64,000 nt of DNA from Elusimicrobiota bacterium. GTDB lineage: Bacteria; Elusimicrobiota; Elusimicrobia; Elusimicrobiales; UBA9959. The notes beneath the pieces were generated by a model. The model saw nothing but the letters and a program-made list of their open reading frames with translations, did no database searches and had not been told where the DNA came from. The stretch covers positions 6,610 to 70,609 of the forward strand of contig JACQPH010000045.1 of the NCBI GenBank assembly GCA_016207645.1. The letters are read 5' to 3'. Of the stretch, positions 1-64,000 are shown piece after piece. The stretch's first letter is position 1. Each line of letters starts with the position of its first letter. A program made the position numbers and the translations under genes.

Positions 1-1013
1 ACCCCAGGAGCCTGATAGCGCTGCGCCTGCTGGCGCAGAACACGCTGGAACTCCCCAAGGACTTCGTGAAGGAACGCCTGGCCGCCGCGCTGGAATACCG
101 CGAGACCCTGGGCGTTTCGCGCGCCTGCCGGGTCTGCTTCGGGGAATCCGACGGCCTGCCCGGCCTGGTGGTGGACCGCTACGGCGACGCCGTGGTGGCG
201 GAGATCCTCTCCGCCGGCATGGAGCTGCTCAAGGACGAGGTCACGGCCGCCCTCACCGACCTGCTCCGCCCCCGCGGCATCGCCTACAGGAACACCCACC
301 AGTTCCGCGAGCTGGAAGGCCTCCGCTCCTACGAGGAGACAGCTTTCGGGGTCATGCCGGAGAAAGCGAAGATAACCGAGAACGGCCTGGAGTACTGGGT
401 GCCGATGGCGGGCGGGCAGAAGACCGGCTGGTACTTCGACCAGCGGGAGAACCGGGAAGCCCTCGCGCCTTTTTTCAAGGGGCGCAGGGTGCTGGACCTG
501 CATACCTACCTCGGGGCTTTCGCGCTGACGGCCGCCAGGGCCGGCGCCGAGGCGGTCTGGGCCGTGGACTCCTCGGAGAAGGCGATAGAGCTGGCGGAGG
601 AGAACGCCGCCCTCAACAAGCTCGAAAAGAAAGTGCTCTTCCGGAAGGAAAAAGCGGAGCGCGTCCTGGAGGCCCTGGAAGCCGGGCAGCTGCCGGAAGC
701 CCCCGATTTCATCCTGCTCGACCCGCCCAACATCGTGCGCAACAAGAAGCACCTGCCGCAGGCCCTGAAGATGCTGGGCCGCATGGCCGGCGCCGCCATG
801 AAGGCCCTGCCGAAGGGCGGCTACCTGGCCGTCTCCACCTGCTCGCACCATATCTCCAGGGGGCTGTTCATGGAAACCCTCGCCGGGGCCGCGGCCAGGG
901 CGGGCCGGAAGGCCGTGGTGGCGGAACTGCGCGGCCAGGCCAAGGACCACCCGGTGCTGCTCAGCATGCCCGAGACCGAGTACCTGCATTTCGCGCTGCT
1001 CCGCGTCGTTTGA
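1..1013 (+). CDS. Class I SAM-dependent RNA methyltransferase (RlmI/YccW-like), 5' end cut by window edge
   Basis: ORF 66..1013 stays open in the same frame back to nt 3 (..LELPKDFVKERL..), so the N-terminus lies upstream. Motifs GLPGLVVDRY, QKTGWYFDQRENR, VLDLHTYLGAF (SAM pocket), ILLDPP and STCSHH fit RlmI-type enzymes. Confidence 0.75.
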   Translation, partial: PRSLIALRLLAQNTLELPKDFVKERLAAALEYRETLGVSRACRVCFGESDGLPGLVVDRYGDAVVAEILSAGMELLKDEVTAALTDLLRPRGIAYRNTHQFRELEGLRSYEETAFGVMPEKAKITENGLEYWVPMAGGQKTGWYFDQRENREALAPFFKGRRVLDLHTYLGAFALTAARAGAEAVWAVDSSEKAIELAEENAALNKLEKKVLFRKEKAERVLEALEAGQLPEAPDFILLDPPNIVRNKKHLPQALKMLGRMAGAAMKALPKGGYLAVSTCSHHISRGLFMETLAGAAARAGRKAVVAELRGQAKDHPVLLSMPETEYLHFALLRVV

Positions 1014-1042
1014 ACGCGGGCCGCGCGCACCTGAAAGAAGAA

Positions 1043-1070
1043 CAGGGCCGGAAGGCCCTGCTCTTTTTTT
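1043..1070. terminator. Intrinsic terminator hairpin between convergent genes
   Basis: CAGGGCC-GGAA-GGCCCTG stem-loop followed by CTCTTTTTTT. It lies between the + strand methyltransferase stop and the - strand receiver gene stop. Confidence 0.6.
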
Positions 1071-1083
1071 ACTCCGACGCCGC

Positions 1084-1452
1084 TTAAATTATACTTTTTA
1101 CCACCTTGAGGATCTCCGTTTTGCTGGAAGGCTTGGTGATATAGGTCTTGGCCCCGTAGCCGATGGCCTGCTGTATCTCGTGGATGCTGCCCTCCACCGT
1201 CAGCATCACTACCGGCACGCTCCGGGTCACCTTATCCGACTTGATCTCCTTGCAGGCCTTCAGGCCGTCCATTACCGGCATATGGATGTCCAGCATCACC
1301 AGCGCGGGGAGCTCCTTGCGGGCCAGCTCCACGGCCTCCAGGCCGTTCTCGGCCCTAATGACGGTATAGCCCTCGCTCTCGAGCATGGTGGCGAGCAGCA
1401 GGCGCATATCGGCGTCGTCGTCGGCGATAAGGATCTTGTTATGGAGGGGCAT
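1084..1452 (-). CDS. Stand-alone response regulator receiver (CheY-like)
   Basis: ORF 1084..1506 trimmed to Met of MPLHNKILIADDD because the upstream part overlaps tRNA-Phe. AGGAG sits 7 nt before ATG 1452. Receiver residues: DDD, LDIHMPVMDG, MLTV, KP. Confidence 0.85.
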   Translation of the reverse strand: MPLHNKILIADDDADMRLLLATMLESEGYTVIRAENGLEAVELARKELPALVMLDIHMPVMDGLKACKEIKSDKVTRSVPVVMLTVEGSIHEIQQAIGYGAKTYITKPSSKTEILKVVKSII

Positions 1453-1476
1453 CACCAGTCTCCTGAAAACGGAATT

Positions 1477-1548
1477 TGCCGCGGGCTGGGATCGAACCAG
1501 CGACACCTGGTTTTTCAGACCAGTGCTCTACCACTGAGCTACCGCGGC
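1477..1548 (-). tRNA. tRNA-Phe (anticodon GAA)
   Basis: The reverse complement folds as a cloverleaf: acceptor GCCGCGG/CCGCGGC, D arm GCTC-AGTGGTA-GAGC, anticodon arm CTGGT-CTGAAAA-ACCAG, variable GTGTC, T arm GCTGG-TTCGATC-CCAGC, discriminator A. CCA is not encoded. Confidence 0.9.
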
Positions 1549-1609
1549 AAAAGGTGGTAAGTACCGCGCCTTCAATAGTAGCATTTTTTGAAAACGCTGT
1601 TAACCGGAC

Positions 1610-2629
1610 CTATTTCAGCTCCAGCACGTCGTAGAGGCCGGGGCCGTAGGAGATCAGCCGCACTTTCGGGTTAGGGTAGACGGCGCAGACCTTGTCCAGG
1701 GTGGCCAGGAACTTCCTCGCCTGCCCGGTGAAGCTTTTTACGCCGCGGGAAATATCGGCCCCCTCCAGCAGGTCTATATGGGTTATGGCGAGCCTGGTGG
1801 CGGAATTTATGCTGACGGTCCGGCGGGCTACGCCCATGTCGAAACCGCCCACGCGGCGCAGGCGGCCGCTGACGCTGCCGACCTCGCGGCCGGCGGTGTG
1901 GTACCTGGAAAGGACCTTTTTATCCTTTATCTCGTCCGCGACCATACCGGGCCCCACGCGGGTGACATAGGGCTTGAACACGGCGTAGACCTCTCCGGCG
2001 TATTTCGGCCCCAGCCCGGCTTCGCCCAGGAAGGTGGAGGCGGTGGTGTCGCGCGAGGTCACGAAAGGGTACTCCCCGTGCAGGTTCGAAAGCTTCATCC
2101 CCTGCGTGCCCTCCAGCAGCATCCTGGAGCCCTTCGCCAGCGCCCTGTTCAGCAGCTCCGGCACGTCCTTGATATATTTCTTCAGGCGCGGCTCGTCCTT
2201 GGCGAAGCGCAGCTTCTTGCGGTCCACCCGGTCGCGCACCGCGGCGCCCAGGCCGGTGCCTACGCTGCCTATCTTCCCCATCATGCGCGCGTCGCCGCGC
2301 TCGGCGGCGGTATGGCGCGGCTCGATGATCACGGCGTGCGGATCGATGAGCAGGCGGTCTTGTACCCCGGTGAGCTTTATCTCCTTTTCCAGCCAGTCCG
2401 TTATTATGTAGGTGCCGGCGCCGAGGACCATTTTGGCCCGCTTATTGACGAAACCGCCGGGCATGGTCTTGAGCGTATAGATCTTATCGTTAAAGAATAT
2501 AGTGTGCCCGGCGTTCGGGCCGCCCACCCTGATGGAATAATCGTAATCCCCCCGGCTCGCCAGATACGCGCAGATCTTGCCCTTACCCTCGTCTCCGCCC
2601 TGGCCGCCCACAACTATATCGACAGGCAT
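1610..2629 (-). CDS. purA: Adenylosuccinate synthetase, short (archaeal-type, 339 aa) form
   Basis: GGQGGDEGKGK P-loop and GPNAGHT motifs. Stop/start is adjacent to purB. Confidence 0.9.
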   Translation of the reverse strand: MPVDIVVGGQGGDEGKGKICAYLASRGDYDYSIRVGGPNAGHTIFFNDKIYTLKTMPGGFVNKRAKMVLGAGTYIITDWLEKEIKLTGVQDRLLIDPHAVIIEPRHTAAERGDARMMGKIGSVGTGLGAAVRDRVDRKKLRFAKDEPRLKKYIKDVPELLNRALAKGSRMLLEGTQGMKLSNLHGEYPFVTSRDTTASTFLGEAGLGPKYAGEVYAVFKPYVTRVGPGMVADEIKDKKVLSRYHTAGREVGSVSGRLRRVGGFDMGVARRTVSINSATRLAITHIDLLEGADISRGVKSFTGQARKFLATLDKVCAVYPNPKVRLISYGPGLYDVLELK

Positions 2630-2630
2630 T

Positions 2631-4073
2631 TTATGCTCCTTTCGCGAGTTCAGCCGAAAGCCCCGTGTAGTTAAGGGGCGTGAGCCGCTTCAGTTCCGCC
2701 TTTACCGCGGGCCTGAGCTTAAGCCCGTCGATGAATTCCGCCAGCCCGGCGGCGGTGACTTCGCGGCCGCGGGTGAACTTGCCGAGCAGTTCGTAGGGCC
2801 CGGTCTCGCCTTCCCGCCTGAGTATGGTCTGTATGCCCTCGGCCAGCACCTCCGGGTGCCGTTCCAGCTCGGCGCCGGCGGCGGCTTCGTCGACGGCGGC
2901 GCGGGAAAGGCCGGTCAGCACGGACCCGTAAGCCGCCAGCCCATGGCCCAGGGCCGCGCCGAAATTGCGCTCCACGGTGGAGTCCGAGAGGTCCCGCTGC
3001 AGGCGTGAAACCGGCAGCTTAGAGGAGAAAAAGCCCAGCAGCGCGTTGGCCAGGCCCAGGTTCCCTTCCGCGTTCTCGAAATGGATAGGGTTCACCTTCT
3101 GCGGCATAGTCGAGGAGCCGACTTCCCCGGCCACGGCCTTCTGCTTCACCAGCCCGGCGGAGATATAGCGCCACATATCCTGGCAGAAAGCCAGCAGGAT
3201 CGTGTTGGCGCGGCGCAGATTGTCGAAGAGCTCGGCGTAGCTGTCATGCGGCTCTATCTGCGTGGTGAACAGATTGCACTCCAGCGCGGGGCCCGCACTT
3301 TTTCCCGTGCCCGGGCCAAAGTGCGGGCCAAGCCCCTTCGCGGAGTTGAAGCTTTCTATGAATTCTTCGGAAAACTTCCGCCAGTCGGCGGCGGGAAAGG
3401 CCGCGGCGTGGGCGTTGTAATTGCCGGAGGCCCCGTTCAGCTTGGCGCAGATGCGGGCGGCTTTAAGCTGTTCCACCTGCCGGCCCAGCCGGGCGTGGAA
3501 AACCCTGAACTCCTTGCCGAAGGTGGTGGGCACGGCGGGCTGGCCGTGGGTGCGGGCCAGCAGCGGGGCGGCGGCGTGCCTTACGGCCAGCGCGTCCAGG
3601 ACCGCCAGGATCTCCTCCAGGGCGGGGATGACCTCGGCGGTCAAAGCGTCCCTTAGCATCAGCGCGTAAGAAATGTTGTTCACGTCCTCGGAAGTGAGGG
3701 CGAAATGGACGAACTCGGTTATGTCCCGCAGCGAAGTGCGGCGCAGTTTTTCTTTGATGAAATACTCGACCGCTTTCACGTCGTGCTTTGTCGGCGGGAC
3801 CCGGCCCGAGCCGGTCTCCTCCAGGGCTACTACTTCAAGCGCGTCCCTGTCGGAAAGGGCCGGTAATTTTTCCAGGATGGCTTTCTCGGAGGGCTTGAGA
3901 CGCCTTATGCGCAGGCCGGGGGTGGCGCAGAGTTTCAGCAGGTAGCGGCATTCCACCTGCGCGCGGTAACGCGCCAGCGCGCCTTCGCCGAAGGCCCGGC
4001 CCAGACTTCCCAGTTTGCCGGAATATCTCCCGTCCAGAGGGCTGACCGCGTTCATGTTGCGCTGCGCCTGCAT
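2631..4073 (-). CDS. purB: Adenylosuccinate lyase
   Basis: ORF 2631..4142 trimmed to ATG 4073 (GGAGG 7 nt upstream). N-terminal SPLDGRY and the fumarate-lyase signature GSSTMPQKVNP are present. Confidence 0.9.
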   Translation of the reverse strand: MQAQRNMNAVSPLDGRYSGKLGSLGRAFGEGALARYRAQVECRYLLKLCATPGLRIRRLKPSEKAILEKLPALSDRDALEVVALEETGSGRVPPTKHDVKAVEYFIKEKLRRTSLRDITEFVHFALTSEDVNNISYALMLRDALTAEVIPALEEILAVLDALAVRHAAAPLLARTHGQPAVPTTFGKEFRVFHARLGRQVEQLKAARICAKLNGASGNYNAHAAAFPAADWRKFSEEFIESFNSAKGLGPHFGPGTGKSAGPALECNLFTTQIEPHDSYAELFDNLRRANTILLAFCQDMWRYISAGLVKQKAVAGEVGSSTMPQKVNPIHFENAEGNLGLANALLGFFSSKLPVSRLQRDLSDSTVERNFGAALGHGLAAYGSVLTGLSRAAVDEAAAGAELERHPEVLAEGIQTILRREGETGPYELLGKFTRGREVTAAGLAEFIDGLKLRPAVKAELKRLTPLNYTGLSAELAKGA

Positions 4074-4197
4074 AGGATCGCCTCCATAAAAAAACACCCC
4101 GTTCCGCGTTCGCAAGAACTGCCCGGAGCGGGGGTCTTGCAAGTAATTTTAACACAAAAAAGCTCGCCGTGTAAAATCCGCCCGGAGCCGAAAGTTT

Positions 4198-4206
4198 TGC
4201 TACAAT
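4198..4206 (+). promoter_or_regulatory. Extended -10 promoter (TGCTACAAT) 6 nt upstream of the kinase ATG (possible leaderless mRNA)
   Basis: TGC-TACAAT at 4198..4206, then ATCCCC, then ATG 4213. No Shine-Dalgarno can fit in 6 nt. Confidence 0.35.
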
Positions 4207-4212
4207 ATCCCC

Positions 4213-5307
<1,095 letters not shown>

Positions 5308-5318
5308 GCCGCGTGCCC

Positions 5319-7487
5319 TTAGTGCCGGAAATGCCTGACCCCGGTCAGCACCATGGCTACCCCCAGCTTGTCGGCGGTTTCCACCACTTCATCGTCCCTC
5401 AGGGACCCGCCGGGGTGTATCACGGCGGTAGCCCCCAGCTTCACCCCCTCCTCGAGCGCGTCGGGGAAAGGGAAGAAAGCGTCCGAGGCCATGACCAAAG
5501 TCTCCGGACGGGGATTATCCTTTAAAAAGGCTTCCAGCTTATGCCCGGCCATGAAGACCGAGTCCAGCCGGGACATCTGCCCCGCCCCGATGCCGACGGT
5601 GCGCTTGTTGTCGGAGAGGACTATGGCGTTCGAGCGCACGTACTTGGCCGCCGTCCAGGCGAAGCGCAGCGCCTCCTCCTCTTCCGCGGTAGGCTTCCGC
5701 CTGGTAGGGACCTCCCATTTATCGCCGAGCAGCAGTTTATCGTCGGTACTGACCAGCACTTCGTCGCCGATCGAGCGCAGCACCAGGTTGTCGGCCGGGA
5801 AGCTGTCCCATTTAAGCAGGCGCAGATTGGTCTTCTTCGCGAAGATCGCCAGCGCTTTCTCGTCGTAGTCCGGCGCGCAGACGACTTCCACGAACCTCCT
5901 GGCCAGGAACTCGGCTATGCGCCCGTCCAGCCTGCGGTTCAGGGCGATTATCCCGCCGAAGGCGGAGAGCGGGTCGGTGCTCCACGCCCTTTCGAAGGCC
6001 TCCGCTATGTCCGCGCCGGTGCCGACCCCGCAGGGCGTGACATGTTTGAAGATGACCGCCGCCGGTTTCTCGAACTCCCGCACCGCCTGGTAAGTGCCGT
6101 AGGCGTCGAGGATATTATTATAGGAGAGCTCCTTTCCCTGCAGCTGGGCGAAGGGAAGTTTTTCCTTCCTGGAATAAAGCGCGCAGGCCTGGTGCGGGTT
6201 CTCGCCGTAGCGCAGCTCGCGCACCTTTGTCAGCGGGACCGCGAGGCTGGGCGGGAAGCCGGCGGACGCCGTCTTCGAATGCGCGGCGGCGATAGCCCCG
6301 TCGTAGGCGGCGGTATGGGCGAAGGCCTTGACGGCCAGCTCTTTTTTGAGTTCAAGGGGCAGGCTCCCCGAACCCGCTTTCAGCGCCGCCAGGACCGGGG
6401 CGTAATCGGCCGGCGAGGTCAGCACCGCCACCGACCGGTAGTTCTTGCCCGCGGCGCGCAGCAGAGCCACGCCGCCGATATCTATGTTCTCTATCAGTTC
6501 CTCCGACCACGGAGCGGCTTTTTTGGCCGTCTCGGCGAAGGGATAAAGGTTCACCACCACCATGTCTATGGGCTCAATGCCGAATTTGAAGACCGTCCCG
6601 GCGTGGACGGAATTATCCCGCCGGTAAAGGATCCCGCCGTGCACGGCCGGGTGCAGGGTCTTCACCCTGCCGTCGAGCATCTCGGGAAAGCCGGTAAGGG
6701 TCTCGAGAGCGCGCACCGGCACGCCCGCTTCCTTCAGGAGTTTATAAGTGCCGGAAGTGGAGACCACCTCCACGCCTTCGGCGGCCAGGCCGCGGCAGAA
6801 TTCCACCGCGCCGCTCTTGTCGGAAACCGAGATCAGGGCGCGCCGCACTTTCCCGGTCTCGGGCGCCGGTCCGGAAAGCTCCACCTTGCGGCCTTTGACT
6901 TTAAGGAGGTCCGCGCAGAATAAAGCGGCGGCTTTAGGATAGACGGCCAGCTCGGCGGTATTTACTCTTTTAGCCAGGTCTTCGGGGGTGTCGCCCGGCA
7001 ATACGGGCACGGGCTGCTGGAGTATTATGGGCCCGCAGTCGTAGTTCTCGTCTACGAAATGCACGGTGACCCCGCTTACTTTCGCGCCGGACGCTATGAC
7101 GGCTTCGTGGACTTTGAGGCCGTAGAAGCCTTTCCCGCCGAAGGCCGGCAGCAGCGCCGGGTGGACGTTCATTATCCTGCCGCTGAAGGCGGAGAGGAGC
7201 CTGGGACCGAGTTTGAGCATGAAGCCCGCCAGGCAGACCAGGTCGGCCTTATGCTTCAGGCAGAGGCCGGCGAGATGCTCGTCATAAGCTTCGGGGGTCT
7301 TGAAATCACCGGGAACGGCGGTTTCGGCCGGGATCCCGGCTTTGGCCGCGCGCTCAAGCGCGCCGGCGCCGGGCTTGCTGGAAACGACCAGGGCTATTAT
7401 TCCCTTTATACGCCCATCCCTGGCCGCGTCTATCAAAGCCTGCAGATTAGTGCCGCCGCCGGAAGCGAAAACGACTATATTTTTCAT
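5319..7487 (-). CDS. purN-purH: Fusion of GAR transformylase (PurN) with AICAR transformylase/IMP cyclohydrolase (PurH)
   Basis: Residues ~1-200: FASGGGTNL, NVHPALLPAFGG, HFVDENYDCGPII (PurN). Remainder: ALISVSDKSG MGS-like IMP cyclohydrolase domain and a long AICARFT domain. It is one uninterrupted 722-aa ORF. Confidence 0.85.
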   Translation of the reverse strand: MKNIVVFASGGGTNLQALIDAARDGRIKGIIALVVSSKPGAGALERAAKAGIPAETAVPGDFKTPEAYDEHLAGLCLKHKADLVCLAGFMLKLGPRLLSAFSGRIMNVHPALLPAFGGKGFYGLKVHEAVIASGAKVSGVTVHFVDENYDCGPIILQQPVPVLPGDTPEDLAKRVNTAELAVYPKAAALFCADLLKVKGRKVELSGPAPETGKVRRALISVSDKSGAVEFCRGLAAEGVEVVSTSGTYKLLKEAGVPVRALETLTGFPEMLDGRVKTLHPAVHGGILYRRDNSVHAGTVFKFGIEPIDMVVVNLYPFAETAKKAAPWSEELIENIDIGGVALLRAAGKNYRSVAVLTSPADYAPVLAALKAGSGSLPLELKKELAVKAFAHTAAYDGAIAAAHSKTASAGFPPSLAVPLTKVRELRYGENPHQACALYSRKEKLPFAQLQGKELSYNNILDAYGTYQAVREFEKPAAVIFKHVTPCGVGTGADIAEAFERAWSTDPLSAFGGIIALNRRLDGRIAEFLARRFVEVVCAPDYDEKALAIFAKKTNLRLLKWDSFPADNLVLRSIGDEVLVSTDDKLLLGDKWEVPTRRKPTAEEEEALRFAWTAAKYVRSNAIVLSDNKRTVGIGAGQMSRLDSVFMAGHKLEAFLKDNPRPETLVMASDAFFPFPDALEEGVKLGATAVIHPGGSLRDDEVVETADKLGVAMVLTGVRHFRH

Positions 7488-7505
7488 TGGATTCCTTCGA
7501 TCGCT

Positions 7506-8474
7506 TTACTTCAGGATCACTTCGTTCCTGCCCTTCACTATTTCACCTATCACAACGGCGTCTTCCAGCGTTTTCAGGGCGGTTTTTACGGCTTCTTTGC
7601 GGACCACGGCTATCATGCCGAGGCCCATATTGAAAGAATCCCACATATCGGCTTCGGGGATGTTCCCGAGGCTTTGTATTTCGCGCATTATCGACGGGGT
7701 TTTCCAGGAATCTTTATAGACCGCGGCGGACATGGTCCTGGGCAGCACGCGCGGCAGGTTGCCGGGGATGCCGGAGCCGGTAATATGGGCCAAAGCGAGC
7801 ACGTCGTATTTCCGCCGGCGCAGCGCCGCGCGCAGCTTATTCACGTCCTTCACATAGATCCGCGTCGGAGTAAGCAGCCTGGAAGCGTATTTCTTAAGCA
7901 GCTTCTTCTCCCCCAGCACTTTCCTTATCAGCGAGAAGCCGTTGGAGTGGAAGCCGGTGGACTTCAGCCCTATCAGGACATCCCCGGGGCGCACCTTCTT
8001 CCCGTCGAGTATCTCCGAGTTCTTTACGATGCCCACCGAGAAGCCCGCGAGGTCGTATTCTCCCGGCTGGTAGAAGCCCGGCATCTCCGCCGTTTCACCG
8101 CCGAGCAGCGCCGATTCCCCCTGCCGGCAGCCTTCCAGGATGCCCTCTATGATCTTCTTCGAGCGGCCCAGGTCCAGCTTGCCGGTAGCGTAGTAATCGA
8201 GAAAGATCATCGGCCGGGCCCCGCAGCAGAGCAGGTCATTGACGCACATCGCGACCAGGTCGATCCCGATAGTATTATGCTTATCCAGCATAAAAGCCAG
8301 CTTCAGCTTCGTTCCCACCCCGTCGGTGGAGGCGACAATACTGTATTTACCCTTAGTTTCGTCTATCGACAGCAGCCCCGCAAAACCGCCGATAGCCTTG
8401 GACTTCTTCTCCAGGAATTCCGTGAATTTATCCGACAGCTTAATATCCACCCCGCTCTTCTTATAAGTCGTCAT
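7506..8474 (-). CDS. purM: Phosphoribosylformylglycinamidine cyclo-ligase (AIR synthetase)
   Basis: YKKSGVDI N-terminus, DGVGTK. Length and operon position fit PurM. Confidence 0.9.
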   Translation of the reverse strand: MTTYKKSGVDIKLSDKFTEFLEKKSKAIGGFAGLLSIDETKGKYSIVASTDGVGTKLKLAFMLDKHNTIGIDLVAMCVNDLLCCGARPMIFLDYYATGKLDLGRSKKIIEGILEGCRQGESALLGGETAEMPGFYQPGEYDLAGFSVGIVKNSEILDGKKVRPGDVLIGLKSTGFHSNGFSLIRKVLGEKKLLKKYASRLLTPTRIYVKDVNKLRAALRRRKYDVLALAHITGSGIPGNLPRVLPRTMSAAVYKDSWKTPSIMREIQSLGNIPEADMWDSFNMGLGMIAVVRKEAVKTALKTLEDAVVIGEIVKGRNEVILK

Positions 8475-8487
8475 TAAAATCCTCCAC

Positions 8488-9738
8488 TCACTTCCCGATA
8501 TCCTTCCTGTACTGCATCCCTTTGAAATTTATCGCCGCGGCGGCCTCGTAGGCTTTCCGCCGCGCCTCTTCCGGATCCTTCCCTGTCGCCGTCACGGAAA
8601 GGACGCGCCCGCCGTTGGTATAGTAGCTGTCACCTTTTTTTACCGTCCCGGCGTGAAAGACCAGCGCGTCCGCGGGGACTTTGTAGAGGCCGGAGATCTC
8701 TTTCCCCTTTTCAGGGTTCTCCGGATAGCCGCCGGCGGCGAGCACCACGGAAACACAGGCCTGATCCGAAATTTCCAGTTCCCTGCCCGCCAGATTCCCC
8801 TCGGCGCAGGCTTTCAGCAGCGCCAGCAGGTCGCTCTTGATCAGGGGCAGCACCGACTGGGTCTCCGGGTCGCCGAAGCGGCAGTTGAACTCCAGCGTCC
8901 TGGGACCGTCCGGAGTGAACATCAGCCCGGCGAAGATCACGCCGCAGAAAGGAATGCGCTCTTTTTTAACCCCGTCCACGAAACGCTGCAGGATCTCATT
9001 CCGGACCGTCTCCAGGTCGGCGGGAGTAATTTCCGCCGGACAGACCGCGCCCATTCCGCCCGTATTCGGCCCGGCGTCGCCGTCCAGCAGCCGCTTATGG
9101 TCCCTCGCCGGCGGCAGCATCAGGAAAGACTCGCCGTCCACCAGGGCCATCACCGAGGCCTCCCTGCCGGTCAGGAACTCCTCCATCACCACCTTGGAGC
9201 CGGAAGAGCCGAAGATCCGCTTCTCCATAAGATCCGAAACCGCCGCCAGAGCTTCGGCCTCGTCCGCGCAGATGCGCACGCCTTTCCCGGCCGCCAGCCC
9301 GTCCGCCTTGATGACCACCGGGTATTTCCTGTTCTCTTTTATCTTCTCCCTGGCGAAGGAAGCGTCGTACAGCACCGAAAAAGAGGCTGTGGGAATGGAG
9401 TTCCTGTCCATGAACTCCTTGGCGAACTGCTTTGAGGCCTCCAGCATAGCGCCGCGCTGGGAGGGACCGAAAACTTTTATGCCTTTGCCCGTCAGGAAAT
9501 CGCTTATCCCCTTCGCCAGCGGGGCTTCGGGCCCCACCACCACGAGCTCTATCTTATTCGCGGCGCAGTAAGCGTGTATCTTCCGGAAGTCGTCCTGGTC
9601 TATGTCGGGGCAGTCCGCCAGGCCCTTAATAGCGGCTGAGCCCGGAATTGAGTGCAGTTTCCCGAGCAGCGGGCTTTGCTTCAGCTTCCAGGCCAGCGCG
9701 TGCTCCCGGCCGCCGGAGCCGATCAGCAGTACGTTCAC
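8488..9738 (-). CDS. purD: Phosphoribosylamine-glycine ligase
   Basis: MNVLLIGSGGREHALAWKL N-terminus, ATP-grasp core, GPNTGGMG, NCRFGDPE. Confidence 0.9.
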   Translation of the reverse strand: MNVLLIGSGGREHALAWKLKQSPLLGKLHSIPGSAAIKGLADCPDIDQDDFRKIHAYCAANKIELVVVGPEAPLAKGISDFLTGKGIKVFGPSQRGAMLEASKQFAKEFMDRNSIPTASFSVLYDASFAREKIKENRKYPVVIKADGLAAGKGVRICADEAEALAAVSDLMEKRIFGSSGSKVVMEEFLTGREASVMALVDGESFLMLPPARDHKRLLDGDAGPNTGGMGAVCPAEITPADLETVRNEILQRFVDGVKKERIPFCGVIFAGLMFTPDGPRTLEFNCRFGDPETQSVLPLIKSDLLALLKACAEGNLAGRELEISDQACVSVVLAAGGYPENPEKGKEISGLYKVPADALVFHAGTVKKGDSYYTNGGRVLSVTATGKDPEEARRKAYEAAAAINFKGMQYRKDIGK

Positions 9739-11123
9739 AGCGCCGCCTTTACGGGAAGGCCATAGGCTTTCGCCGCGGCGCCCACCCGCGTATTGTAGCT
9801 GCCGGTGAAACAGGAGACGCAGAAATTCCTGTCCTTTCCGCTCCCGCAGGCGCTGACCAGGCTTTCAAGGGTCAGATAATGCAGCTCGTCGGCCCCGATG
9901 AAGCGGCGTATCTTCTCGACGGTCAGGTTGCAGGCTATCAGTTCCTTTTTGCTCGGCGTATCTATGCCGTAAAAGCACGGGGAAATGATGGGCGGCGAAG
10001 CTATGGCCATGATTATCTTCTTCGCGCCGGCTTTCTTCAGGCTTTTGACTATCTTGCGCGAGGTAGTCCCCCTGACGAGCGAGTCGTCTATCAGTATGAT
10101 GGTCTTGCCCTGGATGGCGTCCCTGATAGGCGCAAGCTTGAGGTGGGCGGTGAATTCCCGCAGGCGCTGGTCCGGCTGGATGAAAGAGCGGCCGGTGTAG
10201 TGATTGCGCATGAAGACCGTCTGGAAGGGCAGCCCAGACTCGTCGGAGAAACCCAGGGCGTAGACGGTGCCGGAATCCGGCACGCCGGAGACGATGTCGG
10301 CCTTCACGCCCTTCATTTCCCGCGCCAGAAGGGCTCCTATCTCGTAGCGCGAGGTCTGCACGGTCCGGCCGGCCACCATGGAATCCGGCCTGGCGAAATA
10401 GACCTGCTCGAAGATGCAGCGGGTGAATTTCTTCGCCGGGGCGAAACGCCGGAAGCGGGCTTTCCCGCCTTCGATCGTCACCATCTCGCCGGGCTCTATT
10501 TCCCTGACCGTCTTTCCCCCGGCCACTTCTATGGCGCAGGTCTCCGAGGCCAGCATATAGGACTTGCCGAGCTTTCCCAGCACCAGCGGCCGGAAACCGT
10601 GCGGGTCGCGCGCGCCGATCAATTTTCCCGGCGCCAGGAAAGCGAAAGCGTAGGAGCCCTCCAGCTTAGGGAGGTTCCTGGCCAGGGTGTCCTCCACGCT
10701 GCGGCCGCGGTGCTTCGCCATCAGGTGCAGGATGACTTCGGTATCGCTGGTGGACTGGAAGATAGCCCCGCCCTTCTGGAGCCGGGTCTTGAGGTCGTCG
10801 GAATTCGTCAGGTTGCCGTTATGCGCCACCGCCACCTGCCCCAGGTAGGAGTCCAGGACCAGCGGCTGGGCGTTCTTGAGATGGCTGGAACCAGTGGTGG
10901 AATAGCGGATATGGCCTATAGCGCTGCGTCCTTTGAGCGTCTCAAGAGCGTCCTTCGTGAAGACCTCGCTCACCAGCCCCATCCCTATGCTGTGGCGCAG
11001 GACCCCGTTATCGTCGGTGACTATCCCGGCCGATTCCTGGCCGCGGTGCTGCAGCGTGAAAAGACCGACATAGGCGATCCTCGACGCGTCATTATTGTCG
11101 GCTATGCCGAATATTCCGCACAT
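9735..11123 (-). CDS. purF: Amidophosphoribosyltransferase
   Basis: Ntn nucleophile MCGIFG, PRTase motif IILIDDSLVRGTT. 4-nt overlap with purD. Confidence 0.92.
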   Translation of the reverse strand: MCGIFGIADNNDASRIAYVGLFTLQHRGQESAGIVTDDNGVLRHSIGMGLVSEVFTKDALETLKGRSAIGHIRYSTTGSSHLKNAQPLVLDSYLGQVAVAHNGNLTNSDDLKTRLQKGGAIFQSTSDTEVILHLMAKHRGRSVEDTLARNLPKLEGSYAFAFLAPGKLIGARDPHGFRPLVLGKLGKSYMLASETCAIEVAGGKTVREIEPGEMVTIEGGKARFRRFAPAKKFTRCIFEQVYFARPDSMVAGRTVQTSRYEIGALLAREMKGVKADIVSGVPDSGTVYALGFSDESGLPFQTVFMRNHYTGRSFIQPDQRLREFTAHLKLAPIRDAIQGKTIILIDDSLVRGTTSRKIVKSLKKAGAKKIIMAIASPPIISPCFYGIDTPSKKELIACNLTVEKIRRFIGADELHYLTLESLVSACGSGKDRNFCVSCFTGSYNTRVGAAAKAYGLPVKAAL

Positions 11124-11135
11124 AATAGATTCCCT

Positions 11136-11876
11136 TTACCCGAGATAATCCACCGCGTTCCTGAAGAACTGGTAGCCGGCCGCGACGGCTTCCCTCGCTG
11201 CCGCTGGCCGGTCCGGATTCTGCCAGGCGAAGAAGTTGCGCTCCGGGTGGGGCATCAGGCCGAAGCAGGTTCCGGCCGCGTTCGTTATGCCGGCTATGTC
11301 CAGCATCGAGCCGTTCGGGTTGTCCGAATAGGTCATCGCGTGGAGCTCGCGCCCGACCAGGTCCGCCATTGTCTTTTTATCCTCCACTATGAATTTCCCC
11401 TCGCCGTGCGCGATCGGGAGCTCTATCGCTTCCGGCAGGCCTTTGGTGAACAGGCAGGGGCTTTTTTTATTTATCTTCAGCTTCACCCACTTGGCCAGGA
11501 AATGCCCGCAGTCATTGGTATAGAGCGTGGAAACCTGGGCGTTCCCTTTGTTCTCGGGCAGGAAGCCCGTTTTGACGAGTATCTGGAAACCGTTGCAGAT
11601 GCCTATCACCGGCCTTTTGCTCTTTATAAAAGCCTCGAAATCCGCAGAGAGGCGGCTCATCTTCACCGCGTAGATCTTGCCGGCCGAGATATCGTCGCCG
11701 TAAGAGAAGCCCCCGGGGAAAGCCATCAGGGAATAATCCAGCACCTTCTTTTCTCCTGACAGCAGTTGGTTGATATGCACCAGCTCCGGCTCGGCCCCGA
11801 CGTATTTAAAGGAATTGAACGTTTCGATATCGCAGTTGGTGGCGGTACCGCGCAGAATGATCGCTCTGGGCTTCAT
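11136..11876 (-). CDS. purQ: FGAM synthase glutaminase subunit
   Basis: Class I GATase: GICNGFQ catalytic Cys, MPHPER. 4-nt overlap with purL. Confidence 0.9.
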   Translation of the reverse strand: MKPRAIILRGTATNCDIETFNSFKYVGAEPELVHINQLLSGEKKVLDYSLMAFPGGFSYGDDISAGKIYAVKMSRLSADFEAFIKSKRPVIGICNGFQILVKTGFLPENKGNAQVSTLYTNDCGHFLAKWVKLKINKKSPCLFTKGLPEAIELPIAHGEGKFIVEDKKTMADLVGRELHAMTYSDNPNGSMLDIAGITNAAGTCFGLMPHPERNFFAWQNPDRPAAAREAVAAGYQFFRNAVDYLG

Positions 11877-14269
11877 ATGAGCTCCCGTTTCCAGCGGGCT
11901 TTCAGGCCGCCGATGTCTTCCTTAAAAAGCCGCTCCCCGCCGTCGGCCGCCTCAAGCACCGGTTCCTCGCTGACGAAGCCTATTTCGGGGACGGGCAGAC
12001 CTTCCACGAACTTCAGGAACTCCGCCTCCCTGTCCTTCACTACTTCGAGCACCAGGCGGGAAGGGCTTTCCCCGAACAGCAGTTCCAGCGCGGACAGGTC
12101 CTTCTCCTTCGCCGCTGAGGAAAGGTCTATTTCAGCCCCGAAGCCCCCGGAGAAAGCCATTTCGGAGAGGGTCACCGCCAGGCCGCCCTGCGACACGTCG
12201 TGAGCGGCGGCCACGCAACCGCTCTTGATGGCCTTCAGCAGCGCAGTGTACAGCCGCACCGCCGCCTTCATGTCCAGCGGGGCTATATAGTTATTGCCCG
12301 CCACCATCATGTCCGCGTAAACGGAGCCGCCCAGGCCGCGGCAGCTGGTCCCGGCCAGGTAAAGCGGGTTCCCGGCCTCCTTGAAATTCATCGTGATAGC
12401 CTTGCGGATATCCTCCACCGGGGCCGTGGCCGAGATCAGCAGGGACAGCGGTATCGGATATTCCTTCCCGTCGGCGTCCTTGGCCTGGTTGTAGAAGCTG
12501 TCCTTGCCCGAGATGAAAGGCGCGCCGTAAGCCATCGCCGCGTCGTGGCAGCCCTCGGCCGCCAGCACCAGGTCGCCCATCACTTCGGGGTCGCGCGGGC
12601 TGGCCGCGCAGAAATTGTCCAGGATGGCCGTGCGCGAGATCTCCGCGCCCACGCAGAGCAGATTCCTCACCGCCTCGTCCACCGCCTGCAGCGCCATCTG
12701 GTAAGGGTCTATTTTCCCGGCTGCGGGATTGAAGCCGTGCGTCACGGCGAAGCCGGAAAGATCGTGCAGGTCCAGCGTGGCGGCCTGCGGCCAAATGACA
12801 GTGGCGTCGCCGGGGCCGTCGCCGTATTTCCCCTGGAGCGGCTTTATCACCGTCCCGCCCTGCACCTCGTGGTCGTACTGGGTTATCACCGAATGCCTGG
12901 AGCAGACGTTAGGGTGGGCCAGCAGCTCTTTCAGGATCCCGCCGTAAGTTTTAGCCGGCCGGACCGGGGTCGCGCTGAAGATCCTCACTTTGCGGCGCGA
13001 GGCCGGCTTCTCGAAATTGGGCACGCCGCCGTGCAGGAAAGCCATGGGCAGGTCCGCCACCTTTTCCTCGCCGTGGGTGACCAGCAGCCTCCCGTTTCCG
13101 GGGAAGGCGCCCAGCACGCAGTATTCGCAGCTCTCCGCTTCAAGTATGGCCTCAAGCTTCTTCAGTTTAGCCTTCGGAACAGAAAGGATCATCCGCTCCT
13201 GCGATTCGGAAACCCAGATCTCCCACGGCTCGATGCGGGTATCCTTCAGCAGCGCGTCCTCGAGGCGCACCCGCGCGCCCGTTTCGGAACCGAGCTCTCC
13301 GATGGCGGAGGAGAAGCCGCCGGCCCCGCAGTCGGTGACGGCGTTATACAGGCCCAGGTCGCGGGCGCGCATCAGCACGTCGAGGGTCTTCTTCTCGTTC
13401 ACGGCATGCCCTATCTGCACGGCGGAGGCGGAAGTGTCCTCCTCGATATTGGCGGAAGAGAAAGTGGCGCCGTGGATGCCGTCCCGGCCGGTGCGCCCGC
13501 CGATGGAGACTATCAGGTCCCCGGGGACCACCTTTTTTTCTATCTTGTCCACGGGGATCAGGCCGGCGCAGCCGACATAGACCAGCGGATTGAGCAGATA
13601 GCCGTCGTCGAAATAGATGCCGCCGGAGGCGGTGGGGATGCCGATGCGGTTGCCGTAATCCCGCACCCCCTCCACCACGCCGCGCATGATGCGCTCGGGG
13701 GAATGGGAATTTCTGGGGAGCTTCTTTCTGGAGTCGAGGTAGCCGAAGCAGAAATTATCCGTGTTCAGTACCGGTTTCGCGCCCAGGCCCACGCCGAGGA
13801 TGTCCCGGATGACCCCGCCTACGCCGGTCTCCGCGCCGCCGTAGGGCTCCACCGCGCAGGGATGGTTGTGGGTCTCGGCCTTGAAGGCAAGGCCCCATTT
13901 CCCGCCCTTGCCGAACTCCACTATGCCGGCATTGTCGGTGAACACGGAAAGGCACCATTTCCTGTTCAGCGTCCTGGTAGCCTTGACTATGGTTTCCTTG
14001 AAAAGGTTCTTGTACTTTTTAACTTTGCCGCCGGACTTGAAGGCCACGGGACCGGAAAAGGTCTTATGCTTGCAGTGCTCGGACCAGGTCTGGGCTATGG
14101 TTTCCAGCTCGCCGCGCGAGGGCTGCCGGCCCATCTTTTTGAACTGGCGCCGCACTTCGGCGAGCTCCAGCGCGTTCAGCGACCAGCCGCAGGTCCTGTC
14201 CAGCTCCGCGAGCTGCCTGTCGCTCAAAGAGGTGAAGCCGGAAAGGGGGTCGGACATGGTTTTCAGCAT
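11873..14269 (-). CDS. purL: FGAM synthase II (large ATPase subunit)
   Basis: WSEHCKHKTF, KAETHNHPCAVEPYGGA, duplicated PurM-like domains, 798 aa. Confidence 0.92.
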   Translation of the reverse strand: MLKTMSDPLSGFTSLSDRQLAELDRTCGWSLNALELAEVRRQFKKMGRQPSRGELETIAQTWSEHCKHKTFSGPVAFKSGGKVKKYKNLFKETIVKATRTLNRKWCLSVFTDNAGIVEFGKGGKWGLAFKAETHNHPCAVEPYGGAETGVGGVIRDILGVGLGAKPVLNTDNFCFGYLDSRKKLPRNSHSPERIMRGVVEGVRDYGNRIGIPTASGGIYFDDGYLLNPLVYVGCAGLIPVDKIEKKVVPGDLIVSIGGRTGRDGIHGATFSSANIEEDTSASAVQIGHAVNEKKTLDVLMRARDLGLYNAVTDCGAGGFSSAIGELGSETGARVRLEDALLKDTRIEPWEIWVSESQERMILSVPKAKLKKLEAILEAESCEYCVLGAFPGNGRLLVTHGEEKVADLPMAFLHGGVPNFEKPASRRKVRIFSATPVRPAKTYGGILKELLAHPNVCSRHSVITQYDHEVQGGTVIKPLQGKYGDGPGDATVIWPQAATLDLHDLSGFAVTHGFNPAAGKIDPYQMALQAVDEAVRNLLCVGAEISRTAILDNFCAASPRDPEVMGDLVLAAEGCHDAAMAYGAPFISGKDSFYNQAKDADGKEYPIPLSLLISATAPVEDIRKAITMNFKEAGNPLYLAGTSCRGLGGSVYADMMVAGNNYIAPLDMKAAVRLYTALLKAIKSGCVAAAHDVSQGGLAVTLSEMAFSGGFGAEIDLSSAAKEKDLSALELLFGESPSRLVLEVVKDREAEFLKFVEGLPVPEIGFVSEEPVLEAADGGERLFKEDIGGLKARWKRELI

Positions 14270-14712
14270 TTTTCTATCCTGAATTTATTCACCACTTCGT
14301 TGACGAGGGTTTTGGAGACGGCCTGCCTGAGTTTCAGCTCCGAGGCGCACTGCACATAATAGGCGTGCCCGAACCTGACCGCCTCCGGAAGTTCGCCGGC
14401 CACGTCGGCGACGGCTTCCTTGACGCTTTCTCCCACCACGTCGGTCACGGAGTCTTTCAGCCAGACCTCCACCCGGTAGGCGTTCTTAAGGCCGGCCTTG
14501 CCGGGCTTCAGGGAACAATGCTCGGTGATATTGTCGGTCAGCAGTTCCGAGGCTATCCTGGAGAAGGTCTCTTCGCTGAAACCGGCGTCCACCCGGTAAA
14601 GGCGCGAGAGCCGGGCGGCCTTGACGTCCAGCCCGGCGTGGGCCAGCCTGCCGAGAAAAGCGGCCTCCTCGTTCTTCGCGTACTTCTCCTTGGTCCAGAT
14701 CTCTATTATCAT
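14263..14712 (-). CDS. purS: PurS-like protein with two tandem PurS-type halves (149 aa)
   Basis: The C-terminal half (YRVEVWLKDSVTDVVGESVKEAV..VNKFRIE) resembles ~80-aa PurS. The N-terminal half is a divergent repeat of similar length. It overlaps the purL start by 7 nt. Confidence 0.65.
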   Translation of the reverse strand: MIIEIWTKEKYAKNEEAAFLGRLAHAGLDVKAARLSRLYRVDAGFSEETFSRIASELLTDNITEHCSLKPGKAGLKNAYRVEVWLKDSVTDVVGESVKEAVADVAGELPEAVRFGHAYYVQCASELKLRQAVSKTLVNEVVNKFRIEKC

Positions 14713-14745
14713 TATGCGCCCGTAAAGAAGAAACCGGGTGATACT

Positions 14746-15621
14746 TCACCCGGCGGTTATTTTGTTAAGGGCTTCCTCGTACTTTTTGATGGTGCCCCGC
14801 ACCACCTCCGCGGGCAGCGCGGGCGGGGCGGAGTTCTTGTCCCAGCCGCTCCCCTCCAGCCAGTTGCGCACGTACTGTTTGTCGTAGCTCTCGGGGCTGG
14901 TCCCGACCCTGTACTGCGCCTTGTCCCAGAACCGGGAGGAGTCGGGCGTAAGCGCCTCGTCTATCAGCAGAAGCTCGCCGTCCAGCAGGCCGAACTCGAA
15001 CTTGGTGTCGGCCAGCAGGATGCCGCGCTTCTCCAAATGCCCGGCGGCGAATTCATACAGGGCCAGGCTCTTCTCTTTTATCTTCCCGGCCAGCTCCTCG
15101 CCGAGGACTTCGGCCATCTGTTCGAAGGTCACGTTCTCGTCGTGGCCCTGGTCGGCCTTGCTGGTGGGCGTGAACACCGGCTCCGGCAGCTTCTGCGCCT
15201 CTTCAAGGCCCGGCGGCAGCTTGATGCCGCAGACGCTGCCCTGTTTCCGGTATTCCTTCCAGCCCGAGCCGGTGATATACCCGCGCACTATGCATTCGAA
15301 ATCCACGCGCTTCGTCCGAAGCACCAGCACCGACCGGCCTTCCAGCCAGGCCCAGTCGAGCGCCGAAGTATCGTAGCCGGCGAGCCTGGCCCTGATCTCA
15401 CCGATATCGGAGGCTACCATATGGTTCTTTATGATGTGACCGGTCCGGTCGAACCAGAAGGAACTTATTTTATTAAGGATGGCGCCCTTGCCGGTGATCG
15501 GCGTAGGCAGTATGAAATCGAAAGCCGAGATTCTGTCGGAGGAAACAATCAGCAGGTACTTCTCGCCCGCCGCGTAAAGGTCGCGTACTTTTCCCTTATG
15601 TATCAGCTTCAGTTCAGCCAT
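14746..15621 (-). CDS. purC: SAICAR synthetase
   Basis: ORF 14746..15666 trimmed to MAELKLIHKGKVRDLY (AAGGAG 6 nt upstream of ATG 15621). SDRISAFD motif. Confidence 0.9.
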   Translation of the reverse strand: MAELKLIHKGKVRDLYAAGEKYLLIVSSDRISAFDFILPTPITGKGAILNKISSFWFDRTGHIIKNHMVASDIGEIRARLAGYDTSALDWAWLEGRSVLVLRTKRVDFECIVRGYITGSGWKEYRKQGSVCGIKLPPGLEEAQKLPEPVFTPTSKADQGHDENVTFEQMAEVLGEELAGKIKEKSLALYEFAAGHLEKRGILLADTKFEFGLLDGELLLIDEALTPDSSRFWDKAQYRVGTSPESYDKQYVRNWLEGSGWDKNSAPPALPAEVVRGTIKKYEEALNKITAG

Positions 15622-15665
15622 GCTCATCTCCTTGAAGGTAGACTGCCGGTCTTTACTGCGGATCA

Positions 15666-16178
15666 CTACATCTCCTGCAGGTACTTCTTGTAGCCTTTTT
15701 TCTCCAGCTTCGCCGTCTTGGCGAGGACTTCCTTCTTCATGGCGGCCCTGTAGGCCTTAAGCTTCGCCCGCAGCGAGGTTTCCTTCACGGCCAGGACCTG
15801 GACCGCCAGCAGGCCGGCGTTCTTCGCCGCGTTCACGCCTACGGTGGCCACCGGGATCCCTGCGGGCATCTGCACTATGGACAAAAGGGAATCGAGGCCG
15901 TTGAGCGAGGTGGCGTTCATCGGCACGCCTATCACGGGCAGCGTGGTGACGGCCGCGAGCACGCCCGGCAAATGGGCCGCCCCCCCGGCGCCGGCTATAA
16001 TGACCCCGAAACCGCGCTTTTCGGCGGCAGCCGAGTAAGCCAGGGCGGCCTCAGGGGTGCGGTGGGCGGAAAGGACCTTGATCTCGAAGGGGACGGAGAA
16101 ATGCTCCAGGACACCGGCGGCGGCGGACAGTACTCCCAGGTCCGAATCGCTTCCCATGACGATGGCTGCCTTAAGCAT
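15666..16178 (-). CDS. purE: N5-CAIR mutase / AIR carboxylase catalytic subunit (class I-like motifs)
   Basis: [23 protein letters not shown] 16178 is preferred over GTG 16184 (AGAGG 5 nt upstream). Confidence 0.9.
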
Positions 16179-16381
16179 GGTCACCTCTTTAAAGGAAAGA
16201 TTACCGCAGGGATATTCTATGATTTTCTAAAGACACGCACAAGCCAATGGATGTGCCGCTTCGGCACCCTCTTGTGCCGTATCAAGAGCTATGCTCCTCA
16301 GACGGCCAGATCGGGACGCTTATCTCCGTCGTAAAGGCTCAATACCGCGCAATGCTCCGGTTTTCCGCGGCCGGAGGGCCC

Positions 16382-16415
16382 TTGACATTTTCCGGTTATA
16401 CTGGTATAGTTATAC
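16382..16415 (+). promoter_or_regulatory. Sigma70-type promoter (TTGACA-17-TATAGT) overlapped by TATAC/GTATA half-site array (candidate Rrf2 operator)
   Basis: TTGACA 16382..16387, 17-nt spacer, TATAGT 16405..16410. TATAC-TG-GTATA-GT-TATAC spans 16397..16415, 27 nt upstream of the rrf2 ATG. Confidence 0.5.
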
Positions 16416-16441
16416 TAGATTACCACAAGGACCAAAGGCGC

Positions 16442-16861
16442 ATGCAAAGCATACTCAGGATCTCGGACGCGGCGGCCATAGCCATACACGCGGCCGACTA
16501 CCTGGCCGCGAAAAAGGACCCGCTCGTCCCGGCCATGGAGATAACCAGGGCGCTGGATATTTCCTACAACCACCTTTCCAAGGTGCTGCAGCAGCTCACC
16601 AGGGCGGGGCTGCTGACCGCCGCGCGCGGCCCTAAAGGCGGCTTCTCGCTTTCGCAGGCCGGCAAAAAAGCCAGGGTCCGCGATTTCATCGCCGCGATAG
16701 ACGGCCTTCCCCCCGCCGGGGACTGCCTGCTCAAGCACAAGGTCTGCCTGCACCGGAACTGCGTGCTGGGGAATTTCCTCAGCGAGACGAACGAGCGCTT
16801 TAAGGCGGTGCTGGACAGGAAGATCTCGGATTTCAGGGATTTACAGGGGCGGAGGCGGTGA
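16442..16861 (+). CDS. Rrf2-family transcriptional regulator (NsrR/IscR-like, three-Cys cluster motif)
   Basis: ORF 16247..16861 trimmed to MQSILRISDAAAIAIHAADYL. wHTH (ISYNHLSKVLQQLTRAGLL, RGPKGGF). Cys motif C-x6-C-x4-C (DCLLKHKVCLHRNC). Confidence 0.85.
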   Translation: MQSILRISDAAAIAIHAADYLAAKKDPLVPAMEITRALDISYNHLSKVLQQLTRAGLLTAARGPKGGFSLSQAGKKARVRDFIAAIDGLPPAGDCLLKHKVCLHRNCVLGNFLSETNERFKAVLDRKISDFRDLQGRRR

Positions 16862-16903
16862 AGCCTCTCCGTCCCGTTTTTTTGCGGAACAGGAGGAACT
16901 TAT

Positions 16904-17161
16904 ATGAACGACTCGACTGATCTTACCGGGAGAGGATTGAAGAAGAAGGTGGAGGACGCGCTGGCGCAGGTCAGGCCCTACCTCGAGGCGGACGGCGGCG
17001 GCGTGCAGCTCGTCGCCATAGACGAAACCTCGAAGACCGTGAAGGTGCGTCTGACCGGCGGCTGCGCCTGCTGCCCCTCGGCGGGTATCACGCTGAAGAA
17101 CGGCGTGGAAGCGGCGATCAGGAAGGCCGCTCCGGAGATAAAGAACGTCGAGGCGGTTTAA
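16904..17161 (+). CDS. NifU C-terminal-type (Nfu) Fe-S cluster carrier
   Basis: VRPYLEADGGGVQLV and GGCACCPS (CxxC). 85 aa. AGGAGG upstream. Confidence 0.85.
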   Translation: MNDSTDLTGRGLKKKVEDALAQVRPYLEADGGGVQLVAIDETSKTVKVRLTGGCACCPSAGITLKNGVEAAIRKAAPEIKNVEAV

Positions 17162-17176
17162 CCCAGGGGCGGCGTC

Positions 17177-17974
17177 ATGCACAAATACCTCGAACAGAAC
17201 ATCAAGGACATCATCGCCAGGTACCCCGGGGTGGGGAAGATCCTGAACGAATACAAGATAGGCTGCACCGCCTGCGCGGCGGGCACCTGCCGCCTGAAGG
17301 ATATCGTGGAGATCCATAACCTGCCCGGGCCCGAGGAGGAAAAGCTGATGGGGAGGATAGCCCTCGCCATTTCCCCCGACGGCGCCCTGATGGTCCCGAA
17401 AAGTCCGGGGAAAGCCGCTGCGCCGGCCGGCGGGTTAAAGTATTCCCCCCCGCTGAAAAGGCTGGTGGACGAGCATGTCCTGATAAAGCGGCTGCTGGCG
17501 CTGCTCCCGCGCTTCGTCGCCGGAACGGACCTGGGGTCCGAAGAGGGCGCCGGGCTGGCGCGCGGAGGGCTGAAGTTCATCCGCACTTACGCCGATAAGT
17601 ACCACCACGCGAAAGAGGAGGAGATCCTCTTCAAGTATTTCGACGGCGGCCTGGACGTTATCCAGGTCATGCTGCTGGACCATGTAACCGGGCGCGGCCA
17701 TGTAAAAGCCGCCGACGAGGCCTTGGCGGCTGGTGACGGGGCCGCGGCCGCGAAGCAGTTCCTGGCCTACCGCGAGCTGCTGGCCGAACATATCAAGAAG
17801 GAGGACGAGATCCTCTACCCGTGGATGGACAGGAACCTCACGATGAAACAGGTAGGCGAGCTGTCCGGCAGGTTCGACGAGGCGGATGAAAAATTCGCCC
17901 CGGAGCTTATCGCCGAATGCGAGGCGGTAGTGACCGGCCTGGAGAAACTGCTGGGCGCCGCGGAGTTAACCTGA
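17177..17974 (+). CDS. RIC/ScdA-like protein: DUF1858-type N-terminal domain fused to hemerythrin-like (HHE) domain
   Basis: N-terminus IKDIIARYPGVGKILNEYKIGCTACAAGTC. C-terminal part has His/Glu-rich helices (YHHAKEEEILFKYF, LLDHVTGRGH, LAEHIKKEDEILYPW). Confidence 0.7.
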   Translation: MHKYLEQNIKDIIARYPGVGKILNEYKIGCTACAAGTCRLKDIVEIHNLPGPEEEKLMGRIALAISPDGALMVPKSPGKAAAPAGGLKYSPPLKRLVDEHVLIKRLLALLPRFVAGTDLGSEEGAGLARGGLKFIRTYADKYHHAKEEEILFKYFDGGLDVIQVMLLDHVTGRGHVKAADEALAAGDGAAAAKQFLAYRELLAEHIKKEDEILYPWMDRNLTMKQVGELSGRFDEADEKFAPELIAECEAVVTGLEKLLGAAELT

Positions 17975-17976
17975 CC

Positions 17977-18636
17977 ATGGAGAACCGGGGAAAGCGCCAG
18001 CCGGACGTCTCCGGCTGCAATAAAAACGCGACCTGCCCGAATTCCCTGGGCCGCGCGGAGGGCCTGAGGCGGAGGATGGAAAGCCTGCTCGAAGAAGAAG
18101 GCCTGGCGGCATGGGTCGGCAGGATGCTCCCGGAGCCGGCTTTGGCGAGACACGCTTTCAGGGCCGCAACGGCGGAATGCCCCAACGCCTGTTCCCGGCC
18201 GCAGATAAAGGACTTCGGCGTCATACAGCGCAGCCTCCCCGGAAAAGGCGGGGGAGCCTGCGACAACTGCGGCCTATGCGTAAAAGCCTGCTGCGAATGC
18301 GGAATAACTCTCGATGCAAGAGGGCCCGCGGTAGATCTTGAGCTCTGCGTGCGCTGCGGGGCCTGCGCCAAAGTCTGTCCGACCGGGGCGCTGCGCGCGG
18401 AAAAGAAAGGTTTTTCGGTCTATATCGGCGGCAGGCTCGGCAGGCATCCCAGGCTGGGCGTGGAAGTGCTGGAACTGACGGACGAAGAGGGAGTACTGCT
18501 CGCGCTGAGAGCCGTGGTAAAGGGCTATATCAGGGAAGGCCGGCGCGGGGAGCGGTTCGGCGACCTGGCCGACAGGCTGGGCCTCGGGCGGCTGAAGGCT
18601 GAGATCGAAGCGGCCCTTTCCGGTCAGCCGGCGTGA
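17977..18636 (+). CDS. Truncated sulfite/nitrite-reductase-like Fe-S protein with inserted 2x[4Fe-4S] ferredoxin domain (219 aa)
   Basis: ORF 17917..18636 trimmed to MENRGK, 3 nt after the previous stop. Carries the siroheme-[4Fe-4S] Cys pattern C-x5-C (GCNKNATCPN) .. C-x3-C (ECPNACSRPQIKDFGVI) and the ferredoxin motifs CDNCGLCVKAC / CVRCGACAKVCP. Confidence 0.6.
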   Translation: MENRGKRQPDVSGCNKNATCPNSLGRAEGLRRRMESLLEEEGLAAWVGRMLPEPALARHAFRAATAECPNACSRPQIKDFGVIQRSLPGKGGGACDNCGLCVKACCECGITLDARGPAVDLELCVRCGACAKVCPTGALRAEKKGFSVYIGGRLGRHPRLGVEVLELTDEEGVLLALRAVVKGYIREGRRGERFGDLADRLGLGRLKAEIEAALSGQPA

Positions 18637-18668
18637 ATTTTCGGTCAAATATTCAGGAGGGAACTAAA

Positions 18669-19163
18669 ATGGAAAAGAAACACTCACATGGCGGACACGA
18701 AGCCGGCGGCTGCCCCGGGGCGAAGATGATGGACCTGCGCGAAGAAACGGCCGCCGCTGCCGCGCCGGCGGGGAAGGCCCCTTCGATGCTGCGGCAGTGG
18801 CCGGTGCAGCTGCACCTGATCTCGCCGATGGCGCCGTATTTCCAGAAGGCGGACCTGGTGGTCGCGGCCGACTGCACGGCTTTCGCCTACGGCAATTTCC
18901 ACGCGGAATACCTGAAAGGCAGGGCGGCCGTGATAGCCTGCCCCAAGCTGGACGACGGTCAGGAGGTCTACGTGGAGAAGATCCAGGCCCTGATAGAGGA
19001 CGCCAAGGTCAACACGCTCACCGTGCTGACGATGGAAGTGCCCTGCTGCGGCGGGCTGCTCGCCATGGTGCAGCAGGCCGCGCGCAACGCCAAGAGGAAA
19101 GTCCCGGTAAAGAGCATCGTAGTAGGCATAGGCGGGACGATCAAAAGCGAAGAGTGGGCATAA
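18669..19163 (+). CDS. Conserved Cys-rich redox protein of unknown function (LRQWPVQLHL..AADC..ACPKLDD..VPCCGG family), His-rich N-terminus
   Basis: AGGAGG 9 nt upstream of ATG 18669. I recall seeing this domain fused behind ferredoxin modules in other anaerobes; no characterised function is known to me. Confidence 0.6.
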   Translation: MEKKHSHGGHEAGGCPGAKMMDLREETAAAAAPAGKAPSMLRQWPVQLHLISPMAPYFQKADLVVAADCTAFAYGNFHAEYLKGRAAVIACPKLDDGQEVYVEKIQALIEDAKVNTLTVLTMEVPCCGGLLAMVQQAARNAKRKVPVKSIVVGIGGTIKSEEWA

Positions 19164-19185
19164 GAAGTTTCCGAAGCGAATACGC

Positions 19186-19222
19186 GCCGGCCTTGTCAGC
19201 GGACAGCGCTGACAAGGCCGGC
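19186..19222 (+). other. Perfect 15-16 bp GC-rich hairpin without U-tract between Fe-S genes and qNOR
   Basis: GCCGGCCTTGTCAGC(G) .. (C)GCTGACAAGGCCGGC with a 5-7 nt loop, followed by CTATAGCGG (no T run). Confidence 0.5.
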
Positions 19223-19256
19223 CTATAGCGGCATGTTAGCGGCCGGAGGACAAATA

Positions 19257-21521
19257 ATGGAAGGTCTCAAAAAAGCGGCGATAGCCAGCTTTGTTATCTC
19301 GATGCTCGTTCTGCTCGGCGGAGGGTGGCTGGCCAAAGACAGGGTCCCCCCCTACCCGCTGCAGATCTTCTCCGAAGGGACGGAACTTTCCGGGAAGGCG
19401 GAAATAATCAAGGGCCAGAACGCCTACCAGCGCTACGGCCTGATGGACCTGGGCAGCGTCTGGGGGCACGGGACCCTGCGCGGCCTGGATTTCTCGGCCA
19501 CCACGCTGAACCTGACGGGCCAGTACATGCGGCACTACTACGCCGGGAAGGCGGGCAAAAACTACGCCGCGCTCGACCCCGACGCCGCCGCCGCGATCGA
19601 CGCGAAAGTGATAAGGGAAATAAAGAAGAACAATTACGACCCCGTCACCGGCGTCCTCACTCTCACCCCTGCGCAGGCCTATGCCTTCCTGAAAGTCAGG
19701 GAGTACTGGCGCGAAGCTATGGTGAACGGGAACAACACCTACGGCCTGCAGGCCAAGGCGATGAAGGAGCTGAGCGAAACCGGGACGGTGGGCGACTTCT
19801 TCTTCTGGACCGCCTGGGCCGCCGGGGCCTTGAGGCCCGGCGAGAACTCCACCTACACCAATAACTGGCCGCCCGACGTCACCGTCGGCAACGCCATGAT
19901 GACCGACGCGCTCCTCTGGAGCGTGGCGGGCATCATAGCTTTCTTCATAGTCCTCGGGATAGTCACTTACGCCGTGCACCGCTACCGCATCCTTTACGGC
20001 GAGGAGAAAGCCGTGGAGACCGGCAGCCTGATGCTGAACCTGCCGCTCACCCTGAGCCAGGTCAGGGCGGCCAAGTTCTTCGTGGTAGTGACGGCCCTGT
20101 TCATCCTGCAGACCTGCATGGGCGGCATGCTGGCGCACTATACCGTCAGCCCCGGGACTTTCTTCCCGGACTTCCTGGCCGCGCTGGTCCCTTATACCTG
20201 GGCCAAAAGCTGGCATCTGCAGCTGGCCATTTTCTGGATAGCCACGACGTGGATAGGCGCTTCCATCTACCTGGCCCCCGTCATCAGCGGCAAAGAGCCG
20301 AAAGGGCAGGGCCTGCTCGTCAACATACTCTTCGGCGCGGTAGTGCTGGTGGCCGTGGGCAGCCTCGCGGGCACCGCGCTCGGCTCGAAGGGTTATTTCA
20401 CGGAGAACACCTGGTTCTGGTTCGGCCACCAGGGCTGGGAATTCCTCGAATCCGGCCGGTTCTGGCAATGGCTGCTCTTCGTGGGCCTCATCGCCTGGCT
20501 GGTCATAGTCTACCGCGGCATGAAGGACAAGCTCTTCGGGGCGGACAAGGACAACAGCGGCGTGGTCCTGTTCTACCTGGTGAGCGCCGTCATGGTGGTG
20601 GGCTTCTTCGGCTTCGGTTTCTTCTACGGCAAGGGCTCGCACCTTACCATCTCCGACTACTGGCGCTGGTTCGTGGTGCACCTGTGGGTGGAAGGCATCT
20701 TCGAGTTCTTCGGCGTGGCGATCATCTCCCTCTTCCTAGTGATGCTGGGGCTGGTCAAGAAGGAATCGGCGATGCGGGTGGCTTACTTCAGCGCCATCCT
20801 GGTGTTCGCCAGCGGCATCATCGGCACCGCGCACCATTACTTCTGGTACGGCGGGCCCTCCTACTGGCTGGCCCTGGGCGCGGTGTTCGCCTCGCTCGAA
20901 CCCATACCGATGATCCTGCTGGTCGTCCGGGCCTGGAAGGAATACGGGGCGATAGTGGACGCCGGCAAGGACTTCCCGTACCGCTGGCCGCTGTTCTTCC
21001 TGACGGCGTCGAGCTTCTGGAACTTCCTGGGCGCCGGGATGTTCGGCTTCTCCATCAACCTGCCGATCGTCAATTACTTCGAGCACGGGACGTACCTCAC
21101 GGCGAACCACGGCCATGCCGCCCTGTTCGGCGTCTACGGCATGCTGTCCATCTCGCTGCTGCTGTTCTCCTGGCGCTCGCTGGTCAAGGACGAGTACTGG
21201 AACAACGGCCTGCTGAAGGCTATCTTCTGGCTGCTGAACGGCGGCCTGTTCCTGATGGTGATGTCCGTGCTCCTGCCCGAAGGCCTGATCCAGACCTTCA
21301 TGGTCTACAAGCACGGGGTCTGGTTCGCCCGCAGCCCGGAGTTCTACAACCTGCCGGTCATCCTGCTGCTGAACAGGTTCAGGATCATACCCGACAGCAT
21401 CATCATAGCCGGCGCGGTGCTGCTCGGCTGGTTCCTGGTCTCCACTTACATCCGGATCAAACCGGTGAAGTGCGGCGAAGGGGAGGACATATATTACGGT
21501 AAAAGTTGTAAGATGTTGTAA
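19257..21521 (+). CDS. norZ: Quinol-dependent nitric oxide reductase (qNOR, single-subunit NorZ/NorB type)
   Basis: ~755 aa with an N-terminal periplasmic extension (GQNAYQRYGLMDLGSVWGHG) and 12+ TM helices. Heme-copper-oxidase motifs HLWVEGIFEFF and GTAHHYFWYG. GGAGGA 6 nt upstream of ATG 19257. Confidence 0.9.
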   Translation: MEGLKKAAIASFVISMLVLLGGGWLAKDRVPPYPLQIFSEGTELSGKAEIIKGQNAYQRYGLMDLGSVWGHGTLRGLDFSATTLNLTGQYMRHYYAGKAGKNYAALDPDAAAAIDAKVIREIKKNNYDPVTGVLTLTPAQAYAFLKVREYWREAMVNGNNTYGLQAKAMKELSETGTVGDFFFWTAWAAGALRPGENSTYTNNWPPDVTVGNAMMTDALLWSVAGIIAFFIVLGIVTYAVHRYRILYGEEKAVETGSLMLNLPLTLSQVRAAKFFVVVTALFILQTCMGGMLAHYTVSPGTFFPDFLAALVPYTWAKSWHLQLAIFWIATTWIGASIYLAPVISGKEPKGQGLLVNILFGAVVLVAVGSLAGTALGSKGYFTENTWFWFGHQGWEFLESGRFWQWLLFVGLIAWLVIVYRGMKDKLFGADKDNSGVVLFYLVSAVMVVGFFGFGFFYGKGSHLTISDYWRWFVVHLWVEGIFEFFGVAIISLFLVMLGLVKKESAMRVAYFSAILVFASGIIGTAHHYFWYGGPSYWLALGAVFASLEPIPMILLVVRAWKEYGAIVDAGKDFPYRWPLFFLTASSFWNFLGAGMFGFSINLPIVNYFEHGTYLTANHGHAALFGVYGMLSISLLLFSWRSLVKDEYWNNGLLKAIFWLLNGGLFLMVMSVLLPEGLIQTFMVYKHGVWFARSPEFYNLPVILLLNRFRIIPDSIIIAGAVLLGWFLVSTYIRIKPVKCGEGEDIYYGKSCKML

Positions 21522-21935
21522 ATGGGTACCATATTAAAGATATCGGAAGCGGCGGTGATAGCCGTGCACGCCGTCAACTTCCTCGCGAAAGCGGAAGGAA
21601 GCCCCAGTTCCACCAGGCTCATAGCTTCGGAGCTGGGGGTTTCCTACAATCACCTGACCAAGGTGCTGCAGCGTCTCACCCGGGCGGGCCTGCTGGTGCC
21701 CGGCCGCGGCCCGAAGGGAGGCTTCCTCCTTTCGAAAAAGGCCAGGGCCGGGAAACTGCGGGACGTTTTCGAGGCGATGGAAGGGAAGATGTCCCTTTCG
21801 AACTGCCTGATGAAGACCAAAGCCTGCGGCAGGCCAGGCTGCATCCTGGGGGACCTGATCCCCGAGACCAACCGGAAATTCCGCGAGGCGCTGGACAAGA
21901 AGATAAGCGAGCTGCCGGCGCGGAAGACCTGTTGA
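21522..21935 (+). CDS. Second Rrf2-family regulator (paralog of 16442..16861)
   Basis: ATG directly abuts the qNOR stop. VSYNHLTKVLQRLTRAGLL, RGPKGGF, and the same C-x6-C-x4-C motif (NCLMKTKACGRPGC). Confidence 0.85.
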   Translation: MGTILKISEAAVIAVHAVNFLAKAEGSPSSTRLIASELGVSYNHLTKVLQRLTRAGLLVPGRGPKGGFLLSKKARAGKLRDVFEAMEGKMSLSNCLMKTKACGRPGCILGDLIPETNRKFREALDKKISELPARKTC

Positions 21936-21938
21936 ACT

Positions 21939-22706
21939 ATGCCTCCTAAAAGAAGTTTCCTCGAGGAGACCTACCTGCTCTACAATAAGCCGGAATTCAT
22001 CCACCCCGACCCGCTGGAGTTCGTCTGGCGCTACAAGAGCGGCTCCGACAGGGAAATAGTCGGCCTGATAGCCGCCTGCCTGGCTTACGGCAACGTGACG
22101 CAGATCCTCAAGAGCGTGGAAAAAGTCCTTGGGCCGATGGGCGCCTCGCCGGCCGCCTGGCTTAAAGCCGCCCCCCCGGCCGTCGTTAAAAAGACCTTCG
22201 CCGCATTCAAGCACCGCTTCACTACCGGGGCCGAGCTGGCCGTCTTCCTGCTGAACATAAAGCTCGCCAGGCAAAAGCACGGCTCGCTCGAAAAGCTCTT
22301 CCTACAGGATTACGACAAGGACGAACCCACTGTAGAGCGCGCGATCTACAAATTCATCGACAAGTTCAACGCCGCCGGCTGCGCGCCTTCCCTGACGCCC
22401 TGCCCGGAGCATAAGAGCTCCTTCAAGCGGGTGAACCTGTACCTGCGCTGGATGGTCAGGAAGGACGCGGTGGACCCGGGCGTCTGGACCGGGGTATCCC
22501 CCGCCAAACTGCTGATCCCGCTGGACACCCATATGCGGCAGGTTTCGATGGGCATGGGCATAACCAGAAGGAAGGACACCTCGATGAAGACCGCCGCCGA
22601 GATCACGGCTTACTTCAGGACGGTGGAGCCCGGCGACCCGGTAAAATACGATTTCGCGCTTACCCGCGCCGGGATCAGGAGAAACAACGTAAAAACCCCG
22701 TTGTGA
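21939..22706 (+). CDS. TIGR02757/DUF2400-family uncharacterised protein
   Basis: N-terminal YNKPEFIHPDPLEFVWRY and LIAACLAYGNV recalled as typical of the family. Starts 3 nt after rrf2-2. Confidence 0.7.
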   Translation: MPPKRSFLEETYLLYNKPEFIHPDPLEFVWRYKSGSDREIVGLIAACLAYGNVTQILKSVEKVLGPMGASPAAWLKAAPPAVVKKTFAAFKHRFTTGAELAVFLLNIKLARQKHGSLEKLFLQDYDKDEPTVERAIYKFIDKFNAAGCAPSLTPCPEHKSSFKRVNLYLRWMVRKDAVDPGVWTGVSPAKLLIPLDTHMRQVSMGMGITRRKDTSMKTAAEITAYFRTVEPGDPVKYDFALTRAGIRRNNVKTPL

Positions 22707-22773
22707 TCTATTTTAGTAGAATACTTCGGCGGGGCACGCAGAAAGCCCCGGAGCTGTCGGCAGGAGGAAAGAA

Positions 22774-23346
22774 ATGAAGATCAAAGGTTCCAGGACCGAG
22801 AAGAACCTGCTCGCCGCTTTCGCCGGCGAGTCTCAGGCCCGCAACCGGTACACCTATTTCGCCGGCGCCGCGAAAAAAGAGGGCTATGTGCAGATCAGCC
22901 TGGCCTTCGAAGAGACCGCCTCGCAGGAGAAGGAGCACGCCAAACGCTTCTTCAAGTTCCTGGAAGGCGGCGATCTCAGTATCACGGCGACTTTTCCCGC
23001 CGGCAGGATCGCTGACACCAGGGCGAACCTGAAAGCTTCCGCCGACGGCGAGAAGCACGAATGGGGCACGCTCTACCCGGATTTCGCCAAGACGGCCCGG
23101 GAAGAAGGCTTCGAGCCGGTAGCCAAGGCCTTCGACGCCATCTCGGCGGCCGAGAAACAGCACGAGAAACGCTACCGGGGCTTCCTGAAGAATATCGAAG
23201 AAAGTTCCGTTTTCTGCAAGGCGAAAAAGACGGCCTGGCGCTGCCTTAACTGCGGCTACACTCACGAAGGGACCATTGCTCCGGAAAACTGCCCCGCCTG
23301 CGCCCATCCTAAAGCTTATTTCGAAATGCTTGCCGAGAACTGGTGA
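22774..23346 (+). CDS. rbr: Rubrerythrin
   Basis: N-terminal diiron four-helix domain (EKNLLAAFAGESQARNRY, EKEHAKRF) and C-terminal rubredoxin-like CLNCG..CPAC. Confidence 0.92.
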   Translation: MKIKGSRTEKNLLAAFAGESQARNRYTYFAGAAKKEGYVQISLAFEETASQEKEHAKRFFKFLEGGDLSITATFPAGRIADTRANLKASADGEKHEWGTLYPDFAKTAREEGFEPVAKAFDAISAAEKQHEKRYRGFLKNIEESSVFCKAKKTAWRCLNCGYTHEGTIAPENCPACAHPKAYFEMLAENW

Positions 23347-23396
23347 ATATGCTGAAATGCCGTTAGGCGGGCCCGGGGCTCCCAAAGGACACGATC

Positions 23397-23945
23397 ATGG
23401 ACGAAAACGTAAACGAAGAAGTAAAAAAAGAAGCTGTAAAGCGCACCGTGACCATTAAAGGCCGCCCGTTCACCCTTGTGGGCGACGAGATCAGGGTCGG
23501 CATGTCCGCCCCCGACTTCAAAGTGACGGACAACGACATGCTGCCAATGAAGTTCTCCCGCACCTACGGCGGCAAGGTGGCCGTCATCAGCGTAGTCCAC
23601 TCGCTGGACACTTCTATCTGCGACGTCGAGACCCGCCGCTTCAACAAGGAAGCCGAGGCGCTGGGCCCGGACGTGGGCGTGCTGACCATCAGCATGGACC
23701 TCCCCTTCGCCCAGAAGCGCTGGTGCGGGGCCGCCGGGATAAAAGCCGTGCGCACCTTCTCCGACTACCAGAAGGCCGATTTCGGCAAGTCCTGGGGCGT
23801 CCTGATCAAGGAACTGCGCCTGCTCGCGAGGGCCGTCTTCATCGTGGACAAGGACGGCATAGTGAAATACGCCCAGGTGGTCCCCGAAGTGGCCCAGGAG
23901 CCGGATTACGACGAAATCCTCACCGCCCTGCGGGCGCTGGTATAG
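23397..23945 (+). CDS. tpx: Thiol peroxidase (Tpx-type atypical 2-Cys peroxiredoxin)
   Basis: SAPDFKV, SLDTSICDVE (peroxidatic Cys), AQKRWCGA (resolving Cys). Confidence 0.9.
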   Translation: MDENVNEEVKKEAVKRTVTIKGRPFTLVGDEIRVGMSAPDFKVTDNDMLPMKFSRTYGGKVAVISVVHSLDTSICDVETRRFNKEAEALGPDVGVLTISMDLPFAQKRWCGAAGIKAVRTFSDYQKADFGKSWGVLIKELRLLARAVFIVDKDGIVKYAQVVPEVAQEPDYDEILTALRALV

Positions 23946-23972
23946 ACGAAACCGCTACAAGGAGAAAAACAA

Positions 23973-24353
23973 ATGCCTGAAAAAAGAGAAGTTTACAAAT
24001 GCGAGGTTTGCGGGAACATCGTGGAGGTCCTGCACGGCGGGAAAAGCCCGCTGGACTGCTGCGGCAAGGACATGAAGCCGATGAAAGAGAACACCGTGGA
24101 CGCTTCCAAGGAGAAGCACGTGCCGGTCATAGAGACGACCGACAAGGGGATCAAAGTAAAGATCGGCGCCGTGCCGCATCCGATGGAAGAGAAGCACTTC
24201 ATCGAATGGATCGAACTGGTGGCCGACGGCAAGGTTTTCCGGGAATATCTGAAGCCGGGCATGGCTCCCGAAGCCGTTTTCTGCGTCTGCTTCACCCCCA
24301 AGACTCTGGAGGCGCGGGAATATTGCAACCTGCACGGGTTATGGAAAGCCTGA
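23973..24353 (+). CDS. dfx: Desulfoferrodoxin (2Fe superoxide reductase)
   Basis: Centre I CEVCGN..CCG. Centre II His/Cys ligands ([22 protein letters not shown]). Confidence 0.92.
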
Positions 24354-24367
24354 ACTAAGGAGAAGAA

Positions 24368-24529
24368 ATGAAAAAATACGTCTGCAAGCTTTGCGGCTAC
24401 GTCTATGACCCCGCCGTAGGCGATCCCGACAACAACGTCCCCCCCGGCACGGCCTTCGAGAAGCTGCCCGAAACCTGGGTCTGCCCCGTCTGCGGCGCCG
24501 GCAAGGAAGAGTTCGAAATAGAAGCGTAG
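24368..24529 (+). CDS. Rubredoxin (53 aa; below ORF-track length cutoff)
   Basis: Hand translation: [53 protein letters not shown]. Two CxxCG knuckles. AAGGAG upstream. Confidence 0.92.
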
Positions 24530-24546
24530 TTCGGCTGAACGATAAT

Positions 24547-24575
24547 AAGGCCGGGAGCGATTCCGGCCTTTTTAT
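24547..24575 (+). terminator. Rho-independent terminator of the rbr-tpx-dfx-rubredoxin operon
   Basis: AAGGCCGG-loop-CCGGCCTT followed by TTTTATTTGTTTT. Confidence 0.75.
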
Positions 24576-24786
24576 TTGTTTTACTCATTAAATATGTATA
24601 GGAAGCAGAAGGACAATTAAATCATAGTCACTATAAGCGCGTTTATCGCCAGCTTACTTCGGATTTCCCCTCTTCCTTCCGCACGACTTTCTCAGAAATC
24701 TTACTATTCCCCGGCCCGGCTGGCGGCGGGTGCGGAAATAGTGAAGCTGGCGAACCGGACAAGAGCCTGTCGTGTCAAAAAAGTGA

Positions 24787-25281
24787 TCAAAGGGCGCGCC
24801 GCCAGGCTTTGAGTTTCTCGGGGTAGGGTTTGGAGGCGTGGGCGGGGCTGGTGGAGGGCAGGCGGCGGAACTCCAGGCCGGCGCGCGGGAGGGAAGGCAG
24901 GACGTATTTATTGAAGCATTCTTCGGCCTTCGAGCCGTTGAAGAGAACGCGCCTGATGCCGGGATGCCTGCGCAGGAAGGCCGACAGGTCATTTGGGACT
25001 ACGGAAGACTTTTCTATAGCCGAATCGAGGCTGCCGGGGCGGACGCAGGAGCCGAGGACGTCCCAGAGCGCTATCCCGTTCTTCTTCAGCAGCCGCAGGC
25101 GCGCGGCGTAGGGCAGGGCCGGGTCGAAGCCCAGGAGCTCGCCCAGCAGGCGCCGGAAGGCGTTGCGGGGATGCGCGTAGTATTGCCCGGCCGCCAGGGA
25201 GGCGCGCCCGGGCATGCTGCCGAGGATAAGAACCCTCGCGGCTGACTCCACCACGGGTTTAAAACCGCGGACTCTGCGCAT
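24787..25281 (-). CDS. Uracil-DNA-glycosylase superfamily protein, family 6-like (DNA-deoxyinosine/hypoxanthine glycosylase)
   Basis: ORF 24787..25503 trimmed to MRRVRGFKPV. ILGSMPGRASL and QYYAHPRNAF motifs. ~165 aa. Confidence 0.7.
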   Translation of the reverse strand: MRRVRGFKPVVESAARVLILGSMPGRASLAAGQYYAHPRNAFRRLLGELLGFDPALPYAARLRLLKKNGIALWDVLGSCVRPGSLDSAIEKSSVVPNDLSAFLRRHPGIRRVLFNGSKAEECFNKYVLPSLPRAGLEFRRLPSTSPAHASKPYPEKLKAWRRAL

Positions 25282-25339
25282 AGCCCATTCTCCAGCGCCC
25301 CGGATTTTATCTATAATACAAAAAGCCCCGGGGCGAAAT

Positions 25340-25750
25340 ATGCACGGATCCGTTCTGATAATCGACGACGACGAGGACCTCTCGGTCATACTGGCGGATT
25401 TCCTGCAGTCGAAGGGGTTCACGGTCGCCAGGGCGCCCGACGGCGCGACCGGCCTGGCGAAAGCCAGGGAAATGCTGCCCGACCTGATAACCCTGGACTT
25501 CAATATGCCCGACGAGAACGGCGTCGAGACCTACAACCGGCTGCGGAATAACCCGGAGACCGCGGTCATCCCGGTCATCTTTTTCTCCTCCACGCTGACG
25601 GGGCTCATAAAGCGGATGGTGCTGGAAAACCCGAGGGTTAAATTCCTTAAAAAAGGCTGCACCCCGAAAGAGCTGGAGCAATATGTCGAGGAAATGATGG
25701 CCTTGCCCAAACCTGAGCCGCCGCCCGCACCTCCTCCCGACAGGACGTGA
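25340..25750 (+). CDS. Stand-alone response regulator receiver with Pro-rich tail
   Basis: ORF 25214..25750 trimmed to MHGSVLIIDDDED. TLDFNMPDENG phospho-acceptor region. C-terminal PKPEPPPAPPP. Confidence 0.85.
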   Translation: MHGSVLIIDDDEDLSVILADFLQSKGFTVARAPDGATGLAKAREMLPDLITLDFNMPDENGVETYNRLRNNPETAVIPVIFFSSTLTGLIKRMVLENPRVKFLKKGCTPKELEQYVEEMMALPKPEPPPAPPPDRT

Positions 25751-25763
25751 AACCTCTTACAGG

Positions 25764-27077
25764 CTATTCGGCGCGCAGCGCGTCGGCGGGCTTCAGGCCG
25801 GCGGCCACCCAGGCCGGGTAGATGGCGAAAGCGAAGGCGGTAAAAGCCGCTATCAGCACGGACACAAAAGGCATCCAGGCCTTTATCGGGCTGCCGCCCA
25901 TCCCGAGCATCACCTTTACCGGCACCCCCCACAGATAGCCCAGGGCCGAGCCCAGCACGCCGCCTATCAGCCCCAGCATGACGGCTTCCACGATGAACTG
26001 CAGCATGATGTCCCGGCGGCTGGCGCCGATGGCCCGGCGTATGCCTATCTCCCTCGTACGCGCGAAGACCGTGGCCAGCGTGACGTTCATGATGCCGATG
26101 CCGCCGGCCAGGAAGGCCAGCATGCCGAGCGAAATGGTGACCAGGGCGTCCTTGACGCCGGCGGCGATCCTCTCGCGGATGATCTCCAGCTGGTTCTCGA
26201 CTATGAAGAAGTCCCCGTCGCCGAAGCGGATCTTGAGGAAATTATTTATCTTCCTCAGCGCCTCGTCGTAAGTCTGTTCGTTCCCGGTGTCGATATTGAG
26301 CTCCAGGGACTGCTGGCCTATGAAATTATAATGGACCAGCGTGGTGACGGGCGCCAGGACCTTGTAATCCTGGCTGGAGCCCGTGATAGTGGCGGGGCGC
26401 TTCGAATAAGGCAGTTCCTCCAGGATGCCGATCACGGTGAAGGTGAAGCCGTCTATATTGACCGTCTTGCCCAGCAGGTCGTTATGCGCCACCAGCATGT
26501 CGAAGCCGCCGGTGAAATTGTATTGCTTCATCCTGCTCTTATAAAGATCATTGCCGGGCGGAGGGGCGGCTTTTTTTACCAGCACACAGACCCTGAGCTT
26601 GTTCTCCACGTCGTGCCAGTCCAGGAAGCGGCCCTTCAGGGTATAGATGAAATCCCTCTTTACCCATTCCGGGGTCACGCCCATCACGCTGGTGGTCAGG
26701 CGGTGCTCGCCGTAGACCAGCACGTTCCGCCAGTCGCGGCCCTCGGGGGAGACCATGTAGAGTTCGGGCAGTTTCTCCCGCAGCCTCAGCACGTCGTCGT
26801 AGGTGAGGACGGGCGGCGGGACGTAGTCGTCGGGGTTGGAGTAGGTCTGGCTGTAATTCTGGGAGATCTTCAGCCTGGCCATGCCGGAAACCTGCTTCTG
26901 CCGCTCCAGGCTGGCGTAGGTGGCGAAGATGGCGGAGAAGGCGTCTATAAAGACCACCGACCCGGCCGCGATGGCCAGGAAGCTGAGCACCGAGCGCGTC
27001 TTATGCGCCCAGATCTCGGTGAAGCCCGTTTTGACCGCGTTCAGGAGGGCTCTCACTGTTCCAGCCTCCCGTCGCAC
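25764..27077 (-). CDS. MacB/FtsX-type ABC transporter permease
   Basis: N-terminal TM, large periplasmic domain, C-terminal TM bundle with REIGIRRAIGASRRDI. Confidence 0.85.
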   Translation of the reverse strand: MRREAGTVRALLNAVKTGFTEIWAHKTRSVLSFLAIAAGSVVFIDAFSAIFATYASLERQKQVSGMARLKISQNYSQTYSNPDDYVPPPVLTYDDVLRLREKLPELYMVSPEGRDWRNVLVYGEHRLTTSVMGVTPEWVKRDFIYTLKGRFLDWHDVENKLRVCVLVKKAAPPPGNDLYKSRMKQYNFTGGFDMLVAHNDLLGKTVNIDGFTFTVIGILEELPYSKRPATITGSSQDYKVLAPVTTLVHYNFIGQQSLELNIDTGNEQTYDEALRKINNFLKIRFGDGDFFIVENQLEIIRERIAAGVKDALVTISLGMLAFLAGGIGIMNVTLATVFARTREIGIRRAIGASRRDIMLQFIVEAVMLGLIGGVLGSALGYLWGVPVKVMLGMGGSPIKAWMPFVSVLIAAFTAFAFAIYPAWVAAGLKPADALRAE

Positions 27078-27718
27078 ATGCGCAGGTTGCGCCCGGCCCG
27101 GGCGGCCAGTTCCTTGTCGTGCGTGACCATGATCACGGTGATCCCTTCCGCGTTAAGCTCGACCAGCATCTGCATTATTTCCTTGCTCGAAGCGGAATCC
27201 AGGTTGCCGGTAGGCTCGTCGGCCAGGATAAGCCTGGGGGAATTGGCCAGCGCCCGGGCTATGGCCACGCGCTGGCGCTCGCCGCCGGAGAGCTCCAGCG
27301 GGATCTTCTTTTCCTTGCCGTGCAGGCCCACCCTGCGCAGCAGGGCATGGGCGCGCTCGTGCATCTCCGCGCGGCCCGCCCCGGCATACATCAGCGGGAG
27401 GGCGACGTTCTCCACGGAGGAAAGCCTGTTCAGCAGGTGGAAGGACTGGAAAACAAAACCTATCTCGTCGCGGCGCTTGGAGGAGCGCTCCAGGTCGGAA
27501 AGGGTGAACACATCGCGCCCGTTAAGGGAGTATTTCCCCCCGCTCGGCTCGTCCAGCAGGCCAATGATGTTGAGCAAAGTGGATTTACCGCAGCCGGAAG
27601 GCCCGGTGACGGCCACGAACTCCCCCGCCTTTATATCGAAAGAAACGCCGCGGAGGGCGGGCCAGCCGGCCTTTCCCCCCTCGTAAACCTTTGTCAGGTC
27701 AGCGCACTTTATGCTCAC
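27053..27718 (-). CDS. ABC transporter ATP-binding protein (MacB/LolD-like)
   Basis: Walker A GPSGCGKST, signature LSGGERQR, Walker B LILADEPTGNLD. Confidence 0.9.
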   Translation of the reverse strand: MSIKCADLTKVYEGGKAGWPALRGVSFDIKAGEFVAVTGPSGCGKSTLLNIIGLLDEPSGGKYSLNGRDVFTLSDLERSSKRRDEIGFVFQSFHLLNRLSSVENVALPLMYAGAGRAEMHERAHALLRRVGLHGKEKKIPLELSGGERQRVAIARALANSPRLILADEPTGNLDSASSKEIMQMLVELNAEGITVIMVTHDKELAARAGRNLRMCDGRLEQ

Positions 27719-28641
27719 TTCAGGGTCTCCGGCGCCGCGGTGAAAAGTTTATCCCCGGGTTTGACCGGGCCGGCCAGTTCGACCTCGGCTTCCGACCGCA
27801 GGCCGGGGAAGACCTCCAGCTTCTCGTACTCGTAGCCGGTCTTCTGGCGGTAGACGTAATGGTTCAGGCCTTCCTGGAACAGCGTCTCGATGGGGGCCTT
27901 CAGCACGTTCTTCTTCGCCTGCATATTGGCGGTGACCACGGCGCTCATGCCCACGCGCATCTTCTGGCTGGGCTTGTCGATGTTTATCACCACGCGGAAC
28001 ACCTTGGTGCCGGTACCCCCCCAGTTGTTGGACTTGCTTTCGGCCATCGGGGCCACCACGTCGATCTTCCCGGAGAATTTCTCGCCGGGGATGGACGTGA
28101 AGGTGATGAAGACCGGCATGCCCAGCCTGAGCTTGAAAATGTCTATTTCGCTCACCTGCAGGTTCACCGCCAGCGTGTTCATGTCCACCACGCGGGACAC
28201 GCAGGAACCCGAGCCGTCCACGCGCTTGCCTTCGCGGACCTCCTCCTCGCTGCCGCCCCGCCAGCCGGTGCTGATGCAGCGGGTGAGCAGCCCGGAGCGG
28301 GGCGACACTATAGGGACCGGCACGTACTGGGTGGAGTCGATGCGCTCTCCGCCCTTGAACATCATGATCTTCTCGTTCTTCTCCGCGTACTGCCCTTCCT
28401 TCTTCAGGATCTCCACGATGAAGCCCTTGCTGGGCGGAAAAATATCCACCGCGTCGCGCGAGACCAGCTCGCCGGATTCCTGCATATCCAGCTTGAGGTC
28501 GCCCCTGCTCGCTTCCCTGATGAAATCCGCAAGGTCCGCGCGGATGAGCATCTTTTTATAGCGCGTATAGCCGGCGAACCCCAGGGCGCTCACGAGGGCC
28601 AGTACCACCAGCCATACCGCGGGCTTTACTATTTTTTTCAT
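27715..28641 (-). CDS. Periplasmic adaptor (HlyD/MacA-type membrane fusion protein)
   Basis: N-terminal membrane anchor. Position between the TolC-like and ABC genes. Barrel-sandwich/beta-barrel-like sequence. Confidence 0.75.
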   Translation of the reverse strand: MKKIVKPAVWLVVLALVSALGFAGYTRYKKMLIRADLADFIREASRGDLKLDMQESGELVSRDAVDIFPPSKGFIVEILKKEGQYAEKNEKIMMFKGGERIDSTQYVPVPIVSPRSGLLTRCISTGWRGGSEEEVREGKRVDGSGSCVSRVVDMNTLAVNLQVSEIDIFKLRLGMPVFITFTSIPGEKFSGKIDVVAPMAESKSNNWGGTGTKVFRVVINIDKPSQKMRVGMSAVVTANMQAKKNVLKAPIETLFQEGLNHYVYRQKTGYEYEKLEVFPGLRSEAEVELAGPVKPGDKLFTAAPETLK

Positions 28642-28648
28642 AATGGTC

Positions 28649-29938
28649 TCACTCCCAGATCTTCTCCCCGAGCAGCACCCTGTAATTGGCCAGCGCCAGG
28701 TCCAGGTCGTTGGCGGCCGTGATCTGGCTGTTGCTGGAATCCAGGAGTTTCGTCTGCGAACTGTCCAGCTGGAGGAAAGAAGCGCTGCCCAGCGAGTATT
28801 CCGAAAGCAGGTTCTCGATGGTCTCCGACTGGGCCTTCACCTGGAATTCCAGCAGCTGGCGGGATTTCACCTGCAGCTCTATATCTTTTTGCGCGGACAG
28901 CACGCTCGTTTTAAGCGCGCGGACCGAATTCTCCAGGTCGAGCCCGGCGGAGGCGAGGGCGGCTTCCAGGTTCTTCACTTCCAGATAGTTCTGCGCGCCC
29001 AGGAAACCGAAGGGCAGGCTTAAAGACGCGCCCAGGCTGTAGGCGGGATCGCCGCCGAAACCGCCCGGGGCGCCGGAAAGCCCCAGCACCGTTTTCCGCC
29101 AGGCCGCGTCCACCTTGAGCCGCGGGTAATTGGACAGCACGCCGGCGCGGTTGGCGAGCTTCGTCCTTTCCAGCGCGAGCCGCTGCCGGCGCAGGGTGAA
29201 GTTGTTCTCCAGGGCTTTCGCCACGTCCTCTTTCGGCAGCGGCAGCCCGATAGCCGCCGACTGGGTGCTTATTTCCACCGTCTGCGGCGCGCCGGGCTCG
29301 GCGTTAATGAGCTCGTTGAAGGCCATCAGGGCCTTGCTCGCAGCGGTCTCCTCGCGCGCCAGCGAGAGCTCGCTGTCCAGCTTGTCGCCCTCGCTCTGCG
29401 TCACCTCTATATGGCTCCTGGTCCCGGATTGGAACTGCTCGTTGGTATCCTTGTACTGGCGCTCGCGGGAGGCCAGGTTCATCTTCGCGGTGCCGATGCG
29501 CCGCTGCGCCGAATACAGCGCGTAAAAGCGGTTAAGCGCCTTCACGGCTTCGTCCTGCTTCGCGATGAAGAGGTCCAGCCGCGCGGCCTCGTAGTCCAGC
29601 CTCGCGGTCTTTATCCGGCGCAGGGGGCTGGAGGCGGAGTCGTACAGGTTCCAGGAAGCCGACAGGCTGGAAGCTACTTCGTCCTTCCGGAAACGCGGGG
29701 AGGGGTCGCTCTCGTCGTAGAAAGTGTCGGACATGCTGAAAGTGAAAGCCGGCAGGGCGGCGTCGAGCAGCGCGGCCTTATAGGCGTTCTCGGCCTGTCC
29801 GAAGCTCTGCTCCGCCTTGCGCATGGTCGGGGAGGCGTCCAGGACGGTCCTGATATAGGACCCGGGGGTAAAGGGCCCGGCGGAGGCCGGAGCGGCCAGG
29901 ACCGCCAGGAAAAAGACCGCCGCGCGGAATTTGGTCAT
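28649..29938 (-). CDS. TolC-family outer-membrane efflux protein
   Basis: Signal peptide MTKFRAAVFFLAVLAAPASA, two OEP-like repeats. First gene of the efflux operon. Confidence 0.8.
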   Translation of the reverse strand: MTKFRAAVFFLAVLAAPASAGPFTPGSYIRTVLDASPTMRKAEQSFGQAENAYKAALLDAALPAFTFSMSDTFYDESDPSPRFRKDEVASSLSASWNLYDSASSPLRRIKTARLDYEAARLDLFIAKQDEAVKALNRFYALYSAQRRIGTAKMNLASRERQYKDTNEQFQSGTRSHIEVTQSEGDKLDSELSLAREETAASKALMAFNELINAEPGAPQTVEISTQSAAIGLPLPKEDVAKALENNFTLRRQRLALERTKLANRAGVLSNYPRLKVDAAWRKTVLGLSGAPGGFGGDPAYSLGASLSLPFGFLGAQNYLEVKNLEAALASAGLDLENSVRALKTSVLSAQKDIELQVKSRQLLEFQVKAQSETIENLLSEYSLGSASFLQLDSSQTKLLDSSNSQITAANDLDLALANYRVLLGEKIWE

Positions 29939-29988
29939 AGGAATAGCGGGTAGAATAAATGTACAGACCGTACTATATTTTACAAAAT

Positions 29989-30798
29989 TTACTTCCGCTT
30001 CTTTTCCGGCCGCGGGTCGGGGAGCTCATCTTCCTGAAGCGCAAGCCGGATAGTTGTCTGCAGCAGGACGCATTCCGGGCAGTCCAGGCCGGCCTTGAGA
30101 GTGTAGCCCAGATAGAGCTCGGCCTCTTTATAGCGCTTCAGCTCGTAGCAGACCAGGCCCATGTGCTTGGAGGTGGCGGCGAGGACCGGTCTTGGCGCGC
30201 GGACGCCGAGCCCGGCCTTGAGGGCTCCGTAAGCTTTGGGGAAATCGTCGAGCCCTTCGTAGGCGGAGGCCAGCGCGTTATAATACGGGTGCTTCTTCGC
30301 CCCCTCGAGGCCGCCGGCGGTCTCCAGCAGGCCCAGGGCCTCGCTGAATTTCTTCTCCTGGAGAAAGGCCCCGGCCAGGGAAAGATAGATCCCGGGGTTC
30401 TTGCTGCCGTTCTGGGCGGCGAGTTCCGCGAATTTGAGCGCTTCGGCGGCGGCGCCTTTCCTGGCGTGCACCGCGGCCAGCGACTCGTAGGCGGCGAGCA
30501 CCTGCTCGGGAGAGACCTGCCCGGCTACCTTGATGGCCAGCAATTCGTTCAGGTCGGAGACGACCCCGTCCCAGCTCTCGTCTTTCTCCAGGAGCTGCGC
30601 CCTCCTCAGCAGGTACGCTCCCTTGTAGCCGGCCGTGTGGTTCTCTATCAGGAAAGTGCAGGCTGCCGCCGCCTTCCGCCCCTCTCCTTCGAGGCAGTCT
30701 TTTTTCTTCGCGCTCAGGAAAAAACTGAAAGCTATGAAACCCGCGCCGGAAACGGCGAAGACCAGCGCTCCCCACTTGATCAGCTTTTTTATCGGCAT
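29989..30798 (-). CDS. Membrane-anchored TPR-repeat protein
   Basis: N-terminal TM (WGALVFAVSGAGFIAFSFFL) followed by repeated A/Y/L-rich TPR-like helices. Confidence 0.65.
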   Translation of the reverse strand: MPIKKLIKWGALVFAVSGAGFIAFSFFLSAKKKDCLEGEGRKAAAACTFLIENHTAGYKGAYLLRRAQLLEKDESWDGVVSDLNELLAIKVAGQVSPEQVLAAYESLAAVHARKGAAAEALKFAELAAQNGSKNPGIYLSLAGAFLQEKKFSEALGLLETAGGLEGAKKHPYYNALASAYEGLDDFPKAYGALKAGLGVRAPRPVLAATSKHMGLVCYELKRYKEAELYLGYTLKAGLDCPECVLLQTTIRLALQEDELPDPRPEKKRK

Positions 30799-30809
30799 AA
30801 GGCGCCCGT

Positions 30810-32552
30810 TTATTTCCCGGCCCGCGCGTAAAGGCAGTCGGCTTCGTCGTTGCGGCCTTCCCGGTCGAAGAGGGCGGCCAGCTTCTCCAGCCCCTCTTTG
30901 TCGGAGGAAAGCTCATACACAAAAATAGAATAGCCCGCGGTGAAAACCGGCTTGCGGGCCTTCAGCCAGGAGAAAGTCGCCTTGTCGGGATAATAGGTGC
31001 CCTGGAGGTTGGTGGCCGAGACCGCCAGCAGGACCTCCTTCATGCCGCAGACCTGCGCCCCGGCGGCCTTCAGCTCCACGTTGGAAACTATGCCCAGCGG
31101 GACGTAATTTATGCCGTGGCTTTCCGGCCTGGCCACGCCGAAATAGGAGAAGACCACCGGCGGGTTCCCCCGGCTTTTCAGATAAGCGGCCAGGCCCTTA
31201 ACGCCCTGTCCCCAGTCCAGGTTGGAATCCACGAAAAGCCTGTAGCCGCCGGCGGGCCCGCCCGCCGGCTCGTTGAAGTAAGCCAGGTAATGCGGCTGCG
31301 CCCGCAGCACGGAAGCGGCGTTAAGCGCCAGCAGCGCGGCGGCGAGCCAGGCCCCGCGCTTCAGCTCCGTCAATCGCGCCAGGGCCAGCCCGGCCAGCAC
31401 GGCGAGGAAAGGCATCACCGGCATGATATGCCTGTAGCCTATCTGCACCTTCGCCGTCAGCGAAGCCGCGAAAAAGACGGCGGGCGGGAGGATAAGCCAC
31501 AAATAGTCCTTCCGGAAATCCCTGAAGGCCAGCCAGGCCCCGGCCAGCGCGCCGAGCAGGACCAGCAGCGGGGTCTTGACCGCCAGCGCCGCCGGGAAAT
31601 ACCACCAGACGCCTTTAAGGGTATAGCGCCCCATCACGAAGGAGGAGCGGCCGGTGTCCAGCCTGTTCAGCGTGGCGGAAAGCCCGGCCCAGTACAGCCC
31701 GAGGTCGAACTTGTAGACCAGGGCCACCGTCAGCAGGCAGACGGCGCAGTAAAGCAGCAGGCAGGCCAGCAGTTTCGGGAACTTCAGCCGCGGCCAGAGC
31801 GCATTGTCGGCCAGCCAGAAGGCCGCTATCATCGGCGGGACTATGAACATGCTGAACTTGGAGACCAGGGCCAGGCCCGACACCGCTCCGGCGAGCGCCG
31901 CCCAGAGCCACAGTTTCCACATGCCCGCGGCTTCGGTTCTCTGCCCGCGCTTCCCCTCCCTGACGGCGGGGACCGTGGTAAAAAGCCAGCCCAGGGCGAA
32001 AGAGCCGAAATAGAAGACCGCCGCGGCCGCGTCGGTGCTGATAAGAGCGTCGTTGGAGATGAAGACCGGCATGGTGCAGAACACGGCGAGGCTGAGCGCC
32101 GCGGCGACCGGCGACCGGAGGCGGGAAGCGAACAGCCAGATGAACCAGGCGAACAGCGCGGTCCAGACCAGGAAGGTGAAAGCGCGGGCCGTGTTCAGCA
32201 GGCGCCCGTGCGGGACGGAGTTCTGGTACAGGAACAGGTCCCCGTAGTGGTAGGGCATGAAATTGGCGAAATAGGGATGCCCGGTGAAGGTCTGCGGTTT
32301 CAGCGCCAGCAGCGGCAGGGCCGAGAGCATCTCGGAGAAAGGCGGGTGGTCCATGATGTTCATCACGTAGCGCCCGGTGTAAAGATAGGAATAGCCGCTG
32401 GAAAGATGCACGGTCTCGTCGTAGGTGGCCGCCGAGGAGCGGATGAAGGAAAAACCGGCGAAAAGGTGGAAGACCAGCGCCGCCGCGGCGAGAACGACCG
32501 GGAACCGGTATTTTTCGCTCATAACTCCATTATATGATACAAAAATAGCCAT
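30810..32552 (-). CDS. GT-C fold glycosyltransferase (ArnT/PMT-like, polyprenyl-phosphate dependent)
   Basis: Multi-TM protein with a first-loop YDE motif (AATYDETVHLSSGYSY). Start uncertain (ATG 32552 or 32522). Confidence 0.75.
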   Translation of the reverse strand: MAIFVSYNGVMSEKYRFPVVLAAAALVFHLFAGFSFIRSSAATYDETVHLSSGYSYLYTGRYVMNIMDHPPFSEMLSALPLLALKPQTFTGHPYFANFMPYHYGDLFLYQNSVPHGRLLNTARAFTFLVWTALFAWFIWLFASRLRSPVAAALSLAVFCTMPVFISNDALISTDAAAAVFYFGSFALGWLFTTVPAVREGKRGQRTEAAGMWKLWLWAALAGAVSGLALVSKFSMFIVPPMIAAFWLADNALWPRLKFPKLLACLLLYCAVCLLTVALVYKFDLGLYWAGLSATLNRLDTGRSSFVMGRYTLKGVWWYFPAALAVKTPLLVLLGALAGAWLAFRDFRKDYLWLILPPAVFFAASLTAKVQIGYRHIMPVMPFLAVLAGLALARLTELKRGAWLAAALLALNAASVLRAQPHYLAYFNEPAGGPAGGYRLFVDSNLDWGQGVKGLAAYLKSRGNPPVVFSYFGVARPESHGINYVPLGIVSNVELKAAGAQVCGMKEVLLAVSATNLQGTYYPDKATFSWLKARKPVFTAGYSIFVYELSSDKEGLEKLAALFDREGRNDEADCLYARAGK

Positions 32553-32593
32553 GGCTCCCGGCCCGGCCAGGTATACGAATCCGCCGGCGGTTT

Positions 32594-32926
32594 TTAATGC
32601 AACCCCGGATGATGGTAAGCGGCAGAGGTGGAAGGGGGTATAAGACTATGCACATGCTGCCATGCATGGGACTCATGGGAAGCGTGCCAAAGGTCATAGG
32701 TCTGCTGCAGATTGGTCCAAAGATTGGGAGTGGTGCGAAATGCCCGGGAAAGGCGTAAAGCCATATCCGGCGTAATAGCGCAACGCTCGTTAACGATCCT
32801 GGAAAGAGTCTTACGGGAGATAGCCAGAGCTTTGGCGGCGGCGGAAACCGTAAGTTTCAGCGGTTCCAGATAGTGCCTTTTAAGGATCCCTCCGGGATGC
32901 GTGGGGGGCCGTGTTTTCTTGTTCAT
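32594..32926 (-). CDS. higA: HigA-type antitoxin (XRE HTH)
   Basis: HPGGILKRHYLEPLKLTVSAAAKALAISRKTLSRIVNERCAITPDMALRLSRAF. Confidence 0.85.
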   Translation of the reverse strand: MNKKTRPPTHPGGILKRHYLEPLKLTVSAAAKALAISRKTLSRIVNERCAITPDMALRLSRAFRTTPNLWTNLQQTYDLWHASHESHAWQHVHSLIPPSTSAAYHHPGLH

Positions 32927-32941
32927 TATAATTTATCCTCT

Positions 32942-33238
32942 CTAGTGATAATCCATGTAATCCACCACATAGGCGTTTCCGTTTTTAAATTGGAAGATAA
33001 TACGCCAGTTGCCGGAAACCCTGACCGCCCAGTATCCTTTAAGCTCCCCTTTGAGCGGATGAAGAACCGAACCGGGATAATCCATATCGTTAATGACCGC
33101 AGCGGCATCCAGACGGTCCAGTATATCCGCCAGTTTCTGCGCCTGGCCCGGCTGGATGCCTTTCTTAGAGCCGGTGTAAAAGAACTTTTCCAAGCCTTTG
33201 TGTTTAAAATTCTCGATCACGGTTATAGTGTAACCCAT
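32942..33238 (-). CDS. higB: HigB-type toxin (RelE/ParE superfamily plasmid-maintenance killer)
   Basis: IENFKHKGLEKFF..KGELKGYWAVRVSGNWRIIFQF. Alternative GTG start at 33220 would give the canonical MIENFKHKGLEKFF N-terminus. Confidence 0.85.
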   Translation of the reverse strand: MGYTITVIENFKHKGLEKFFYTGSKKGIQPGQAQKLADILDRLDAAAVINDMDYPGSVLHPLKGELKGYWAVRVSGNWRIIFQFKNGNAYVVDYMDYH

Positions 33239-33255
33239 AGAGTTACACTTGTCAA
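33220..33255 (-). promoter_or_regulatory. Candidate higBA promoter TTGACA-17-TACACT placed 6 nt before GTG 33220 (leaderless geometry)
   Basis: The minus strand reads TTGACA AGTGTAACTCTATGGGT TACACT ATAACC GTG. The palindrome CGTTAT-G-ATAACG at 33281..33293 lies just upstream. Confidence 0.35.
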
Positions 33256-33299
33256 GAGTTGTTTTTAAGGCAACGTCGGGCGTTATGATAACGGGACGC

Positions 33300-33357
33300 C
33301 AGTTCGGTCCGGGTTGTTAGTAATAAGTCAGATAATCAACTACGTCCCGTATCTCCC
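33300..33357. repeat. Copy A of ~58 bp imperfect direct repeat
   Basis: CAGTTCGGTCCGGGTTGTTAGTAATAAGTCAGATAATCAACTACGTCCCGTATCTCCC aligns with 34793..34850 at roughly four-fifths identity, with two 1-nt indels (hand alignment). Confidence 0.7.
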
Positions 33358-33364
33358 ACCATTC

Positions 33365-34705
33365 TTATTGCCCATTTGGAAATTTAGAGGGACTGGCGCC
33401 CCCCTCACCCTGCTTTCTTTGATTTAGTCGCGATTTGGCCGATTCCCTCGTTCCTTGGTCGGGGTGACTCTTTACAACCTCCTCTAGGACAGGGACAGCT
33501 TCCGCATTGCCCGATAGAGCGACCAAATCCACTGCAAATAGAGACCCTGTGCGGCGTTTTTCTAGAATATCCACGAAAACCGAAAACCGTGAATTAAACA
33601 ACGAACCCACCTTGCTGTCCGCTGAAGCAGCTCTTCGCGGGGAATGAAGTCCGTGCAACCCCTGCAAAACAAAATACTCTACCCGTTCATTCAGCGGCTT
33701 ATCCTCCAACTTTTTCAGCAATGGCTCCACGGCCCGCAAATCATCCGATTCCCCCAAGCTTGCAGCGGCGGACATTTGCACATTTTCATCAGGATCGTTC
33801 AACATTTCAATAAGCCGCGGAACGCTTGATAACCCTTCGCCATAACGAAACCATAAAACAAGCCTGCGGGCAGCCATTTCCCTAACCCTGGAAGAAGCAT
33901 CCGTTAAAAGACCGGTTATTACCGGTAAAGCGTTATCTCTGCGCCGATCGCCTAGATCAAGGGCGGCGCGCGACCTGATTCTATCGTTTGGATGCTTTGA
34001 GAGCGAAATTAAAATATTTGTAGCCTCCGTGGAAAACTGGTCGGATAAAACCAAGCTGGCGGTTTTGATAACCTCCTCATTTTTACTATTCGCGGCAGCA
34101 ATTGCCAGACTCACGAATTCTTTATCGTGTGTATGTCGTATTACAGAGAGCGCGGTATGCTGCGCCTCCGGGACATCGCTTTTGAGTAATTTAACAACTT
34201 CACCATGATACACCCCATGAATAGCACCGCTGGACAATCCCCATATGTACTGGCGGGCTGTCTGCATTAACAGGGTATTTGTAGATGTGGCCAACCCGAA
34301 CATCGCACGATCACGTTCGAAATCGGTCTTCATGATGGAAACATCAAGAAGCTTCTTCACCATAGTGATGTTCCGCTCTTCGTATTTCGGAGATAGCGGC
34401 AAGACATATGTGCGCCGGCCGTTAAAAATTACGACATATGTCGAATCCGGCAGCAGCGGCGCTGGAGGATGGATATCAGATCCGTTGGCCAATGGCCATT
34501 CAAGCGCTTTTGGGGATACTTGCCCCTTAAGGACAGTCAGAATTTCAACCGGGAACGGAGCGGTTCTCTGTGACGCCGTTTTCCCCACAAAAATAGCATC
34601 ACTTGACTTAACCCACTCGTACAAATTTGGAGGCAGGGATTTTGCCGAGGCACCGGAAATAACGGCAAACACTAAAACCCAAAAACCTCTGTGCCCAAAT
34701 TTCAT
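33365..34705 (-). CDS. Secreted HEAT-repeat (PBS-lyase HEAT-like) protein, low GC
   Basis: Signal peptide MKFGHRGFWVLVFAVISGASA. Repeated ..D..VR..AA..LG.. HEAT-like units (RIRSRAALDLG, SRVREMAARRL, ENVQMSAAASLG). GGAGG 9 nt upstream. Confidence 0.7.
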   Translation of the reverse strand: MKFGHRGFWVLVFAVISGASAKSLPPNLYEWVKSSDAIFVGKTASQRTAPFPVEILTVLKGQVSPKALEWPLANGSDIHPPAPLLPDSTYVVIFNGRRTYVLPLSPKYEERNITMVKKLLDVSIMKTDFERDRAMFGLATSTNTLLMQTARQYIWGLSSGAIHGVYHGEVVKLLKSDVPEAQHTALSVIRHTHDKEFVSLAIAAANSKNEEVIKTASLVLSDQFSTEATNILISLSKHPNDRIRSRAALDLGDRRRDNALPVITGLLTDASSRVREMAARRLVLWFRYGEGLSSVPRLIEMLNDPDENVQMSAAASLGESDDLRAVEPLLKKLEDKPLNERVEYFVLQGLHGLHSPRRAASADSKVGSLFNSRFSVFVDILEKRRTGSLFAVDLVALSGNAEAVPVLEEVVKSHPDQGTRESAKSRLNQRKQGEGGASPSKFPNGQ

Positions 34706-34792
34706 GAGAACACGCCTCCGACTTATCCCTTCTGTTTTTTAAGCTTTGGACGGGGATAATGGAACGAAGTTGGCTTTGTGATTATTTACCCA

Positions 34793-34850
34793 CAGTTCAG
34801 TCCGGGTCGTTATAATAAGTCAAATAGCCAACTACACCCAATTATCTCCC
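34793..34850. repeat. Copy B of ~58 bp imperfect direct repeat
   Basis: CAGTTCAGTCCGGGTCGTTATAATAAGTCAAATAGCCAACTACACCCAATTATCTCCC. Lies between the XDH-L1 stop and the HEAT gene start. Confidence 0.7.
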
Positions 34851-34881
34851 GTTGTTTTTGGCTTACATCACACAGATATGA

Positions 34882-37191
34882 TCAACCCCGCTTCTTCAGC
34901 GCCGCCAGCACCTTGTCGGGGGTGAAGGGGGCGTCGAAGAGCCGGATGCCGCAGGCATTGTAGATGGCGTTGGCCACCGCCGGCAGCGGGCCGTTGATAC
35001 CTATCTCGGAGACCGACTTGGCGCCGAAGGGGCCGGCGGGCTCCCAGGTGGGGATCAGGAAGGTGCGCAGCGGCGGCGTGTCGGCCGCCGAGAAGATCTT
35101 GTAGCGGCGGAAAGAGGCGTTCAGCGGGGTGCCGTTGGTGGAGAATTCCATTTCCTCGGACAGCGTGTGGCTGATGCCGTTCAGCACCGCCCCGTCGTTC
35201 TGGCCCTCCGCCAGCTGCGGGTTGATCGCGGTGCCGCAGTCCACGCAGCTCACGTAGTCCAGGATCTTCACCACCCCGGTCTCCATGTCCACTTCCACCT
35301 CGGCGAAATTCGCCTGGAAGGGCGGCGGGGAGGTATGGGCGAAATGGGAGGCGGAGGCCGTTATCTGGTGCTGGTTATAATAGTACAGGGAAGTATTGGC
35401 CACTTCGGAGAGGGAGCAGGAAGCTCCGTCCTTGGCCACGACCTTCCCCCCTTCCAGCCGCAGCTCCTCTTTTTTCTGGTCCAGGATCTTCGCCCCGACT
35501 TCCAGTATCATCTCGCGCACTTTCTCGGCGGTCTTCTTCACGGCTCCGCCGGAGATGAAGGTGGTGGAGGAGGCGTAGGCGCCCACGTCGAAAGGCGTGA
35601 TATCGGTGTCTGAAGAAGTAACAATTATGTCGTCGGTTTTTATTCCCAGAACCTCGGCCGCTATCTGGGCGAGGATGGTGTCGGAGCCGGTGCCCAGGTC
35701 GGCCGCGCCGACCAGCAGGTTGAAGGAGCCGTCCTCGTTCATCTTCATCGTGGCCGAGGCCATGTCCACTTCGGGGATGCCGGAGCCCTGCATCATGCAG
35801 GCCGCGCCCACGCCGCGGCGGATAGGGCCCGACTGGGCGGCGTACTTCGCGCGCTTCTCGGCCCATTTGATCTCTTCCGTGCCTTTCCGGATGGCCTCGA
35901 ACAGGCCGGTGGAGGTAATGACCTGCTCCACGCCCTCGCGGCCCTCGCCCATGGCCTTGAACACCGGCGAACCCTCTCCAAGTTTGATGTAATTCATCTT
36001 CCTGAACTCTACGGGGTCCATGCCGATCTTGGCGGCCATCATGTCCATCAGGCATTCCCAGGCGAAGAAGCCCTGCGTCGCGCCATAGCCGCGGTAAGCC
36101 CCTGCCACCGGCATATTCGTGTATACGCTGCGGCCGATGAAGCGGATATTGTTCTTCACGCGGTACATCGGGATGGTATGCGAGCCGGAGCACATCATCA
36201 CGGTGAGAGCGTGCGAGCCGTAAGCGCCCGTGTTCAGGGTTATCTCCATCTCGGCGTCGGTGATGGTGCCGTCCTTTTTCACGCCGGCCTTCAGGCGGCA
36301 GGTGGCGGGATGGCGGGTGCGGGAGGAGACGAAGGTTTCTTTCCGGGTATATTCCAGCTTCACCGGGCGCTTGGTCTTGAGCGCGAGCGCGGCGACAATA
36401 TCCTCAAGGACTTCCTGCTTGGAGCCGAAGCCGCCGCCGATGCGCGGCTTCACCACGCGGATCTTCTTCACCGGGATCTTCAGGGCCTGGGCCACTATGC
36501 GGCGCACGTGGAAAGGGACCTGCGTGGAGGTACGCAGCACCAGCCTGCCGGAATTGTCGAAATGCGCTATCGTGACATGCGGCTCGATAGCGCAGTGCTG
36601 GAGGTAGGGGATCTTCCAACTGTGCTCGAAGACATGGTCCGCTTCCTTGAACCACTCTCCGTTCTTCACTTCGAAATCGAACCTGGCCGCGATATTGTGC
36701 TTCGCGTCCGGGATATTCTTTGAATCTTCCTCGTCGTGGATGACCGGGGCGCCGTCCTTCATGGCCTCGAAGGTGTCGAAGACCGCCGGCAGGACCTCGT
36801 AATCCACCTTTATCTTCAAAAGGGCCTCGTGCGCGGCTTCAGGGGTCTCCGCGGCCACGGCGGCCACGCGGTCGCCCACGAAGCGGACCTTATTGTCCAG
36901 CGTATAGGTGTCGTAAGGGGAAGGCTCCGGGTAGCCCTGGCCGGCGGTGGTATGCGGTACGCGGGGCAGGTCCTTGCAGGTGAGCACCGCTTTCACGCCG
37001 GGGACTTTAAGCGCGGCCGAGACGTCTATCTTTTTTATCCTGGCGTGGGCGTGCGGGCTCCAGAGTATCTTCCCGCACAGCAGGCCCTTGAACTCCACGT
37101 CGTCGGTGAAGGCCGGCTCGCCGCAGGCCAGTCCCAGCGCGTCCATTTTGATCACCGGCTTATTTACGACATTCAGATCTTTAGCATCCAT
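34882..37191 (-). CDS. Xanthine dehydrogenase-family molybdopterin-binding large subunit (set 1)
   Basis: ORF 34882..37218 trimmed to ATG 37191 (MDAKDLNVVNKPV), because the track start is a TTG inside the tandem repeat. GGGFGSKQE, conserved Glu in AKSVSEIG. Confidence 0.9.
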   Translation of the reverse strand: MDAKDLNVVNKPVIKMDALGLACGEPAFTDDVEFKGLLCGKILWSPHAHARIKKIDVSAALKVPGVKAVLTCKDLPRVPHTTAGQGYPEPSPYDTYTLDNKVRFVGDRVAAVAAETPEAAHEALLKIKVDYEVLPAVFDTFEAMKDGAPVIHDEEDSKNIPDAKHNIAARFDFEVKNGEWFKEADHVFEHSWKIPYLQHCAIEPHVTIAHFDNSGRLVLRTSTQVPFHVRRIVAQALKIPVKKIRVVKPRIGGGFGSKQEVLEDIVAALALKTKRPVKLEYTRKETFVSSRTRHPATCRLKAGVKKDGTITDAEMEITLNTGAYGSHALTVMMCSGSHTIPMYRVKNNIRFIGRSVYTNMPVAGAYRGYGATQGFFAWECLMDMMAAKIGMDPVEFRKMNYIKLGEGSPVFKAMGEGREGVEQVITSTGLFEAIRKGTEEIKWAEKRAKYAAQSGPIRRGVGAACMMQGSGIPEVDMASATMKMNEDGSFNLLVGAADLGTGSDTILAQIAAEVLGIKTDDIIVTSSDTDITPFDVGAYASSTTFISGGAVKKTAEKVREMILEVGAKILDQKKEELRLEGGKVVAKDGASCSLSEVANTSLYYYNQHQITASASHFAHTSPPPFQANFAEVEVDMETGVVKILDYVSCVDCGTAINPQLAEGQNDGAVLNGISHTLSEEMEFSTNGTPLNASFRRYKIFSAADTPPLRTFLIPTWEPAGPFGAKSVSEIGINGPLPAVANAIYNACGIRLFDAPFTPDKVLAALKKRG

Positions 37192-37202
37192 ATTCAGTCC
37201 CC

Positions 37203-37273
37203 AATCTCCAATCTCCAATCTCCAATCTCCAATCTCTAATCTCTAAATCTCTAACCTCTAATCTCTAACCTCT
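37203..37273. repeat. Heptamer tandem array, ~10 units AATCTCC/AATCTCT/AACCTCT (minus strand: TGGAGAT/TAGAGAT/TAGAGGT)
   Basis: Direct reading: 4x AATCTCC, 2x AATCTCT, AAATCTCT, AACCTCT, AATCTCT, AACCTCT. It fills the gap between the 2Fe-2S subunit stop (37265) and the large-subunit ATG (37191). Confidence 0.95.
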
Positions 37274-37768
37274 ACTCTTCAGCCTTTTAGCCGCGTTCTT
37301 CACGGCCTCTACCTGCTTCACATAGCCGGTGCAGCGGCAGAGGTTGCCGTCGAGGGCTTTGCGGATCTCGGCCTCGGTGGGGTCCGGTATCCTGTCCAGC
37401 AAATACTTGGAGGAAAGTATCATCCCCGGTATGCAGAAGCCGCACTGCACGGCGCCGGCCTCTACGAAAGCCTGCTGCAGCGGGTGCGGGTTATGCACGG
37501 AACCGAGCCCTTCGATAGTGGTGATCTCGCCGCCGTGGGCGGCTACGGCCGGGACCAGGCAGCCCAGCACCGGCTTCCCGTTCAGGAGCACCGCGCAGGA
37601 GCCGCAGTCGCCGGTATCGCAGCCCTTCTTCGCGCCTTTCCAGCCGTGGCGGCGCAGGGCGTCGAGCAGGGACTCCGCGTTCCTGACCGAGAGTTCCTTC
37701 TTTTCGCCGTTCACGGCCGCGGATATCCCGAAAAAACCTTTATCGGCGGCCAGCAGGCTGTTTTTCAT
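37265..37768 (-). CDS. XDH-family [2Fe-2S] small subunit (set 1)
   Basis: CDTGDCGSCAV plant-type cluster motif and QCGFCIPG..CRCTGY second cluster motif. Confidence 0.9.
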   Translation of the reverse strand: MKNSLLAADKGFFGISAAVNGEKKELSVRNAESLLDALRRHGWKGAKKGCDTGDCGSCAVLLNGKPVLGCLVPAVAAHGGEITTIEGLGSVHNPHPLQQAFVEAGAVQCGFCIPGMILSSKYLLDRIPDPTEAEIRKALDGNLCRCTGYVKQVEAVKNAAKRLKSRG

Positions 37769-38580
37769 ATTTTACCTTCCATGAAGCGCTTGAGCAGGTT
37801 AGAGGCGGCCGCGCAGCGGTACTCGCCGGCCCTGGCGGCTTCCAGTTCCGCGGCGAAGGCGGCGGCCGCGGCGGCCCCTTCTCCGGAGAGCATGGCCTTT
37901 TCCGCCTCGGGCGCCCGGAACGGCCTGGGCGAAAGCGCGCCCACGGCCGCGCGCGCCTGGGTCACGGACTTCCCCTTCTTCTCGGCGGAGAAGAAGAGGG
38001 TTATATAGGATTCCCAGCTGGACGCCGTCCTGGCCAGCTTAATGAACTCGCATTTCCAGTTCCTGGTCTTCGCGGGGATAATTGCTTCGGTTATCAGGCT
38101 GTCCAGCCCCGGCCTCAGGCCCAGGCCCGAGGTGTAGAGGTCCTGGAAATCTATAAGTTTTGCGCCTTTTCCGGTCTGCAGCCGCACCTTGGCGTCCAGG
38201 GCCAGCAGGACTACGGGGAAGATATTGAAGGAATGCGGGCGGGCTATGTTCCCGCCTATCGTGGCCATGTTGCGGATGAGCTGGGTAGAGCAGGCCGCCG
38301 CGGCCGCGGCTATGCTCCCTCCGGCCCAGGTACGGCAGAGCCTGGAGCGGTCTATCTCGTCGAAGGTGGCTCCCGCGCCGATGACCAGGTTCCCGCCCTG
38401 GAGCCTGATGTCTTTTATCGGCAGGTTCTTCAGGTCCAGGTAGGTTTCCACGGAATCGGGCAGGGTCTTGGACACCAGCGTGCCGCCGGCGAGAGCCATG
38501 GCTTTATATCTTTTATTCAGGAGCAGGGAGAGCGCTTCTTTCACTTTGGACGGACAGGCGTAGTATTTGATGTTTTTCAC
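37765..38580 (-). CDS. XDH-family FAD-binding medium subunit (set 1)
   Basis: ORF 37765..38655 trimmed to GTG 38580 (GGAGGA upstream, avoids overlap with the previous gene). LAGGTLV, IRNMATIGGNI. Confidence 0.8.
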   Translation of the reverse strand: MKNIKYYACPSKVKEALSLLLNKRYKAMALAGGTLVSKTLPDSVETYLDLKNLPIKDIRLQGGNLVIGAGATFDEIDRSRLCRTWAGGSIAAAAAACSTQLIRNMATIGGNIARPHSFNIFPVVLLALDAKVRLQTGKGAKLIDFQDLYTSGLGLRPGLDSLITEAIIPAKTRNWKCEFIKLARTASSWESYITLFFSAEKKGKSVTQARAAVGALSPRPFRAPEAEKAMLSGEGAAAAAAFAAELEAARAGEYRCAAASNLLKRFMEGKI

Positions 38581-38612
38581 GGTTCCTCCGGATAGATCCC
38601 GCGCGGGCCTCT

Positions 38613-39452
38613 TCAGGCCAGCGACTTTAAAGCGCGTTCGAGCAGGACCCCGCACATGTCCAGGCGGTAGGCCGCTTCGCTGCGGGTGTCGGTGATCGGT
38701 GAAGCTTCGGTCCTGACCAGGGCCGAGGCCTCCGCTATAGTTTCAGCCGAAAGCTTTTTATCGGCCAGGAAGGCGGAAGTGCGGGCCGCGTACAGCGGCA
38801 CCGGGGCCACGGAGCCGAGCGCCACGCGGACTCTCTTTACCGCGCCGCCGGAAAGCTCGGCCGTGACGGCTACCGCGGCTTTGGAGATACCGAAATAAGC
38901 GCGCGGGCCGAGCTTGAGGTAGGCGCCGGCATGGCGGCGCTTCCGTATCTCGAAGCCGAGTATCAGCTCGTCCTTTTTCAGCGCGGTCAGCTTCGGACCA
39001 AGGAAAAAGTCCACGAGGGGCAGGCGGCGCTTTTTCCCCTTCAGGGCGAGCAGGACAGAAGCCCCTTCGGCCACCAGGGAACAGGCGCCGTCGGCGCAGG
39101 GGCTGGCGTTGGCGGCGTTACCGCCCAGCGTGGCCATATTGCGCAGGCTGGGGCTGGCGAAATGCGGTATGGCCGCAACAAGGGCCGGGCACCAGCGCGC
39201 CGCAGCTTTGGAGCTTTCTATCTCGGAAATTTTCACCCCGGAGCCGATGAACAGGGAGCCTGCCGCCTCTTTTATGGAGCCCAGCTCGGGGAGGTCGCCT
39301 ATATCTATCCAGCACTCGGAGTGCTCAACTCCGGCAACTCCGGCGGTGACCAGGTCCGTGCCGCCGGCGAGATAGCGGCGGCGGGCGGGCAGGCCCGGCA
39401 GCATTTTCCAGAGCTCTTTGAGGTTAGAGGGCTTTACTATGATCTCGGGCAT
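38613..39452 (-). CDS. XDH-family FAD-binding medium subunit (set 2)
   Basis: YLAGGTDLV, LRNMATLGGNAANASP. 279 aa. Confidence 0.85.
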   Translation of the reverse strand: MPEIIVKPSNLKELWKMLPGLPARRRYLAGGTDLVTAGVAGVEHSECWIDIGDLPELGSIKEAAGSLFIGSGVKISEIESSKAAARWCPALVAAIPHFASPSLRNMATLGGNAANASPCADGACSLVAEGASVLLALKGKKRRLPLVDFFLGPKLTALKKDELILGFEIRKRRHAGAYLKLGPRAYFGISKAAVAVTAELSGGAVKRVRVALGSVAPVPLYAARTSAFLADKKLSAETIAEASALVRTEASPITDTRSEAAYRLDMCGVLLERALKSLA

Positions 39453-39459
39453 AAAGAAA

Positions 39460-39487
39460 GGGTAGAGGGTTTAGGGTAGAGGGGAGA
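39460..39487. repeat. Second heptamer array GGGTAGA GGGTTTA GGGTAGA GGGGAGA (plus strand), related to the 37.2 kb array but inverted
   Basis: Direct reading of the 37-nt gap between set-2 2Fe-2S and FAD subunits. A further GAGGTTAGAGGG lies at 39420..39431 inside the FAD gene. Confidence 0.8.
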
Positions 39488-39489
39488 GA

Positions 39490-39975
39490 CTACTTTTTTA
39501 TTTTCCGGGCTTTCCCGACCGCGGACAGCACCTTCTCGTAGCCTGTGCAGCGGCAGAGGTTGCCGGTCAGCCCCAGCTTGATCTCTTCGAGCGTGGCCTT
39601 CGGCCTGCGGCGCAGCAGCGCTTCCGAAGCCACTATCAGGCCGGGAGTACAGAAGCCGCACTGCACGGCCCCTTCGGCCATGAAGGTCTTCTGCAGCGGG
39701 TGCAGCCCGCCATCGCGGCCCTTTATCCCTTCTATGGTCACGAGTTCTTTGCCGTGGACCTGCACGGCCATCATCAGGCAGGAATTCACGGCCCTGCCGT
39801 CGAGCAGGACCAGGCAGGCGCCGCATTCGCCCTCGCCGCAGCCTTCCTTGGTGCCTTTCAGTCCGAGGTCCTCGCGGATAAATTCCAGCAAAGAGCGGGA
39901 AGAAGGGAGCTCCCGCTCCATGCTCACGCCGTTCACCCTGCATTTCAGGACGAACGGGCTTGTTGACTGTTTCAT
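39490..39975 (-). CDS. XDH-family [2Fe-2S] small subunit (set 2)
   Basis: CGEGECGACLV and QCGFCTPG..CRCTGY. Confidence 0.9.
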   Translation of the reverse strand: MKQSTSPFVLKCRVNGVSMERELPSSRSLLEFIREDLGLKGTKEGCGEGECGACLVLLDGRAVNSCLMMAVQVHGKELVTIEGIKGRDGGLHPLQKTFMAEGAVQCGFCTPGLIVASEALLRRRPKATLEEIKLGLTGNLCRCTGYEKVLSAVGKARKIKK

Positions 39976-42263
39976 CGGGCGGCGACCTTCTTCAGCTCTT
40001 TCCAGATCTTCTCCGGCAGCAGCGGTACCGAATTTACGCGGGCGCCGCAGGCGTTCTTTATAGCGTTGGCCACGGCCGGCGCCACGCCTATGAGCGGGAC
40101 CTCGCCCATGCCCTTGGCCTTATAGGGTCCCCCGGCGTAGGGTTTTTCTATGAAAGTTATATCATATTCGGGTTTATCGGCGGTAGTAGCGATGACATAG
40201 TCGGTAAAGTTGGGATTTACCATGATCCCGTTCTTGTAGATAAGGTTCTCGTACAGGGCCCAGCTCATGCCCTGGAGTATGCCGCCCTGGGCCTGCCCGA
40301 CGGCCAGACGCGGGTTGACTATTCTGCCCACGTCGTAGGCGGCCCAGATCTTCTTGACCTTCGCCACGCCGGTCTTCAGGTCCACCTCCACTTCCGCGGC
40401 GTCGGCCGAGTAGGAATAGATCACGTAGGCGTCGCCCTGGCCGTCCTCCATCCTGAAAGTGGTGCGGGGCGCGGCGTACCAGCCCTGCTCGCTCATCTTC
40501 AGGCGGCGGAACCAGCATTCGGCCACGACTTTCCTGAAATCCACGGACTTCCCGCCCATGGAGAAAATTCCGCCGGCCGCGACCATCTTTTTCGAGGCGT
40601 CGGCGCCGGCGGCGGAAAGCAGGCTGAAGGCGGTCTTAAAAATGCGCTCCCGTAGCGGCGCGGCGGCTTCGATGATGGCGTTGCCGCTCATCAGCGTGGT
40701 GCGGCTGGCGACGGTAGGGCCTGAATCGGGGACCTTCGAGGAATCGACTTCCTCCACTTTCACGCTTTCGTACGGAGCGTTCAGCGTCTCGGCGGCTATC
40801 TGCGCCAGCACCGTGAGCGCGCCCTGCCCCATCTCGGTATTCCCGACGTTCACTCCCACGGAGGAATCCTTGTAGATATTCACCAGCGCGCCGGCGCGGT
40901 CCAGGTAGCGCCCCTTCGCGCCCAGGCCCACGCCGTAATAAGTCGCCGAGAAACCTATCCCGGTCGCCACGTCGCCGGCCGCCGCCCGGGGCTTCGCCTT
41001 TTTGTCCCAGCCCGAACGCTTCCGCACCGTCTGGACCAGCTCTTTCAGGCCGCAGGAGGAGTTAAGTTTCTGCCCGGTCACCGTCCTGTCGCCGGGCTCG
41101 AGCAGATTTTTCAGCCTGAACTGCACGGGGTCCATCCCGACTTTCTCCGCCAGTTCGTCTATGAGCGACTCCTGGGCGAAGCAGACCTGCGGCTGGCCGA
41201 AACCGCGGAAAGCCCCGCAGGGGACCTTATTGGTGGCGGCGGCGTAGGTCTTTATATCCACGTTGGCTATCTTGTAGGGCCCGGCGGCGTGCACGGTGCC
41301 GCGCCAGAGCACTATAGGCGAAAGGGTGGAATAGGCCCCGCCGTCCAGCACGTAGTTCACGCGGCAGGCCGTTATCCTCCCGCTCTTATCCGCGGCGTAG
41401 GCCACGCGCGCCCAGCCGGGATGGCGCTTGGACATGCTCTGGAAATCCTCTTTGCGTCCGTAAATGAGCTTTACCGGTTTTCCGGTCTTGGCGGCGCAGA
41501 GGGCCGCGTGGGAAGCCACCAGGGCGGGCACGTCCTCCTTGCCGCCGAAACCCCCGCCGGTGACGGTCTGAAGTATCTTCACCTTGTGATACGGGATACC
41601 CAGCGCGGCGGCCACGGCGTCCAGCACGTAGAAGGGGCACTGCGTGGTGCTGTGCACCGTCATGCCGCCGTCGGACTCCGGCAGCGCTATGGCGCCCTGG
41701 GTTTCCAGGTAGGCATGCACCTGGTAATTCGTGCTGAACTCCCCCTCCGCAGTATAGGCGGCTTTTTTTAAGGCGGCGTCCACCGAGCCTTTTTTTATGA
41801 CGAAGCTGGAAATGACGTTATCATCGCCGAAAATTTTGACCGCGTCCTTCTCGAGCGCCTTCAGAGGGTCCTCGACGAAGGGCAGCTCCCTGTACTTTAT
41901 CTCCACCAGGGCGGCGGCTTTCCGCGCGGCGCGGGCCGTGGCGGCCACCACCAGCGCCACCGTCTCGCCGGCGAAGCGGGCCTCTTTCTCGGGCAGGAAG
42001 GGATAATCCTGCATCACCACCGGCCACTTGTTCACGCCCTTTATGTCCCTGTACGTGACCAAAGTCACATAGCCGGGCAAGCGCCGCGCACGGGCATCGG
42101 AAATTGAAAGTATCTTTATCCTGGGGCGCGGCGAGCGCACGGCGGCCGCGTGCAGCAGGCCGGCGAACTCCCTGTCATCCGCGTATTGCGCGGCCCCGAC
42201 GGCCTTTATCAAGGCGTCCTTCCTGGGCAGCGATCTCCCGATATATGATAATTTTTCTTTCAT
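39972..42263 (-). CDS. Xanthine dehydrogenase-family molybdopterin-binding large subunit (set 2)
   Basis: GGGFGGKEDV, conserved Glu in AKGMGEVP. 763 aa. 4-nt overlap with its 2Fe-2S subunit. Confidence 0.9.
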   Translation of the reverse strand: MKEKLSYIGRSLPRKDALIKAVGAAQYADDREFAGLLHAAAVRSPRPRIKILSISDARARRLPGYVTLVTYRDIKGVNKWPVVMQDYPFLPEKEARFAGETVALVVAATARAARKAAALVEIKYRELPFVEDPLKALEKDAVKIFGDDNVISSFVIKKGSVDAALKKAAYTAEGEFSTNYQVHAYLETQGAIALPESDGGMTVHSTTQCPFYVLDAVAAALGIPYHKVKILQTVTGGGFGGKEDVPALVASHAALCAAKTGKPVKLIYGRKEDFQSMSKRHPGWARVAYAADKSGRITACRVNYVLDGGAYSTLSPIVLWRGTVHAAGPYKIANVDIKTYAAATNKVPCGAFRGFGQPQVCFAQESLIDELAEKVGMDPVQFRLKNLLEPGDRTVTGQKLNSSCGLKELVQTVRKRSGWDKKAKPRAAAGDVATGIGFSATYYGVGLGAKGRYLDRAGALVNIYKDSSVGVNVGNTEMGQGALTVLAQIAAETLNAPYESVKVEEVDSSKVPDSGPTVASRTTLMSGNAIIEAAAPLRERIFKTAFSLLSAAGADASKKMVAAGGIFSMGGKSVDFRKVVAECWFRRLKMSEQGWYAAPRTTFRMEDGQGDAYVIYSYSADAAEVEVDLKTGVAKVKKIWAAYDVGRIVNPRLAVGQAQGGILQGMSWALYENLIYKNGIMVNPNFTDYVIATTADKPEYDITFIEKPYAGGPYKAKGMGEVPLIGVAPAVANAIKNACGARVNSVPLLPEKIWKELKKVAAR

Positions 42264-42282
42264 AAAGCCTGATCTTACTATT

Positions 42283-43803
42283 TCAGCCGACCTTGTATAT
42301 TACCACGGTTTCCGACTTTCCCTTCAGCGCGGCCTTGCCGAGCGGCGCGAAGGTCACGGCGGAACCCAGGGAGGCTTTCCCCCTGGAGTACGCGGCCTCG
42401 CTTACCAGGATATCGGTGTTGAACTCCCTGGTCTTGGACTCCAGGCGCGAGGCTATATTCACGGTATCGCCGATAAAGGTGTATTCCAGGCGCGCGGAAG
42501 TCCCGATATTCCCGCCGACCAGCTTCCCGGAGTGAATGCCGATGCCGAACTCCACCGTCCCCGGTGCTTTGCCGGAGGCGTTATACTCCGCCAGGGCCTT
42601 GCGCATCGCCATGGCCGCGCGCACGGCGTCGGCGGCGTAATCCTCGGAACCGAGCAGCGGCGTGTAGACGGCCATCACCGCGTCGCCGATGAATTTATTG
42701 ATAACGCCTTTGTTCGCGGTGATCGGCGGGGTGATATAGTGGAAATAATCGTTCAGGAAGCCGACCAGCATGGACGCGCTCATCTTTTCGCTCAGCGGGG
42801 TGAAGTTGCGGATATCGCAGAACATCACCGCCGCCTCCATGTCCTCGCCGCCCAGGTTCACCTTCTTGTTCTTGATCAGCTCCCGCGCTATCTCGATGGA
42901 CAGGTACTTGCCGAAGGTGTCCTGCAGTTCCTCGCGCTCTTTCAGCCCGTCCACCATCTCGTTGAAACCGGCCTTCAGGTTGGCTATCTCGTCGGTAAAA
43001 TAGATGCGGGTCTTTACGAAGTCGCCGCCGGCCACGCGCTTCATCTTGGCTATCAGCCCGTCCAGCGGCACCTGGACGCCGCTGTAGATGGTGGAAAGGC
43101 CGGTGAGCAGCAGCACGCCGGAGAGGAAGAGCAGCATCCCCAGGTCCTCCGCGAAAAAGTCCCAGGGCACCCTGTTCAGGAAGAGAATATAGATGAGGAT
43201 GAAGGGGATCACCGCGAAACCTGTTATCAGCGAAGAGACCTTCACGTAGAGTGGAATGGAGAAACCCGATCTCAGCCGGGAGAGTTCCTCCGGGGCGTAA
43301 AGAGCCTCTATCAGCTTCTTCTGCTTTGAAAGGTGGGCGTCTATATGCGCCACCAGCAGCGCGGCCTGAGCGACGAAGGCGACGCCGGCGGCGGCGTATT
43401 GCTGCCAGGATAGCCCGACGGCAAAACCCGGGACGGCCAGAGCGGTCGCCTGGGCGATCACCAGCATGAGGAAAGCGTCGCGGTAAATATTTCCCAGCCG
43501 GACCCGTATCTTCGCTTTAAGTATCTCGTCCGGCTTCCTCACGTAGAGGTAGGCCGGCCGGCCCCAGAGATAGGTGAGCATGATCATCACCAGGAAAGGG
43601 ATCCCGATGTTCACCCCGGTATGCCGGGTACCGAGGCTCATATTGACCAGCGCCCCGGCGGCCCTGGGTTCGCCGGAAAAAGCGACCATCGCTGTCCTGA
43701 AGAAGGCTGAATTGACGAAAGAGAGGAACAGCGGTATCGTCAGGAGATTGAAGAACTCCGTAAGCTGGCCCTTGCGCTCTTGCTGTTTTGGATCGCCGAA
43801 CAT
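42283..43803 (-). CDS. Membrane class III adenylate/guanylate cyclase with HAMP linker (class IIIb-like Lys/Thr specificity pair)
   Basis: Multi-TM N-terminus, HAMP-like segment (AKMKRVAGGDF..FNEMVDGL). Cyclase core FCDIRNFT, NKFIGDAVMAVY, EYTFIGDTVNIASRLES. Confidence 0.85.
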   Translation of the reverse strand: MFGDPKQQERKGQLTEFFNLLTIPLFLSFVNSAFFRTAMVAFSGEPRAAGALVNMSLGTRHTGVNIGIPFLVMIMLTYLWGRPAYLYVRKPDEILKAKIRVRLGNIYRDAFLMLVIAQATALAVPGFAVGLSWQQYAAAGVAFVAQAALLVAHIDAHLSKQKKLIEALYAPEELSRLRSGFSIPLYVKVSSLITGFAVIPFILIYILFLNRVPWDFFAEDLGMLLFLSGVLLLTGLSTIYSGVQVPLDGLIAKMKRVAGGDFVKTRIYFTDEIANLKAGFNEMVDGLKEREELQDTFGKYLSIEIARELIKNKKVNLGGEDMEAAVMFCDIRNFTPLSEKMSASMLVGFLNDYFHYITPPITANKGVINKFIGDAVMAVYTPLLGSEDYAADAVRAAMAMRKALAEYNASGKAPGTVEFGIGIHSGKLVGGNIGTSARLEYTFIGDTVNIASRLESKTREFNTDILVSEAAYSRGKASLGSAVTFAPLGKAALKGKSETVVIYKVG

Positions 43804-43841
43804 TTGTCGCCTCTAAACGGTTTCAGGAAAGACGGTTAGAT

Positions 43842-44447
43842 TCAGTTTTGCGGGCGGACGAGGGCTTCGTAGTCCTCGGGCGTGTCGATGTCGCGGACCA
43901 CTTCGGGGTCCTTGACCTCCAGGTCGGCTATACTCGCCAGCGGGTTATGGGTGACCCAGTGCAGCCCCTTTTCGAGCGGGCCTTCGAAGCAAAGGCTTCT
44001 GTACTTCGCAGGTATTATTATGGGGTGCCCGCGCTTCAGCCTGGAGTCGGCCGCCCTGAAGGTCCGGGGGATAACTATGGAGTCCTTGTTATAGGACCAG
44101 AACTCGACAAGTTTCTTATAGGTTTCCGGGAGCACGGCGGGCTGGTCGACCAGGCAGACCATGAAAGCCTCGGTAAATTCAGAAACGACCCCCAGCCCCT
44201 CCCGCAGCGAGGAGAGCTGCCCGTGCTCTGGCTTTAGGTTCAGTGCCACTTTCTCCTCCGCCGGCGTCCAGGCGGACAGGATCTCTTTCGAGGACCGGCC
44301 CAGCACCACGACCCTGTCTTCCACGCCCGCCGACCGGAGCGCGGCGCAGACATGCTCGATGAAAGGCTTGCCGCGCCACTGGAGAACGGCTTTAGGCCGC
44401 CCCATCCTGGCAGAATCCCCGGCCGCAAGTATAATGGCAGACAGCAT
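43842..44447 (-). CDS. mocA: MobA-like NTP transferase (molybdenum cofactor cytidylyl/guanylyl-transferase, MocA-like)
   Basis: MLSAIILAAGDSARMGRPKAVLQWRGKPF N-terminal motif. ~200 aa. Heads the XDH operon. Confidence 0.8.
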   Translation of the reverse strand: MLSAIILAAGDSARMGRPKAVLQWRGKPFIEHVCAALRSAGVEDRVVVLGRSSKEILSAWTPAEEKVALNLKPEHGQLSSLREGLGVVSEFTEAFMVCLVDQPAVLPETYKKLVEFWSYNKDSIVIPRTFRAADSRLKRGHPIIIPAKYRSLCFEGPLEKGLHWVTHNPLASIADLEVKDPEVVRDIDTPEDYEALVRPQN

Positions 44448-44524
44448 GGCTATATTATCCCTTGTTTAGATAATACCAAAAGTCCGCGCATTGTTTAACA
44501 GGGTCGCGGCGTAGCGTTCGCTTT

Positions 44525-44553
44525 TTGACGAAGCGGCGGATATATCGGATAAT
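44525..44553 (+). promoter_or_regulatory. Candidate sigma70 promoter TTGACG-17-GATAAT for the M16 peptidase gene
   Basis: TTGACG 44525..44530, 17-nt spacer, GATAAT 44548..44553. 35 nt upstream of ATG 44589 with GGAGGG between. Confidence 0.4.
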
Positions 44554-44588
44554 ATACTTAGATTCTTCTCACAGCCCGGAGGGTACAC

Positions 44589-47360
<2,772 letters not shown>

Positions 47361-47377
47361 ACCGGGCGGGTCAAGAC

Positions 47378-47417
47378 GAAAGAACACGCGCCGCTTACGG
47401 CGCGTGTTCTTTTTTTA
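47378..47417. terminator. Bidirectional intrinsic terminator
   Basis: AGAACACGCGCCG-CTTA-CGGCGCGTGTTCT with TTTTTTTT on the + strand and an A-rich 5' flank. Lies between convergent genes. Confidence 0.85.
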
Positions 47418-47432
47418 TACGGGGTCTGACTT

Positions 47433-48809
47433 TCAGCAGCCGGCTTTCCGGTAAAGCCTGGCGGCGGCTTTATTGGCGCGCTCCGCCAGCTTGAACTCGT
47501 CGACATTGACCAGGCGGCCGTTCTTTACCGCCACTTTGCCGTTGACTATGGTGTATTTCGTCCGGTGGGAACAGCCGCAGAAAAGCAGCGAGGCCAGCGG
47601 GTCCGACTTTGAACCCGCGAAGTCCAGCCCGCTTACGTCGAAGACGGCTATATCGGCGGCCTTCCCGGGCTCTATGGAACCTATGTCGTCGCGCCCCAGC
47701 ACCGAGGCCCCGCCGCGGGTGGCCAGCCTGAAAGCGTCCCGCGCCGGCATGGCTTCCACGCCGGCCTTCACTCGCTGCACCAGCATGGCCTGGCGTATCT
47801 CGCCCAGCATATCGGAGGAGTCGTTGGAGGCCGAACCGTCCACGGCCAGGCCCACGGGGACCTTGTGGTTCAGGAACATCCGGATGGGCGCTATGCCCGA
47901 GCCTAGCCGCAGATTGGAGCAGGGGCAGTGGGCGGCACCGGTCCGGGTCCCGCCCATTTTTTTCGCCTCGGCCTCGTTTATGAAAACGCAGTGCGCGAAC
48001 CAGGCGTTACCCTCGGAAACCCAGCCGACGGACTCCATGTATTCCAACGGGCGCATTTTAAAGAGCTTTTTGCAGAAAGCCTCTTCATCTATGGTTTCCG
48101 CCAGGTGGGTGTGCATACGCACCCCCCATTTTTTGGCCATCACGGCGGTGAGCTTCAGCAGTTCCGTGGTGACCGAGAAAGGCGAGCAGGGCGCCAGCGC
48201 CAGGCGGGTCATGGCGAACTTCCGCGGATCGTGGAACTTGCGCACCAGCCGCTCGCAGTCCTTCATGATGAAGTCCTCGGTCTGCACCACGCTGTCCGGC
48301 GGCAGACCGCCTTTGGAGCGGCCCCTGGACATGGAGCCGCGCGTGGCGTGGAAGCGCATGCCCAGCTCGCGGGCCGCCTCTATCTGCGTGTCTATGAAGA
48401 AGCCGCTGTCCTTTTCGGGGAACAGGTAAAGGTGGTCGGAACTGGTGGTACAGCCGGTCAGCAGCAGCTCCCCCAGGCCGACCTGGGTGCTGGCGTAGAC
48501 GGCCTCGGGGTCGATATGCTTCCAGATGTCGTAAAGATAGATAAGCCAGTCGAAAAGCTTGGCGTCCTGCACCTTGGGCAAATTGCGGGTAAGCGTCTGG
48601 TAAAGGTGGTGATGGGTGTTGACGAAACCGGGCAGGACGACGCAGCCTTTCGCGTCTATGACCGCGTCCGCTTTGACCCTGAGAGCATTCCCGACCTTCT
48701 TTATTTCCGCGCCCTCGATGTAGACTTCGCCGCCCTTTATCTCGCTGCCCTTCCCGTCCATGGTGGCCAGCACCAGCGCGTTCTTTATCAGGATGGATCT
48801 TGTCGGCAT
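47433..48809 (-). CDS. Amidohydrolase of the 8-oxoguanine/guanine (isoxanthopterin) deaminase group
   Basis: ORF 47433..49091 trimmed to MPTRSILIKNALV. VNTHHHLYQTLTR metal motif, HTHLAE, AVDGSASND. Confidence 0.85.
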   Translation of the reverse strand: MPTRSILIKNALVLATMDGKGSEIKGGEVYIEGAEIKKVGNALRVKADAVIDAKGCVVLPGFVNTHHHLYQTLTRNLPKVQDAKLFDWLIYLYDIWKHIDPEAVYASTQVGLGELLLTGCTTSSDHLYLFPEKDSGFFIDTQIEAARELGMRFHATRGSMSRGRSKGGLPPDSVVQTEDFIMKDCERLVRKFHDPRKFAMTRLALAPCSPFSVTTELLKLTAVMAKKWGVRMHTHLAETIDEEAFCKKLFKMRPLEYMESVGWVSEGNAWFAHCVFINEAEAKKMGGTRTGAAHCPCSNLRLGSGIAPIRMFLNHKVPVGLAVDGSASNDSSDMLGEIRQAMLVQRVKAGVEAMPARDAFRLATRGGASVLGRDDIGSIEPGKAADIAVFDVSGLDFAGSKSDPLASLLFCGCSHRTKYTIVNGKVAVKNGRLVNVDEFKLAERANKAAARLYRKAGC

Positions 48810-48837
48810 ACGGGGTTCTTTGCTCCGAACGGGTTTA

Positions 48838-48873
48838 TTATCCGCTGAAAATATTATAGTAAAATAAGGATAA
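48838..48873. promoter_or_regulatory. AT-rich divergent control region with TTATCC..GGATAA inverted repeat bracketing -10-like hexamers
   Basis: TTATCC 48838..48843 and GGATAA 48868..48873. TATTAT/TATAGT at 48852..48860. Lies between divergent catabolic genes. Confidence 0.35.
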
Positions 48874-48902
48874 GGGCAAAGACGGCCGCAACCGGAGAAG
48901 CC

Positions 48903-51467
48903 ATGAAAAAGACCATAAAATTCCTTTCCGACGCGCAGCTCAAGAGCGAGGCGGACCGCTGCCTCTACTGCGAGGAGAAGCCCTGCAAGACGGCCTGCCC
49001 GGCGGATTGCTCCCCGGGGGATTTCATCATGGCCGTGCGGCAGATGGAGAATTCGGATTTCAAGCGCTCGGCCGCCCTGATCATGGGCCACAATACCTTC
49101 GGCGGCGTCTGCGGTGCGGTCTGCCCCGACTGGTTCTGCGTAAAGGCCTGCTCCCGGAAGATCTTCGACAACCCCATAAACATACCGGCGGTGCAGGCCG
49201 CCGTAGTGCAGAAAGCCAAGGAGTTGGGGATGATGCCCGAATTCAGGCCGGCTAAGCCCAACGGGAAGAAAGTCGCCGTAGTGGGCGCCGGGCCTGCCGG
49301 TTTAGGCGCGGCCGGCACGCTGGCGCAGCTGGGCTACAAAGTGGACATTTTTGAAAAGGCTAAGAAGACCGGCGGCGCCTGTAATCTTATACCGGAAAAG
49401 CGCCTGCCGGCGGAAGTACTCCGCACCGAGATAGAATTCGTAAGAACGCTGGGCGACATCTCTATCAAGACCGGCTCGGCGGTAAAGGACCCGGCCTCGC
49501 TGCTGAAAAAATACGGGGCGGTCATAGTGACCGCCGGCGTGGCGGACCAGATAAGGCTGAATATCCCCAACGAGGGCCTGGGAGTGGAAGGACTGGAATT
49601 CCTGGCGAACCGGAAAAAATATCCGCTCAAGGGGAAGAACGTGGCCGTGATAGGCGGCGGGGCCGTGGCGGCCGACTGCGCGATGACGGCGCTGGAAGCC
49701 GGGGCGCATAAAGCGGAGATCTTCACCCGGAAGAACATAGGCCATATCCAGCTTTCGCAGAAGGAACTGCACGACCTCATCGGGGCCGGGGTGAACATAA
49801 ACGCCAAATCCCGCATAACCGGCATTCTGGCCGCCGGAAAGAGGATAAACGGCATCACCGTGGCCCGCCTGGACGAGAAGGCTAACGATATCAAGGGGTC
49901 CTGCCAGGTCCGCTCCGACATAGACTTCGTGGTGCTGGCCATAAAGAACCTGCCGGTCTTCACCGACAGGAAGAAGAAGGGCGTTTTTCTCGCCGGGGAC
50001 TGCCGCAACGGCGCCTCCACCGTGGTGGAAGCCGTGGCCTCGGCCAAGAACGCCGCCCTCGAGGCCGACGCCTACCTGCGCGGCGGCAAGCCCGTCCCGC
50101 GCGCCGGGTTGTTCCCCGGGGCCATGAGCGCCTATGAAAAGAACATCATGAACGGCGAACTGGCCTATACGCGGAAGGTCTGCGGCAGGACCGATTCCTG
50201 GTCCACCGACAAGAAAAGCGCCGTCATCCTGAAAGGCAGGAACATGCTGCCGGTGGACCTGAGCACCGACTTCTTCGGCCGCAAGCTGCTTTCCCCGTTC
50301 CTTATCTCCGCCTCCCCCCACTCGGACGGCTACGACCAGGTGAAGCGCGCCTACGAGGCCGGCTGGCCCGGCGTGGTGATGAAGACCGCCTTCGACGGGC
50401 TGCACATACACATCCCCTCGGAGTACATGGTCACCTTCAGCGAGAGCACCTACGGCAATTCCGACAACGTGTCGGGCCACCCGCTGGACCGGGTCTGCGC
50501 CGAAGTGGCCAGGCTGGTGAAGGAATACCCGGACCGCCTCACCGCGGCCTCCACCGGCGGCCCGGTGACCGGGAACGACGAGGCCGACAGGAAAGCCTGG
50601 CAGTCGAATACCCTTAAGCTGGAAAAAGCCGGGGCTATGGCTATAGAATATTCCCTCTCCTGCCCGCAGGGCGGCGACGGCACCAAGGGCGATATCGTTT
50701 CGCAGGACCCCGAGCTGTCCGCCAGGATCATAGGCTGGGTGATGGAAGTTTCCGACCCCGAAGTGCCGAAGCTTTTCAAGCTGACCGGCGCCGTCACCGC
50801 CATCTGGCAGGTGGTGAACGCTATAAAGCGGGTTTACGCCGGATACCCGCATAAGAAGGCCGGCATAACGCTGGCCAATTCCTTCCCGGCTCTGGCTTTC
50901 CGCAAGCGCCTGTCCGGGAAAGGGAAATGGGAGGAAGGCATGGTGGTGGGCATGAGCGGCGAGGGCGTGGCCCCCATCAGCAATCTCACCATCTCCAAGG
51001 CCGTGAACCTGGGCGTGCCCATCTCCGGCAACGGCGGGCCCATGGACTACAAGGCCGCCGCGCATTTCCTGGCGCTCGGCGCGAAGTCGGTGCAGTTCTG
51101 CACCGTGGTCATGAAGCACGGCTTCGGCATCATAGACGAGCTCAACTGGGGGCTCAGCCACATGCTCGAGGAGAAAGGCTACAAGTCAGTCGAGGAATTC
51201 ATCGGCTGCGCCCTGCCCGGGCCCGTGACGAACTTCCCCGACCTCACCCCGGTAAAGAACATCCCGTCGGTGGACGCGGAGCTCTGCCGCCACTGCGGCA
51301 ACTGCGCGCGCTGCGGCTACCTGGCGGTGAAGCTGGACGGGGACAAGGTGCCTAAGTTCGACGCCTCGAAGTGCATAGGCTGCTCGCTCTGCGTCAAGAA
51401 ATGCTTCTCCGGCGCGCTGAAGATGCGCAAGCGCACCGCGGAGGAGCTCAGGGTTTGTCCGGAATAA
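48903..51467 (+). CDS. Dihydropyrimidine-dehydrogenase-like fusion: GltD/PreT-type FeS-FAD-NAD(P)H module + PreA/DHODH-type FMN barrel + 2x[4Fe-4S]
   Basis: N-terminus CLYCEEKPCKTACP, VAVVGAGPAGLGAA and AVIGGGAVAADCA Rossmann motifs. Central TIM-barrel part with IEYSLSCPQGGDG. C-terminal CRHCGNCARC / CIGCSLCVKKC. Confidence 0.85.
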   Translation: MKKTIKFLSDAQLKSEADRCLYCEEKPCKTACPADCSPGDFIMAVRQMENSDFKRSAALIMGHNTFGGVCGAVCPDWFCVKACSRKIFDNPINIPAVQAAVVQKAKELGMMPEFRPAKPNGKKVAVVGAGPAGLGAAGTLAQLGYKVDIFEKAKKTGGACNLIPEKRLPAEVLRTEIEFVRTLGDISIKTGSAVKDPASLLKKYGAVIVTAGVADQIRLNIPNEGLGVEGLEFLANRKKYPLKGKNVAVIGGGAVAADCAMTALEAGAHKAEIFTRKNIGHIQLSQKELHDLIGAGVNINAKSRITGILAAGKRINGITVARLDEKANDIKGSCQVRSDIDFVVLAIKNLPVFTDRKKKGVFLAGDCRNGASTVVEAVASAKNAALEADAYLRGGKPVPRAGLFPGAMSAYEKNIMNGELAYTRKVCGRTDSWSTDKKSAVILKGRNMLPVDLSTDFFGRKLLSPFLISASPHSDGYDQVKRAYEAGWPGVVMKTAFDGLHIHIPSEYMVTFSESTYGNSDNVSGHPLDRVCAEVARLVKEYPDRLTAASTGGPVTGNDEADRKAWQSNTLKLEKAGAMAIEYSLSCPQGGDGTKGDIVSQDPELSARIIGWVMEVSDPEVPKLFKLTGAVTAIWQVVNAIKRVYAGYPHKKAGITLANSFPALAFRKRLSGKGKWEEGMVVGMSGEGVAPISNLTISKAVNLGVPISGNGGPMDYKAAAHFLALGAKSVQFCTVVMKHGFGIIDELNWGLSHMLEEKGYKSVEEFIGCALPGPVTNFPDLTPVKNIPSVDAELCRHCGNCARCGYLAVKLDGDKVPKFDASKCIGCSLCVKKCFSGALKMRKRTAEELRVCPE

Positions 51468-51470
51468 ACC

Positions 51471-52796
51471 ATGAAAAAGACCATACTGATAAAGAACGGG
51501 ACCATAGTTACTCTCGGGGAAAAAAACAAGGTGCTGTCCGGCCACGCCCTGCTTATAGAGGACGGCCTCATAAAGAAAATAGCCCCCCGGAGCAGCTTCA
51601 AAGGGAAGTATTCGAAAGTTATCGACGCTTCGGGCAAGCTGATCATGCCGGGCTTCATAAACGCCCATATGCACTTCTACAGCACCTTCGCCCGCGGGCT
51701 CGGGAAGGCGGCCCCGTCGAGGAATTTCGTGGAGATACTCAACAACCTCTGGTGGCGGCTGGACAAGAACCTCACCAACGCGGACTCCTACTACAGCGCC
51801 CTGATACCGCTCATCGACGCGGTGCGCAAAGGCACCACCACCCTGCTGGACCACCACGCCAGCCCCTTCGCCATCACCGGCTCGCTGGCGGCGGTGGAAA
51901 AGGCGGTCAGGGAGGCCGGCCTGCGCGCCTGCCTCTGCTACGAGGTTTCGGACCGCGACGGGAAGGAGAAGGCCAGGGAGGGGCTCGACGAGAATTCCGC
52001 CTTCATAACGGCCTCGGCCGTCCGGAACGACAACACAGTGAAGGCCATGTTCGGCCTGCACGCCTCGTTCACCATTTCGGACGAGACGCTGGAGGAAGCC
52101 GCCTACCGCGGCCATAAGCAGGGCGCCGGCTTCCATATCCATACCGCCGAGTCCCAGGCGGACCAGCTGCACTGCGAATCCCACCACAAACTGCGCGTCG
52201 TGGAAAGGCTGCGCGACTTCGGCATACTGGGCAGAAAGTCCATAGCCGCCCACTGCGTGCACGTCAACGAGGCGGAGATAGATATACTCAAAGAAACAGG
52301 CACCGCCGTGGTGCACAACCCGCAGTCGAACGCCAACAACTCCGTCGGCATCGCCGACCTGGTAAAGATGTCGGCCGCCGGCGTGCTGGTGGGTCTCGGC
52401 ACCGACGCCATGACCGTGAACATGCTGGAGGAAGCGCGTTCCGCCCTCTGGCTTCAGCATCTGAAGCGGGACCCGTCGCAGGGCTTCATGGAAGCGGGCA
52501 ACGCCCTGCTGGTCAACAACGCGAAGATCGCGAACCGCTGCTTCAAGGGGCTGGGCGAGCTGAAGGAAGGCTTCGCCGCCGACCTGGCGATAATGGATTA
52601 TCTGCCCCCCACGCCGCTGGACGCCTCCAACTTCTACGGCCATTTGATATTCGGCATAAGCCAGAGCGCGGTGGACACCACCATAGCCGCCGGGCGGGTG
52701 CTCATGGAAGGCAAGAAGCTGAAACTGGACCTGGACGAGGAGGAAGTCACCCGCAAATCCGCGGAACTGGCGAAGAAGCTCTGGAAGAATTTTTGA
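51471..52796 (+). CDS. ssnA: SsnA-family putative aminohydrolase
   Basis: MPGFINAHMHFYSTFARGL resembles E. coli SsnA HNHFYSGLSRG. 441 aa. Starts 3 nt after the DPD-like gene. Confidence 0.8.
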   Translation: MKKTILIKNGTIVTLGEKNKVLSGHALLIEDGLIKKIAPRSSFKGKYSKVIDASGKLIMPGFINAHMHFYSTFARGLGKAAPSRNFVEILNNLWWRLDKNLTNADSYYSALIPLIDAVRKGTTTLLDHHASPFAITGSLAAVEKAVREAGLRACLCYEVSDRDGKEKAREGLDENSAFITASAVRNDNTVKAMFGLHASFTISDETLEEAAYRGHKQGAGFHIHTAESQADQLHCESHHKLRVVERLRDFGILGRKSIAAHCVHVNEAEIDILKETGTAVVHNPQSNANNSVGIADLVKMSAAGVLVGLGTDAMTVNMLEEARSALWLQHLKRDPSQGFMEAGNALLVNNAKIANRCFKGLGELKEGFAADLAIMDYLPPTPLDASNFYGHLIFGISQSAVDTTIAAGRVLMEGKKLKLDLDEEEVTRKSAELAKKLWKNF

Positions 52797-52808
52797 TCCC
52801 CGGGCGTG

Positions 52809-52842
52809 AAAAGCCCGCGTTCTTGTGAACGCGGGCTTTTTT
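52809..52842 (+). terminator. Rho-independent terminator after ssnA
   Basis: AAAAGCCCGCGTT-CTTGTG-AACGCGGGCTTTT followed by TT. Confidence 0.85.
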
Positions 52843-52856
52843 AATTTACGGGAAAA

Positions 52857-53552
52857 CTATCGGGCCGGGACCGGGGTCTTCCCTTCCACGCAGACGCTGG
52901 CTTTGGACTTGCCGTTCGCCTTTACGAGTTCGTAAAGGGTCTTAGCGTTCGCCTTTGACAGCCTTATGCAGCCGTGGGAAGCGGTCTTGCCCAGCAGCCA
53001 TTCCGCTTCGGTGCCGTGTATGGCGATATTGCCGTTGAAGAAGATGGAATTGGGCATGGGCGCCTTGTTGTAAAGGCTGGAATAGTGCATCTCCTCTATA
53101 AAATCCGGCGCGAAGCATTTGCCGCTGCCCGGCGTGCCGTATTTGGGCGGTAACCCGGAGGATATTTTGAAGACCTTGCTGAACTCGGGCCCCTCCACGT
53201 TCAGCCGCTGCGCGCCCAGGTCTATGACGATGCGCACGGGCGCCAGCTTGGCCTTGGCGCTGCTTATAAGGTACCGGGAAGCAGGCAGGCCGTACGCTTC
53301 CGCTTCGTCGGAATTCAACGGCAGGCCGAAAGCCAGGCTTACCTCGGCCGGAGTATGCCCGTCGATGAACGCGGCCGGGTCGGCGGCAGCCTCCGCGCGG
53401 AGGGCCTCGATATCCCCCGGGACTTGCGGGGAAGTCGCGGCCGGCAGGCCGGGCAAACGTGCGCCCTTGACCAGGCCCGGCAGGTCGAAAGCGGAACCGG
53501 AGGAAGCTATAGAGAGGAGGAGCGCGGTCAGCGCGGCGATGCGGATCTTCAT
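52857..53552 (-). CDS. L,D-transpeptidase (YkuD domain), secreted
   Basis: Signal peptide. GNIAIHGT..GKTASHGCIRL catalytic motif. Confidence 0.85.
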   Translation of the reverse strand: MKIRIAALTALLLSIASSGSAFDLPGLVKGARLPGLPAATSPQVPGDIEALRAEAAADPAAFIDGHTPAEVSLAFGLPLNSDEAEAYGLPASRYLISSAKAKLAPVRIVIDLGAQRLNVEGPEFSKVFKISSGLPPKYGTPGSGKCFAPDFIEEMHYSSLYNKAPMPNSIFFNGNIAIHGTEAEWLLGKTASHGCIRLSKANAKTLYELVKANGKSKASVCVEGKTPVPAR

Positions 53553-53669
53553 GAGCTAATTCAATCAAATACGGAGCGGAGCCGTATGAGCCGAAAGTAC
53601 CTGCCGGGCGGCGTCTTTCGGCCCGCCGGCACTGGGCCCTTTATCCGGGCCGCGCTCAGAACAGGCTGC

Positions 53670-54668
53670 TCAGAAAGTCTGGGTGACTTTGTTCAGGCCT
53701 TTGGGGTTGTCGGGGTTCAGGCCTTTGGAAAGGGAAAGGCGCAGGGCCAGCAGCTTCATGCGGATATCCACGGGGATGCAGCTGAAAGGGAATTTGAGCT
53801 TTCCCGGCCGCACTATTTCACAGGGCGTGCCGCGCTCATCCAGCGCTTTTTTGACCTTCAGTATATCCTCCGGCAGCCTGTCGGCAGGGGTGAACAGGAA
53901 GACCAGGTCCCTGGCGGTATAGGCGCCTACGGGGCCGTGCAGGAACTCGGCGGCCGAATAGCCCAGGGCGTGGGACTTGGCCATCTCCCTGAACTTGAGG
54001 GCGGAGTCCTCGGCCACGGCGTTATAAGGCCCGCGCCCGACGAAGCCCAGCATACGGGCTTTCTTTATCCCGGCCAGGAGTTCCACCCCGCCGCGATCGT
54101 CCCGCACGGCTTCGCGGGCCGCGGCCACTGTGTCCCTGAAATCCTTCGCGGAAAAGCAGCGGCTCCAGGCCTGCGCCGTCCACAGCACGGCCCAGAGCTG
54201 CAGCTCGAAGCTCTTGGTGGCCGCCACCGGGACCTCCCTGGAATCCGAAAGCAGGATATGCCGCCCGGCCAGGCGCGCCAGCGGGTTGTTCGCCAGGTCG
54301 GCCTCGTTGGTGACGGCTACGCCTTTCGCCCCCCATTTCATCAGCTTCTCCAGGCAGGCCGTGATGTCCTGGCTGCGGCCGGACTGCGAAAAGGCCCAGA
54401 CGGCCTGGCCCTTGAAATTCAGCGGCTTCCTGGCCTCGAAGATGGAGTGCGGGTGGATGAAATTGGTGATGGTGCCGGCGTAGGCCTCCCAGATATACTT
54501 GGCGAACAGCGTGGCGGTGCCGGAAGAGCCGCGCCCGACCAGGTAGACGGCTTTGTCCCCGGACCGGAGGGCAAGTTTCTTAAGAGAGCCCGAGCGCGCG
54601 GAGAATTTTTCCAGCAGGGCGGGGATCTCGGCTATGTCGCCGTAGGTGAGCGTTTCTCCGATGTTCAT
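53670..54668 (-). CDS. Double-SIS-domain sugar-phosphate isomerase/deaminase (GlmS C-terminal/AgaS/FrlB-like)
   Basis: VYLVGRGSSGTA and AFSQSGRSQD SIS motifs. No glutaminase domain. Confidence 0.75.
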   Translation of the reverse strand: MNIGETLTYGDIAEIPALLEKFSARSGSLKKLALRSGDKAVYLVGRGSSGTATLFAKYIWEAYAGTITNFIHPHSIFEARKPLNFKGQAVWAFSQSGRSQDITACLEKLMKWGAKGVAVTNEADLANNPLARLAGRHILLSDSREVPVAATKSFELQLWAVLWTAQAWSRCFSAKDFRDTVAAAREAVRDDRGGVELLAGIKKARMLGFVGRGPYNAVAEDSALKFREMAKSHALGYSAAEFLHGPVGAYTARDLVFLFTPADRLPEDILKVKKALDERGTPCEIVRPGKLKFPFSCIPVDIRMKLLALRLSLSKGLNPDNPKGLNKVTQTF

Positions 54669-55516
54669 TTTCCCCGGCCCTTGACTTTTTTTCTGGCTTC
54701 CCGCAGGCGCTTCATCCCGAGCTCTATGTCGCGCAGGTCCAGGCCGGTGCGGCCGTAATGCGCGTGCTCTATGGGCGAGTCGGGGCAGATATAGGTGCCG
54801 CGGCGCACGCCCTTCGGATCTTTTTCCAGGCCCAGCCAGATAAGCCAGGGCTTCAGGCGCGAAAAGTCCTTGGCCAGCAGTTCCGGGTTGGAGCGCATGA
54901 TAAGCCGCCGGTCGCCGAAACCTTCCAGCACGGCGGCGCTGTGGTAACCGGCTTCCTTCGCAGCCTCGACGTCGCGGTGGGTGTCGCCGATCACAAAGAC
55001 CTCGCGCGGGCTTATTTTAACACCGGCCAGCCTCCCGGCCCGCTCCACGGCCTTTTCCAGCACTTCGCTCCGGTGGCGGGAATCGCAGCCGTAGCCGCCG
55101 AAGGCGAAATGCTTCAGCAGGCCGGACGGTTCGAGTTTTATGAAGGCCCCGTCCTTCAGGTTGCCGGTGCCGAGGCCTACCAGCACGTCCCTGCGGCCGG
55201 AAAGCTTAGCCAGGAATTTTTCCGCTCCGTTCAGCCTGGAATAATTCCCGGACCTTATGGACCTCTTTACTTCAGCGGGAAGTAAATTTAGATATTGAAG
55301 TTCCATCTCCCGGAACTGCCTGGCGGACGGCTTTTTGCCGCTGGCGTACTTGAAGACCAGGCTGAAGTTTTCCTTATCGGTACAGCCCTGCCATGAGACC
55401 TTATCGCAGGCATGTTCGACGCCGAACATGTCCTTTATTACTTTATCGAGCGCCCGGCCTCCCGCTCCCCCCGCTTTGATCAGGGTGCCGTCGATATCGA
55501 AAAGGACGATCTTCAT
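54665..55516 (-). CDS. HAD-superfamily phosphatase with ~70-aa basic C-terminal extension
   Basis: Motif I FDIDGTL, motif III/IV region VIGDTHRDVEAAKEAG. ATGA overlap with the SIS gene. Confidence 0.8.
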   Translation of the reverse strand: MKIVLFDIDGTLIKAGGAGGRALDKVIKDMFGVEHACDKVSWQGCTDKENFSLVFKYASGKKPSARQFREMELQYLNLLPAEVKRSIRSGNYSRLNGAEKFLAKLSGRRDVLVGLGTGNLKDGAFIKLEPSGLLKHFAFGGYGCDSRHRSEVLEKAVERAGRLAGVKISPREVFVIGDTHRDVEAAKEAGYHSAAVLEGFGDRRLIMRSNPELLAKDFSRLKPWLIWLGLEKDPKGVRRGTYICPDSPIEHAHYGRTGLDLRDIELGMKRLREARKKVKGRGK

Positions 55517-55523
55517 CGTATAG

Positions 55524-56774
55524 TTATCGCCCGCCGTGAACGATCTTCCCCTTCTTCACCGTCATCGAGCACTGGCTGGCGCCGAAATAATAGCAGAGCT
55601 CCCGGTAATCGTCCGCTTTATAGAAGGCCAGGTCGGCCTGCAGGCCGGGGACCACGCTGCCCACCCTGTCGCCTATGCCCAGCGCCCAGGCCCCGTTCAC
55701 CGTGGCGGCGCAAAAGGCCTCCTCCGGCGTCATGCCGCAATGGGTGCAGGCCGCGGACAGGACGAACTGCATGTTCCAGCAGGGGCAGGTGCCGGGATTG
55801 AGATCCGTAGCCAGGGCCACGGGCACGCCCGCGGCGATAAGCTCGCGCGCCGGCGGGTATTTCGTCAGGCCGAGGTAATAATTGGAAGCCGGCAGCAGCG
55901 TCGCTATGGTCCCCGCCTCGCGCATGGCCGTTATGTCCTGCGCATAGACATGGTCGGCGTGGTCCGCGCTGAGGACCCCCGCCGCTATCCCGGCGCGGGT
56001 GCCGCCGTAGTTGGAAAGCTGCTCGGAATGTACCTTGGGCTTCAGGCCCAGGCTGGCGGCTTCCTTCAGGTAGGCCGTGGTCTGCTCCGGGGTGAAATAG
56101 CCCTTCTCGCAGAAGATATCCGCGAAGACGGCCAGCTTTTCGGCGGCGGCCTTAGGCAGGATCTCCGCCGTGACATAGGCCAGGTACTTCGCCGCGTCGC
56201 CGCTGAACTCCGGCGGCACGCTGTGCGCCGCCAGCAGGGTGGGCAGCATTTCAAGAGGGGTGAGCTTCTGCGCCTCGCGCACGGCCCGCAGCATTTTCAG
56301 CTCGGATTCCAGGCTCAGGCCGTAGCCGCTCTTCACCTCTGCCGTGGTGGTGCCGCAGGCGAGGAAACCCGCGGCCCGCGCGGCGAGCTGCTCCGCCATG
56401 GCCCTCCGGGACTGCCGGCGCACCGCCCCTATGCTGGAAAGTATCCCCCCGCCGGCGGCCTTTATCTCCTGGTAGGAGGCCCCGGCGGCGCGCATCGAAA
56501 AATCCTTGAGGCGCGGCTCGGCGAAAACGGCGTGGGTATGGCTGTCCACGAAACCTGGCAGGCAGATCCCGTTGACCTCCACCTTCCTGGCTTTTTTAGC
56601 CAGGCGGTGGCGGGACACTACGGACCGCGGACCGGCCGCCTCTATGAGCCCGTTCTCCACCAGCACCTCGGCGTTCTTCACCAGCCCTATCTCGCGCATG
56701 GCTTCCCCCGCGCGGGGAACGGCGTCTCCGGCGAAGGTGAGGAGCTGTTTGATACCGGTGAAGAGGGTGGCCAT
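55524..56774 (-). CDS. hutI: Imidazolonepropionase
   Basis: PGFVDSHTHAVF, YQEIKAAGGGILSS, amidohydrolase His/Asp set. Confidence 0.9.
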   Translation of the reverse strand: MATLFTGIKQLLTFAGDAVPRAGEAMREIGLVKNAEVLVENGLIEAAGPRSVVSRHRLAKKARKVEVNGICLPGFVDSHTHAVFAEPRLKDFSMRAAGASYQEIKAAGGGILSSIGAVRRQSRRAMAEQLAARAAGFLACGTTTAEVKSGYGLSLESELKMLRAVREAQKLTPLEMLPTLLAAHSVPPEFSGDAAKYLAYVTAEILPKAAAEKLAVFADIFCEKGYFTPEQTTAYLKEAASLGLKPKVHSEQLSNYGGTRAGIAAGVLSADHADHVYAQDITAMREAGTIATLLPASNYYLGLTKYPPARELIAAGVPVALATDLNPGTCPCWNMQFVLSAACTHCGMTPEEAFCAATVNGAWALGIGDRVGSVVPGLQADLAFYKADDYRELCYYFGASQCSMTVKKGKIVHGGR

Positions 56775-57271
56775 TATCTGAAATTCTCGAACTGGAGGGT
56801 TATCCCGTAATCCCCGCCGCGCAGCAGGGCCATCACGTTCTGGAGCTCGTCCTTGGACTTGGAGGTGACGCGCAGCGCGTCGCCCTGGATCGAGACATTG
56901 GCCTTGAGCTTTTGGTCTTTTATCGCCCTGACTATCTCCTTGGCTTTCTCCTGGGGGATGCCCTGCTGCACCTTCACGGCCTGCTTGGCCGTCCCGCCCA
57001 GGGCGCTCTCCACCTTCTGCGCCTCGAAATTCTTGACCGGCAGGCCGCGCTTGGAGATCTTCGTCAGCAGCACGTCGTAAAGGGCCTTCACCTTGTAGGC
57101 GTCGCTGGACTGCAGCATTATGACATTGGCCTTCTTGTCGAAGTTTATCTCCGAATTGGAGCCCTTGAAGTCGTAGCGGTTGATCACTTCCTTCATGGCG
57201 ATGGCTATAGCCTCGTCCACCACCGTATACTCCACCTTTGAAACCACGTCGAAACTGAATTCAGAAGCCAT
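56774..57271 (-). CDS. yajQ: YajQ/UPF0234-family nucleotide-binding protein
   Basis: SFDVVSKVEYTVVDEAIAIAMKEVINRYDFKGS. 165 aa. 1-nt overlap with the hutI start. Confidence 0.85.
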   Translation of the reverse strand: MASEFSFDVVSKVEYTVVDEAIAIAMKEVINRYDFKGSNSEINFDKKANVIMLQSSDAYKVKALYDVLLTKISKRGLPVKNFEAQKVESALGGTAKQAVKVQQGIPQEKAKEIVRAIKDQKLKANVSIQGDALRVTSKSKDELQNVMALLRGGDYGITLQFENFR

Positions 57272-57290
57272 GAGTCGTTTCCTCCGTAAT

Positions 57291-58964
57291 TTATTTAAGC
57301 ATCGGTATCTTCACGCCTTTCTTTCTGGCGAAATCCGAAGCCAGCTTGTAGCCGGCGTCGGCGTGGCGCAGCACGCCCATGGCCGGGTCGTTGGTGAGCA
57401 CCCGCTCCAGCCGCAGCGCCATCTCTTTCGTGCCGTCGGCCACGGTCACCTGCCCGGCGTGCAGGGAATAGCCCATGCCCACCCCGCCGCCGTGGTGGAA
57501 AGAGACCCAGCTGGCCCCGGAAGCGGTATTGATAAGGGCGTTAAGGATAGGCCAGTCGGCTATGGCGTCGGAGCCGTCCTTCATGGATTCGGTCTCGCGG
57601 AAAGGGCTGGCCACGGAGCCGGAATCCAGGTGGTCGCGCCCTATCACGATAGGCGCCGAGATCTTCCCCTTCTTCACCAGGTCGTTGATGCGCAGGCCCA
57701 TCAGGTGGCGCTCGCCGTAGCCCAGCCAGCAGATGCGCGAAGGCAGGCCCTGGAACTTCACCTTCCTGGAAGCGAGGTCCATCCAGCGGCGCAGATGCTC
57801 GTCACCGGGGAACAGCTCGAGCGCGAGTTTATCCGTGACGGCGATGTCCTGCGGGTCGCCGGAGAGGGCGGCCCAGCGGAAAGGGCCTTTCCCCTCGCAG
57901 AAAAGGTCGCGGATATAGGCCGGCACGAAGCCGGGGAAGTCGTAAGCGCGCTTCACGCCCTGCTTGAAAGCCATGGTGCGGATATTGTTGCCGTAGTCGA
58001 AAACGACGGCGCCGGCCTTCCGGAGCTTCAGCATGGCCTCGACGTGTAGCGCGATGGATCCCATGGCGAGCTTCAGGTACTTATCCGGGTCCGCCCGGCG
58101 CAGGGCGTCGGCTTCCTTCACGCCGTAGCCCTTCGGGATATAGCCTTTCAGCGGGTCGTGCGCCGAGGTCTGGTCGGTCAGCACGTCTATCTTCACGCCG
58201 CGGCGGGCCAGCTCCGGCAGCACCTCGGCGCAGTTGCCCAGCAGGCCGATGGAAAGCGGCTTCTTCGCTTTCAGGGCCGCGGCGGCCAGGCGCAGGGCCT
58301 CGTCCAGGTCGCGGCTCATTATGTCCACATAAGCGGTGTCCAGGCGCTTCTGTATGCGCGTCTCGTCGGCCTCGATTATCAGCGCCACTCCGCCGTTCAT
58401 GGTCACGGCCAGGGGCTGGGCGCCGCCCATGCCGCCGAGCCCGCCGGTGACGGTAAGTTTCCCGGCCAGGTCGCCGCCGAAATGCTTGCGCGCGCAGGCG
58501 GCAAAGGTCTCGTAGGTGCCCTGCAGGATGCCCTGCGTGCCGATATAGATCCAGGAGCCGGCCGTCATCTGGCCGTACATCATCAGGCCTTTCTTTTCCA
58601 GCTCGTCGAAGGTCTCCCAGTTCGCCCAGTTCCCCACAAGATTGGAATTGGCTATGATAACGCGCGGTGAATATTCATGCGTGCGCAGTATCCCTACGGG
58701 CTTCCCCGACTGCACCAGCAGGGTCTCGTCGTTCTCCAGGCCCCGCAGGGAGGAAACTATGGCGTGATAGCAGTCCCAGTTGCGGGCGGCCTTGCCGCGC
58801 CCGCCGTAGACGATAAGGTCTTCGGGGCGCTCGGCCACTTCCGGGTCCAGATTGTTCATCAGCATGCGCAGGGCCGCCTCCTGCTGCCAGCCTTTGCAGG
58901 AGAGCTTATTGCCCCGCGCCGCGCGGATGACCCGCTCTTCGATCTTCGGTGAAGCCATGATCAT
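57291..58964 (-). CDS. hutU: Urocanate hydratase
   Basis: [39 protein letters not shown]-binding motif. 557 aa. Confidence 0.92.
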
Positions 58965-58971
58965 ATCCTCG

Positions 58972-60504
58972 TTACCAGGAGCTCTTCAGCGCGCCTATCT
59001 CTTTTTCCACGGCCTCCAGGACCGAGCACTTCCTTACGGCCTCGGTCATGGCGTTATGGTCTATGAAAAGAGGCCGGTCCTCGTCCAGGTGCCTGACCAC
59101 TTTGCGGATGGCGGCATGGGCGGCGCGCGTGCCGTCACCGGCGCGGAAATGCCTGAAATCCACGCCCTGCGCGGCGGCTATCATCTCTATGGCCAGCACG
59201 CCGCAGGCGTTGTCGAGGATCTGCCTCGTCTTGAGCGCCGCGTTCATGCCCATGCTGACGAAATCCTCCTGGTCCGCGGCCGCGGGGATGGACTGGATGC
59301 AGGAGGGCGCGCTCAGTATGCGCTGCTCCACCACCAGCATGTCCGCCGTGTACTGGCTGAGCATCAGGCCGGAGAACATCCCGGCGCCCTTGGTCAGGAA
59401 AGCCGGCAGTCCTACGCTCAGGGCCGGGTTCAGCAGGCGGTTCAGGCGCCTTTCGGAGAGCACGGACACCATGGTGACGCCGGCCCCCACCATATCCAGG
59501 GGCATGCTGACCGGGGTGCCCTGGAAATTGGCGCCGGTGAGCACGGTGTCGCTCTCCGGCAGGAAAATGGGATTATCGGCCACGCCGTTGATCTCTATCT
59601 CGAACTGTTCGCGGGCGAAGGCGAGGTGGTCCCGGAAAGCGCCGATGACCTGCGGGGTGGAGCGCATGGAATAGGCGTCCTGCACTTTCACTTTGAGCTT
59701 CCCGGTGACCAGGTCGGAACCGGCCACCACGGAGCGGATATTCGCGGCGGAGGTGATGGCGCCTTTGAAACCCCGCAGCTCGTGCAGGCGGGTGTCGTAC
59801 GGCTTCATGTTGGCCATGAGCGCCTCCAGGGACATGGCCGCCGTGATCTCGGCCTGTTTGACCCAGCGCTCCGCGTCGTAGAGCTCCAGGCAGCCCATGC
59901 CGGTCAGCAGGTTGGAGCCGTTTATGGCGGCGAGGCCGTCGCGCGCCTGCAGCCCCGGGACGGGGATGCCCGCCTTCTTCATGGCCGCCCTGGTGGGCAT
60001 CCGCCTGCCCCGGTAGAAGCATTCACCCTCGCCCATGAGAGAAAGGGCCAGCTGGCTCATGGGAGCCAGGTCGCCGCAGGCGCCCACGCTGCCCTTCTCG
60101 CAGACTACCGGCGTAAGCCCCTTGTTGAGCATAGCCACGTAGGCCAGGGTTATTTCAGGCCGGCAGCCGGAATGCCCCCTGCTGTGGACGCTTATCCGCA
60201 GCAGCATGGCCGCGCGCACGTGTTCGACGGGGGCCGGCTTGCCTATGCCGGCGGCATGGTTGTAGATCAGGTAGCGCTGGAACTGCTTGACCTGCTCGTC
60301 GGTGAGCACCAGCTCGGAGAATTCGCCTATGCCGGTATTCACGCCGTACATTATCTCGCGGGCCGTGATCTTCTTCTCCAGCATGGCGCGGCATTTCCTG
60401 ATGCGCGCCGCGGCCGCGGGGCTCAAAGCCACTTTCGCGCCGTGCCGCGCGACGCTGACCACGTCTTCGATAGCAAGGGCGTCTCCGCCCACTTTGATGA
60501 TCAT
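58972..60504 (-). CDS. hutH: Histidine ammonia-lyase (MIO enzyme) with Ala-Cys-Gly in place of the Ala-Ser-Gly triad
   Basis: ORF 58972..61146 trimmed to [15 protein letters not shown] (ATG 60504). [26 protein letters not shown]. Confidence 0.9.
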
Positions 60505-60524
60505 AATCGTATCCTCGGGACCGC

Positions 60525-61238
60525 CTATAGGTAGCCGTAATACACGTACCTGGTCCAGGCGCCCAGCAGGAGCGTGATCGCCACGCTCAGCCAGATGTTG
60601 ACGCGGGACATGTCGATGATGCGCTTCCGCTTTATGTAGAAGATCTGGAAGATCCAGGCCAGGGCGAAAGGGATCCACCAGTAGCCGGCCGCGAAGAAAA
60701 AGGCCCAGAGCACCACCCGCTCGAAGATGAGGAAGTATTTCTCGTCGAAGTGCGGAAAGGCCATTCCGAACATGTCCTTCTCGAAGAAGTAGACCAGCAC
60801 GGTGGTGAAATGGGTGACCATCACCAGCATCACGGCGATGGCCGACCATTTCTCCCCCAGCAGCAGGCCGGGCCCCTCGATGTTCACCGGGGAGATCATG
60901 AACAGCACGTAGAAATGCAGTATCTGGTCCGTCAGGAAGCTGACCGTGTTGTCCTTGAAGCGCAGGGACTTCATGCTGTAGATCCGCAGTTCGTCTATCA
61001 GGAAATGCGCGGCCAGCATCAGCCCCAGCGCCCCCCAGCCGTTCACCGGCAGCGGCCCCAGCCTGACCCAGGTCTCCGGGAGGTAGTTCCAGGTCAGGGC
61101 CGCTGACACGACGAAGTGGGTCAGGCAGTGCAGCAGCATGCCCCACACGTTCTTGCGCTTCATGCGGTTGACGACGTCGAGCTGCAGCGTGAAGTCCGCC
61201 AGCAGGTGCGAGAGTAAAAGGCGCCAGAAGATGATCAT
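60525..61238 (-). CDS. DUF3307-family integral membrane protein
   Basis: N-terminal LLLSHLLADFTLQ motif and His-containing TM helices. Abuts the cyclase stop. Confidence 0.6.
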   Translation of the reverse strand: MIIFWRLLLSHLLADFTLQLDVVNRMKRKNVWGMLLHCLTHFVVSAALTWNYLPETWVRLGPLPVNGWGALGLMLAAHFLIDELRIYSMKSLRFKDNTVSFLTDQILHFYVLFMISPVNIEGPGLLLGEKWSAIAVMLVMVTHFTTVLVYFFEKDMFGMAFPHFDEKYFLIFERVVLWAFFFAAGYWWIPFALAWIFQIFYIKRKRIIDMSRVNIWLSVAITLLLGAWTRYVYYGYL

Positions 61239-63413
61239 TTAGCCCTTTGAGGTCAGGTTGAAGGACTGGTCCCAGTCCTTTGGCGGCTCCTTTATGTACA
61301 GCTCCGCCTGCTCTATGTAGAACTGCGAGGGCCCGTCGTTAGGGCGGGCCGCCAGCGCGGCCCGGAAATCCTTCAGCGAACCGGCGTAGTCGGCCTTGTA
61401 GAACTTCTCTATGCCGGCCTCGTAGTGTCCGAGCATGGCCTTGACCTCCGGCGCCGCGTTGCCCTTGCGGGCGAAGGGTTCGTACACCTTCACCGGGATG
61501 GCCTTGCCGACCACGCGGATGCTGCCGAGGTAGCGGTGGTCGAAGAAGTCTTTCAGTCCCCCGAAGGTCTCCTCGCTGGTCATGATCTTGGAGTGGAAGA
61601 ACTTGTTTGCGCCCTCCAGGCGGGAGGACAGGTTCACCGCGTCGCCCATCACGGTGTAGGACAGCCTGGTCTTGGAGCCCATGTTGCCCACGACCATCGG
61701 GCCCGAGTTCACGCCCACGCGCGCCGCGGGTTTTATAGTGTACTGTGTGAGCGCCTCGTTCAGGCGGGCCATCTCCACCTGGCAGTCGACGGCCGCCAGC
61801 AGCGCCAGCTTCTTATGGTCCGCCTGGTCCAGCGGGGCGTTCCAGAAAGCCACGATGCAGTCGCCGATGTATTTGTCCACCGTGCCGTCGTGCTTGAGGA
61901 TGATCTCGGTGAAGGCGGACAGGTATTCGTTGAGCATGGAGGTCAGTTCCTCGGGCGTCATCTTCTCCGACATGGTGGTGAAGCCCGCCAGGTCCAGGAA
62001 GAAAGCGGTCATGTCCCGCTTCTCGCCGCCGAGGGAGAGCTTGGACGGGTCCTTGGTGATGAGCTCGACCACCTTGGGGGACAGGTACTGCCCGAAAGTG
62101 TTCTTGATCCACTTCTTCTCGCGGCCCTCGGCCAGGCCCTTATCGACCGTTATATAGGCGAAAGGAAGGAAAAGGGACAACAGCACCGAGCCGAAAGGCA
62201 TGAGGACGTTATGGGCAAGCAGCACGACGTCGATCACGCACATGGCCCCTATGACCGTGAAACAGACCGAGATCAGCAGGGCCAGGGAATGCCTGCGCAG
62301 GTAAACCGGCAGCCAGGGCAGCAGCAGGACCAGGAGCACGGTATAGGTCACGGTCAGCGGCTCGCGGAAATCGCCCGCCAGCAGGTTGTCGGTGAACGTA
62401 GCGTGGACCTCGACGCCCGGCAGCTGCTTCGATAACGGGCTGGGCATGTGGTCGAACGCGCCGATAGCCGTGGAGCCGACCAGGGTCACCCCGCCCTTCA
62501 GGGCTTCTTTTTCCTCTTTGCTGAGCTGGCCGCTCAGGATATCCGCGAAGGAGATATGCCTGTAGCTCGAAGACTTGATGCTCTTCTTGTCCTTATCCCA
62601 GCCGGGATGAAGTTTGCGGCTGATGTAGTCCCGGTAATTCAGCGTTCTCTCGCCGCCGTATTCCACGAAAAGCTGGGAAAGCGACTTTCCGGAATAGATC
62701 GCGTAGGAAGCCAGCCCGATGGAGGGGATCGCGATGTCGGCGCATTCCTTCCAGCACTTTACGTCCTTCAGGCCGGCTTTCGAATAAGTCATCCAGTCGT
62801 CGGCGTTGCCGTCGAAATCGGTGTCCTTGCCGTAAAAAGGCATATAGCGCCTCACCTGCCCGTCGTTGTCCAGCGTAAGGTCGACATGCGGCTGGGCGAT
62901 AATGGCGCTGGCCCCGGCGAGGCCGTCGATAGGGGGCTTTATCTTCAGGGTATCCAGGTCGATATGGACCAGGTTGACCACGTTCCCGACCCGGGCCACG
63001 GCCTGCACGTACTGCCTGTTGTCCTCGGGAATATCGCGCTCGGACTTGGAGAGTATCACGTCGAATACTATGCCTTTAACCCCGTACTTGTTAAGTTTCT
63101 CCACCAGTTCGCCGTAATAGCGCCTCTTGAGAGGCCAGCCGTAGCGGTCCAGAGTGAGCTCGTCGATGGCGGTTATCGTTATCTTCGGATTGGACGGTTT
63201 ATTGAGATACTTGCCGAAAAGGAAGGTATTGGAAAGAGAATCGGAACTCCAATCCAGCCAGGACAGCATTTGCGGCAAGTTCACTATAAAGTGGTTCCAG
63301 GTGTAGTCTATCGGTTTCGTGGCCGGAATAACCACGGAGAAGAAAAGCCAGAGGAAGGAAAAAACAGCGGTGCCTATGTAGAACTTCGTATTACCGGGGA
63401 CAGTTGTTTTCAT
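61239..63413 (-). CDS. CHASE2-sensor membrane class III adenylate/guanylate cyclase (class IIIb-like Lys/Thr pair)
   Basis: Periplasmic CHASE2 (ITAIDELTLDRYGWPLKRRYYGELVEKL, VFDVILSKSE), TM block, cyclase core FFLDLAGFT, DKYIGDCIVAFW, SYTVMGDAVNLSSRLEG, helical C-terminal tail. Confidence 0.85.
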   Translation of the reverse strand: MKTTVPGNTKFYIGTAVFSFLWLFFSVVIPATKPIDYTWNHFIVNLPQMLSWLDWSSDSLSNTFLFGKYLNKPSNPKITITAIDELTLDRYGWPLKRRYYGELVEKLNKYGVKGIVFDVILSKSERDIPEDNRQYVQAVARVGNVVNLVHIDLDTLKIKPPIDGLAGASAIIAQPHVDLTLDNDGQVRRYMPFYGKDTDFDGNADDWMTYSKAGLKDVKCWKECADIAIPSIGLASYAIYSGKSLSQLFVEYGGERTLNYRDYISRKLHPGWDKDKKSIKSSSYRHISFADILSGQLSKEEKEALKGGVTLVGSTAIGAFDHMPSPLSKQLPGVEVHATFTDNLLAGDFREPLTVTYTVLLVLLLPWLPVYLRRHSLALLISVCFTVIGAMCVIDVVLLAHNVLMPFGSVLLSLFLPFAYITVDKGLAEGREKKWIKNTFGQYLSPKVVELITKDPSKLSLGGEKRDMTAFFLDLAGFTTMSEKMTPEELTSMLNEYLSAFTEIILKHDGTVDKYIGDCIVAFWNAPLDQADHKKLALLAAVDCQVEMARLNEALTQYTIKPAARVGVNSGPMVVGNMGSKTRLSYTVMGDAVNLSSRLEGANKFFHSKIMTSEETFGGLKDFFDHRYLGSIRVVGKAIPVKVYEPFARKGNAAPEVKAMLGHYEAGIEKFYKADYAGSLKDFRAALAARPNDGPSQFYIEQAELYIKEPPKDWDQSFNLTSKG

Positions 63414-63437
63414 TTTGATAACCCTCTTATTGACCGC

Positions 63438-64000
63438 CTATTTTACCGTGAACCGGAACATCCCTCCGGGCGGACCTTCCGCCCAGATCCTGCCGCCGTG
63501 CAGCTCCACTATTTTCCTGGAGATGGCCAGGCCCAGGCCGAAGCCGGCTTCGCCCTCCGCCGGTTTGAGCCGCTTGTATTTCTCGAAGACCGCCTCCAGC
63601 TGGTCCGGAGGCAGGCCGGGGCCCGTATCGGAGACGGTAAAGACCAGGCCGCCGTTCACGGCGGCGGCCGAAGCCGTGACCTTCCCGCCCCTCGGGGTGA
63701 ATTTCCAGGCGTTGGAAAGGAGGTTCTCCACGACCCGGCGCAGCAGCGAGGAATCGGCCGAGAACTCCGCGGTACCGGCGCCGGCCGTCTCCACCGAGAG
63801 CGAGATCCCCTTCTCCTCGAAAATGGCCCTGAAGCTCTCGGCCGCGGAAGAGAGGAACTCGGCCGCTTTGAGCGGCTTGAGGTCCGGCTTCAGCTGGCCG
63901 GCTTCCATGCGCGAGATATCCAGGATATTCTCCAGCAGCTTGAACAGCCTGTCGCTGGAATCCCTGACGTTCCTGACGTAGCCGGACTGCCTGGCCTCCG
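63438..64000 (-). CDS. Sensor histidine kinase, C-terminal part (N-terminus beyond window edge)
   Basis: The frame stays open to nt 64000 (..LLENILDISRMEAGQL). HATPase_c motifs NLLSNAWKF, DTGPGL, GFGLGLAI. Confidence 0.8.
   Translation of the reverse strand, partial: EARQSGYVRNVRDSSDRLFKLLENILDISRMEAGQLKPDLKPLKAAEFLSSAAESFRAIFEEKGISLSVETAGAGTAEFSADSSLLRRVVENLLSNAWKFTPRGGKVTASAAAVNGGLVFTVSDTGPGLPPDQLEAVFEKYKRLKPAEGEAGFGLGLAISRKIVELHGGRIWAEGPPGGMFRFTVK

Follow-up and report, generated by a model that had tools for sequence, protein, structure and literature searches.

Which pathway is encoded where two xanthine dehydrogenase (XDH)-family enzymes, a deaminase, a reductase of the dihydropyrimidine dehydrogenase (DPD) type and SsnA are found side by side in an uncultured groundwater-type Elusimicrobiota bacterium? 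The genes lie within 18 kb (positions 34882-52796) of a 64-kb stretch of DNA, hereafter the window, all of which was analysed. The original prediction was a variant reductive purine route related to the ssnA/ygfK/ygfM/xdhD neighbourhood of Escherichia coli. That relationship is real, and the neighbourhood has now been assigned biochemically to reductive urate degradation via 2,8-dioxopurine, which was described in E. coli and Clostridia in 2025 (bioRxiv 10.1101/2025.05.19.654654; 10.1101/2025.04.24.650524). In this pathway, XdhD/YgfM convert urate to 2,8-dioxopurine with NADH, and YgfK and SsnA convert 2,8-dioxopurine to ureidomethyl-hydantoin with NAD(P)H; in Clostridioides difficile the PydA homolog UacX takes the place of YgfK, and SsnA, a marker of the pathway, is present in Elusimicrobiota (bioRxiv 10.1101/2025.05.19.654654). 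The idea of a variant route is largely right, except that the route was already known, with both the pathway and a PydA-type substitute, UacX, published in 2025.

The cluster most likely encodes the first half of anaerobic reductive urate breakdown. From homology and gene context, we consider it likely that an anaerobic bacterium encodes here the 'upper module' of the reductive urate (2,8-dioxopurine) pathway, and the lower steps at a separate locus. The ring would then be reduced by a different enzyme here, and the later steps would lie elsewhere in the genome.

Gene content, molybdoenzymes and deaminase

The region 34882-52796 comprises two three-subunit XDH-family enzymes (XDH1 and XDH2), a MocA-like transferase, an 8-oxoguanine deaminase, a PreT+PreA-fused DPD-like reductase (the DPD fusion) and SsnA, with a class III cyclase and a secreted M16 peptidase interleaved, and its open reading frames are supported by a third-position GC of 0.76-0.87. 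Every gene named in the original prediction is present in the region and both interleaved genes are confirmed by Pfam domains; the two predicted XDH-family enzymes are indeed two, but they are encoded by six genes, each enzyme being a full Mo/FeS/FAD trio. Desulfoferrodoxin and rubrerythrin are also encoded in the window, which we count in favour of an anaerobic lifestyle.

XDH1 is encoded on the minus strand by genes for a Mo subunit (34882-37191; Pfam MoCoBD_1 and MoCoBD_2, each about 1e-77), a [2Fe-2S] subunit (37265-37768; Fer2_2 and Fer2) and a YgfM-like FAD subunit (37765-38655, with the true start probably near 38580; FAD_binding_5, 2e-24), in the same FAD-FeS-Mo order as in two other XDH1-type loci (L095 and L096). 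The E. coli paralog nearest to the Mo subunit is XdhD (39% identity, 480 bits) rather than XdhA (33%, 390 bits). Model TIGR03313 gives 612 bits for XDH1 and 259 for XDH2; the score of XDH1 is below the cutoff of 1102, partly because the model expects a fused FeS domain. An insertion loop found only in XdhD, 'IGEGKAP' in E. coli, where it contains Glu606, is present in XDH1 as 'MGEGREG', and the catalytic-Glu motif 'SEIG' is common to both proteins, whereas the Arg kept in 'GAYRGYG' of XDH1 is a Gln in E. coli XdhD. The [2Fe-2S] subunit is 34% identical to residues 3-151 of E. coli XdhD, in which this domain is fused at the N-terminus, and the FAD subunit scores marginally higher with YgfM (54 bits) than with XdhB (52 bits). 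By its best paralog, its Glu606 loop and its YgfM-like FAD partner, XDH1 is of the XdhD type, and it is predicted to be a urate 6-dehydroxylase/2,8-dioxopurine dehydrogenase. Homologs with 54-58% identity adjoin ygeY, ygfK, ygeW and ssnA in other phyla.

XDH2, also on the minus strand, consists of an XdhB-like FAD subunit (38613-39452; FAD_binding_5 and CO_deh_flav_C; 105 bits with E. coli XdhB versus 27 with YgfM), a [2Fe-2S] subunit (39490-39975; NCBIfam XdhC_XDHase 186 bits, PucE 171 bits) and a Mo subunit (39972-42263), whose best NCBIfam model is PucD (539 bits, cutoff 783). The Mo subunit carries the motifs GGGFGGKE and FRGFG, which we take to be the positions of bovine Glu802 and Arg880, and is 74-90% identical in copies that adjoin the DPD-ssnA core of Elusimicrobia. 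XDH2, which has these canonical xanthine dehydrogenase motifs, is predicted to form urate from hypoxanthine and xanthine.

The deaminase gene (47433-48809, minus strand) passes the curated model NF006055 (640 bits, cutoff 532), and its product matches the solved 8-oxoguanine deaminases PDB 7ww2 and 3hpa over the full length with 497 bits; it is predicted to convert 8-oxoguanine to urate and ammonia. The gene is divergent from the DPD-ssnA operon, from which it is separated by an AT-rich intergenic region of 93 bp (48810-48902) that matches no Rfam family and is presumed to be a promoter or regulatory region shared by both. Could the cluster degrade another N-heterocycle, such as nicotinate, an s-triazine or a pterin like isoxanthopterin? 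Neither XDH attains its NCBIfam equivalog cutoff, and the deaminase shares its family with triazine hydrolases (about 283 bits) and with isoxanthopterin deaminase (2paj, 237 bits). The deaminase is nevertheless far closer to 8-oxoguanine deaminase, with 497 bits and a pass of the curated model; the xanthine-type active-site motifs of XDH2 and the XdhD-specific loop of XDH1 also speak against such substrates, and SsnA membership and the ygeW/ygeY context described below point to urate. We regard this reading as very unlikely, and the assignment to urate is retained.

The genes that accompany the molybdoenzymes differ in how well they are conserved. The MobA-like NTP transferase (43842-44447, minus strand), taken to be a MocA-like molybdenum-cofactor cytidylyltransferase, scores 137 bits with the NCBIfam MocA/YgfJ model TIGR03310 (cutoff 186) and is 23% identical to E. 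coli MocA, and its gene is kept beside the core in most Elusimicrobia loci. The membrane protein with HAMP and class III nucleotidyl cyclase domains (42283-43803, minus strand; Pfam Guanylate_cyc 6e-23, HAMP) has orthologs of 49-77% identity at the equivalent position in many Elusimicrobia loci, and inside the XDH/mocA operon it may be a conserved passenger or a regulator. The M16 peptidase (44589-47360, plus strand; Pfam M16 and M16_C, signal-peptide-like N-terminus) had no tblastn match in any of 80 related loci, where its position is occupied by PFK with or without a CitMHS transporter; it is a window-specific, unrelated insertion outside the conserved cluster. A short XdhC-like gene present in relatives is missing from this window, in which selD, yqeB and yqeC were not found either. 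We count these absences against the proposed pathway; its characterised enzymes are selenium-dependent (bioRxiv 10.1101/2025.04.24.650524).

The DPD fusion, SsnA and their genomic partners

The DPD fusion (48903-51467, plus strand) contains Fer4_20, Pyr_redox_2 and DHO_dh domains and 2x[4Fe-4S], and is followed after a gap of 4 bp by ssnA (51471-52796, plus strand). SsnA passes both of its models (NF005540, 538 bits versus a cutoff of 444; TIGR03314, 509 versus 455) and shares 33% of its residues with E. coli SsnA along the full length (234 bits, compared with 69 bits for GuaD). As originally predicted, a DPD-type reductase stands in place of YgfK: with the YgfK model the protein scores 139 bits, below the cutoff of 835, and it has the full set of DPD domains together with the catalytic Cys. 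Cys671, Asn609 and Asn736 of pig DPD and most of its uracil-binding residues are retained, whereas Asn668 and Thr737 are each replaced by Ser. Twelve homologs all share the motif EYSLSCPQGGDGTKGD, and the Ser in place of Asn668 is invariant. By sequence, a pyrimidine substrate is conceivable for the fusion, given the retained uracil-binding residues. The fusion is predicted, however, to be an NAD(P)H:2,8-dioxopurine reductase that does the work of YgfK/UacX, and SsnA is predicted to open the reduced pyrimidine ring by hydrolysis.

Most of 80 genomes, drawn from many phyla, have the pair of DPD fusion and SsnA, and the fusion followed by ssnA was found in Elusimicrobiota, Ignavibacteria, Kapaibacteria, KSB1, Verrucomicrobia and Deltaproteobacteria. 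Among the 56 Elusimicrobiota loci compared, 49 had enough sequence for the position of ssnA to be scored, and in 43 of these it lies directly 3' of the fusion, as it does in 13 of 20 other loci; the deaminase gene adjoins the fusion in 41 of the 56. At least one relative is syntenic for the supercluster, with the entire XDH1-XDH2-cyclase-mocA block in unchanged order (L095). The co-localisation is not due to chance, because the adjacency of ssnA and deaminase recurs in Elusimicrobiota loci and the whole block is kept in one relative. In Ignavibacteria, KSB1 and others, the pair lies in operons with ygeY, hyuA, XDH and ygeW; at seven loci the same operon goes on to include ygeY and genes for a PLP enzyme, a hydantoinase and XDH, together with a ygeW whose product is 64-70% identical to E. 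coli YgeW. Clusters with ygeY-ygfK-ygeW-yqeA-ssnA at five loci of other phyla likewise contain both the deaminase gene and XDH1-type genes.

These neighbourhoods also bear on whether the region holds two unrelated functions, with the XDHs and deaminase serving oxidative purine salvage or interconversion and the DPD-like and SsnA-like proteins serving reductive (Pyd-type) degradation of uracil and thymine. The reductase has the full DPD architecture with the catalytic Cys, Asn609 and Asn736, its homologs are publicly annotated as 'dihydropyrimidine dehydrogenase', and SsnA has been described as related to PydB (Li et al., bioRxiv 10.1101/2025.05.19.654654). The reductase, however, is below the PreA equivalog cutoff (209 versus 335) while its neighbour passes both SsnA models, the Ser in place of Asn668 is invariant, beta-ureidopropionase (PydC) is not encoded nearby, and other phyla embed DPD-ssnA between the genes of a urate cluster. 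Pyrimidine degradation is thus unlikely, and reductive urate degradation is the reading that we prefer.

Location of the lower-pathway genes

The original prediction that ygeW, ygeX, ygeY, hyuA and carbamate kinase are absent holds for the whole window: a tblastn search of its six frames with E. coli YgeW, YgeX, YgeY, YqeA and HyuA, covering 34 kb upstream and 11 kb downstream of the cluster, found none of them, its only match being a 65-residue amidohydrolase N-terminal motif. About 50 related loci likewise showed no lower genes to a distance of 10 kb, and none of the Elusimicrobial loci examined, upper or lower, yielded a HyuA-type hydantoinase, which leaves one step of the drawn pathway without a gene. 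The same absences would suit a truncated, stand-alone upper module that stops at the SsnA product or serves in reverse or in detoxification. In Elusimicrobia MAGs, on the other hand, ygeY and ygeW, together with genes for carbamate kinase and a PLP enzyme, lie at loci apart from the upper cluster. YgeY-family genes are abundant in Elusimicrobia (70-99% identity to an Elusimicrobium YgeY query), and the YgeW is 67% identical to that of E. coli. One locus (L087) carries ygeY and ygeW, and its YgeY cluster takes its name from MAG RIFOXYA12_FULL_51_18, which also bears an upper cluster (L033); another (L089) has ygeY, ygeW and yqeA. Two more (L090 and L101) combine ygeY and ygeW with genes for a PLP enzyme and a carbamate-kinase-like protein, and a contig of 2.19 Mb (L093) has all of these next to DPD-ssnA in one contiguous stretch. 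With such pairing, including in a MAG with the same upper cluster, a stand-alone module is very unlikely. The predicted encoding of later steps elsewhere was found in related Elusimicrobia genomes; for the genome of the window itself it is inferred from these relatives.

Proposed pathway and comparison with known systems

From gene context and from homology to the E. coli enzymes, with which identities are 33-40%, we propose that urate would be supplied by two routes, from hypoxanthine and xanthine by the Mo/FeS/FAD enzyme XDH2 and from 8-oxoguanine by the deaminase. XDH1 would then strip the 6-oxo group from urate with NAD(P)H, and the DPD fusion, replacing YgfK, would reduce the pyrimidine ring of the resulting 2,8-dioxopurine via the DPD-type catalytic cysteine. 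SsnA would hydrolyse the ring to ureidomethyl-hydantoin or 5-ureido-dihydrouracil and so pull the unfavourable reduction forward, while the MocA-like protein would supply the cytidine-dinucleotide molybdenum cofactor. At the separate locus, YgeY and YgeW would remove the ureido groups, carbamate kinase would make ATP from carbamoyl phosphate, and the PLP enzyme would deaminate diaminopropionate.

The E. coli cluster consists of xdhD-ygfM, ygfK, ssnA, hyuA, ygeW, yqeA, ygeY, ygeX and mocA (Li et al. 2025). The cluster described here shares with it MocA, SsnA and a molybdoenzyme of the XdhD type that has a YgfM-like FAD partner, and its reductase gene is located immediately 5' of ssnA, as ygfK is in E. 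coli. It differs in that YgfK is replaced by the PreT+PreA-fused DPD-like protein, XdhD is split into FeS and Mo subunits with an Arg where E. coli has Gln, the aminopurine entry enzyme is 8-oxoguanine deaminase instead of guaD, the operon also incorporates a second XDH, of the canonical type, and hyuA, ygeW, ygeX, ygeY, yqeA, yqeB and yqeC are missing. In C. difficile and C. sporogenes (UacX; DOPDH = XdhAC; Li et al. 2025; Liu et al. 2025, bioRxiv 10.1101/2025.04.24.650524), YgfK gives way to a DHO_dh/PydA-type FMN domain upstream of SsnA, as it does here, and the logic is the same, from urate to 2,8-dioxopurine, a reduced ring and hydrolysis. UacX is without a FAD/NAD(P)H domain and presumably receives electrons from ferredoxin (bioRxiv 10.1101/2025.05.19.654654); unlike UacX, the DPD fusion has a whole PreT-like N-terminal half and is therefore predicted to draw on NAD(P)H. 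XDH1 has a FAD subunit, which is lacking in the clostridial DOPDH, and a UacY-type D-aminoacylase is missing here.

Pig DPD (PDB 1gt8/1h7x) and bacterial PreT/PreA have the same five-part architecture as the DPD fusion, namely N-terminal 2x[4Fe-4S], FAD, NADPH, FMN barrel and C-terminal 2x[4Fe-4S]. The match to pig DPD is nevertheless only 160 bits, and the genomic partners of the fusion are SsnA, XDHs and YgeY/YgeW, not dihydropyrimidinase and beta-ureidopropionase. The characterised 8-oxoguanine deaminases are enzymes of aerobes, in which urate enters oxidative catabolism. The deaminase described here, which resembles them over its full length and above the equivalog cutoff, is instead linked by the position of its gene to a putative module for reductive urate breakdown and, in other phyla, to enzymes of the XdhD type.

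Gene organization of the cluster and its surroundings

The gene calls, which are backed by third-position GC of 0.76-0.87 in a window of ~62% G+C, together with family searches bore out the gene list of the original prediction for positions 34882-52796, including its two xanthine-dehydrogenase (XDH)-family enzymes, to which we add only that each is a complete three-subunit enzyme. Transcription order on the minus strand starts with a gene for a MobA-like NTP transferase (43842-44447), whose top NCBIfam match is MocA, and continues with a membrane HAMP/class III cyclase (42283-43803), the Mo (39972-42263), [2Fe-2S] (39490-39975) and FAD (38613-39452) subunits of XDH2 and the FAD (37765-38655), [2Fe-2S] (37265-37768) and, last, Mo (34882-37191) subunits of XDH1. 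The plus strand then encodes a secreted M16 peptidase (44589-47360), which is outside the proposed system. The 8-oxoguanine deaminase gene (47433-48809, minus strand) is separated by an AT-rich gap of 93 bp from the gene for a dihydropyrimidine dehydrogenase (DPD)-like fusion protein (48903-51467, plus strand), and ssnA (51471-52796, plus strand) starts 4 bp past the latter. In E. coli K-12, mocA, ygfK, ssnA, ygfM and xdhD are contiguous and adjoin ygeW, ygeX, ygeY, hyuA and yqeA. An Rfam search of the whole window at gathering thresholds returned a tRNA at 1477-1548 as its sole match, with no riboswitch or other known RNA control element; this tRNA (minus strand, 75 bits) overlaps the 5' end of a response-regulator ORF as listed (1084-1506).

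About 20 kb away from the purine-degradation genes, the window also has an entire operon for purine biosynthesis (1610-16184). A single 722-aa ORF at 5319-7487 (minus strand) comprises Formyl_trans_N (PurN-like), MGS and AICARFT/IMPCHase (PurH) domains and, judged by these domains, looks like a PurN-PurH fusion. A nitric oxide and oxidative-stress island (16247-24353) encodes two Rrf2 regulators, hemerythrin, a nitrite/sulfite-reductase-like ferredoxin protein, NorB with a fused cytochrome c-like domain, DUF2400, rubrerythrin, peroxiredoxin and desulfoferrodoxin; NorB, rubrerythrin and desulfoferrodoxin point to an anaerobe. A MacAB-TolC system is found elsewhere in the window. Downstream of ssnA are genes for a YkuD transpeptidase and SIS and HAD proteins and a hutI-yajQ-hutU-hutH block, and the order SIS-HAD-hutI-yajQ-hutU-hutH (53670-61146) is syntenic past ssnA in many Elusimicrobia (loci L010, L015, L018, L022, L027 and L036). 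A third amidohydrolase (55524-56774), considered as a UacY- or hydantoinase-type enzyme, is HutI of this block (TIGR01224, 412 bits against a cutoff of 298). The HutH ORF as listed (724 aa) begins with ~220 residues without homology that overlap a DUF3307 gene (60525-61238) in another frame, and the gene probably starts close to 60480. Another cyclase gene, whose product has a CHASE2 sensor, is at 61239-63413.

Enzymes of the proposed upper module

The reductive urate pathway was solved only in 2025, in gut bacteria, for its relevance to gout. In this pathway, XdhD-YgfM converts urate to 2,8-dioxopurine (isoxanthine), YgfK reduces 2,8-dioxopurine only when coupled to hydrolysis by SsnA, giving ureidomethyl-hydantoin, and HyuA, YgeW (or UacY), YgeY and YgeX complete the breakdown to pyruvate; in C. 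difficile the PydA homolog UacX, without the FAD domain, stands in YgfK's place, and the pathway's best marker is SsnA, with Elusimicrobiota among its carriers (Li et al., bioRxiv 10.1101/2025.05.19.654654). The same pathway was reached independently by Liu et al. (bioRxiv 10.1101/2025.04.24.650524), who mention neither a deaminase nor PydA nor Elusimicrobia, and a literature search for Elusimicrobia and xanthine dehydrogenase returned nothing relevant.

SsnA of the window scores above both curated cutoffs (NF005540, 538 bits against 444; TIGR03314, 509 against 455; IPR017700), and a full-length alignment with E. coli SsnA, covering 436 residues, shows 33% identity. Its gene adjoins the DPD-like gene, and the XDH1 and XDH2 genes are 9-17 kb away. 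An exact look-up of its sequence found one record, an 8.8-kb Logan contig of the public run SRR12113385.

The fused reductase encoded next to ssnA has the complete DPD domain set, with Fer4_20 and Pyr_redox_2 at residues 6-321 and DHO_dh (PF01180, 33 bits against a cutoff of 27) at residues 526-755. Its match to the YgfK model TIGR03315 reaches 139 bits against 835 and is limited to the GltD-like part; because neither the equivalog score nor the domain layout is that of YgfK, we regard it as a functional analogue rather than a YgfK member, and the predicted substitution of a DPD-type reductase for YgfK is supported. It also scores below the PreA equivalog cutoff (209 bits against 335, NCBIfam). 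In an alignment with pig DPD, the catalytic Cys671 is kept, as are Asn609 and Asn736 of the pyrimidine-binding Asn residues, while Asn668 and Thr737 are both replaced by Ser, and the motif EYSLSCPQGGDGTKGD is invariant across 12 homologs. The DHO_dh FMN domain beside ssnA is shared with UacX of C. difficile, but in comparison with the published description of UacX, the window reductase retains the FAD/NAD(P)H part and is thus a fused variant, as Fer4_20 and Pyr_redox_2 are present. The full-length DPD-type reductase is presumably NAD(P)H-linked, and 'dihydropyrimidine dehydrogenase' annotations in such genomes probably mislabel a purine-ring reductase.

By sequence comparison, XDH1 is of the XdhD type. 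Among E. coli paralogs it matches XdhD best (39% identity, 480 bits, against 390 bits to XdhA), and it scores 612 bits with the XdhD model TIGR03313, for which XDH2 has just 259 bits. The score of XDH1 is under the cutoff of 1102; the model spans fused FeS and Mo parts, and with the FeS gene separate here the full score is out of reach. Relative to E. coli XdhD, XDH1 is divided into separate FeS and Mo proteins. Its FAD subunit slightly prefers YgfM (54 bits) over XdhB (52 bits). XDH1 shares with XdhD the 'SEIG' motif around the catalytic Glu, and it keeps Arg ('GAYRGYG') where E. coli XdhD has Gln ('GAYQGYG'), a Gln that is not an established family criterion, at what we take to be the position of bovine Arg880, the canonical substrate-binding Arg. 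The insertion loop of Glu606, a residue of XdhD proposed to orient urate (Li et al., 10.1101/2025.05.19.654654), is present in XDH1, where 'MGEGREG' aligns with 'IGEGKAP' of E. coli XdhD; in the same alignment the loop is not found in XdhA, XDH2 or the Ignavibacteria-type cluster XDHs. The clostridial molybdoenzymes are selenium-dependent (Liu et al., bioRxiv 10.1101/2025.04.24.650524). Searches with tblastn found none of yqeB, yqeC and selD within the 64-kb window, and relatives have only a 270-aa XdhC-like protein, which shares 31-37% identity with YqeB over the N-terminal part of the latter.

XDH2 carries 'GGGFGGKED', 'GAFRGFGQPQ' and 'GMGEVP' and thus the GGGFGGKE, FRGFG and catalytic Glu of canonical xanthine dehydrogenases; we take the roles of these motif residues to be those assigned in bovine and R. 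capsulatus XDH. It is under the equivalog cutoffs of PucD (TIGR03196, 539 bits against 783) and XdhA (NF043082, 491 against 780), and its FAD subunit is clearly XdhB-like (105 bits, with 27 to YgfM). For the MocA-like protein, TIGR03310 is the top-scoring family at 137 bits, below the cutoff of 186, and the position of its gene beside XDH genes is conserved in relatives. The deaminase is above the 8-oxoguanine deaminase cutoff (NF006055, 640 bits against 532) and aligns end to end, over residues 3-453, with the solved 8-oxoguanine deaminase 7ww2 (497 bits). The strength of this match and the XDH motifs disfavour the alternative that the substrates of the cluster are pterins, nicotinate or triazines.

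Related loci and the lower module

A scan with one genome per species gave 80 loci encoding the fused reductase (56 from Elusimicrobiota and 24 from other phyla), which were annotated by tblastn with window and E. coli proteins. The ssnA gene lies directly downstream of the reductase gene in 43 of the 49 Elusimicrobiota loci with enough sequence and in 13 of 20 from other phyla, and the 8-oxoguanine deaminase gene is adjacent in 41/56 and 0/24, respectively. In several operons of other phyla, the reductase and ssnA are followed, in this order, by ygeY, a PLP enzyme, a hydantoinase, XDH, an FeS subunit and a ygeW whose product is 64-70% identical to E. coli YgeW. This context links the fused DPD-like protein with the urate pathway and counts against a pyrimidine role; a Pyd-type pyrimidine pathway is further disfavoured by the family membership of SsnA and by the score of the reductase below the PreA cutoff.

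Elusimicrobia MAGs, mostly from groundwater, supply all the nearest homologs of the reductase (80-92% identity) and XDH1 (identity up to 91%), and XDH1-type genes are common among Elusimicrobia. In the related locus L095, a block of PFK, mocA, cyclase, xdhC, XDH2 and XDH1 genes on to TolC-MacAB is syntenic with the window, which differs in being without xdhC and PFK and in having the M16 peptidase at the PFK position. More generally, in relatives (L002, L004, L095) the gene for an XdhC-like chaperone separates XDH2 from the cyclase, where the window has 20 bp (42263-42283), and there is no XdhC-family gene anywhere in its 64 kb; between mocA and the deaminase, relatives have PFK with or without a CitMHS transporter, and the window, which is without the CitMHS transporter of L002 and L004, holds the secreted M16 peptidase in this interval (44447-47433). 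Across an HTH gene (32594-32926), the gene for a HEAT-repeat protein with a signal peptide (33365-34705) and the last part of XDH1 (32000-36000), G+C is down to 0.53-0.56; the spot is variable, since L095 holds different genes, for a WG-repeat protein and a rhodanese, at the syntenic position.

In many Elusimicrobia the mocA-XDH operon includes the HAMP and class III adenylate/guanylate cyclase, conserved at 49-77% identity, with orthologs at 4010-5506 of L002 and 1197-2720 of L095, and this odd partner of a molybdoenzyme may be a purine- or redox-responsive regulator. Ignavibacteria/KSB1-type clusters (L058 9022-11259; L053 16230-18470; L085 17599-19800; L065 19288-21426) contain a third XDH clade with GGGFGGKDD, GAMRGFGSPQ and GIGEPTN and without the Glu606 loop, which is neither XdhD-like nor close to XDH2, yet occupies the site expected for the urate-reducing enzyme. 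In an Elusimicrobium-type MAG (L044, 8554-9942), a B12-binding radical SAM gene lies between ssnA and the DPD-like gene.

Searches with E. coli YgeW, YgeX, YgeY, HyuA and YqeA by tblastn found no homolog across all 64 kb, which agrees with the predicted absence of ygeW, ygeX, ygeY, hyuA and carbamate kinase and, together with the related loci, rules out that the lower-pathway genes lie just outside the cluster. The Elusimicrobiota loci have hyuA in 0/56, ygeW in 0/56 and ygeY in 1/56, and those from other phyla in 4/24, 5/24 and 6/24, respectively. With a YgeY fragment of an Elusimicrobium MAG as query, YgeY-family proteins were found in many Elusimicrobia MAGs. Among these loci, L087 has ygeY and ygeW (67% identical to E. 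coli), L089 has ygeY, ygeW and a carbamate kinase (49% identical to YqeA), and L090 has ygeY, ygeW, a carbamate-kinase-like gene and a PLP enzyme; the YgeY cluster of L087 is named for MAG RIFOXYA12_FULL_51_18, which also has a window-like upper cluster (L033). A ygeY-centred metagenome scan again recovered the Elusimicrobia-type lower module (L101). On a 2.19-Mb contig (L093), ygeY, a carbamoyltransferase, a kinase-like gene and two PLP enzymes are contiguous with the DPD fusion and ssnA. The suggestion that later steps are encoded elsewhere agrees with what relatives show, and these lower modules in related genomes disfavour the alternative that the window encodes a stand-alone, truncated pathway. 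Full clusters of other phyla in the ygeY-centred scan (L112, L117, L121, L133, L135) combine the deaminase, three-subunit XDH1-type enzyme, ygeY, ygfK, ygeW, yqeA and ssnA, so every component of the window cluster is an established pathway partner elsewhere.

No HyuA-type hydantoinase was found in any Elusimicrobial locus examined, and other phyla, too, have many clusters that are complete but for hyuA. Deaminase and hyuA never occur together beside DPD-ssnA in the first 80 loci; many clusters of other phyla are without both and one has both. The deaminase is unlikely to be a non-orthologous stand-in for HyuA because of its full-length, 497-bit match to a solved 8-oxoguanine deaminase. The Elusimicrobia-type lower module (L090 16749-19765; L093 13946-17784; also L101) encodes a conserved 366-aa protein that is faintly amino-acid/carbamate-kinase-like (32-34% identity to YqeA) and one or two PALP-family PLP proteins that are just ~25% identical to YgeX, and L090 also encodes a small Gamma_PGA_hydro-family protein; these proteins may be non-orthologous substitutes for YqeA, YgeX or the missing ring-opening step. 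In groundwater Elusimicrobia, long runs of radical SAM genes surround the ygeY loci (L087, L090).

Proposed route and comparison with known systems

Based on homology and gene context, we propose that XDH2 would oxidise hypoxanthine and xanthine to urate, to which the deaminase would also convert 8-oxoguanine. XDH1 may then reduce urate to 2,8-dioxopurine, for which its YgfM-like FAD subunit would draw electrons from NAD(P)H; the pyrimidine ring would be reduced by the DPD-like fusion, and SsnA would open the reduced ring hydrolytically; the products would go to separately encoded YgeY, YgeW, carbamate kinase and PLP lyase. The variant reductive purine-ring route of the original prediction is supported in this cautious form, as a variant of the published pathway rather than a new route, because the pathway itself and a substitution of the PydA type had both been described in 2025. 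We also put forward a bolder reading, which we think rather unlikely to hold as a whole: that Elusimicrobia and many hyuA-less environmental anaerobes use a hydantoinase-independent pathway, in which an enzyme not yet recognised, or this SsnA clade itself, opens the second ring of the SsnA product; that the deaminase and the three-subunit XdhD-type enzyme form an undescribed entry branch for 8-oxoguanine/guanine, possibly via 2-amino-8-oxopurine; and that the fused NAD(P)H-type DPD-like reductase adds a third and widespread class to the 2,8-dioxopurine reductases.

As a variant of the published pathway, the cluster would take reductive urate breakdown to free-living groundwater Elusimicrobiota, and its DPD-fusion form to many uncultured phyla, and its enzymes are concrete candidates for biochemical study and for the design of simpler uricolytic pathways. 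Compared with the described versions of the pathway, the window has a full-length DPD-type reductase for YgfK and a split, three-subunit XdhD, the 8-oxoguanine deaminase is a fixed partner, and the lower module, going by relatives, is physically separate and without a recognisable hydantoinase.

Follow-up and report, generated by a model that had tools for sequence, protein, structure and literature searches.

A heptanucleotide array between two molybdoenzyme subunit genes of an Elusimicrobiota bacterium and its likely origin by slippage

Heptameric simple-sequence repeats (SSRs) are over-represented in many bacterial genomes, and one proposal links the preference for 7-nt units to polymerase slippage (PMC4692102). 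The arrays of Xanthomonas (unit GGGAATC) and Nostoc PCC 7120 (unit GGGGA(C/T)T) consist of 2-26 units, are intergenic, lie chiefly between co-directional ORFs and are transcribed. An array may have its G-rich strand in sense, less than 50 bp behind a stop codon, or in antisense, ahead of an ORF. Both length and sequence differ among close relatives, inverted pairs of arrays occur, and no regulatory role has been found for them (PMC4692102). One Nostoc array lies within an operon, between pecE and pecF (PMC4692102), and it has been suggested that the Nostoc heptamers near recF and recO affect expression (bioRxiv 10.1101/2022.06.06.494920).

The array described here lies in the window, by which we mean the whole 64-kb stretch of Elusimicrobiota DNA that was analyzed, and separates the genes for the 2Fe-2S and molybdopterin-binding subunits of a xanthine-dehydrogenase/CO-dehydrogenase-family enzyme. 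[quoted passage not shown] The units agree less well with the consensus of those arrays (GGGNATC or GGGGA(C/T)T). Only the terminal GGGGACT fits, whereas GGAGATT and AGAGATT/AGAGGTT are off by one to two positions. A quadruplex-forming repeat of this class is recognized by at least four G-tracts of at least three G; by contrast, the G-runs of our array are 2 nt long, with one GGGG, and since most units contain GG or single G's, no G-quadruplex is expected. A preliminary description of this DNA had named no described function for such an array. Intergenic heptamer arrays, including the intra-operon pecE-pecF array of Nostoc, had already been presented in two earlier papers (PMC4692102 and PMC4679880). 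No report of heptamer repeats in Elusimicrobia was found in the literature searched.

The second of these papers (MacGregor 2015) concerns the TAACTGA repeats of marine Beggiatoaceae, some Cyanobacteria and Bacteroidetes, which are direct, intergenic and located just upstream of start codons, and for which a translational role has been proposed (PMC4679880). These repeats and our array share stop codons in all forward frames, the lack of a predicted RNA structure and a start-proximal forward orientation. Because stops occur in all frames of both, the overlap with a gene end is limited to a few codons. However, the units differ (TAGAGRT and TGGAGAT in the window) and are SD-like in our array, whereas TAACTGA has no SD complementarity. 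In addition, the TAACTGA arrays are short (2-6 copies) and occur hundreds of times per genome (PMC4679880).

The 5' untranslated regions of hmw1A and hmw2A in Haemophilus influenzae carry an (ATCTTTC)n repeat that forms a long hairpin with a G-rich arm and is cut by RNase III, and its copy number tunes the expression of the adhesin (PMC12721329). Among the heptamer SSRs considered here, it is the only one with a demonstrated mechanism. Our array resembles it as a heptamer SSR upstream of a coding region, the hmw repeat being transcribed. It differs in having no local complementary arm and in preceding the gene of a metabolic enzyme rather than that of an adhesin of a host-adapted pathogen.

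Heptanucleotide STRR (short tandemly repeated repetitive) sequences have also been described in cyanobacteria, including Calothrix PCC 7601 (cited in PMC4692102). Their units and their phylum differ from those of our array. STRR sequences form families of tandem heptanucleotides that are dispersed between genes, with sets of units specific to each genome, and units such as CCCCAGT reach very high copy numbers. Another point of comparison, by function and not by sequence family, is provided by ribosome standby sites and upstream Shine-Dalgarno (SD)-like enhancers, in which a purine-rich, unstructured stretch of RNA complementary to the anti-SD precedes a start codon. Conservation in orthologues is a usual hallmark of standby elements, and to our knowledge no tandem heptamer array figures among the standby sites described so far. 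The array of the window is likewise unstructured and purine-rich, but it is not conserved in orthologues.

Structure of the two arrays and their gene context

The minus strand of the window carries a row of genes made up of two operons of the xanthine-dehydrogenase/CO-dehydrogenase family, each encoding a large (L), a small (S) and an FAD (M) subunit. The features are as follows.

39972-42263 (L), 39490-39975 (S) and 38613-39452 (M), minus strand: operon 1, in the order L-S-M
37765-38655 (M), 37265-37768 (S) and 34882-37191 (L), minus strand: operon 2, in the order M-S-L, with the main array in its S-to-L gap
37265..37768, minus strand: 2Fe-2S small-subunit gene of the xanthine-dehydrogenase/CO-dehydrogenase family, 167 aa (Pfam Fer2_2/Fer2)
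34882..37191, minus strand: molybdopterin-binding large-subunit gene, 769 aa from the ATG at 37191 (Pfam Ald_Xan_dh_C, MoCoBD_1, MoCoBD_2)
37197..37274, minus strand: whole heptamer array, which fills the intercistronic gap and extends into the 2Fe-2S gene over its stop and last three codons (TRF and direct read)
37232..37274, minus strand: distal sub-array of six TAGAGRT units with an extra T at 37246, two of the units containing GAGGU (direct read)
37274-37268, minus strand: unit 1, TAGAGGT
37267-37261, minus strand: unit 2, TAGAGAT, whose TAG (37267-37265) is the stop of the 2Fe-2S gene
Following on the minus strand: unit 3, TAGAGGT, and unit 4, TAGAGAT, then one extra T at 37246
37245-37232, minus strand: units 5 and 6, both TAGAGAT
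37204..37231, minus strand: units 7 to 10, TGGAGAT four times, the perfect proximal sub-array with four GGAG cores
37203-37197, minus strand: unit 11, TGGGGAC, the terminal degenerate unit and, 6-7 nt from the ATG, the sole SD-like site with a working spacing
39453..39489, minus strand: second heptamer array, filling the 37 nt that separate the small-subunit gene from the FAD-subunit gene in neighboring operon 1 (TRF 39459-39488, period 7, 4.3 copies)

Pfam matches confirmed the identities of the 2Fe-2S and Mo subunit genes on either side of the main array, as assigned in the preliminary description, and located a FAD_binding_5 subunit gene further upstream of the 2Fe-2S gene. The small-subunit protein is of normal length and ends in the C-terminal tail ..KRLKSRG; its homologues have 164-171 aa and variable K/R-rich tails. 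The array starts in the ..S-R-G-stop codons of this gene, 7 nt before the stop, and the distance from that stop to the ATG of the Mo subunit gene is 73 nt. On the 3' side of unit 11, the sequence TGAAT leads to the ATG at 37191-37189, so that 5 nt separate the array end from the start codon. The MDAK.. start of the large subunit is kept in orthologues. A TTG at 37218, within the array, is also in frame with the large subunit and is not conserved.

Read on the mRNA strand from 37274 to 37197, the array consists of eleven units, six TAGAGRT, four TGGAGAT and one TGGGGAC. This read is identical to the sequence given earlier, and the 73-nt gap and the start of the array inside the last codons of the upstream gene likewise match. 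The earlier count of ten units has to be raised to eleven, the last being degenerate, and the earlier coordinates (37203-37273) give the right place but end a few bases short on the low-coordinate side.

TRF reports a period of 7, 10.7 copies, 88% matches and a score of 94, which makes the array the top tandem repeat of the window. The pattern TRRAGATTRRAGAT (two units, at most one mismatch) has eight matches, all within the array, where shuffles lead to an expectation of 0.07, and no array of comparable score occurred in 431 kb of block-shuffled control sequence. A heptanucleotide SSR is recognized by head-to-tail 7-nt units in at least 2-3 copies, beyond chance, and this is what the array presents. 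It is built in blocks, (TAGAGGT TAGAGAT) twice, TAGAGAT twice and a perfect TGGAGAT four times, and adjacent units are more alike than remote ones. An assembly artefact is unlikely, because the units are heterogeneous, a typical read is longer than the 78 nt of the array, and arrays of this sort are also present in genomes assembled independently.

The distal TAGAGRT units place TAG in all three frames. Behind the small-subunit gene, no reading frame escapes closure by this distal block. The frame that follows the small-subunit TAG is open for 26 codons without matching the frame of the large subunit, and a product that joins the two subunits across the array, by read-through or fusion, was set aside. 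Neither a promoter nor a terminator was found in the gap, and Rfam gave no relevant match in 34000-43000 or in 15 array-bearing metagenome loci.

The preliminary description had proposed looking for other heptamer arrays, and the window does contain one more, which brings the number in the 64 kb to two. It lies 2.2 kb upstream of the main array and reads CCCTCTA CCCTAAA CCCTCTA CCCTTTC on the mRNA, where it is pyrimidine-rich and leaves no purine-rich SD between the small-subunit stop (39490) and the ATG of the FAD-subunit gene (39452). Its unit is the reverse complement of TAGAGGG, which has six of seven positions in common with units 1 and 3 of the main array. Both arrays thus belong to one unit family in inverted orientation. 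The presence of one family in both orientations to transcription, within one gene row, argues against SD content as the reason for the arrays.

The spacer in relatives and period-7 arrays in other contigs

A large-subunit scan with one genome per species gave 31 loci, 25 of them in the Elusimicrobia clade (77-95% protein identity), and the S-to-L gap was retained in 23 of these 25. In 21 of the 23, the gap measures 10-43 nt, has a single conserved GGAGA SD 5-9 nt before the ATG and contains no comparable array; two of these 21 show only proto-repeats of 2-4 units at the 3' end of the gene. Such proto-repeats, with a period of 7 or 8, begin in the C-terminal Lys/Arg codons of three relatives, as listed below.

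L002: AAAGGCT, 3.9 copies
L022: AAGGCTG, two copies and more
L016: GTGATAAG, three copies

Large S-to-L arrays are confined, among the 23 loci, to the window (73-nt gap) and to L009, whose 216-nt gap is composed of other units: a heptamer array of ATTGAAG / AAGATTR (11.6 copies), an octamer array of AATCCGAC (10.8 copies) and a short inverted AATCTTR stretch. The closest relative, L004, whose large subunit is 95% identical, shows ..CTGGAGAAAATC-ATG where the window has the array; across the gap it reads TAA-ATTTCGCCGACTGGAGAAAATC-ATG, with TGGAGAA as the SD heptamer. Copy number and units therefore vary among related genomes at one locus, as in described SSRs. The identical small-subunit protein was found by homology search in a single 73.5-kb MAG contig, the next relative being 87% identical, and exact-protein look-ups found no further assemblies of the small subunit or of the two large-subunit versions.

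The S-to-M gap of operon 1 is 0-10 nt long in most relatives, and in L009 it carries a pyrimidine-rich heptamer array (AATCTTA and similar). The window and L009 thus have arrays in the same two gaps and in the same orientations, although they are not sister genomes. Their flanking DNA is 82-84% identical, like that of other relatives, and close kinship or local recombination was ruled out as the source of the shared arrays because this identity is no higher than in the others. The recurrence exceeds what a purely random process predicts and hints at hot spots, ancestry or selection. Another relative, L002, has a (GGGAATC)n array inside a coding segment for a surface loop of the other large subunit.

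An exact scan for (TRRAGAT)x3 in metagenome contigs gave at least 120 contigs, with a GC content of 0.25-0.67 among the matches listed, and the arrays were placed relative to genes with a simple greedy ORF model. Among the matches listed, 107 of 131 arrays were intergenic, and the purine-rich strand was the sense strand of the 5'-side gene in 58 cases against 33. They often abut the stop of the 5'-side gene, and in 16 of the listed cases they run over the end of this gene and include its stop, which is also what the window shows, although the ORF model may exaggerate this association since the TRRAGAT pattern itself contains stop triplets. Orientation to the 3'-side gene was unbiased (same strand 41, opposite strand 39), and between co-directional genes both orientations were common (27 and 19), again among the matches listed. 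An inverted partner array was present within 150 nt of 14 listed array matches.

The sequence TRRAGAT itself is not privileged. Viral contigs contained 91 TRRAGAT stretches, compared with 73, at least 120 and at least 120 for three permuted heptamers of the same composition, of which only two are independent controls because the permuted TAGARRT overlaps TRRAGAT. Most of the additional arrays in array-bearing contigs have unrelated units. With permuted heptamers as frequent or more frequent in viral contigs, and with contigs rich in unrelated period-7 arrays, TRRAGAT or RRRGATT as a special cross-phylum element was rejected.

It is the period that recurs. Among the further arrays listed for TRRAGAT-bearing metagenome contigs, 84 of about 164 had period 7, followed by period 8 with 28; viral loci had 488 arrays of period 7, and periods 6 and 8 accounted for 129 and 112. 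Period 7 was also commonest in 358 kb of Elusimicrobia DNA, with six arrays against two of period 8, in a data set with shuffle controls in which all loci represent one region and 64 kb come from the present genome. Extra arrays in a contig shared the unit family of the seed in 63 of 218 cases, compared with 8 of 76 for arrays from other seed classes (two to five times as often).

Origin of the array and rival explanations

We consider it likely, with a probability of roughly 0.7, that the array is a heptanucleotide SSR generated by slippage in a lineage that favors period-7 arrays, and not a conserved regulatory device. Expansion by slippage had already been suggested in the preliminary description, and it is supported by the homogeneous blocks, the hypervariability of the locus among relatives and the dominance of period 7. 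We infer slippage as the mechanism, an origin from the SD sequence and functional neutrality of the array. Slipped-strand mispairing during replication would create the array and keep it in flux, and the array would expand within a short, dispensable intercistronic spacer until it meets selective limits at both ends. The upstream limit would be set by the purine-rich codons of the Lys/Arg tail and by the 2Fe-2S stop, which one unit now supplies; on the downstream side, the SD and the start codon of the Mo subunit gene would set the limit. The four TGGAGAT units may be a recent tandem amplification of the heptamer that held the ancestral SD (TGGAGAA in L004), with the last, mutated copy, TGGGGAC, taking over the SD job. 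As the four units resemble the SD heptamer of L004 and TGGGGAC is aligned at the correct spacing, the array probably grew in part by amplifying this heptamer. The mixed units of the distal TAGAGRT block and its single inserted nucleotide indicate that it is the older part. The surplus SD-like cores and the unstructured, purine-rich character of the RNA would then be by-products, which may mildly alter large-subunit translation. Two observations are left unexplained by simple local slippage: arrays recur in both gaps, identically oriented, in the window and in L009, and unit families are shared within genomes.

The preliminary description also listed, as one possibility, a ribosome-loading or standby platform that boosts translation of the distal large-subunit gene. 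Such a platform would capture 30S subunits and feed them to the start codon. The SD-like cores on which this idea was built are confirmed: the gap has seven predicted anti-SD sites, two GAGGU at -7.0, four GGAGA at -6.4 and one GGGGA at -5.5 kcal/mol, calculated with an assumed, generic anti-SD sequence, as the 3' end of the 16S rRNA lies outside the window. It is plausible that seven such sites, placed just ahead of a start codon, have an effect on translation. With -5.7 kcal/mol for 83 nt, the RNA of the array is close to unstructured; it has no stable structure and shows only weak G-U pairing (the z-score of -2.35 for the fold of the 181-nt context comes chiefly from flanking coding sequence), and the array ends close to the ATG. 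The proposals made for the start-proximal TAACTGA repeats (PMC4679880) and for Nostoc recF and recO (bioRxiv 10.1101/2022.06.06.494920) point in the same direction. However, the four GGAG cores are 14-35 nt from the ATG, beyond normal SD spacing, which leaves the terminal GGGGA alone at working distance; unit 11, TGGGGAC, aligns with the conserved GGAGA SD of the orthologues and is probably, to judge from the sequence, the working SD of the large-subunit gene. It is the single GGAGA SD that is conserved in orthologous leaders and not the multi-SD array, which is missing from 21 of the 23 gaps. Moreover, the mRNA carries the second array as a pyrimidine-rich stretch that leaves the next gene without its SD, and the orientation of TRRAGAT arrays is biased with respect to the upstream gene's stop (58 vs 33) and not to the downstream gene (41 vs 39) among the matches listed. 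We therefore regard a platform as an unlikely reason for the array. A contingency or rheostat locus is rather improbable as well. In such a locus, frequent gain or loss of 7-nt units would alter how many SD-like sites there are and how they are spaced, and would thereby tune the ratio of large to small subunit heritably and reversibly within the population. The perfect four-unit tract and the hypervariability between genomes fit such a locus, and the hmw1A repeat of H. influenzae is a proven heptamer rheostat of expression (PMC12721329). Against this, the genes encode a cytoplasmic redox enzyme and not a surface, restriction-modification or host-interaction factor, the bacterium is free-living and environmental as judged by the sources of related MAGs, no more than four units are perfect, and Rehm et al. 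saw no link of such repeats with phase variation (PMC4692102). Neither conservation nor the orientation statistics lend support to a standby or rheostat influence on large-subunit translation, which might still arise as a side effect.

Two further explanations depend on nucleic acid structure. The main array might pair with the pyrimidine-rich array 2.2 kb upstream, and the duplex might be processed, for example by RNase III, or loop out cistrons. The predicted duplex of -32 to -33 kcal/mol ranks first over the whole 7.4-kb transcript, for which the mean is -16 and the sd 5.9; the purine/pyrimidine arrangement recurs in the same two gaps of L009, the inverted partners within 150 nt of 14 listed metagenome matches fit such pairing, and the hmw hairpin is a precedent (PMC12721329). 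However, shuffled versions of array 2 pair at -27.7 +/- 4.0 kcal/mol (best -42.3) and a coding segment ties at -32.6, so that the complementarity is compositional. Specific long-range pairing was rejected because the duplex is no better than composition-matched shuffles; the long hairpin of the L009 gap is likewise no better than shuffles (z = 0.01), an hmw-type hairpin would find no complementary arm locally at the main array, and pairing presupposes co-transcription of the two operons, which is putative. This explanation is accordingly held to be highly improbable. In a broader form, the two complementary arrays would act as a functional pair, either by mRNA pairing over about 2 kb or through a repeat-specific protein, with the slippage-dependent copy number tuning processing and the subunit stoichiometry of the two tandem molybdoenzymes. 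We rate this as very unlikely; if true, a free-living bacterium would possess a heptamer-based rheostat of expression inside an operon. A G-quadruplex-forming repeat of the GGGNATC/GGGGAYT class, acting on DNA or RNA through a four-stranded structure, can be given almost no weight. The unit GGAGATT is one position off the Nostoc unit GGGGATT, the terminal unit with the next T gives GGGGACT, the Nostoc consensus (PMC4692102), and the (GGGAATC)n array of L002 is of this class. Nevertheless, the G-runs are too short apart from the one GGGG, in six of the eleven units every G is isolated, and no G-quadruplex was predicted for the array by ViennaRNA, whose G-quadruplex option left the structure unchanged.

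Implications for Elusimicrobia

The array belongs to the already described class of bacterial heptanucleotide SSRs, for which Elusimicrobia are a new phylum, and the finding adds Elusimicrobia to the lineages with intergenic heptamer microsatellites. Such arrays are hot spots for errors of assembly and annotation, an example being the spurious TTG start at 37218, and they could serve as strain markers. The locus also offers a natural comparison, in which one spacer is 10-43 nt long with one SD in most genomes, holds 11 units in one genome and about 22 in another. It shows how an SD heptamer can amplify into an array, and it supports the view that period-7 slippage is a mutational property at the level of the genome rather than a source of dedicated regulatory elements.

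Gene order and start sites of the two operons

The window carries two molybdoenzyme operons, one with the main heptamer array (between the 2Fe-2S small-subunit gene and the molybdopterin-binding large-subunit gene) and the other with a second array:

34882-42263, minus strand: two XDH/CODH-family operons, head to tail
39453-39489, minus strand: second heptamer array, fully occupying the small-subunit/FAD-subunit gap of the neighbouring operon

The gene orders of the operons are mirrored, L-S-M followed by M-S-L (L, large subunit; S, small subunit; M, FAD subunit), and the two FAD-subunit genes are therefore adjacent in the window, whereas about 3.4 kb of other genes lies between the operons in many relatives. 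The start listed for the second FAD-subunit gene, a GTG at 38655 that produces a 43-nt overlap with the first, is probably too far upstream, because the alignments of its orthologues start only at residue 16-26.

The large-subunit ORF is opened in the mechanical ORF list at a TTG at 37218 (minus strand), inside the main array, which adds nine codons, unlike the start MDAK.. present in all orthologues. Within the TGGAGAT block, a GGAG precedes every UUG by 8 nt, a spacing that makes spurious or minor initiation at these codons conceivable, out-of-frame initiation included.

The second array is the TAGAGGK unit in inverted orientation and reads CCCTCTA/CCCTAAA on the mRNA, which is C-rich and free of G and in this composition resembles a Rho-binding (rut) site. 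The array runs up to an ATG at 39452 and leaves no Shine-Dalgarno site ahead of this start.

Heptamer arrays at related Elusimicrobia loci

Further arrays were found at three orthologous loci of Elusimicrobia relatives (L002, L009, and L018):

L002, 798-829: (GGGAATC)n array, Xanthomonas-type unit, in frame within the other large-subunit coding sequence
L009, 5780-5990: orthologous gap, 216 nt, with an AAGATTR heptamer array, an octamer array, and an inverted AATCTTR stretch
L018, 806-848: AGTAAAG x6 array, beginning within the final codons of the first FAD-subunit gene
L018, 4392-4455: array of AGATATTA x8, lying upstream of the second FAD-subunit gene at a distance of about 90 nt

The L002 array takes the place of a protein loop (KKAKPRAAAGDVATG in the window versus KKIGDRESGIGNQGDIVTG in L002) and is a heptamer simple-sequence repeat that generates variation in this loop. 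In the L009 gap, the octamer unit AATCCGAC is present in 10.8 copies, the inverted stretch is short, and the motif GATTGGGGA(C/A) occurs twice; the end of the main array, GATTGGGGAC, matches this motif.

Composite elements and heptamer arrays in metagenomes

Among the listed metagenome matches to (TRRAGAT)x3, seven contigs (L033, L042, L058, L076, L086, L050, and L070) share a recurrent composite, in which a conserved small hairpin (..AAYCCGGACAAGCCGGAAT) is directly followed by (TGAAGAT)3-4 and, in several of them, by the conserved stretch TTGYGGTATCGCTTCGCTCTGTC. The composite had no match in an Rfam search of 15 metagenome array loci and possibly represents a small element, mobile or structured, bearing a heptamer array. 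Close inverted pairs, (TRRAGAT)n and (ATCTYYA)n separated by a short spacer, occur in L043, L048, L053, L113, L115, L127, L130, and others, and would form long hairpins. Terminator-like T-runs follow some of these pairs.

Four contigs (L066, L090, L041, and L077) each carry up to eight extra period-7 arrays with unrelated units, such as CGGGTTG x16.6 and CATCCAG x15.3, which indicates that the genomes behind them have a general heptamer-array habit.

Follow-up and report, generated by a model that had tools for sequence, protein, structure and literature searches.

Histidine utilisation (hut) operons have classically been described in Pseudomonas and Klebsiella (hutUHIG with the regulator HutC) and in Bacillus (hutPHUIGM). 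Gene arrays of mixed function that are nevertheless conserved have reportedly been treated by Lathe, Snel and Bork under the concept of the uber-operon. Several of the proteins considered here also have described relatives: Pseudomonas aeruginosa CyaB and the CHASE2-linked cyclases among the class IIIb adenylate cyclases with membrane sensor domains, the YajQ-type c-di-GMP effectors Xanthomonas XC_3703, Lysobacter CdgL and Salmonella STM0435, and an S143C mutant of Pseudomonas putida histidase, said to have been reported by Langer et al. in 1994.

Here we analyse a gene array in 64,000 nt of DNA (the window) from an Elusimicrobiota bacterium. Like the classical hut operons, it clusters hutH, hutU and hutI on one strand. 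Unlike them, it has no HutC or HutP and no fourth-step enzyme, yajQ lies among its hut genes, sensor genes come before them, and its lyase carries an Ala-Cys-Gly rather than an Ala-Ser-Gly triad. Like an uber-operon, it keeps genes of unrelated function together across genomes while members are inserted and deleted, although its conservation was examined within one phylum only. In the reading that we favour, with a probability of roughly 60%, the locus is the nine-gene local version of an inherited co-directional array of free-living Elusimicrobiota that is mixed in function, lineage-specific and shuffled by recombination.

Gene content and junctions

The initial annotation described eight same-strand genes running from a cyclase to a SIS gene. 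An ORF check of the window places all eight on the minus strand, and coordinates, identities (each backed by Pfam and NCBIfam matches) and junctions (exactly 0, 20, 7, 19, -1, 7 and -4 nt from cyclase to SIS) agree with that description. Gene order and junctions are identical in two independent Logan contigs (L083 and L001). The order and junctions of the eight-gene run therefore stand, but its extent does not: a kinase gene, cut by the window end, precedes the cyclase on the same strand, making a run of at least nine genes. The features, all on the minus strand, are as follows.

63438..64000, minus: sensor histidine-kinase gene (3′ part), with which the conserved array begins; frame open to the window edge, covering the end of HisKA and HATPase_c
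61239..63413, minus: CHASE2 sensor fused to a predicted class III (IIIb-type) adenylate cyclase, 724 aa (CHASE2 E 1.4e-33; Guanylate_cyc E 5.9e-20)
60525..61238, minus: DUF3307 integral membrane protein, 237 aa (PF11750 E 7e-13); its start abuts the cyclase stop
58972..60504, minus: histidine ammonia-lyase (hutH), ‘type A’ (Lyase_aromatic E 1.4e-164); Ala-Cys-Gly triad codons at 60073-60081
57291..58964, minus: urocanate hydratase (hutU; TIGR01228 954 bits, cut-off 375)
56774..57271, minus: YajQ/DUF520 family protein, 165 aa (NF003819 187 bits, cut-off 146)
55524..56774, minus: imidazolonepropionase (hutI; TIGR01224 411.8 bits, cut-off 298)
54665..55516, minus: HAD-superfamily phosphatase-like protein, 283 aa (Pfam HAD family matches)
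53670..54668, minus: double-SIS protein related to the GlmS isomerase domain and NagB-II (SIS E 1.4e-23); last conserved array gene
53553..53669, minus: intergenic spacer of 117 nt that bounds the conserved array on its 3′ side; synteny breaks here in most relatives

The kinase stop lies 24 nt upstream of the cyclase ATG, and kinase orthologues at full length (660-680 aa) have Cache-like, HAMP, PAS, HisKA and HATPase_c regions. At the other end of the array, the hutI start shares 1 nt with the yajQ stop (TAATG), and the SIS gene overlaps the HAD gene through an ATGA start. The closest solved structure to the HAD protein is the uncharacterised 2hcf (E 7.6e-26). The double-SIS protein has phosphosugar isomerases and GlcN6P deaminase as PDB relatives and reaches 127 bits with the NagB-II model, far under the cut-off of 430; in NCBIfam, both HAD and SIS proteins score far under all curated equivalog cut-offs. 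The AlphaFold model of the DUF3307 protein is all-helical (pLDDT 87.8) and has no PDB fold match (best E 1.2). The fold of the 117-nt spacer is not significantly stable (z = -1.0) and does not demonstrate a terminator.

Packing and transcription

All array gaps in the window are 24 nt or shorter, two genes begin before the stop codon of the preceding one is complete, SD-like motifs stand before most array starts, and neither a terminator-like site nor an Rfam element was found between the array genes. Within the array no terminator or promoter signal stands out. A shared strand, short or overlapping junctions and freedom from internal terminators, the usual operon criteria, are all seen here, and on these grounds co-transcription, as initially proposed, is plausible. 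The tight packing given weight in that proposal is real but not special to the array. Outside the region, same-strand gaps in the window have a median of 15 nt and 57% are at most 24 nt, and two other runs, one of 9 genes (a pur operon) and one of 7 (xanthine-dehydrogenase-type), are packed about as tightly. At this frequency, eight successive gaps of at most 24 nt have a chance of ~0.57^8, or roughly 1%, if gaps are independent, so the run is operon-like yet not exceptional for this genome.

Tight spacing as a genome norm also speaks for several independent, co-oriented transcription units in a compact genome. Relatives have spacers of at least 80 nt at the kinase-cyclase (4/32), hutU-yajQ (5/32) and yajQ-hutI (11/40) junctions, and sub-blocks of the array are found separately. 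Set against this are the short gaps, the start/stop overlaps and the lack of terminator or promoter signals in the window, as well as an order that is kept while the flanks vary, as is typical for operons, and we regard separate units as improbable. In the favoured reading of an inherited array, one long mRNA, or failing that two, would most likely start upstream of the kinase gene. The two-mRNA version would break between the lyase gene and hutU, as genomes reduced to hutU-to-SIS or yajQ-to-SIS suggest.

Conservation and remodelling in relatives

Synteny in related genomes had been put forward as a check on the initial annotation, and the arrangement recurs: the complete order of kinase, CHASE2 cyclase, DUF3307, lyase, hutU, yajQ, hutI, HAD and SIS is present in 28 related Elusimicrobiota loci, and hutU and yajQ remain adjacent down to 61% YajQ identity, with one gene between them at 53%. 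Overall, hut genes adjoin or neighbour yajQ in 51 of 80 related loci; in two (L044 and L082), hutU and yajQ are separated by intervening genes. The array ends after SIS, downstream of which the genes vary by species, and hairpin-rich spacers divide it from an upstream ETF operon in relatives.

We propose that the canonical order would be sensor histidine kinase, CHASE2 adenylate cyclase, DUF3307, DEDDh exonuclease, histidine ammonia-lyase, urocanase, CsgG-like lipoprotein (in some species), YajQ, imidazolonepropionase, HAD phosphatase and double-SIS protein. The DEDDh exonuclease gene lies inside the array in 34 related loci and is cleanly absent here, where it would have been deleted. Other genes found inside the array encode a CsgG-like lipoprotein (10 related loci) and a Dph6-like protein (2 related loci). 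Junction lengths are not conserved among relatives. The cyclase-DUF3307 and HAD-SIS junctions measure at most 25 nt in 31/33 and 31/34 loci, respectively, and palindromic inserts of ~100-200 nt occupy the yajQ-hutI junction in some relatives.

Reduced versions also occur. Three loci (L026, L042 and L044) retain only hutU/yajQ-hutI-HAD-SIS and have no cyclase; in the two from rumen Elusimicrobium (L042 and L044), yajQ-hutI-HAD-SIS follows an upstream spacer of 244-502 nt and hutU is not adjacent. In about 29 loci, yajQ is found without cyclase or hut genes. In gut Elusimicrobiaceae, where yajQ has neither, it belongs to a different tight operon, and the gene coupled to it there, 1-9 nt away (55 nt in one locus), encodes a TPR-like lipoprotein.

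The initial view that the signalling genes are hard-wired into the Hut pathway is weakened by these comparisons, as tight spacing is normal in the window, unrelated genes enter and leave the array, junction lengths vary, and gut Elusimicrobiaceae keep yajQ in another tight operon without hut. We infer that the non-Hut genes are passengers, which would share transcription with the hut genes but not a pathway. Against a mixed operon stands the hutU-yajQ linkage across 53-95% YajQ identity: a neutral passenger would not be expected to stay linked so firmly, and a function may lie behind it.

Hut enzymes and the Ala-Cys-Gly triad

Histidine ammonia-lyase, urocanase and imidazolonepropionase are all encoded in the array, and HutH, HutU and HutI would together turn histidine into formiminoglutamate. 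No enzyme for formiminoglutamate breakdown (HutG, HutF plus HutG, or formiminotransferase) is encoded in the array or the window, and the corresponding gene may be located elsewhere in the genome. Nearby amidohydrolases were considered as HutF candidates and score as SsnA and 8-oxoguanine deaminase, well under the HutF cut-offs. As to a HutC or HutP regulator, the array proteins contain no GntR or HutP domain.

The lyase scores 539 with the HAL subfamily model NF006871, over its cut-off of 524, and 525.5 with TIGR01225, just under the cut-off of 539. Aligned to P. putida HAL, it conserves Y53, H83, N195, Q277, Y280, R283, F329 and E414, the equivalents of H83 and E414 being HAL-specific, while the position of S143 is occupied by Cys, giving Ala-Cys-Gly in place of the canonical Ala-Ser-Gly. 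The closest 120 database homologues come from several phyla, and 119 of them have this Cys. The P. putida S143C histidase is similar in having Cys at the centre of the triad within an otherwise canonical HAL active site; it differs in being a mutant, whereas the Cys here is natural.

In sister species, the same slot alternates between the Cys lyase and a 37%-identical canonical lyase.

The two 37%-identical histidases replace each other in species that share 92-94% identity in the flanks. Cassette exchange in the array affects both the lyase and the CHASE2 ectodomain.

The CHASE2 cyclase

The closest solved relative of the cyclase is P. aeruginosa CyaB (3r5g, E 5.6e-36). The two metal-binding Asp, the Lys and Thr that specify the substrate, and the transition-state Asn and Arg all align with it, within the motifs FFLDLAGFT, DKYIGD and YTVMGDAVNLSSRLE. 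These six key residues are invariant in 34 orthologues, among which the ectodomain has a median identity of 45%. Between close species the ectodomain has been swapped, leaving the two halves of the protein at 41% versus 96-97% identity. The cyclase possesses the Lys/Thr substrate-specifying pair and all class IIIb adenylate cyclase catalytic residues, and its predicted product is cAMP because these adenylate-cyclase residues are conserved. The catalytic domain resembles CyaB in the six residues, and the N-terminal CHASE2 is as in CHASE2-linked cyclases; in contrast to these relatives, the array cyclase is co-linear with catabolic genes and has DUF3307 as a partner, and its ectodomain is exchanged between close species.

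A Pycsar anti-phage system was considered and set aside: PycC models match only the shared cyclase domain (at most 97 bits), DUF3307 has no PADLOC model match, the locus is vertically conserved rather than a variable defence island, and the Lys/Thr purine-type residues are present.

Genes for cNMP-binding, CRP, GAF, GGDEF, EAL or response-regulator proteins are absent from the array, and from the window too save for two stand-alone receiver proteins outside the array. Neither the array nor the window thus encodes a cNMP-binding, CRP or GAF domain that could serve as receptor for the cyclase product. In the favoured reading the cyclase, which looks active from its residues, would make cAMP for a receptor encoded elsewhere.

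The xanthine-dehydrogenase-type operon of the window contains a cyclase gene of its own (42283-43803), whose product combines HAMP with Guanylate_cyc. That a second sensor cyclase sits among genes of N-heterocycle catabolism counts against the mixed-operon reading, as a hint that the design recurs and is not due to chance. This second cyclase also favours a catabolite-type loop in which the array cyclase, and perhaps the kinase, sets cAMP, and a CRP-family regulator encoded elsewhere controls the array and other nitrogen-heterocycle operons. Such a loop would resemble that of Klebsiella, where CAP-cAMP activates hut, and would fit a cyclase predicted to be active, on which purifying selection acts even as the ectodomain diversifies. 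We nevertheless consider it unlikely, given that the window has no CRP or cNMP-binding gene, that the stretch before the kinase gene in relatives shows no conserved CRP-like palindrome, and that L026, L042 and L044 have hut genes without the cyclase.

YajQ and its neighbours

Alignments with STM0435 (8k4i) and XC_3703 (5b7w) span the entire array YajQ, which is of the same family as these effectors and CdgL. The c-di-GMP contacts R33, R137 and D138 of STM0435 correspond to K, K and D, so that the basic, basic, acidic pattern is kept in charge but not in identity. Unlike XC_3703, CdgL and STM0435, the array gene has no adjacent LysR-type partner gene and no c-di-GMP enzymes nearby. It also lies between hutU and hutI, a placement that our literature search did not find reported for characterised members. 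XC_3703 binds c-di-GMP, while its binding of cAMP or cGMP was not detectable (PMC4199771).

These properties bear on the self-contained circuit initially proposed, in which a single operon would provide a CHASE2 cyclase that responds to an external cue by producing a cyclic nucleotide, and YajQ as the receptor through which that nucleotide controls the Hut enzymes or hut expression. Cyclase and yajQ are indeed co-linear with hut genes in at least 28 related loci, and the YajQ family is nucleotide-binding. However, the array and window hold no receptor for the predicted cAMP, and the Lys/Thr adenylate-cyclase signature is at odds with the binding preference of XC_3703. YajQ itself keeps the charge at positions mapped for c-di-GMP, which class III cyclases do not make. 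Furthermore, yajQ persists without cyclase or hut in the roughly 29 loci noted above and accompanies hut without the cyclase in L026, L042 and L044, and the literature search found no paper tying YajQ to histidine utilisation. We now regard the circuit as very improbable.

A narrower proposal is that YajQ, possibly loaded with c-di-GMP, acts with HutI, HAD and SIS, for example at a branch or regulatory step after urocanate. The yajQ-hutI-HAD-SIS stretch is the most persistent sub-block, surviving in rumen Elusimicrobium, its HAD-SIS junctions are mostly short, and the c-di-GMP-contact positions of YajQ keep their charge. Known Hut chemistry, however, needs no phosphatase or sugar-phosphate isomerase, HAD and SIS fall far under the curated equivalog cut-offs, palindromic inserts repeatedly break the yajQ-hutI junction, and the gut clade has yajQ apart from hutI, HAD and SIS. 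We regard joint action of these proteins as improbable.

The evidence argues that the YajQ-hut linkage is mostly shared transcription. In the favoured reading, YajQ would be the ordinary copy of the lineage, a possible c-di-GMP binder, and not tied to Hut.

Implications

The locus shows a long operon of an uncultured phylum remodelled by cassette exchange, with histidases and CHASE2 ectodomains swapped and passenger genes gained and lost. It also reveals a large natural histidase-like family with Cys at the triad position where Ser has been considered invariant, which enzymologists can test directly. The yajQ gene stays beside hutU from 61% to 95% YajQ identity, and one can also imagine, as a long shot, that YajQ is a nucleotide-dependent part of the control of histidine catabolism in Elusimicrobiota and would form, with the sensor kinase and cyclase and their ectodomains swapped between species, a niche-tuned input layer for nitrogen-heterocycle catabolism; the purine-oxidation operon of the window has its own cyclase. 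YajQ is near-universal in bacteria and its role is poorly understood, and its phylum-level linkage to hut provides a concrete, testable hypothesis.

Gene content and spacing of the array

The eight open reading frames at 53670-63413 on the minus strand have exactly the coordinates given in the initial annotation, and Pfam and NCBIfam searches bore out all eight identities, listed here in array order (scores in bits where available).

minus strand, CHASE2 plus class III cyclase (Pfam/NCBIfam)
minus strand, DUF3307 protein (Pfam/NCBIfam)
58972-60504, minus strand, aromatic amino-acid lyase (histidine ammonia-lyase (HAL) subfamily model, 539 against a cut-off of 524; hutH equivalog, 525.5 against 539)
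minus strand, hutU (954 against a cut-off of 375)
minus strand, YajQ (187 against 146)
minus strand, hutI (412 against 298)
minus strand, HAD hydrolase (Pfam/NCBIfam)
minus strand, double-SIS protein (Pfam/NCBIfam)

The junctions of 0, 20, 7, 19, -1, 7 and -4 nt likewise matched exactly, most array starts carry Shine-Dalgarno-like motifs, and the same arrangement is found in two independent Logan contigs, L083 and L001. The packed, mixed array was thus correctly observed, but the run extends one gene beyond the eight first described, to an upstream histidine-kinase gene (HATPase_c and the end of HisKA) that is open to the window edge and whose stop lies 24 nt before the cyclase ATG. Between the array genes no terminator-like sites or Rfam elements were found, the sole Rfam match in the window being a tRNA. 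Downstream of SIS, a YkuD gene follows after a 117-nt spacer; a candidate terminator after SIS was rejected, as it folded no better than shuffled sequences (z = -1.0).

Gene calling by codon usage over the whole window gave 35 same-strand junctions outside the array region, with a median gap of 15 nt and gaps of 24 nt or less in 57%. A functionally coherent nine-gene purine-biosynthesis operon (5319-16178) is similarly packed, as is a seven-gene xanthine-dehydrogenase-type run (37265-44447). The spacing of the array is therefore operon-like yet the norm for this genome, so that spacing alone is no indication of a dedicated circuit. The seven-gene run itself holds a second class III cyclase (HAMP and Guanylate_cyc; 42283-43803, minus strand; gaps of 19 and 38 nt) between MobA and xanthine-dehydrogenase-type molybdoenzyme genes, making it another nitrogen-heterocycle catabolic operon with a sensor cyclase. 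Elsewhere in the window lies a probably horizontally acquired low-GC island (about 32590-34850; 46-51% versus about 62%), which encodes a HigB/HigA-like toxin-antitoxin pair at 32594-33238 and, at 33365-34705, a HEAT-repeat protein of 446 aa.

Conservation across Elusimicrobiota

With the YajQ protein as query, a scan of a single genome from each GTDB species yielded 80 loci, at 54-95% YajQ identity, with titles nearly all of Elusimicrobiota metagenome-assembled genomes (MAGs); in a YajQ homologue search, the best 120 matches listed were from Elusimicrobia only. By tblastn and gene calling, hut genes adjoin or lie near yajQ in 51 of the 80 loci (in the rumen locus L044, hutU is 9.8 kb away), and the complete order kinase, CHASE2 cyclase, DUF3307, lyase, hutU, yajQ, hutI, HAD, SIS is found in 28. 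Even at 61% YajQ identity hutU and yajQ can be adjacent (locus L053), and at 53% a single gene separates them (locus L082). Gene content 3′ of SIS varies among species, while 5′ of the kinase the spacers leading from an upstream ETF-alpha gene are non-conserved, many with GC-rich hairpins; the conserved unit therefore runs from kinase to SIS. The array is thus kept in related genomes, as the synteny check suggested in the initial annotation required, and its conservation supports the proposal of co-transcription to the extent of a real, lineage-specific and probably co-transcribed operon; the further reading as a signalling circuit does not gain support, as discussed below.

Within this unit, gene content and junction lengths differ among loci. 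In 34 loci, DUF3307 and the lyase are separated by a gene for a DEDDh (DnaQ-like) exonuclease of about 197 aa. The window is the only case without it (spacer 60505-60524), an absence confirmed by the independent contig L083; nucleotide alignments with relatives end at the DUF3307 stop codon and restart at the hutH ATG, and no exonuclease homologue was found elsewhere in the window. Additional genes are found at the hutU-yajQ junction (a CsgG-like lipoprotein gene, 10 loci) and at the HAD-SIS junction (a Dph6-like gene, 2 loci). In many loci yajQ and hutI overlap by 1 nt; in 11 of 40 they are at least 80 nt apart, and these long spacers hold GC-rich palindromic elements of roughly 100-200 nt. 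One palindrome type is common to loci L004, L007 and L010 (10499-10715) and inverted in L016 (1898-2045); elements also occur in L003, L020, L028 and L035, and the relatives' element is absent from the window. In relatives this junction is a recurrent insertion site, with palindromes that resemble MITE/REP elements or strong hairpins.

The array can also be split. Locus L026 has the hutU-yajQ-hutI-HAD-SIS block alone, behind an island resembling the small-peptide/radical-SAM type. This RiPP-like island (1383-8251), assigned by appearance, comprises three tandem genes for small peptides of about 70 aa alongside apparent radical-SAM-type and accessory genes, and stands in place of the kinase-to-lyase segment; in locus L008 a portion of the island (185-3097) occupies the place of the kinase. 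Rumen Elusimicrobium loci L042 and L044 have yajQ-hutI-HAD-SIS behind an upstream spacer of 244-502 nt. About 29 loci, mostly from gut and rumen Elusimicrobiaceae, have yajQ without a hut neighbour, and in 27 of these a TPR-like lipoprotein gene follows yajQ by 1-9 nt (55 nt in L070); this gut-clade arrangement is seen in L052, L054, L055, L060, L077 and related loci. In one subgroup, the lipoprotein gene is followed by an acyl-CoA dehydrogenase/ETF-beta/ETF-alpha operon, and the ETF-alpha family shared with the gene before the free-living clade's kinase suggests a rearranged ancestral neighbourhood. Since yajQ persists in hut-less loci, it has a role independent of both Hut and the cyclase.

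Signalling components and the proposed circuit

The initial annotation had proposed that the array forms a self-contained sensor, second messenger and effector circuit tied to histidine catabolism. The cyclase catalytic domain is closest to Pseudomonas aeruginosa CyaB (3r5g, E 5.6e-36), and in the alignment both metal-binding Asp, the substrate-specifying Lys and Thr, and the Asn and Arg are all present; none of these six key residues varies among 34 orthologues. The prediction is therefore an active enzyme with cAMP as its product. Class III cyclases are not known to make c-di-GMP. Among characterized YajQ-family proteins, Xanthomonas XC_3703 has a Kd of about 2 uM for c-di-GMP and showed no detectable binding of cAMP or cGMP (PMC4199771), and Salmonella STM0435 contacts it through R33, R137 and D138 (PMC10978029). 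At these positions the window YajQ has K, K and D, and should it bind a second messenger at all, c-di-GMP would be the candidate ligand. No cNMP-binding, CRP, GAF, GGDEF, EAL or PilZ domain was found in the array or the window, and no paper linking YajQ to histidine utilization was found in the literature searched. With a cyclase predicted to make cAMP, no cNMP receptor found in the window and a YajQ whose candidate ligand is c-di-GMP, the circuit is not supported.

In a looser model, the cyclase might exert its effect via a CRP-type regulator whose gene would lie elsewhere; in enterics, hut is under CAP-cAMP control. The second operon-embedded cyclase at 42283-43803 lends this model mild support, against which no CRP-like operator was found 5′ of the relatives' kinase genes, where the spacers are non-conserved. 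No gene is packed more closely with the cyclase than DUF3307, the two being at most 25 nt apart in 31 of 33 loci. A word-limited search gave 168 DUF3307 homologues, all Elusimicrobial among the 120 matches listed. Its AlphaFold model is an all-helical membrane protein (pLDDT 87.8) with no fold neighbour in the PDB (best E 1.2, TM at most 0.27), and the literature searched mentions DUF3307 only in an unrelated context. Pycsar-type defence was rejected as a candidate function, PycC matches being domain-level only with no effector match. An amino-acid-sensing dCache motif is not proposed for the kinase, whose periplasmic region shows only weak resemblance to Cache (21.8 bits, cut-off 45). No Tyr/Arg/Trp/Asp amino-acid motif was seen in a 30-sequence kinase alignment.

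No fourth-step Hut enzyme was found in the array or the window, and no HutC or HutP regulator in the array. Two amidohydrolases considered as HutF (51471-52796 and 47433-48809) scored instead as SsnA and 8-oxoguanine deaminase, respectively. The double-SIS protein is GlmS-isomerase/NagB-II-like, far under equivalog cut-offs, and the sole structural match of the HAD protein is an uncharacterized structure. Adjoining the array, 47433-52796 holds an 8-oxoguanine-deaminase-like gene, a fused GltD-like/PreA-like oxidoreductase (854 aa) and an SsnA-like aminohydrolase, the latter two recurring 3′ of SIS in many relatives; this content fits a purine or N-heterocycle catabolism neighbourhood.

Lyase dimorphism and probable recombination

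The lyase slot is occupied by two forms with about 37% mutual identity: type A in the window and eight loci, and type B in the remaining loci (lyase slot, L003-L050). Both score as HAL, with the higher scores for type B (623 and 605 bits). An overlap of 4 or 22 nt with the exonuclease gene is usual for type B, and type A genes have spacers of 23-76 nt. In a neighbour-joining tree of the flanking genes, the type A loci are interspersed with lineages of type B. Between loci L008 (type A) and L009 (type B), both flanks are 92-94% identical in DNA and the unalignable stretch is exactly the lyase gene (L008 6688-8344). Such scattering of a minority form suggests repeated cassette exchange. The window's cyclase shares 96-97% identity with L008 and L009 in the cyclase domain, while its CHASE2 ectodomain (62150-63413) has 41% identity to L009 and 87% to that of locus L007, a mosaic suggestive of recombination at the domain level or of rapid diversification of the sensor.

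Type A carries Ala-Cys-Gly (GSVGACGDL; window codons 60073-60081) in place of the canonical Ala-Ser-Gly triad, and its remaining HAL active-site residues all align with those of Pseudomonas putida HAL. The variant triad is present in 119 of the 120 closest database proteins listed (78-100% identical), which include proteins titled Acidobacteriota, Myxococcales and Thermoanaerobaculaceae; in one Acidobacteriota MAG, one Myxococcales MAG and a matching metagenome contig, the gene is solitary, with neither hutU nor hutI nearby. No paper on Ala-Cys-Gly lyases was found in the literature searched. The S143C mutant of P. putida histidase is reportedly active, and by analogy a Cys-derived cofactor is plausible for type A.

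Most likely, then, the array is a mixed-function operon inherited within Elusimicrobiota and steadily remodelled by recombination, in which sensors and housekeeping genes would be transcribed together with those of the Hut enzymes. Most noteworthy among the by-products of the analysis are the Ala-Cys-Gly histidase family and the dimorphism of the lyase cassette.

Follow-up and report, generated by a model that had tools for sequence, protein, structure and literature searches.

The gene described here lies on the minus strand of a 64,000-nucleotide stretch of Elusimicrobiota DNA, called the window below, and it encodes an enzyme of the HAL/PAL/TAL family, most probably a histidine ammonia-lyase (HAL). 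The features of the locus, with the evidence on which each is based, are the following.

58972..60504, minus strand: hutH-like gene, stop codon included, for a predicted histidine ammonia-lyase of 510 amino acids from a distinct 'Cys/PMSQ' subfamily (PF00221, NF006871, AF2 fold, catalytic residues)
60512..60516, minus strand: GAGGA ribosome-binding site, 8 nt upstream of the ATG at 60504 (direct sequence read)
60073..60081, minus strand: Ala142-Cys143-Gly144 triad, with Cys replacing the canonical Ser (sequence read, alignment to P. putida HAL, 120/120 nearest homologues)
57291..58964, minus strand: hutU, urocanate hydratase, starting 7 nt after the HAL stop codon (TIGR01228, 954.2 bits against a cut-off of 375; three urocanase Pfam domains)
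56774..57271, minus strand: yajQ (DUF520), of the cyclic-di-GMP-binding protein family, between hutU and hutI (PF04461, 1.2e-56; NF003819, 187.4 bits against 146)
55524..56774, minus strand: hutI, imidazolonepropionase, its start overlapping the yajQ stop by 1 nt (TIGR01224, 411.8 bits against 298.15)
60525..61238, minus strand: gene for a DUF3307 membrane protein, directly upstream of the HAL gene (PF11750, 7e-13)

The reading frame had been listed with 724 amino acids, which over-extends it at the 5' end; the true start is the ATG at 60504. The protein matches PF00221 over the full length of the profile (residues 10-468 on positions 1-466 of 466; 548.7 bits against a gathering threshold of 27.3, E 1.4e-164), it exceeds the cut-off of the NCBIfam subfamily model for HAL, NF006871 (539.2 bits against 524), and it narrowly misses that of the hutH equivalog TIGR01225 (525.5 bits against 539.15). 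An identity as aminomutase, TAL or PAL was considered and rejected, given that the scores of the corresponding models are far under their cut-offs (Tyr 2,3-aminomutase, 373 against 501; Phe aminomutase, 348 against 800; FlxA TAL, 335 against 700; PAL, 210 against 519) and that His83 and Glu413 are of the HAL type. The database relatives of the protein are named by NCBI merely 'aromatic amino acid ammonia-lyase'. The AF2 model (pLDDT 78.7, pTM 0.85) finds its best Foldseek matches in the P. putida HAL structures 1eb4, 1gk3 and 1b8f (TM 0.89-0.90, E about 5e-29), while the active-site loops at residues 53-63, 139-143, 274-279 and 373-412 are of low confidence, with pLDDT below 50, so that the model is silent on the geometry of Cys143.

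The gene is closely followed by other hut genes, and the hutU product stays under the cut-offs of the two models for thiourocanate hydratase. Beyond hutI, on the same strand, follow genes for a HAD hydrolase and a SIS-domain protein. The order DUF3307-(RNase T)-HAL-hutU-(CsgG)-yajQ-hutI-HAD-SIS recurs in two other Elusimicrobia assemblies (L124 and L126), with yajQ placed alike and with HALs 85-89% identical, and HAL is also paired with hutU in a Myxococcota MAG (L001). This conserved order in Elusimicrobia indicates that the window gene is the hutH of a hut operon in this lineage. The original prediction, which had named the product a histidine ammonia-lyase, is most probably correct, as judged from the PF00221 match, the NF006871 score and the operon with hutU and hutI. 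The DUF3307 neighbour is conserved at the loci L123, L124, L125 and L126 and has no established tie to HAL function.

Alignment to P. putida HAL shows that all eight catalytic and substrate-binding residues are present: Tyr53, His83, Asn195, Gln275, Tyr278, Arg281, Phe327 and Glu413, equivalent to Y53, H83, N195, Q277, Y280, R283, F329 and E414, respectively. The pair that binds imidazole in HAL is His83 and Glu414 (10.1101/2025.08.13.670108). The eight residues are conserved in 89-91 of the 91 members of a thinned subfamily set, in which Ala142, Gly144 and Asp145 are invariant (91/91) and Phe327, the counterpart of Phe329, is found in all but one (90/91).

Cysteine in the presumed MIO triad

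4-Methylidene-imidazol-5-one (MIO) is a textbook autocatalytic cofactor whose precursor is always taught as X-Ser-Gly. In the window gene, direct reading of the minus strand gives GCC TGC GGC at 60081..60073, that is, Ala142-Cys143-Gly144 as the presumed MIO-forming tripeptide, within a stretch at 60120..60040 that reads ...GGC AGC GTG GGC GCC TGC GGC GAC CTG GCT CCC ATG AGC CAG. The codon GCC occupies 60081-60079, TGC 60078-60076 and GGC 60075-60073, and counting from the start codon, (60504-60078)/3 = 142, makes TGC codon 143. In a phmmer alignment to PDB sequences this Cys143 stands opposite Ser143 of P. putida HAL (1gkm, 'kgsvgaSgdlapl'). The triad and the residue after it, Ala-Cys-Gly-Asp, depart from the canonical (Ala/Ser/Thr/Cys)-Ser-Gly-Asp pattern at the middle residue. 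The original prediction had described the same codons at 60073-60081, had put the Cys at the MIO-precursor position and had given GSVGASGDLAPLAH as the reading of classical HALs; the sequence, the phmmer alignment and the triad motifs of the family representatives, respectively, bear out these three statements.

The Cys is not peculiar to this assembly. The Logan contig SRR12113385, a separate assembly, codes for an identical protein, a database protein from an Elusimicrobia MAG is 100% identical, and G-A-C-G-D is found in all 120 best homologues (78-100% identity), whose source MAGs bear the labels Elusimicrobia, Acidobacteriota, Thermoanaerobaculaceae and Myxococcales. With a Draconibacterium-like protein from Bacteroidales as the seed, a second unbiased neighbourhood likewise has Cys in 120/120. 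In related loci the codon is TGC in 81 cases and TGT in 20, and since both are in use, the Cys is kept at the level of the amino acid and not of the codon.

Distribution and origins of the Cys form

A search of 1.84 billion representatives at 50% identity returned 2332 family members at E<=1e-30, and among the best 150 of these the triads are ASG (124), SSG (9), ACG (8), TSG (1) and CSG (1), with 7 left unparsed by the motif search. GTDB species representatives were also scanned with a degenerate DNA pattern encoding G-S-x-G-A-C-G-D, for which our own arithmetic gives about 280 chance matches expected genome-wide, and each match was verified by tblastn; among the 120 matches listed, 105 are true HAL homologues and 15 arose by chance, which places ACG in at least 105 species. 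The bacterial carriers of the subfamily form belong to Elusimicrobia, Acidobacteriota/Aminicenantes, Gemmatimonadota, Myxococcota, Bacteroidales, Ignavibacteria/Melioribacter/Kapabacteria, Zixibacteria, Cloacimonadota, Delongbacteria, Eisenbacteria, Sumerlaeota, Clostridia/Eubacteriales, Anaerolineales and Thermoleophilia, and the archaeal ones to Thermoplasmata and Poseidoniia. Within the family as a whole, ACG is in the minority but widespread.

A native Cys had been called unusual in the original prediction, which is true of the enzymes that have been characterised but does not extend to sequence space, where the residue is fixed in large lineages. The reducing, sulfide-tolerant conditions of an anaerobe, proposed there as a rationale, find no support in the distribution: Aliidiomarina taiwanensis, Poseidoniia archaea and Gemmatimonadales, all of them aerobic lineages, carry the same Cys alongside Bacteroidales, Clostridia and Aminicenantes, and an anaerobe-specific adaptation was rejected as a general rule. 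The original prediction had named, as grounds on which it would fail, that ACG triads are common and already described. They are common, and on this count the claim of rarity fails, but a full-text literature search, with most subscription journals outside its coverage, turned up no account of a natural Ala-Cys-Gly triad. In the literature the middle residue of the MIO triad is defined as Ser and treated as invariant (Peng et al. 2022), and a 2024 HAL paper likewise gives the middle Ser as invariant in characterised HALs.

Most ACG proteins, the window protein included, fall into one subfamily, whose members share at least 47% identity with the query and which is monophyletic against classical HALs in a neighbour-joining (NJ) tree. 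Its signature consists of F59I, P135C, L149M, H151Q, C282S, G325A, H328Q, T408A and S409A, which remodel the second shell around the catalytic residues, together with K188R, E189D and T197S. At the level of motifs, the subfamily has GVNTGIG, DLAPM(S/A)..., and PAAADQEDF, while classical HALs have GINTGFG, DLAPLAH, SLRC, GGNFHGEP and PTSANQEDH; the subfamily reads NFQGTP against the classical NFHGEP, and SMRS against SLRC.

Residue 143 varies independently of every other signature position. On the one hand, an Anaerolineales sublineage has Ser in 118/120 of its sequences and keeps all other signature residues of the subfamily (PVVCQKGSVGASGDLAPMAQAAL); a single transversion separates its Ser codon, AGC, from TGC, and further representatives with the subfamily signature also carry Ser (P0122, P0123, P0124 and P0126). 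On the other hand, Cys has appeared in classical HutH, in an alphaproteobacterial group of seven, in two Thermoleophilia, in single cases from Desulfobacteraceae, Bacteriovoracaceae and Planctomycetota, and in the cultured Aliidiomarina taiwanensis AIT1 (L064), where a P. putida-like HutH with Cys is encoded directly after hutU. An obligate co-variation of Cys143 with the signature was rejected, given that the classical signature persists in classical HALs with Cys, as does the subfamily signature in members with Ser. Fitch parsimony on a 347-sequence NJ tree requires at least 9 Ser/Cys changes. In the NJ tree, 95 of whose sequences had been preselected by the ACG DNA pattern, the Anaerolineales Ser group is nested inside Cys lineages. 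This hint that Cys is the ancestral state of the subfamily was set aside, both for that preselection and for the additional Ser lineages among the unbiased representatives.

Because Ser and Cys are repeatedly exchanged without changes at the other signature positions, the two appear to be equivalent precursors, and a special maturation environment is not called for. The simplest reading of these sequences is that Ser and Cys would be alternative precursors of one product, each held under purifying selection, with occasional switches between them.

Proposed maturation and function of the enzyme

The window gene is likely to encode a functional histidine ammonia-lyase whose MIO electrophile would be made autocatalytically from Ala142-Cys143-Gly144 in place of Ala-Ser-Gly. 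In the mechanism proposed here, the amide nitrogen of Gly144 would attack the carbonyl of Ala142, aided by compression from Phe327 and by Asp145, the ring would lose one water, and the side chain of residue 143 would be beta-eliminated as H2S, not as H2O, giving a 4-methylidene-imidazol-5-one identical to that of classical HAL. The mature enzyme would deaminate L-histidine, the resulting urocanate would be processed onward by HutU and HutI, encoded alongside, and the gene would supply the first hut-pathway enzyme of the Elusimicrobia genome. Cys would then be one of two interchangeable precursors whose codons differ by a single nucleotide (TGC/AGC or TGY/TCY), with different lineages of the large subfamily having fixed one or the other. 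Since the Ala, the Gly, Asp145 and the Phe are retained, since MIO-less relatives have lost the whole triad, and since the substrate is a primary amine, MIO may be expected still to form. Maturation by loss of H2S can reasonably be inferred, in agreement with earlier mutagenesis: Langer, Lieber and Retey, in Biochemistry in 1994, are reported to have found that the S143C variant of P. putida HAL is post-translationally converted to the fully active wild-type enzyme.

The Cys subfamily could instead be a functionally distinct paralogue, either an MIO lyase (or an aminomutase) whose substrate is a derivative of histidine or a different imidazole amino acid, or a protein that joins classical HutH as a partner subunit. 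Cys143 and the rest of the signature would in that case be marks of the different role. Its monophyly against classical HALs in the NJ tree, the 13 or more signature substitutions that adjoin the catalytic residues, NFQGTP and SMRS among them, and the score below the hutH equivalog cut-off are all consistent with such a role, as is the genomic context of the subfamily outside Elusimicrobia. Apart from that lineage and the one Myxococcota MAG, hut linkage is usually absent from the subfamily loci examined: a hutU or hutI neighbour occurs in only about 2 of 94 blocks of 8 kb, and the genes at P0027, P0075 and P0064 stand alone. When the ORFs within 5 kb at the 94 loci were clustered all against all, no conserved non-hut neighbour appeared in more than 6 loci, a maximum reached by three neighbour families, one of which is a classical HAL paralogue. 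In five tandem loci, from Bacteroidia (L018), Melioribacteraceae (L019), Delongbacteria (L024 and L087) and Ignavibacteriaceae (L076), the ACG gene is immediately preceded, on its own strand, by an intact classical HAL with ASG or SSG, and no other hut genes lie nearby, an arrangement of classical and ACG HALs that would be unexpected for two fully redundant enzymes. Against a distinct function, the hutU-hutI array of the window and of its Elusimicrobia relatives holds no HAL homologue besides this gene, which is closely linked with a canonical hutU, and the residues that bind carboxylate and imidazole are all conserved; moreover, with residue 143 decoupled from the signature positions, Cys itself does not define the subfamily. 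A paralogue of other function is therefore regarded as rather unlikely.

A bolder view, which we hold to be unlikely as well, sees in the subfamily a second and ancient type of histidase, distinguished by its PAL-like NFQGTP loop and a second shell of its own, spread over more than 20 bacterial and archaeal phyla. Its thiol precursor would be functionally different from Ser, either through a faster or oxygen-independent maturation of MIO, with H2S as the better leaving group, or through a redox-gated immature state, and in some Bacteroidota, Ignavibacteriota and Delongbacteria the enzyme would act with the upstream classical HutH or hetero-oligomerise with it.

It is quite improbable that Cys143 escapes elimination, its thiol either persisting as a switch for redox control or regulation or reacting differently, for instance with the Ala142 carbonyl to form a thiazoline or a thioester, so that the protein would have no MIO and would be inactive or perform other chemistry. 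As a nucleophile a Cys thiol surpasses a Ser hydroxyl, X-Cys bonds are well known to undergo N-to-S acyl shifts, the family does include MIO-less members such as ergothionase and histidine betaine lyase, and the redox sensitivity suggested in the original prediction is compatible with the sequence. However, these MIO-less lyases lost the triad as a whole, while here Ala142, Gly144, Asp145 and Phe327 are kept almost without exception, a pattern that makes sense only with the imidazolone still being formed, Ser sublineages with an otherwise identical active site point to the same end product, the engineered S143C protein reportedly matures to the wild-type enzyme, and the substrate of a hut-operon enzyme has a primary amine, which needs an electrophile. 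Finally, that TGC is a sequencing or assembly error for the Ser codons AGC or TCC, a concern raised with the original prediction, to which the single-base distance from Ser codons and the metagenome-assembled source lend some weight, is improbable in the extreme in view of the identical protein from an independently assembled contig, the clade-wide conservation of Cys (240/240 across the two unbiased homologue sets) and the same triad in at least 105 GTDB species.

If the window protein is indeed a histidine ammonia-lyase that matures from Ala-Cys-Gly, the wide natural use of this triad, fixed in whole lineages across many phyla, would broaden the definition of the cofactor. Annotation or genome mining that requires 'ASG/TSG/SSG' would overlook or mislabel thousands of lyases, and NCBI already withholds the HutH name. 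The two forms also offer a natural system in which the elimination of H2O and of H2S can be compared in MIO biogenesis, and the analysis brings to light a large uncharacterised HAL subfamily together with the tandem HAL pairs. No mechanism is overturned, the engineered S143C protein, from mutagenesis done 30 years ago, having already predicted that Cys can serve. What seems new is the natural Ala-Cys-Gly variant and the large uncharacterised subfamily that carries it, with a prevalence that would be mildly surprising to a specialist.

Comparison with known enzymes

The HutH of P. putida (1B8F, 1GKM) shares with the window protein its fold (TM 0.89-0.90), the eight catalytic and substrate-binding residues, the Ala-X-Gly-Asp loop and the pathway context of hutU and hutI. 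The two are only 34% identical in a structural alignment, and the window protein differs in its second shell, with I59, C135, M149, Q151, S282, A325, Q328, A408 and A409, and in missing the TIGR01225 cut-off. The engineered S143C form of the P. putida enzyme has the same Ala-Cys-Gly precursor, and a normal MIO is reported for it; the Cys of the window protein, by comparison, is natural and under selection.

A natural Ala-Cys-Gly is also what the window protein shares with the classical HutH proteins that carry Cys143, among them that of Aliidiomarina taiwanensis AIT1 and the alphaproteobacterial L020, L025, L080, L099, L119, P0228 and P0230. The genes at L064, L091 and L099 adjoin hutU. These proteins have the full classical signature (GINTGFG, DLAPLAH, SLRC, GGNFH and PTSANQEDH), are only 35-44% identical to the window protein and are independent Ser-to-Cys events. 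The Ser-bearing Anaerolineales group (around P0140 and P0272) shows the reverse combination, being 66-69% identical to the window protein and alike at C135, M149, Q151, S282, A325 and Q328, but with Ala-Ser-Gly as its triad and with solitary genes, no hutU being found nearby at the loci examined.

The MIO-less trimethylammonia-lyases, among them ergothionase (6S7J, TM 0.87), the histidine betaine lyase Swoo_3913, and SO_3057 and SO_3299, belong to the same fold family, act on substrates of the imidazole type and are a further case of variation at the MIO site. In this group the whole triad is lost and a trimethylammonium leaving group is needed (10.1101/2025.08.13.670108 among the sources). 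Membership of the window protein in this group was rejected, since its triad positions are retained as Ala-Cys-Gly-Asp; unlike these lyases, it keeps the Ala, the Gly, Asp145 and Phe327, and it has a canonical hutU alongside.

Tandem and fragmented HAL genes

At five loci, an intact classical histidine ammonia-lyase (HAL) gene lies directly upstream of a HAL gene of the Cys-type subfamily on the same strand, in MAGs assigned to Bacteroidia, Melioribacteraceae, Ignavibacteriaceae and Delongbacteria:

L018:4868-7972, same strand, tandem HAL pair
L019:3-3079, same strand, tandem HAL pair
L024:891-4016, same strand, tandem HAL pair
L076:552-4057, same strand, tandem HAL pair
L087:767-3840, same strand, tandem HAL pair

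The classical members carry an ASG or SSG triad and share 36-41% identity with the window protein, and neither hutU nor hutI was detected within the same 8-kb blocks. This arrangement suggests non-redundant roles for the two enzymes or the formation of hetero-oligomers.

The Cys-type gene of a Chloroflexia MAG (L021) is recovered by tblastn as four pieces in different frames, a pattern indicative of a pseudogene or of faulty assembly; the same 8-kb block holds a classical HAL that is intact and carries ASG, together with the beginning of hutU. Split matches also occur in L068, L076, L100 and L114.

L021:5705-7162 (-), HAL stretch
L021:217-1605 (+), HAL stretch

Genomic neighbours in the window

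A yajQ/DUF520 gene, of a cyclic-di-GMP-binding protein family, is located between hutU and hutI, a placement kept in the related Elusimicrobia loci L124 and L126, and genes for a CHASE2-domain nucleotide cyclase and a DUF3307 protein are found just upstream in all three. Histidine catabolism is possibly tied to a nucleotide second messenger.

Window 56774-57271 (-), yajQ/DUF520
L124:9878-10375, yajQ/DUF520
L126:9276-9773, yajQ/DUF520
Window 61239-63413, CHASE2-domain nucleotide cyclase

Elsewhere in the window, two divergent genes overlap at their 5' ends by an apparent 189 nt, probably because the deaminase ORF, in which the NF006055 match (640 bits) starts at residue 98, has been extended too far, to a GTG start.

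Window 47433-49091 (-), 8-oxoguanine-deaminase-like amidohydrolase
Window 48903-51467 (+), 854-aa fusion of a glutamate-synthase-small-subunit-like NAD(P)/FeS module and a PreA-like dihydropyrimidine dehydrogenase

Signature residues and relatives without a recognisable triad

Twelve signature positions of the subfamily (59, 135, 149, 151, 188, 189, 197, 282, 325, 328, 408 and 409 in the window HAL) all flank catalytic residues along the sequence. The Cys of the SLRCxPQ motif, near-universal in classical HAL, is replaced by Ser, Pro135 by Cys, and GGNFHGEP by GANFQGTP, a sequence similar to the plant PAL motif.

Five HAL-like representatives from the 50%-identity library (P0186, P0191, P0211, P0216 and P0257), with 35-41% identity to the query, contain no recognisable X-Ser/Cys-Gly-Asp motif, and in the alignment three sequences, not matched to specific identifiers, have a Tyr and then a gap where the triad would lie. 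These five proteins may be MIO-less trimethylammonia-lyases like those known from Shewanella.
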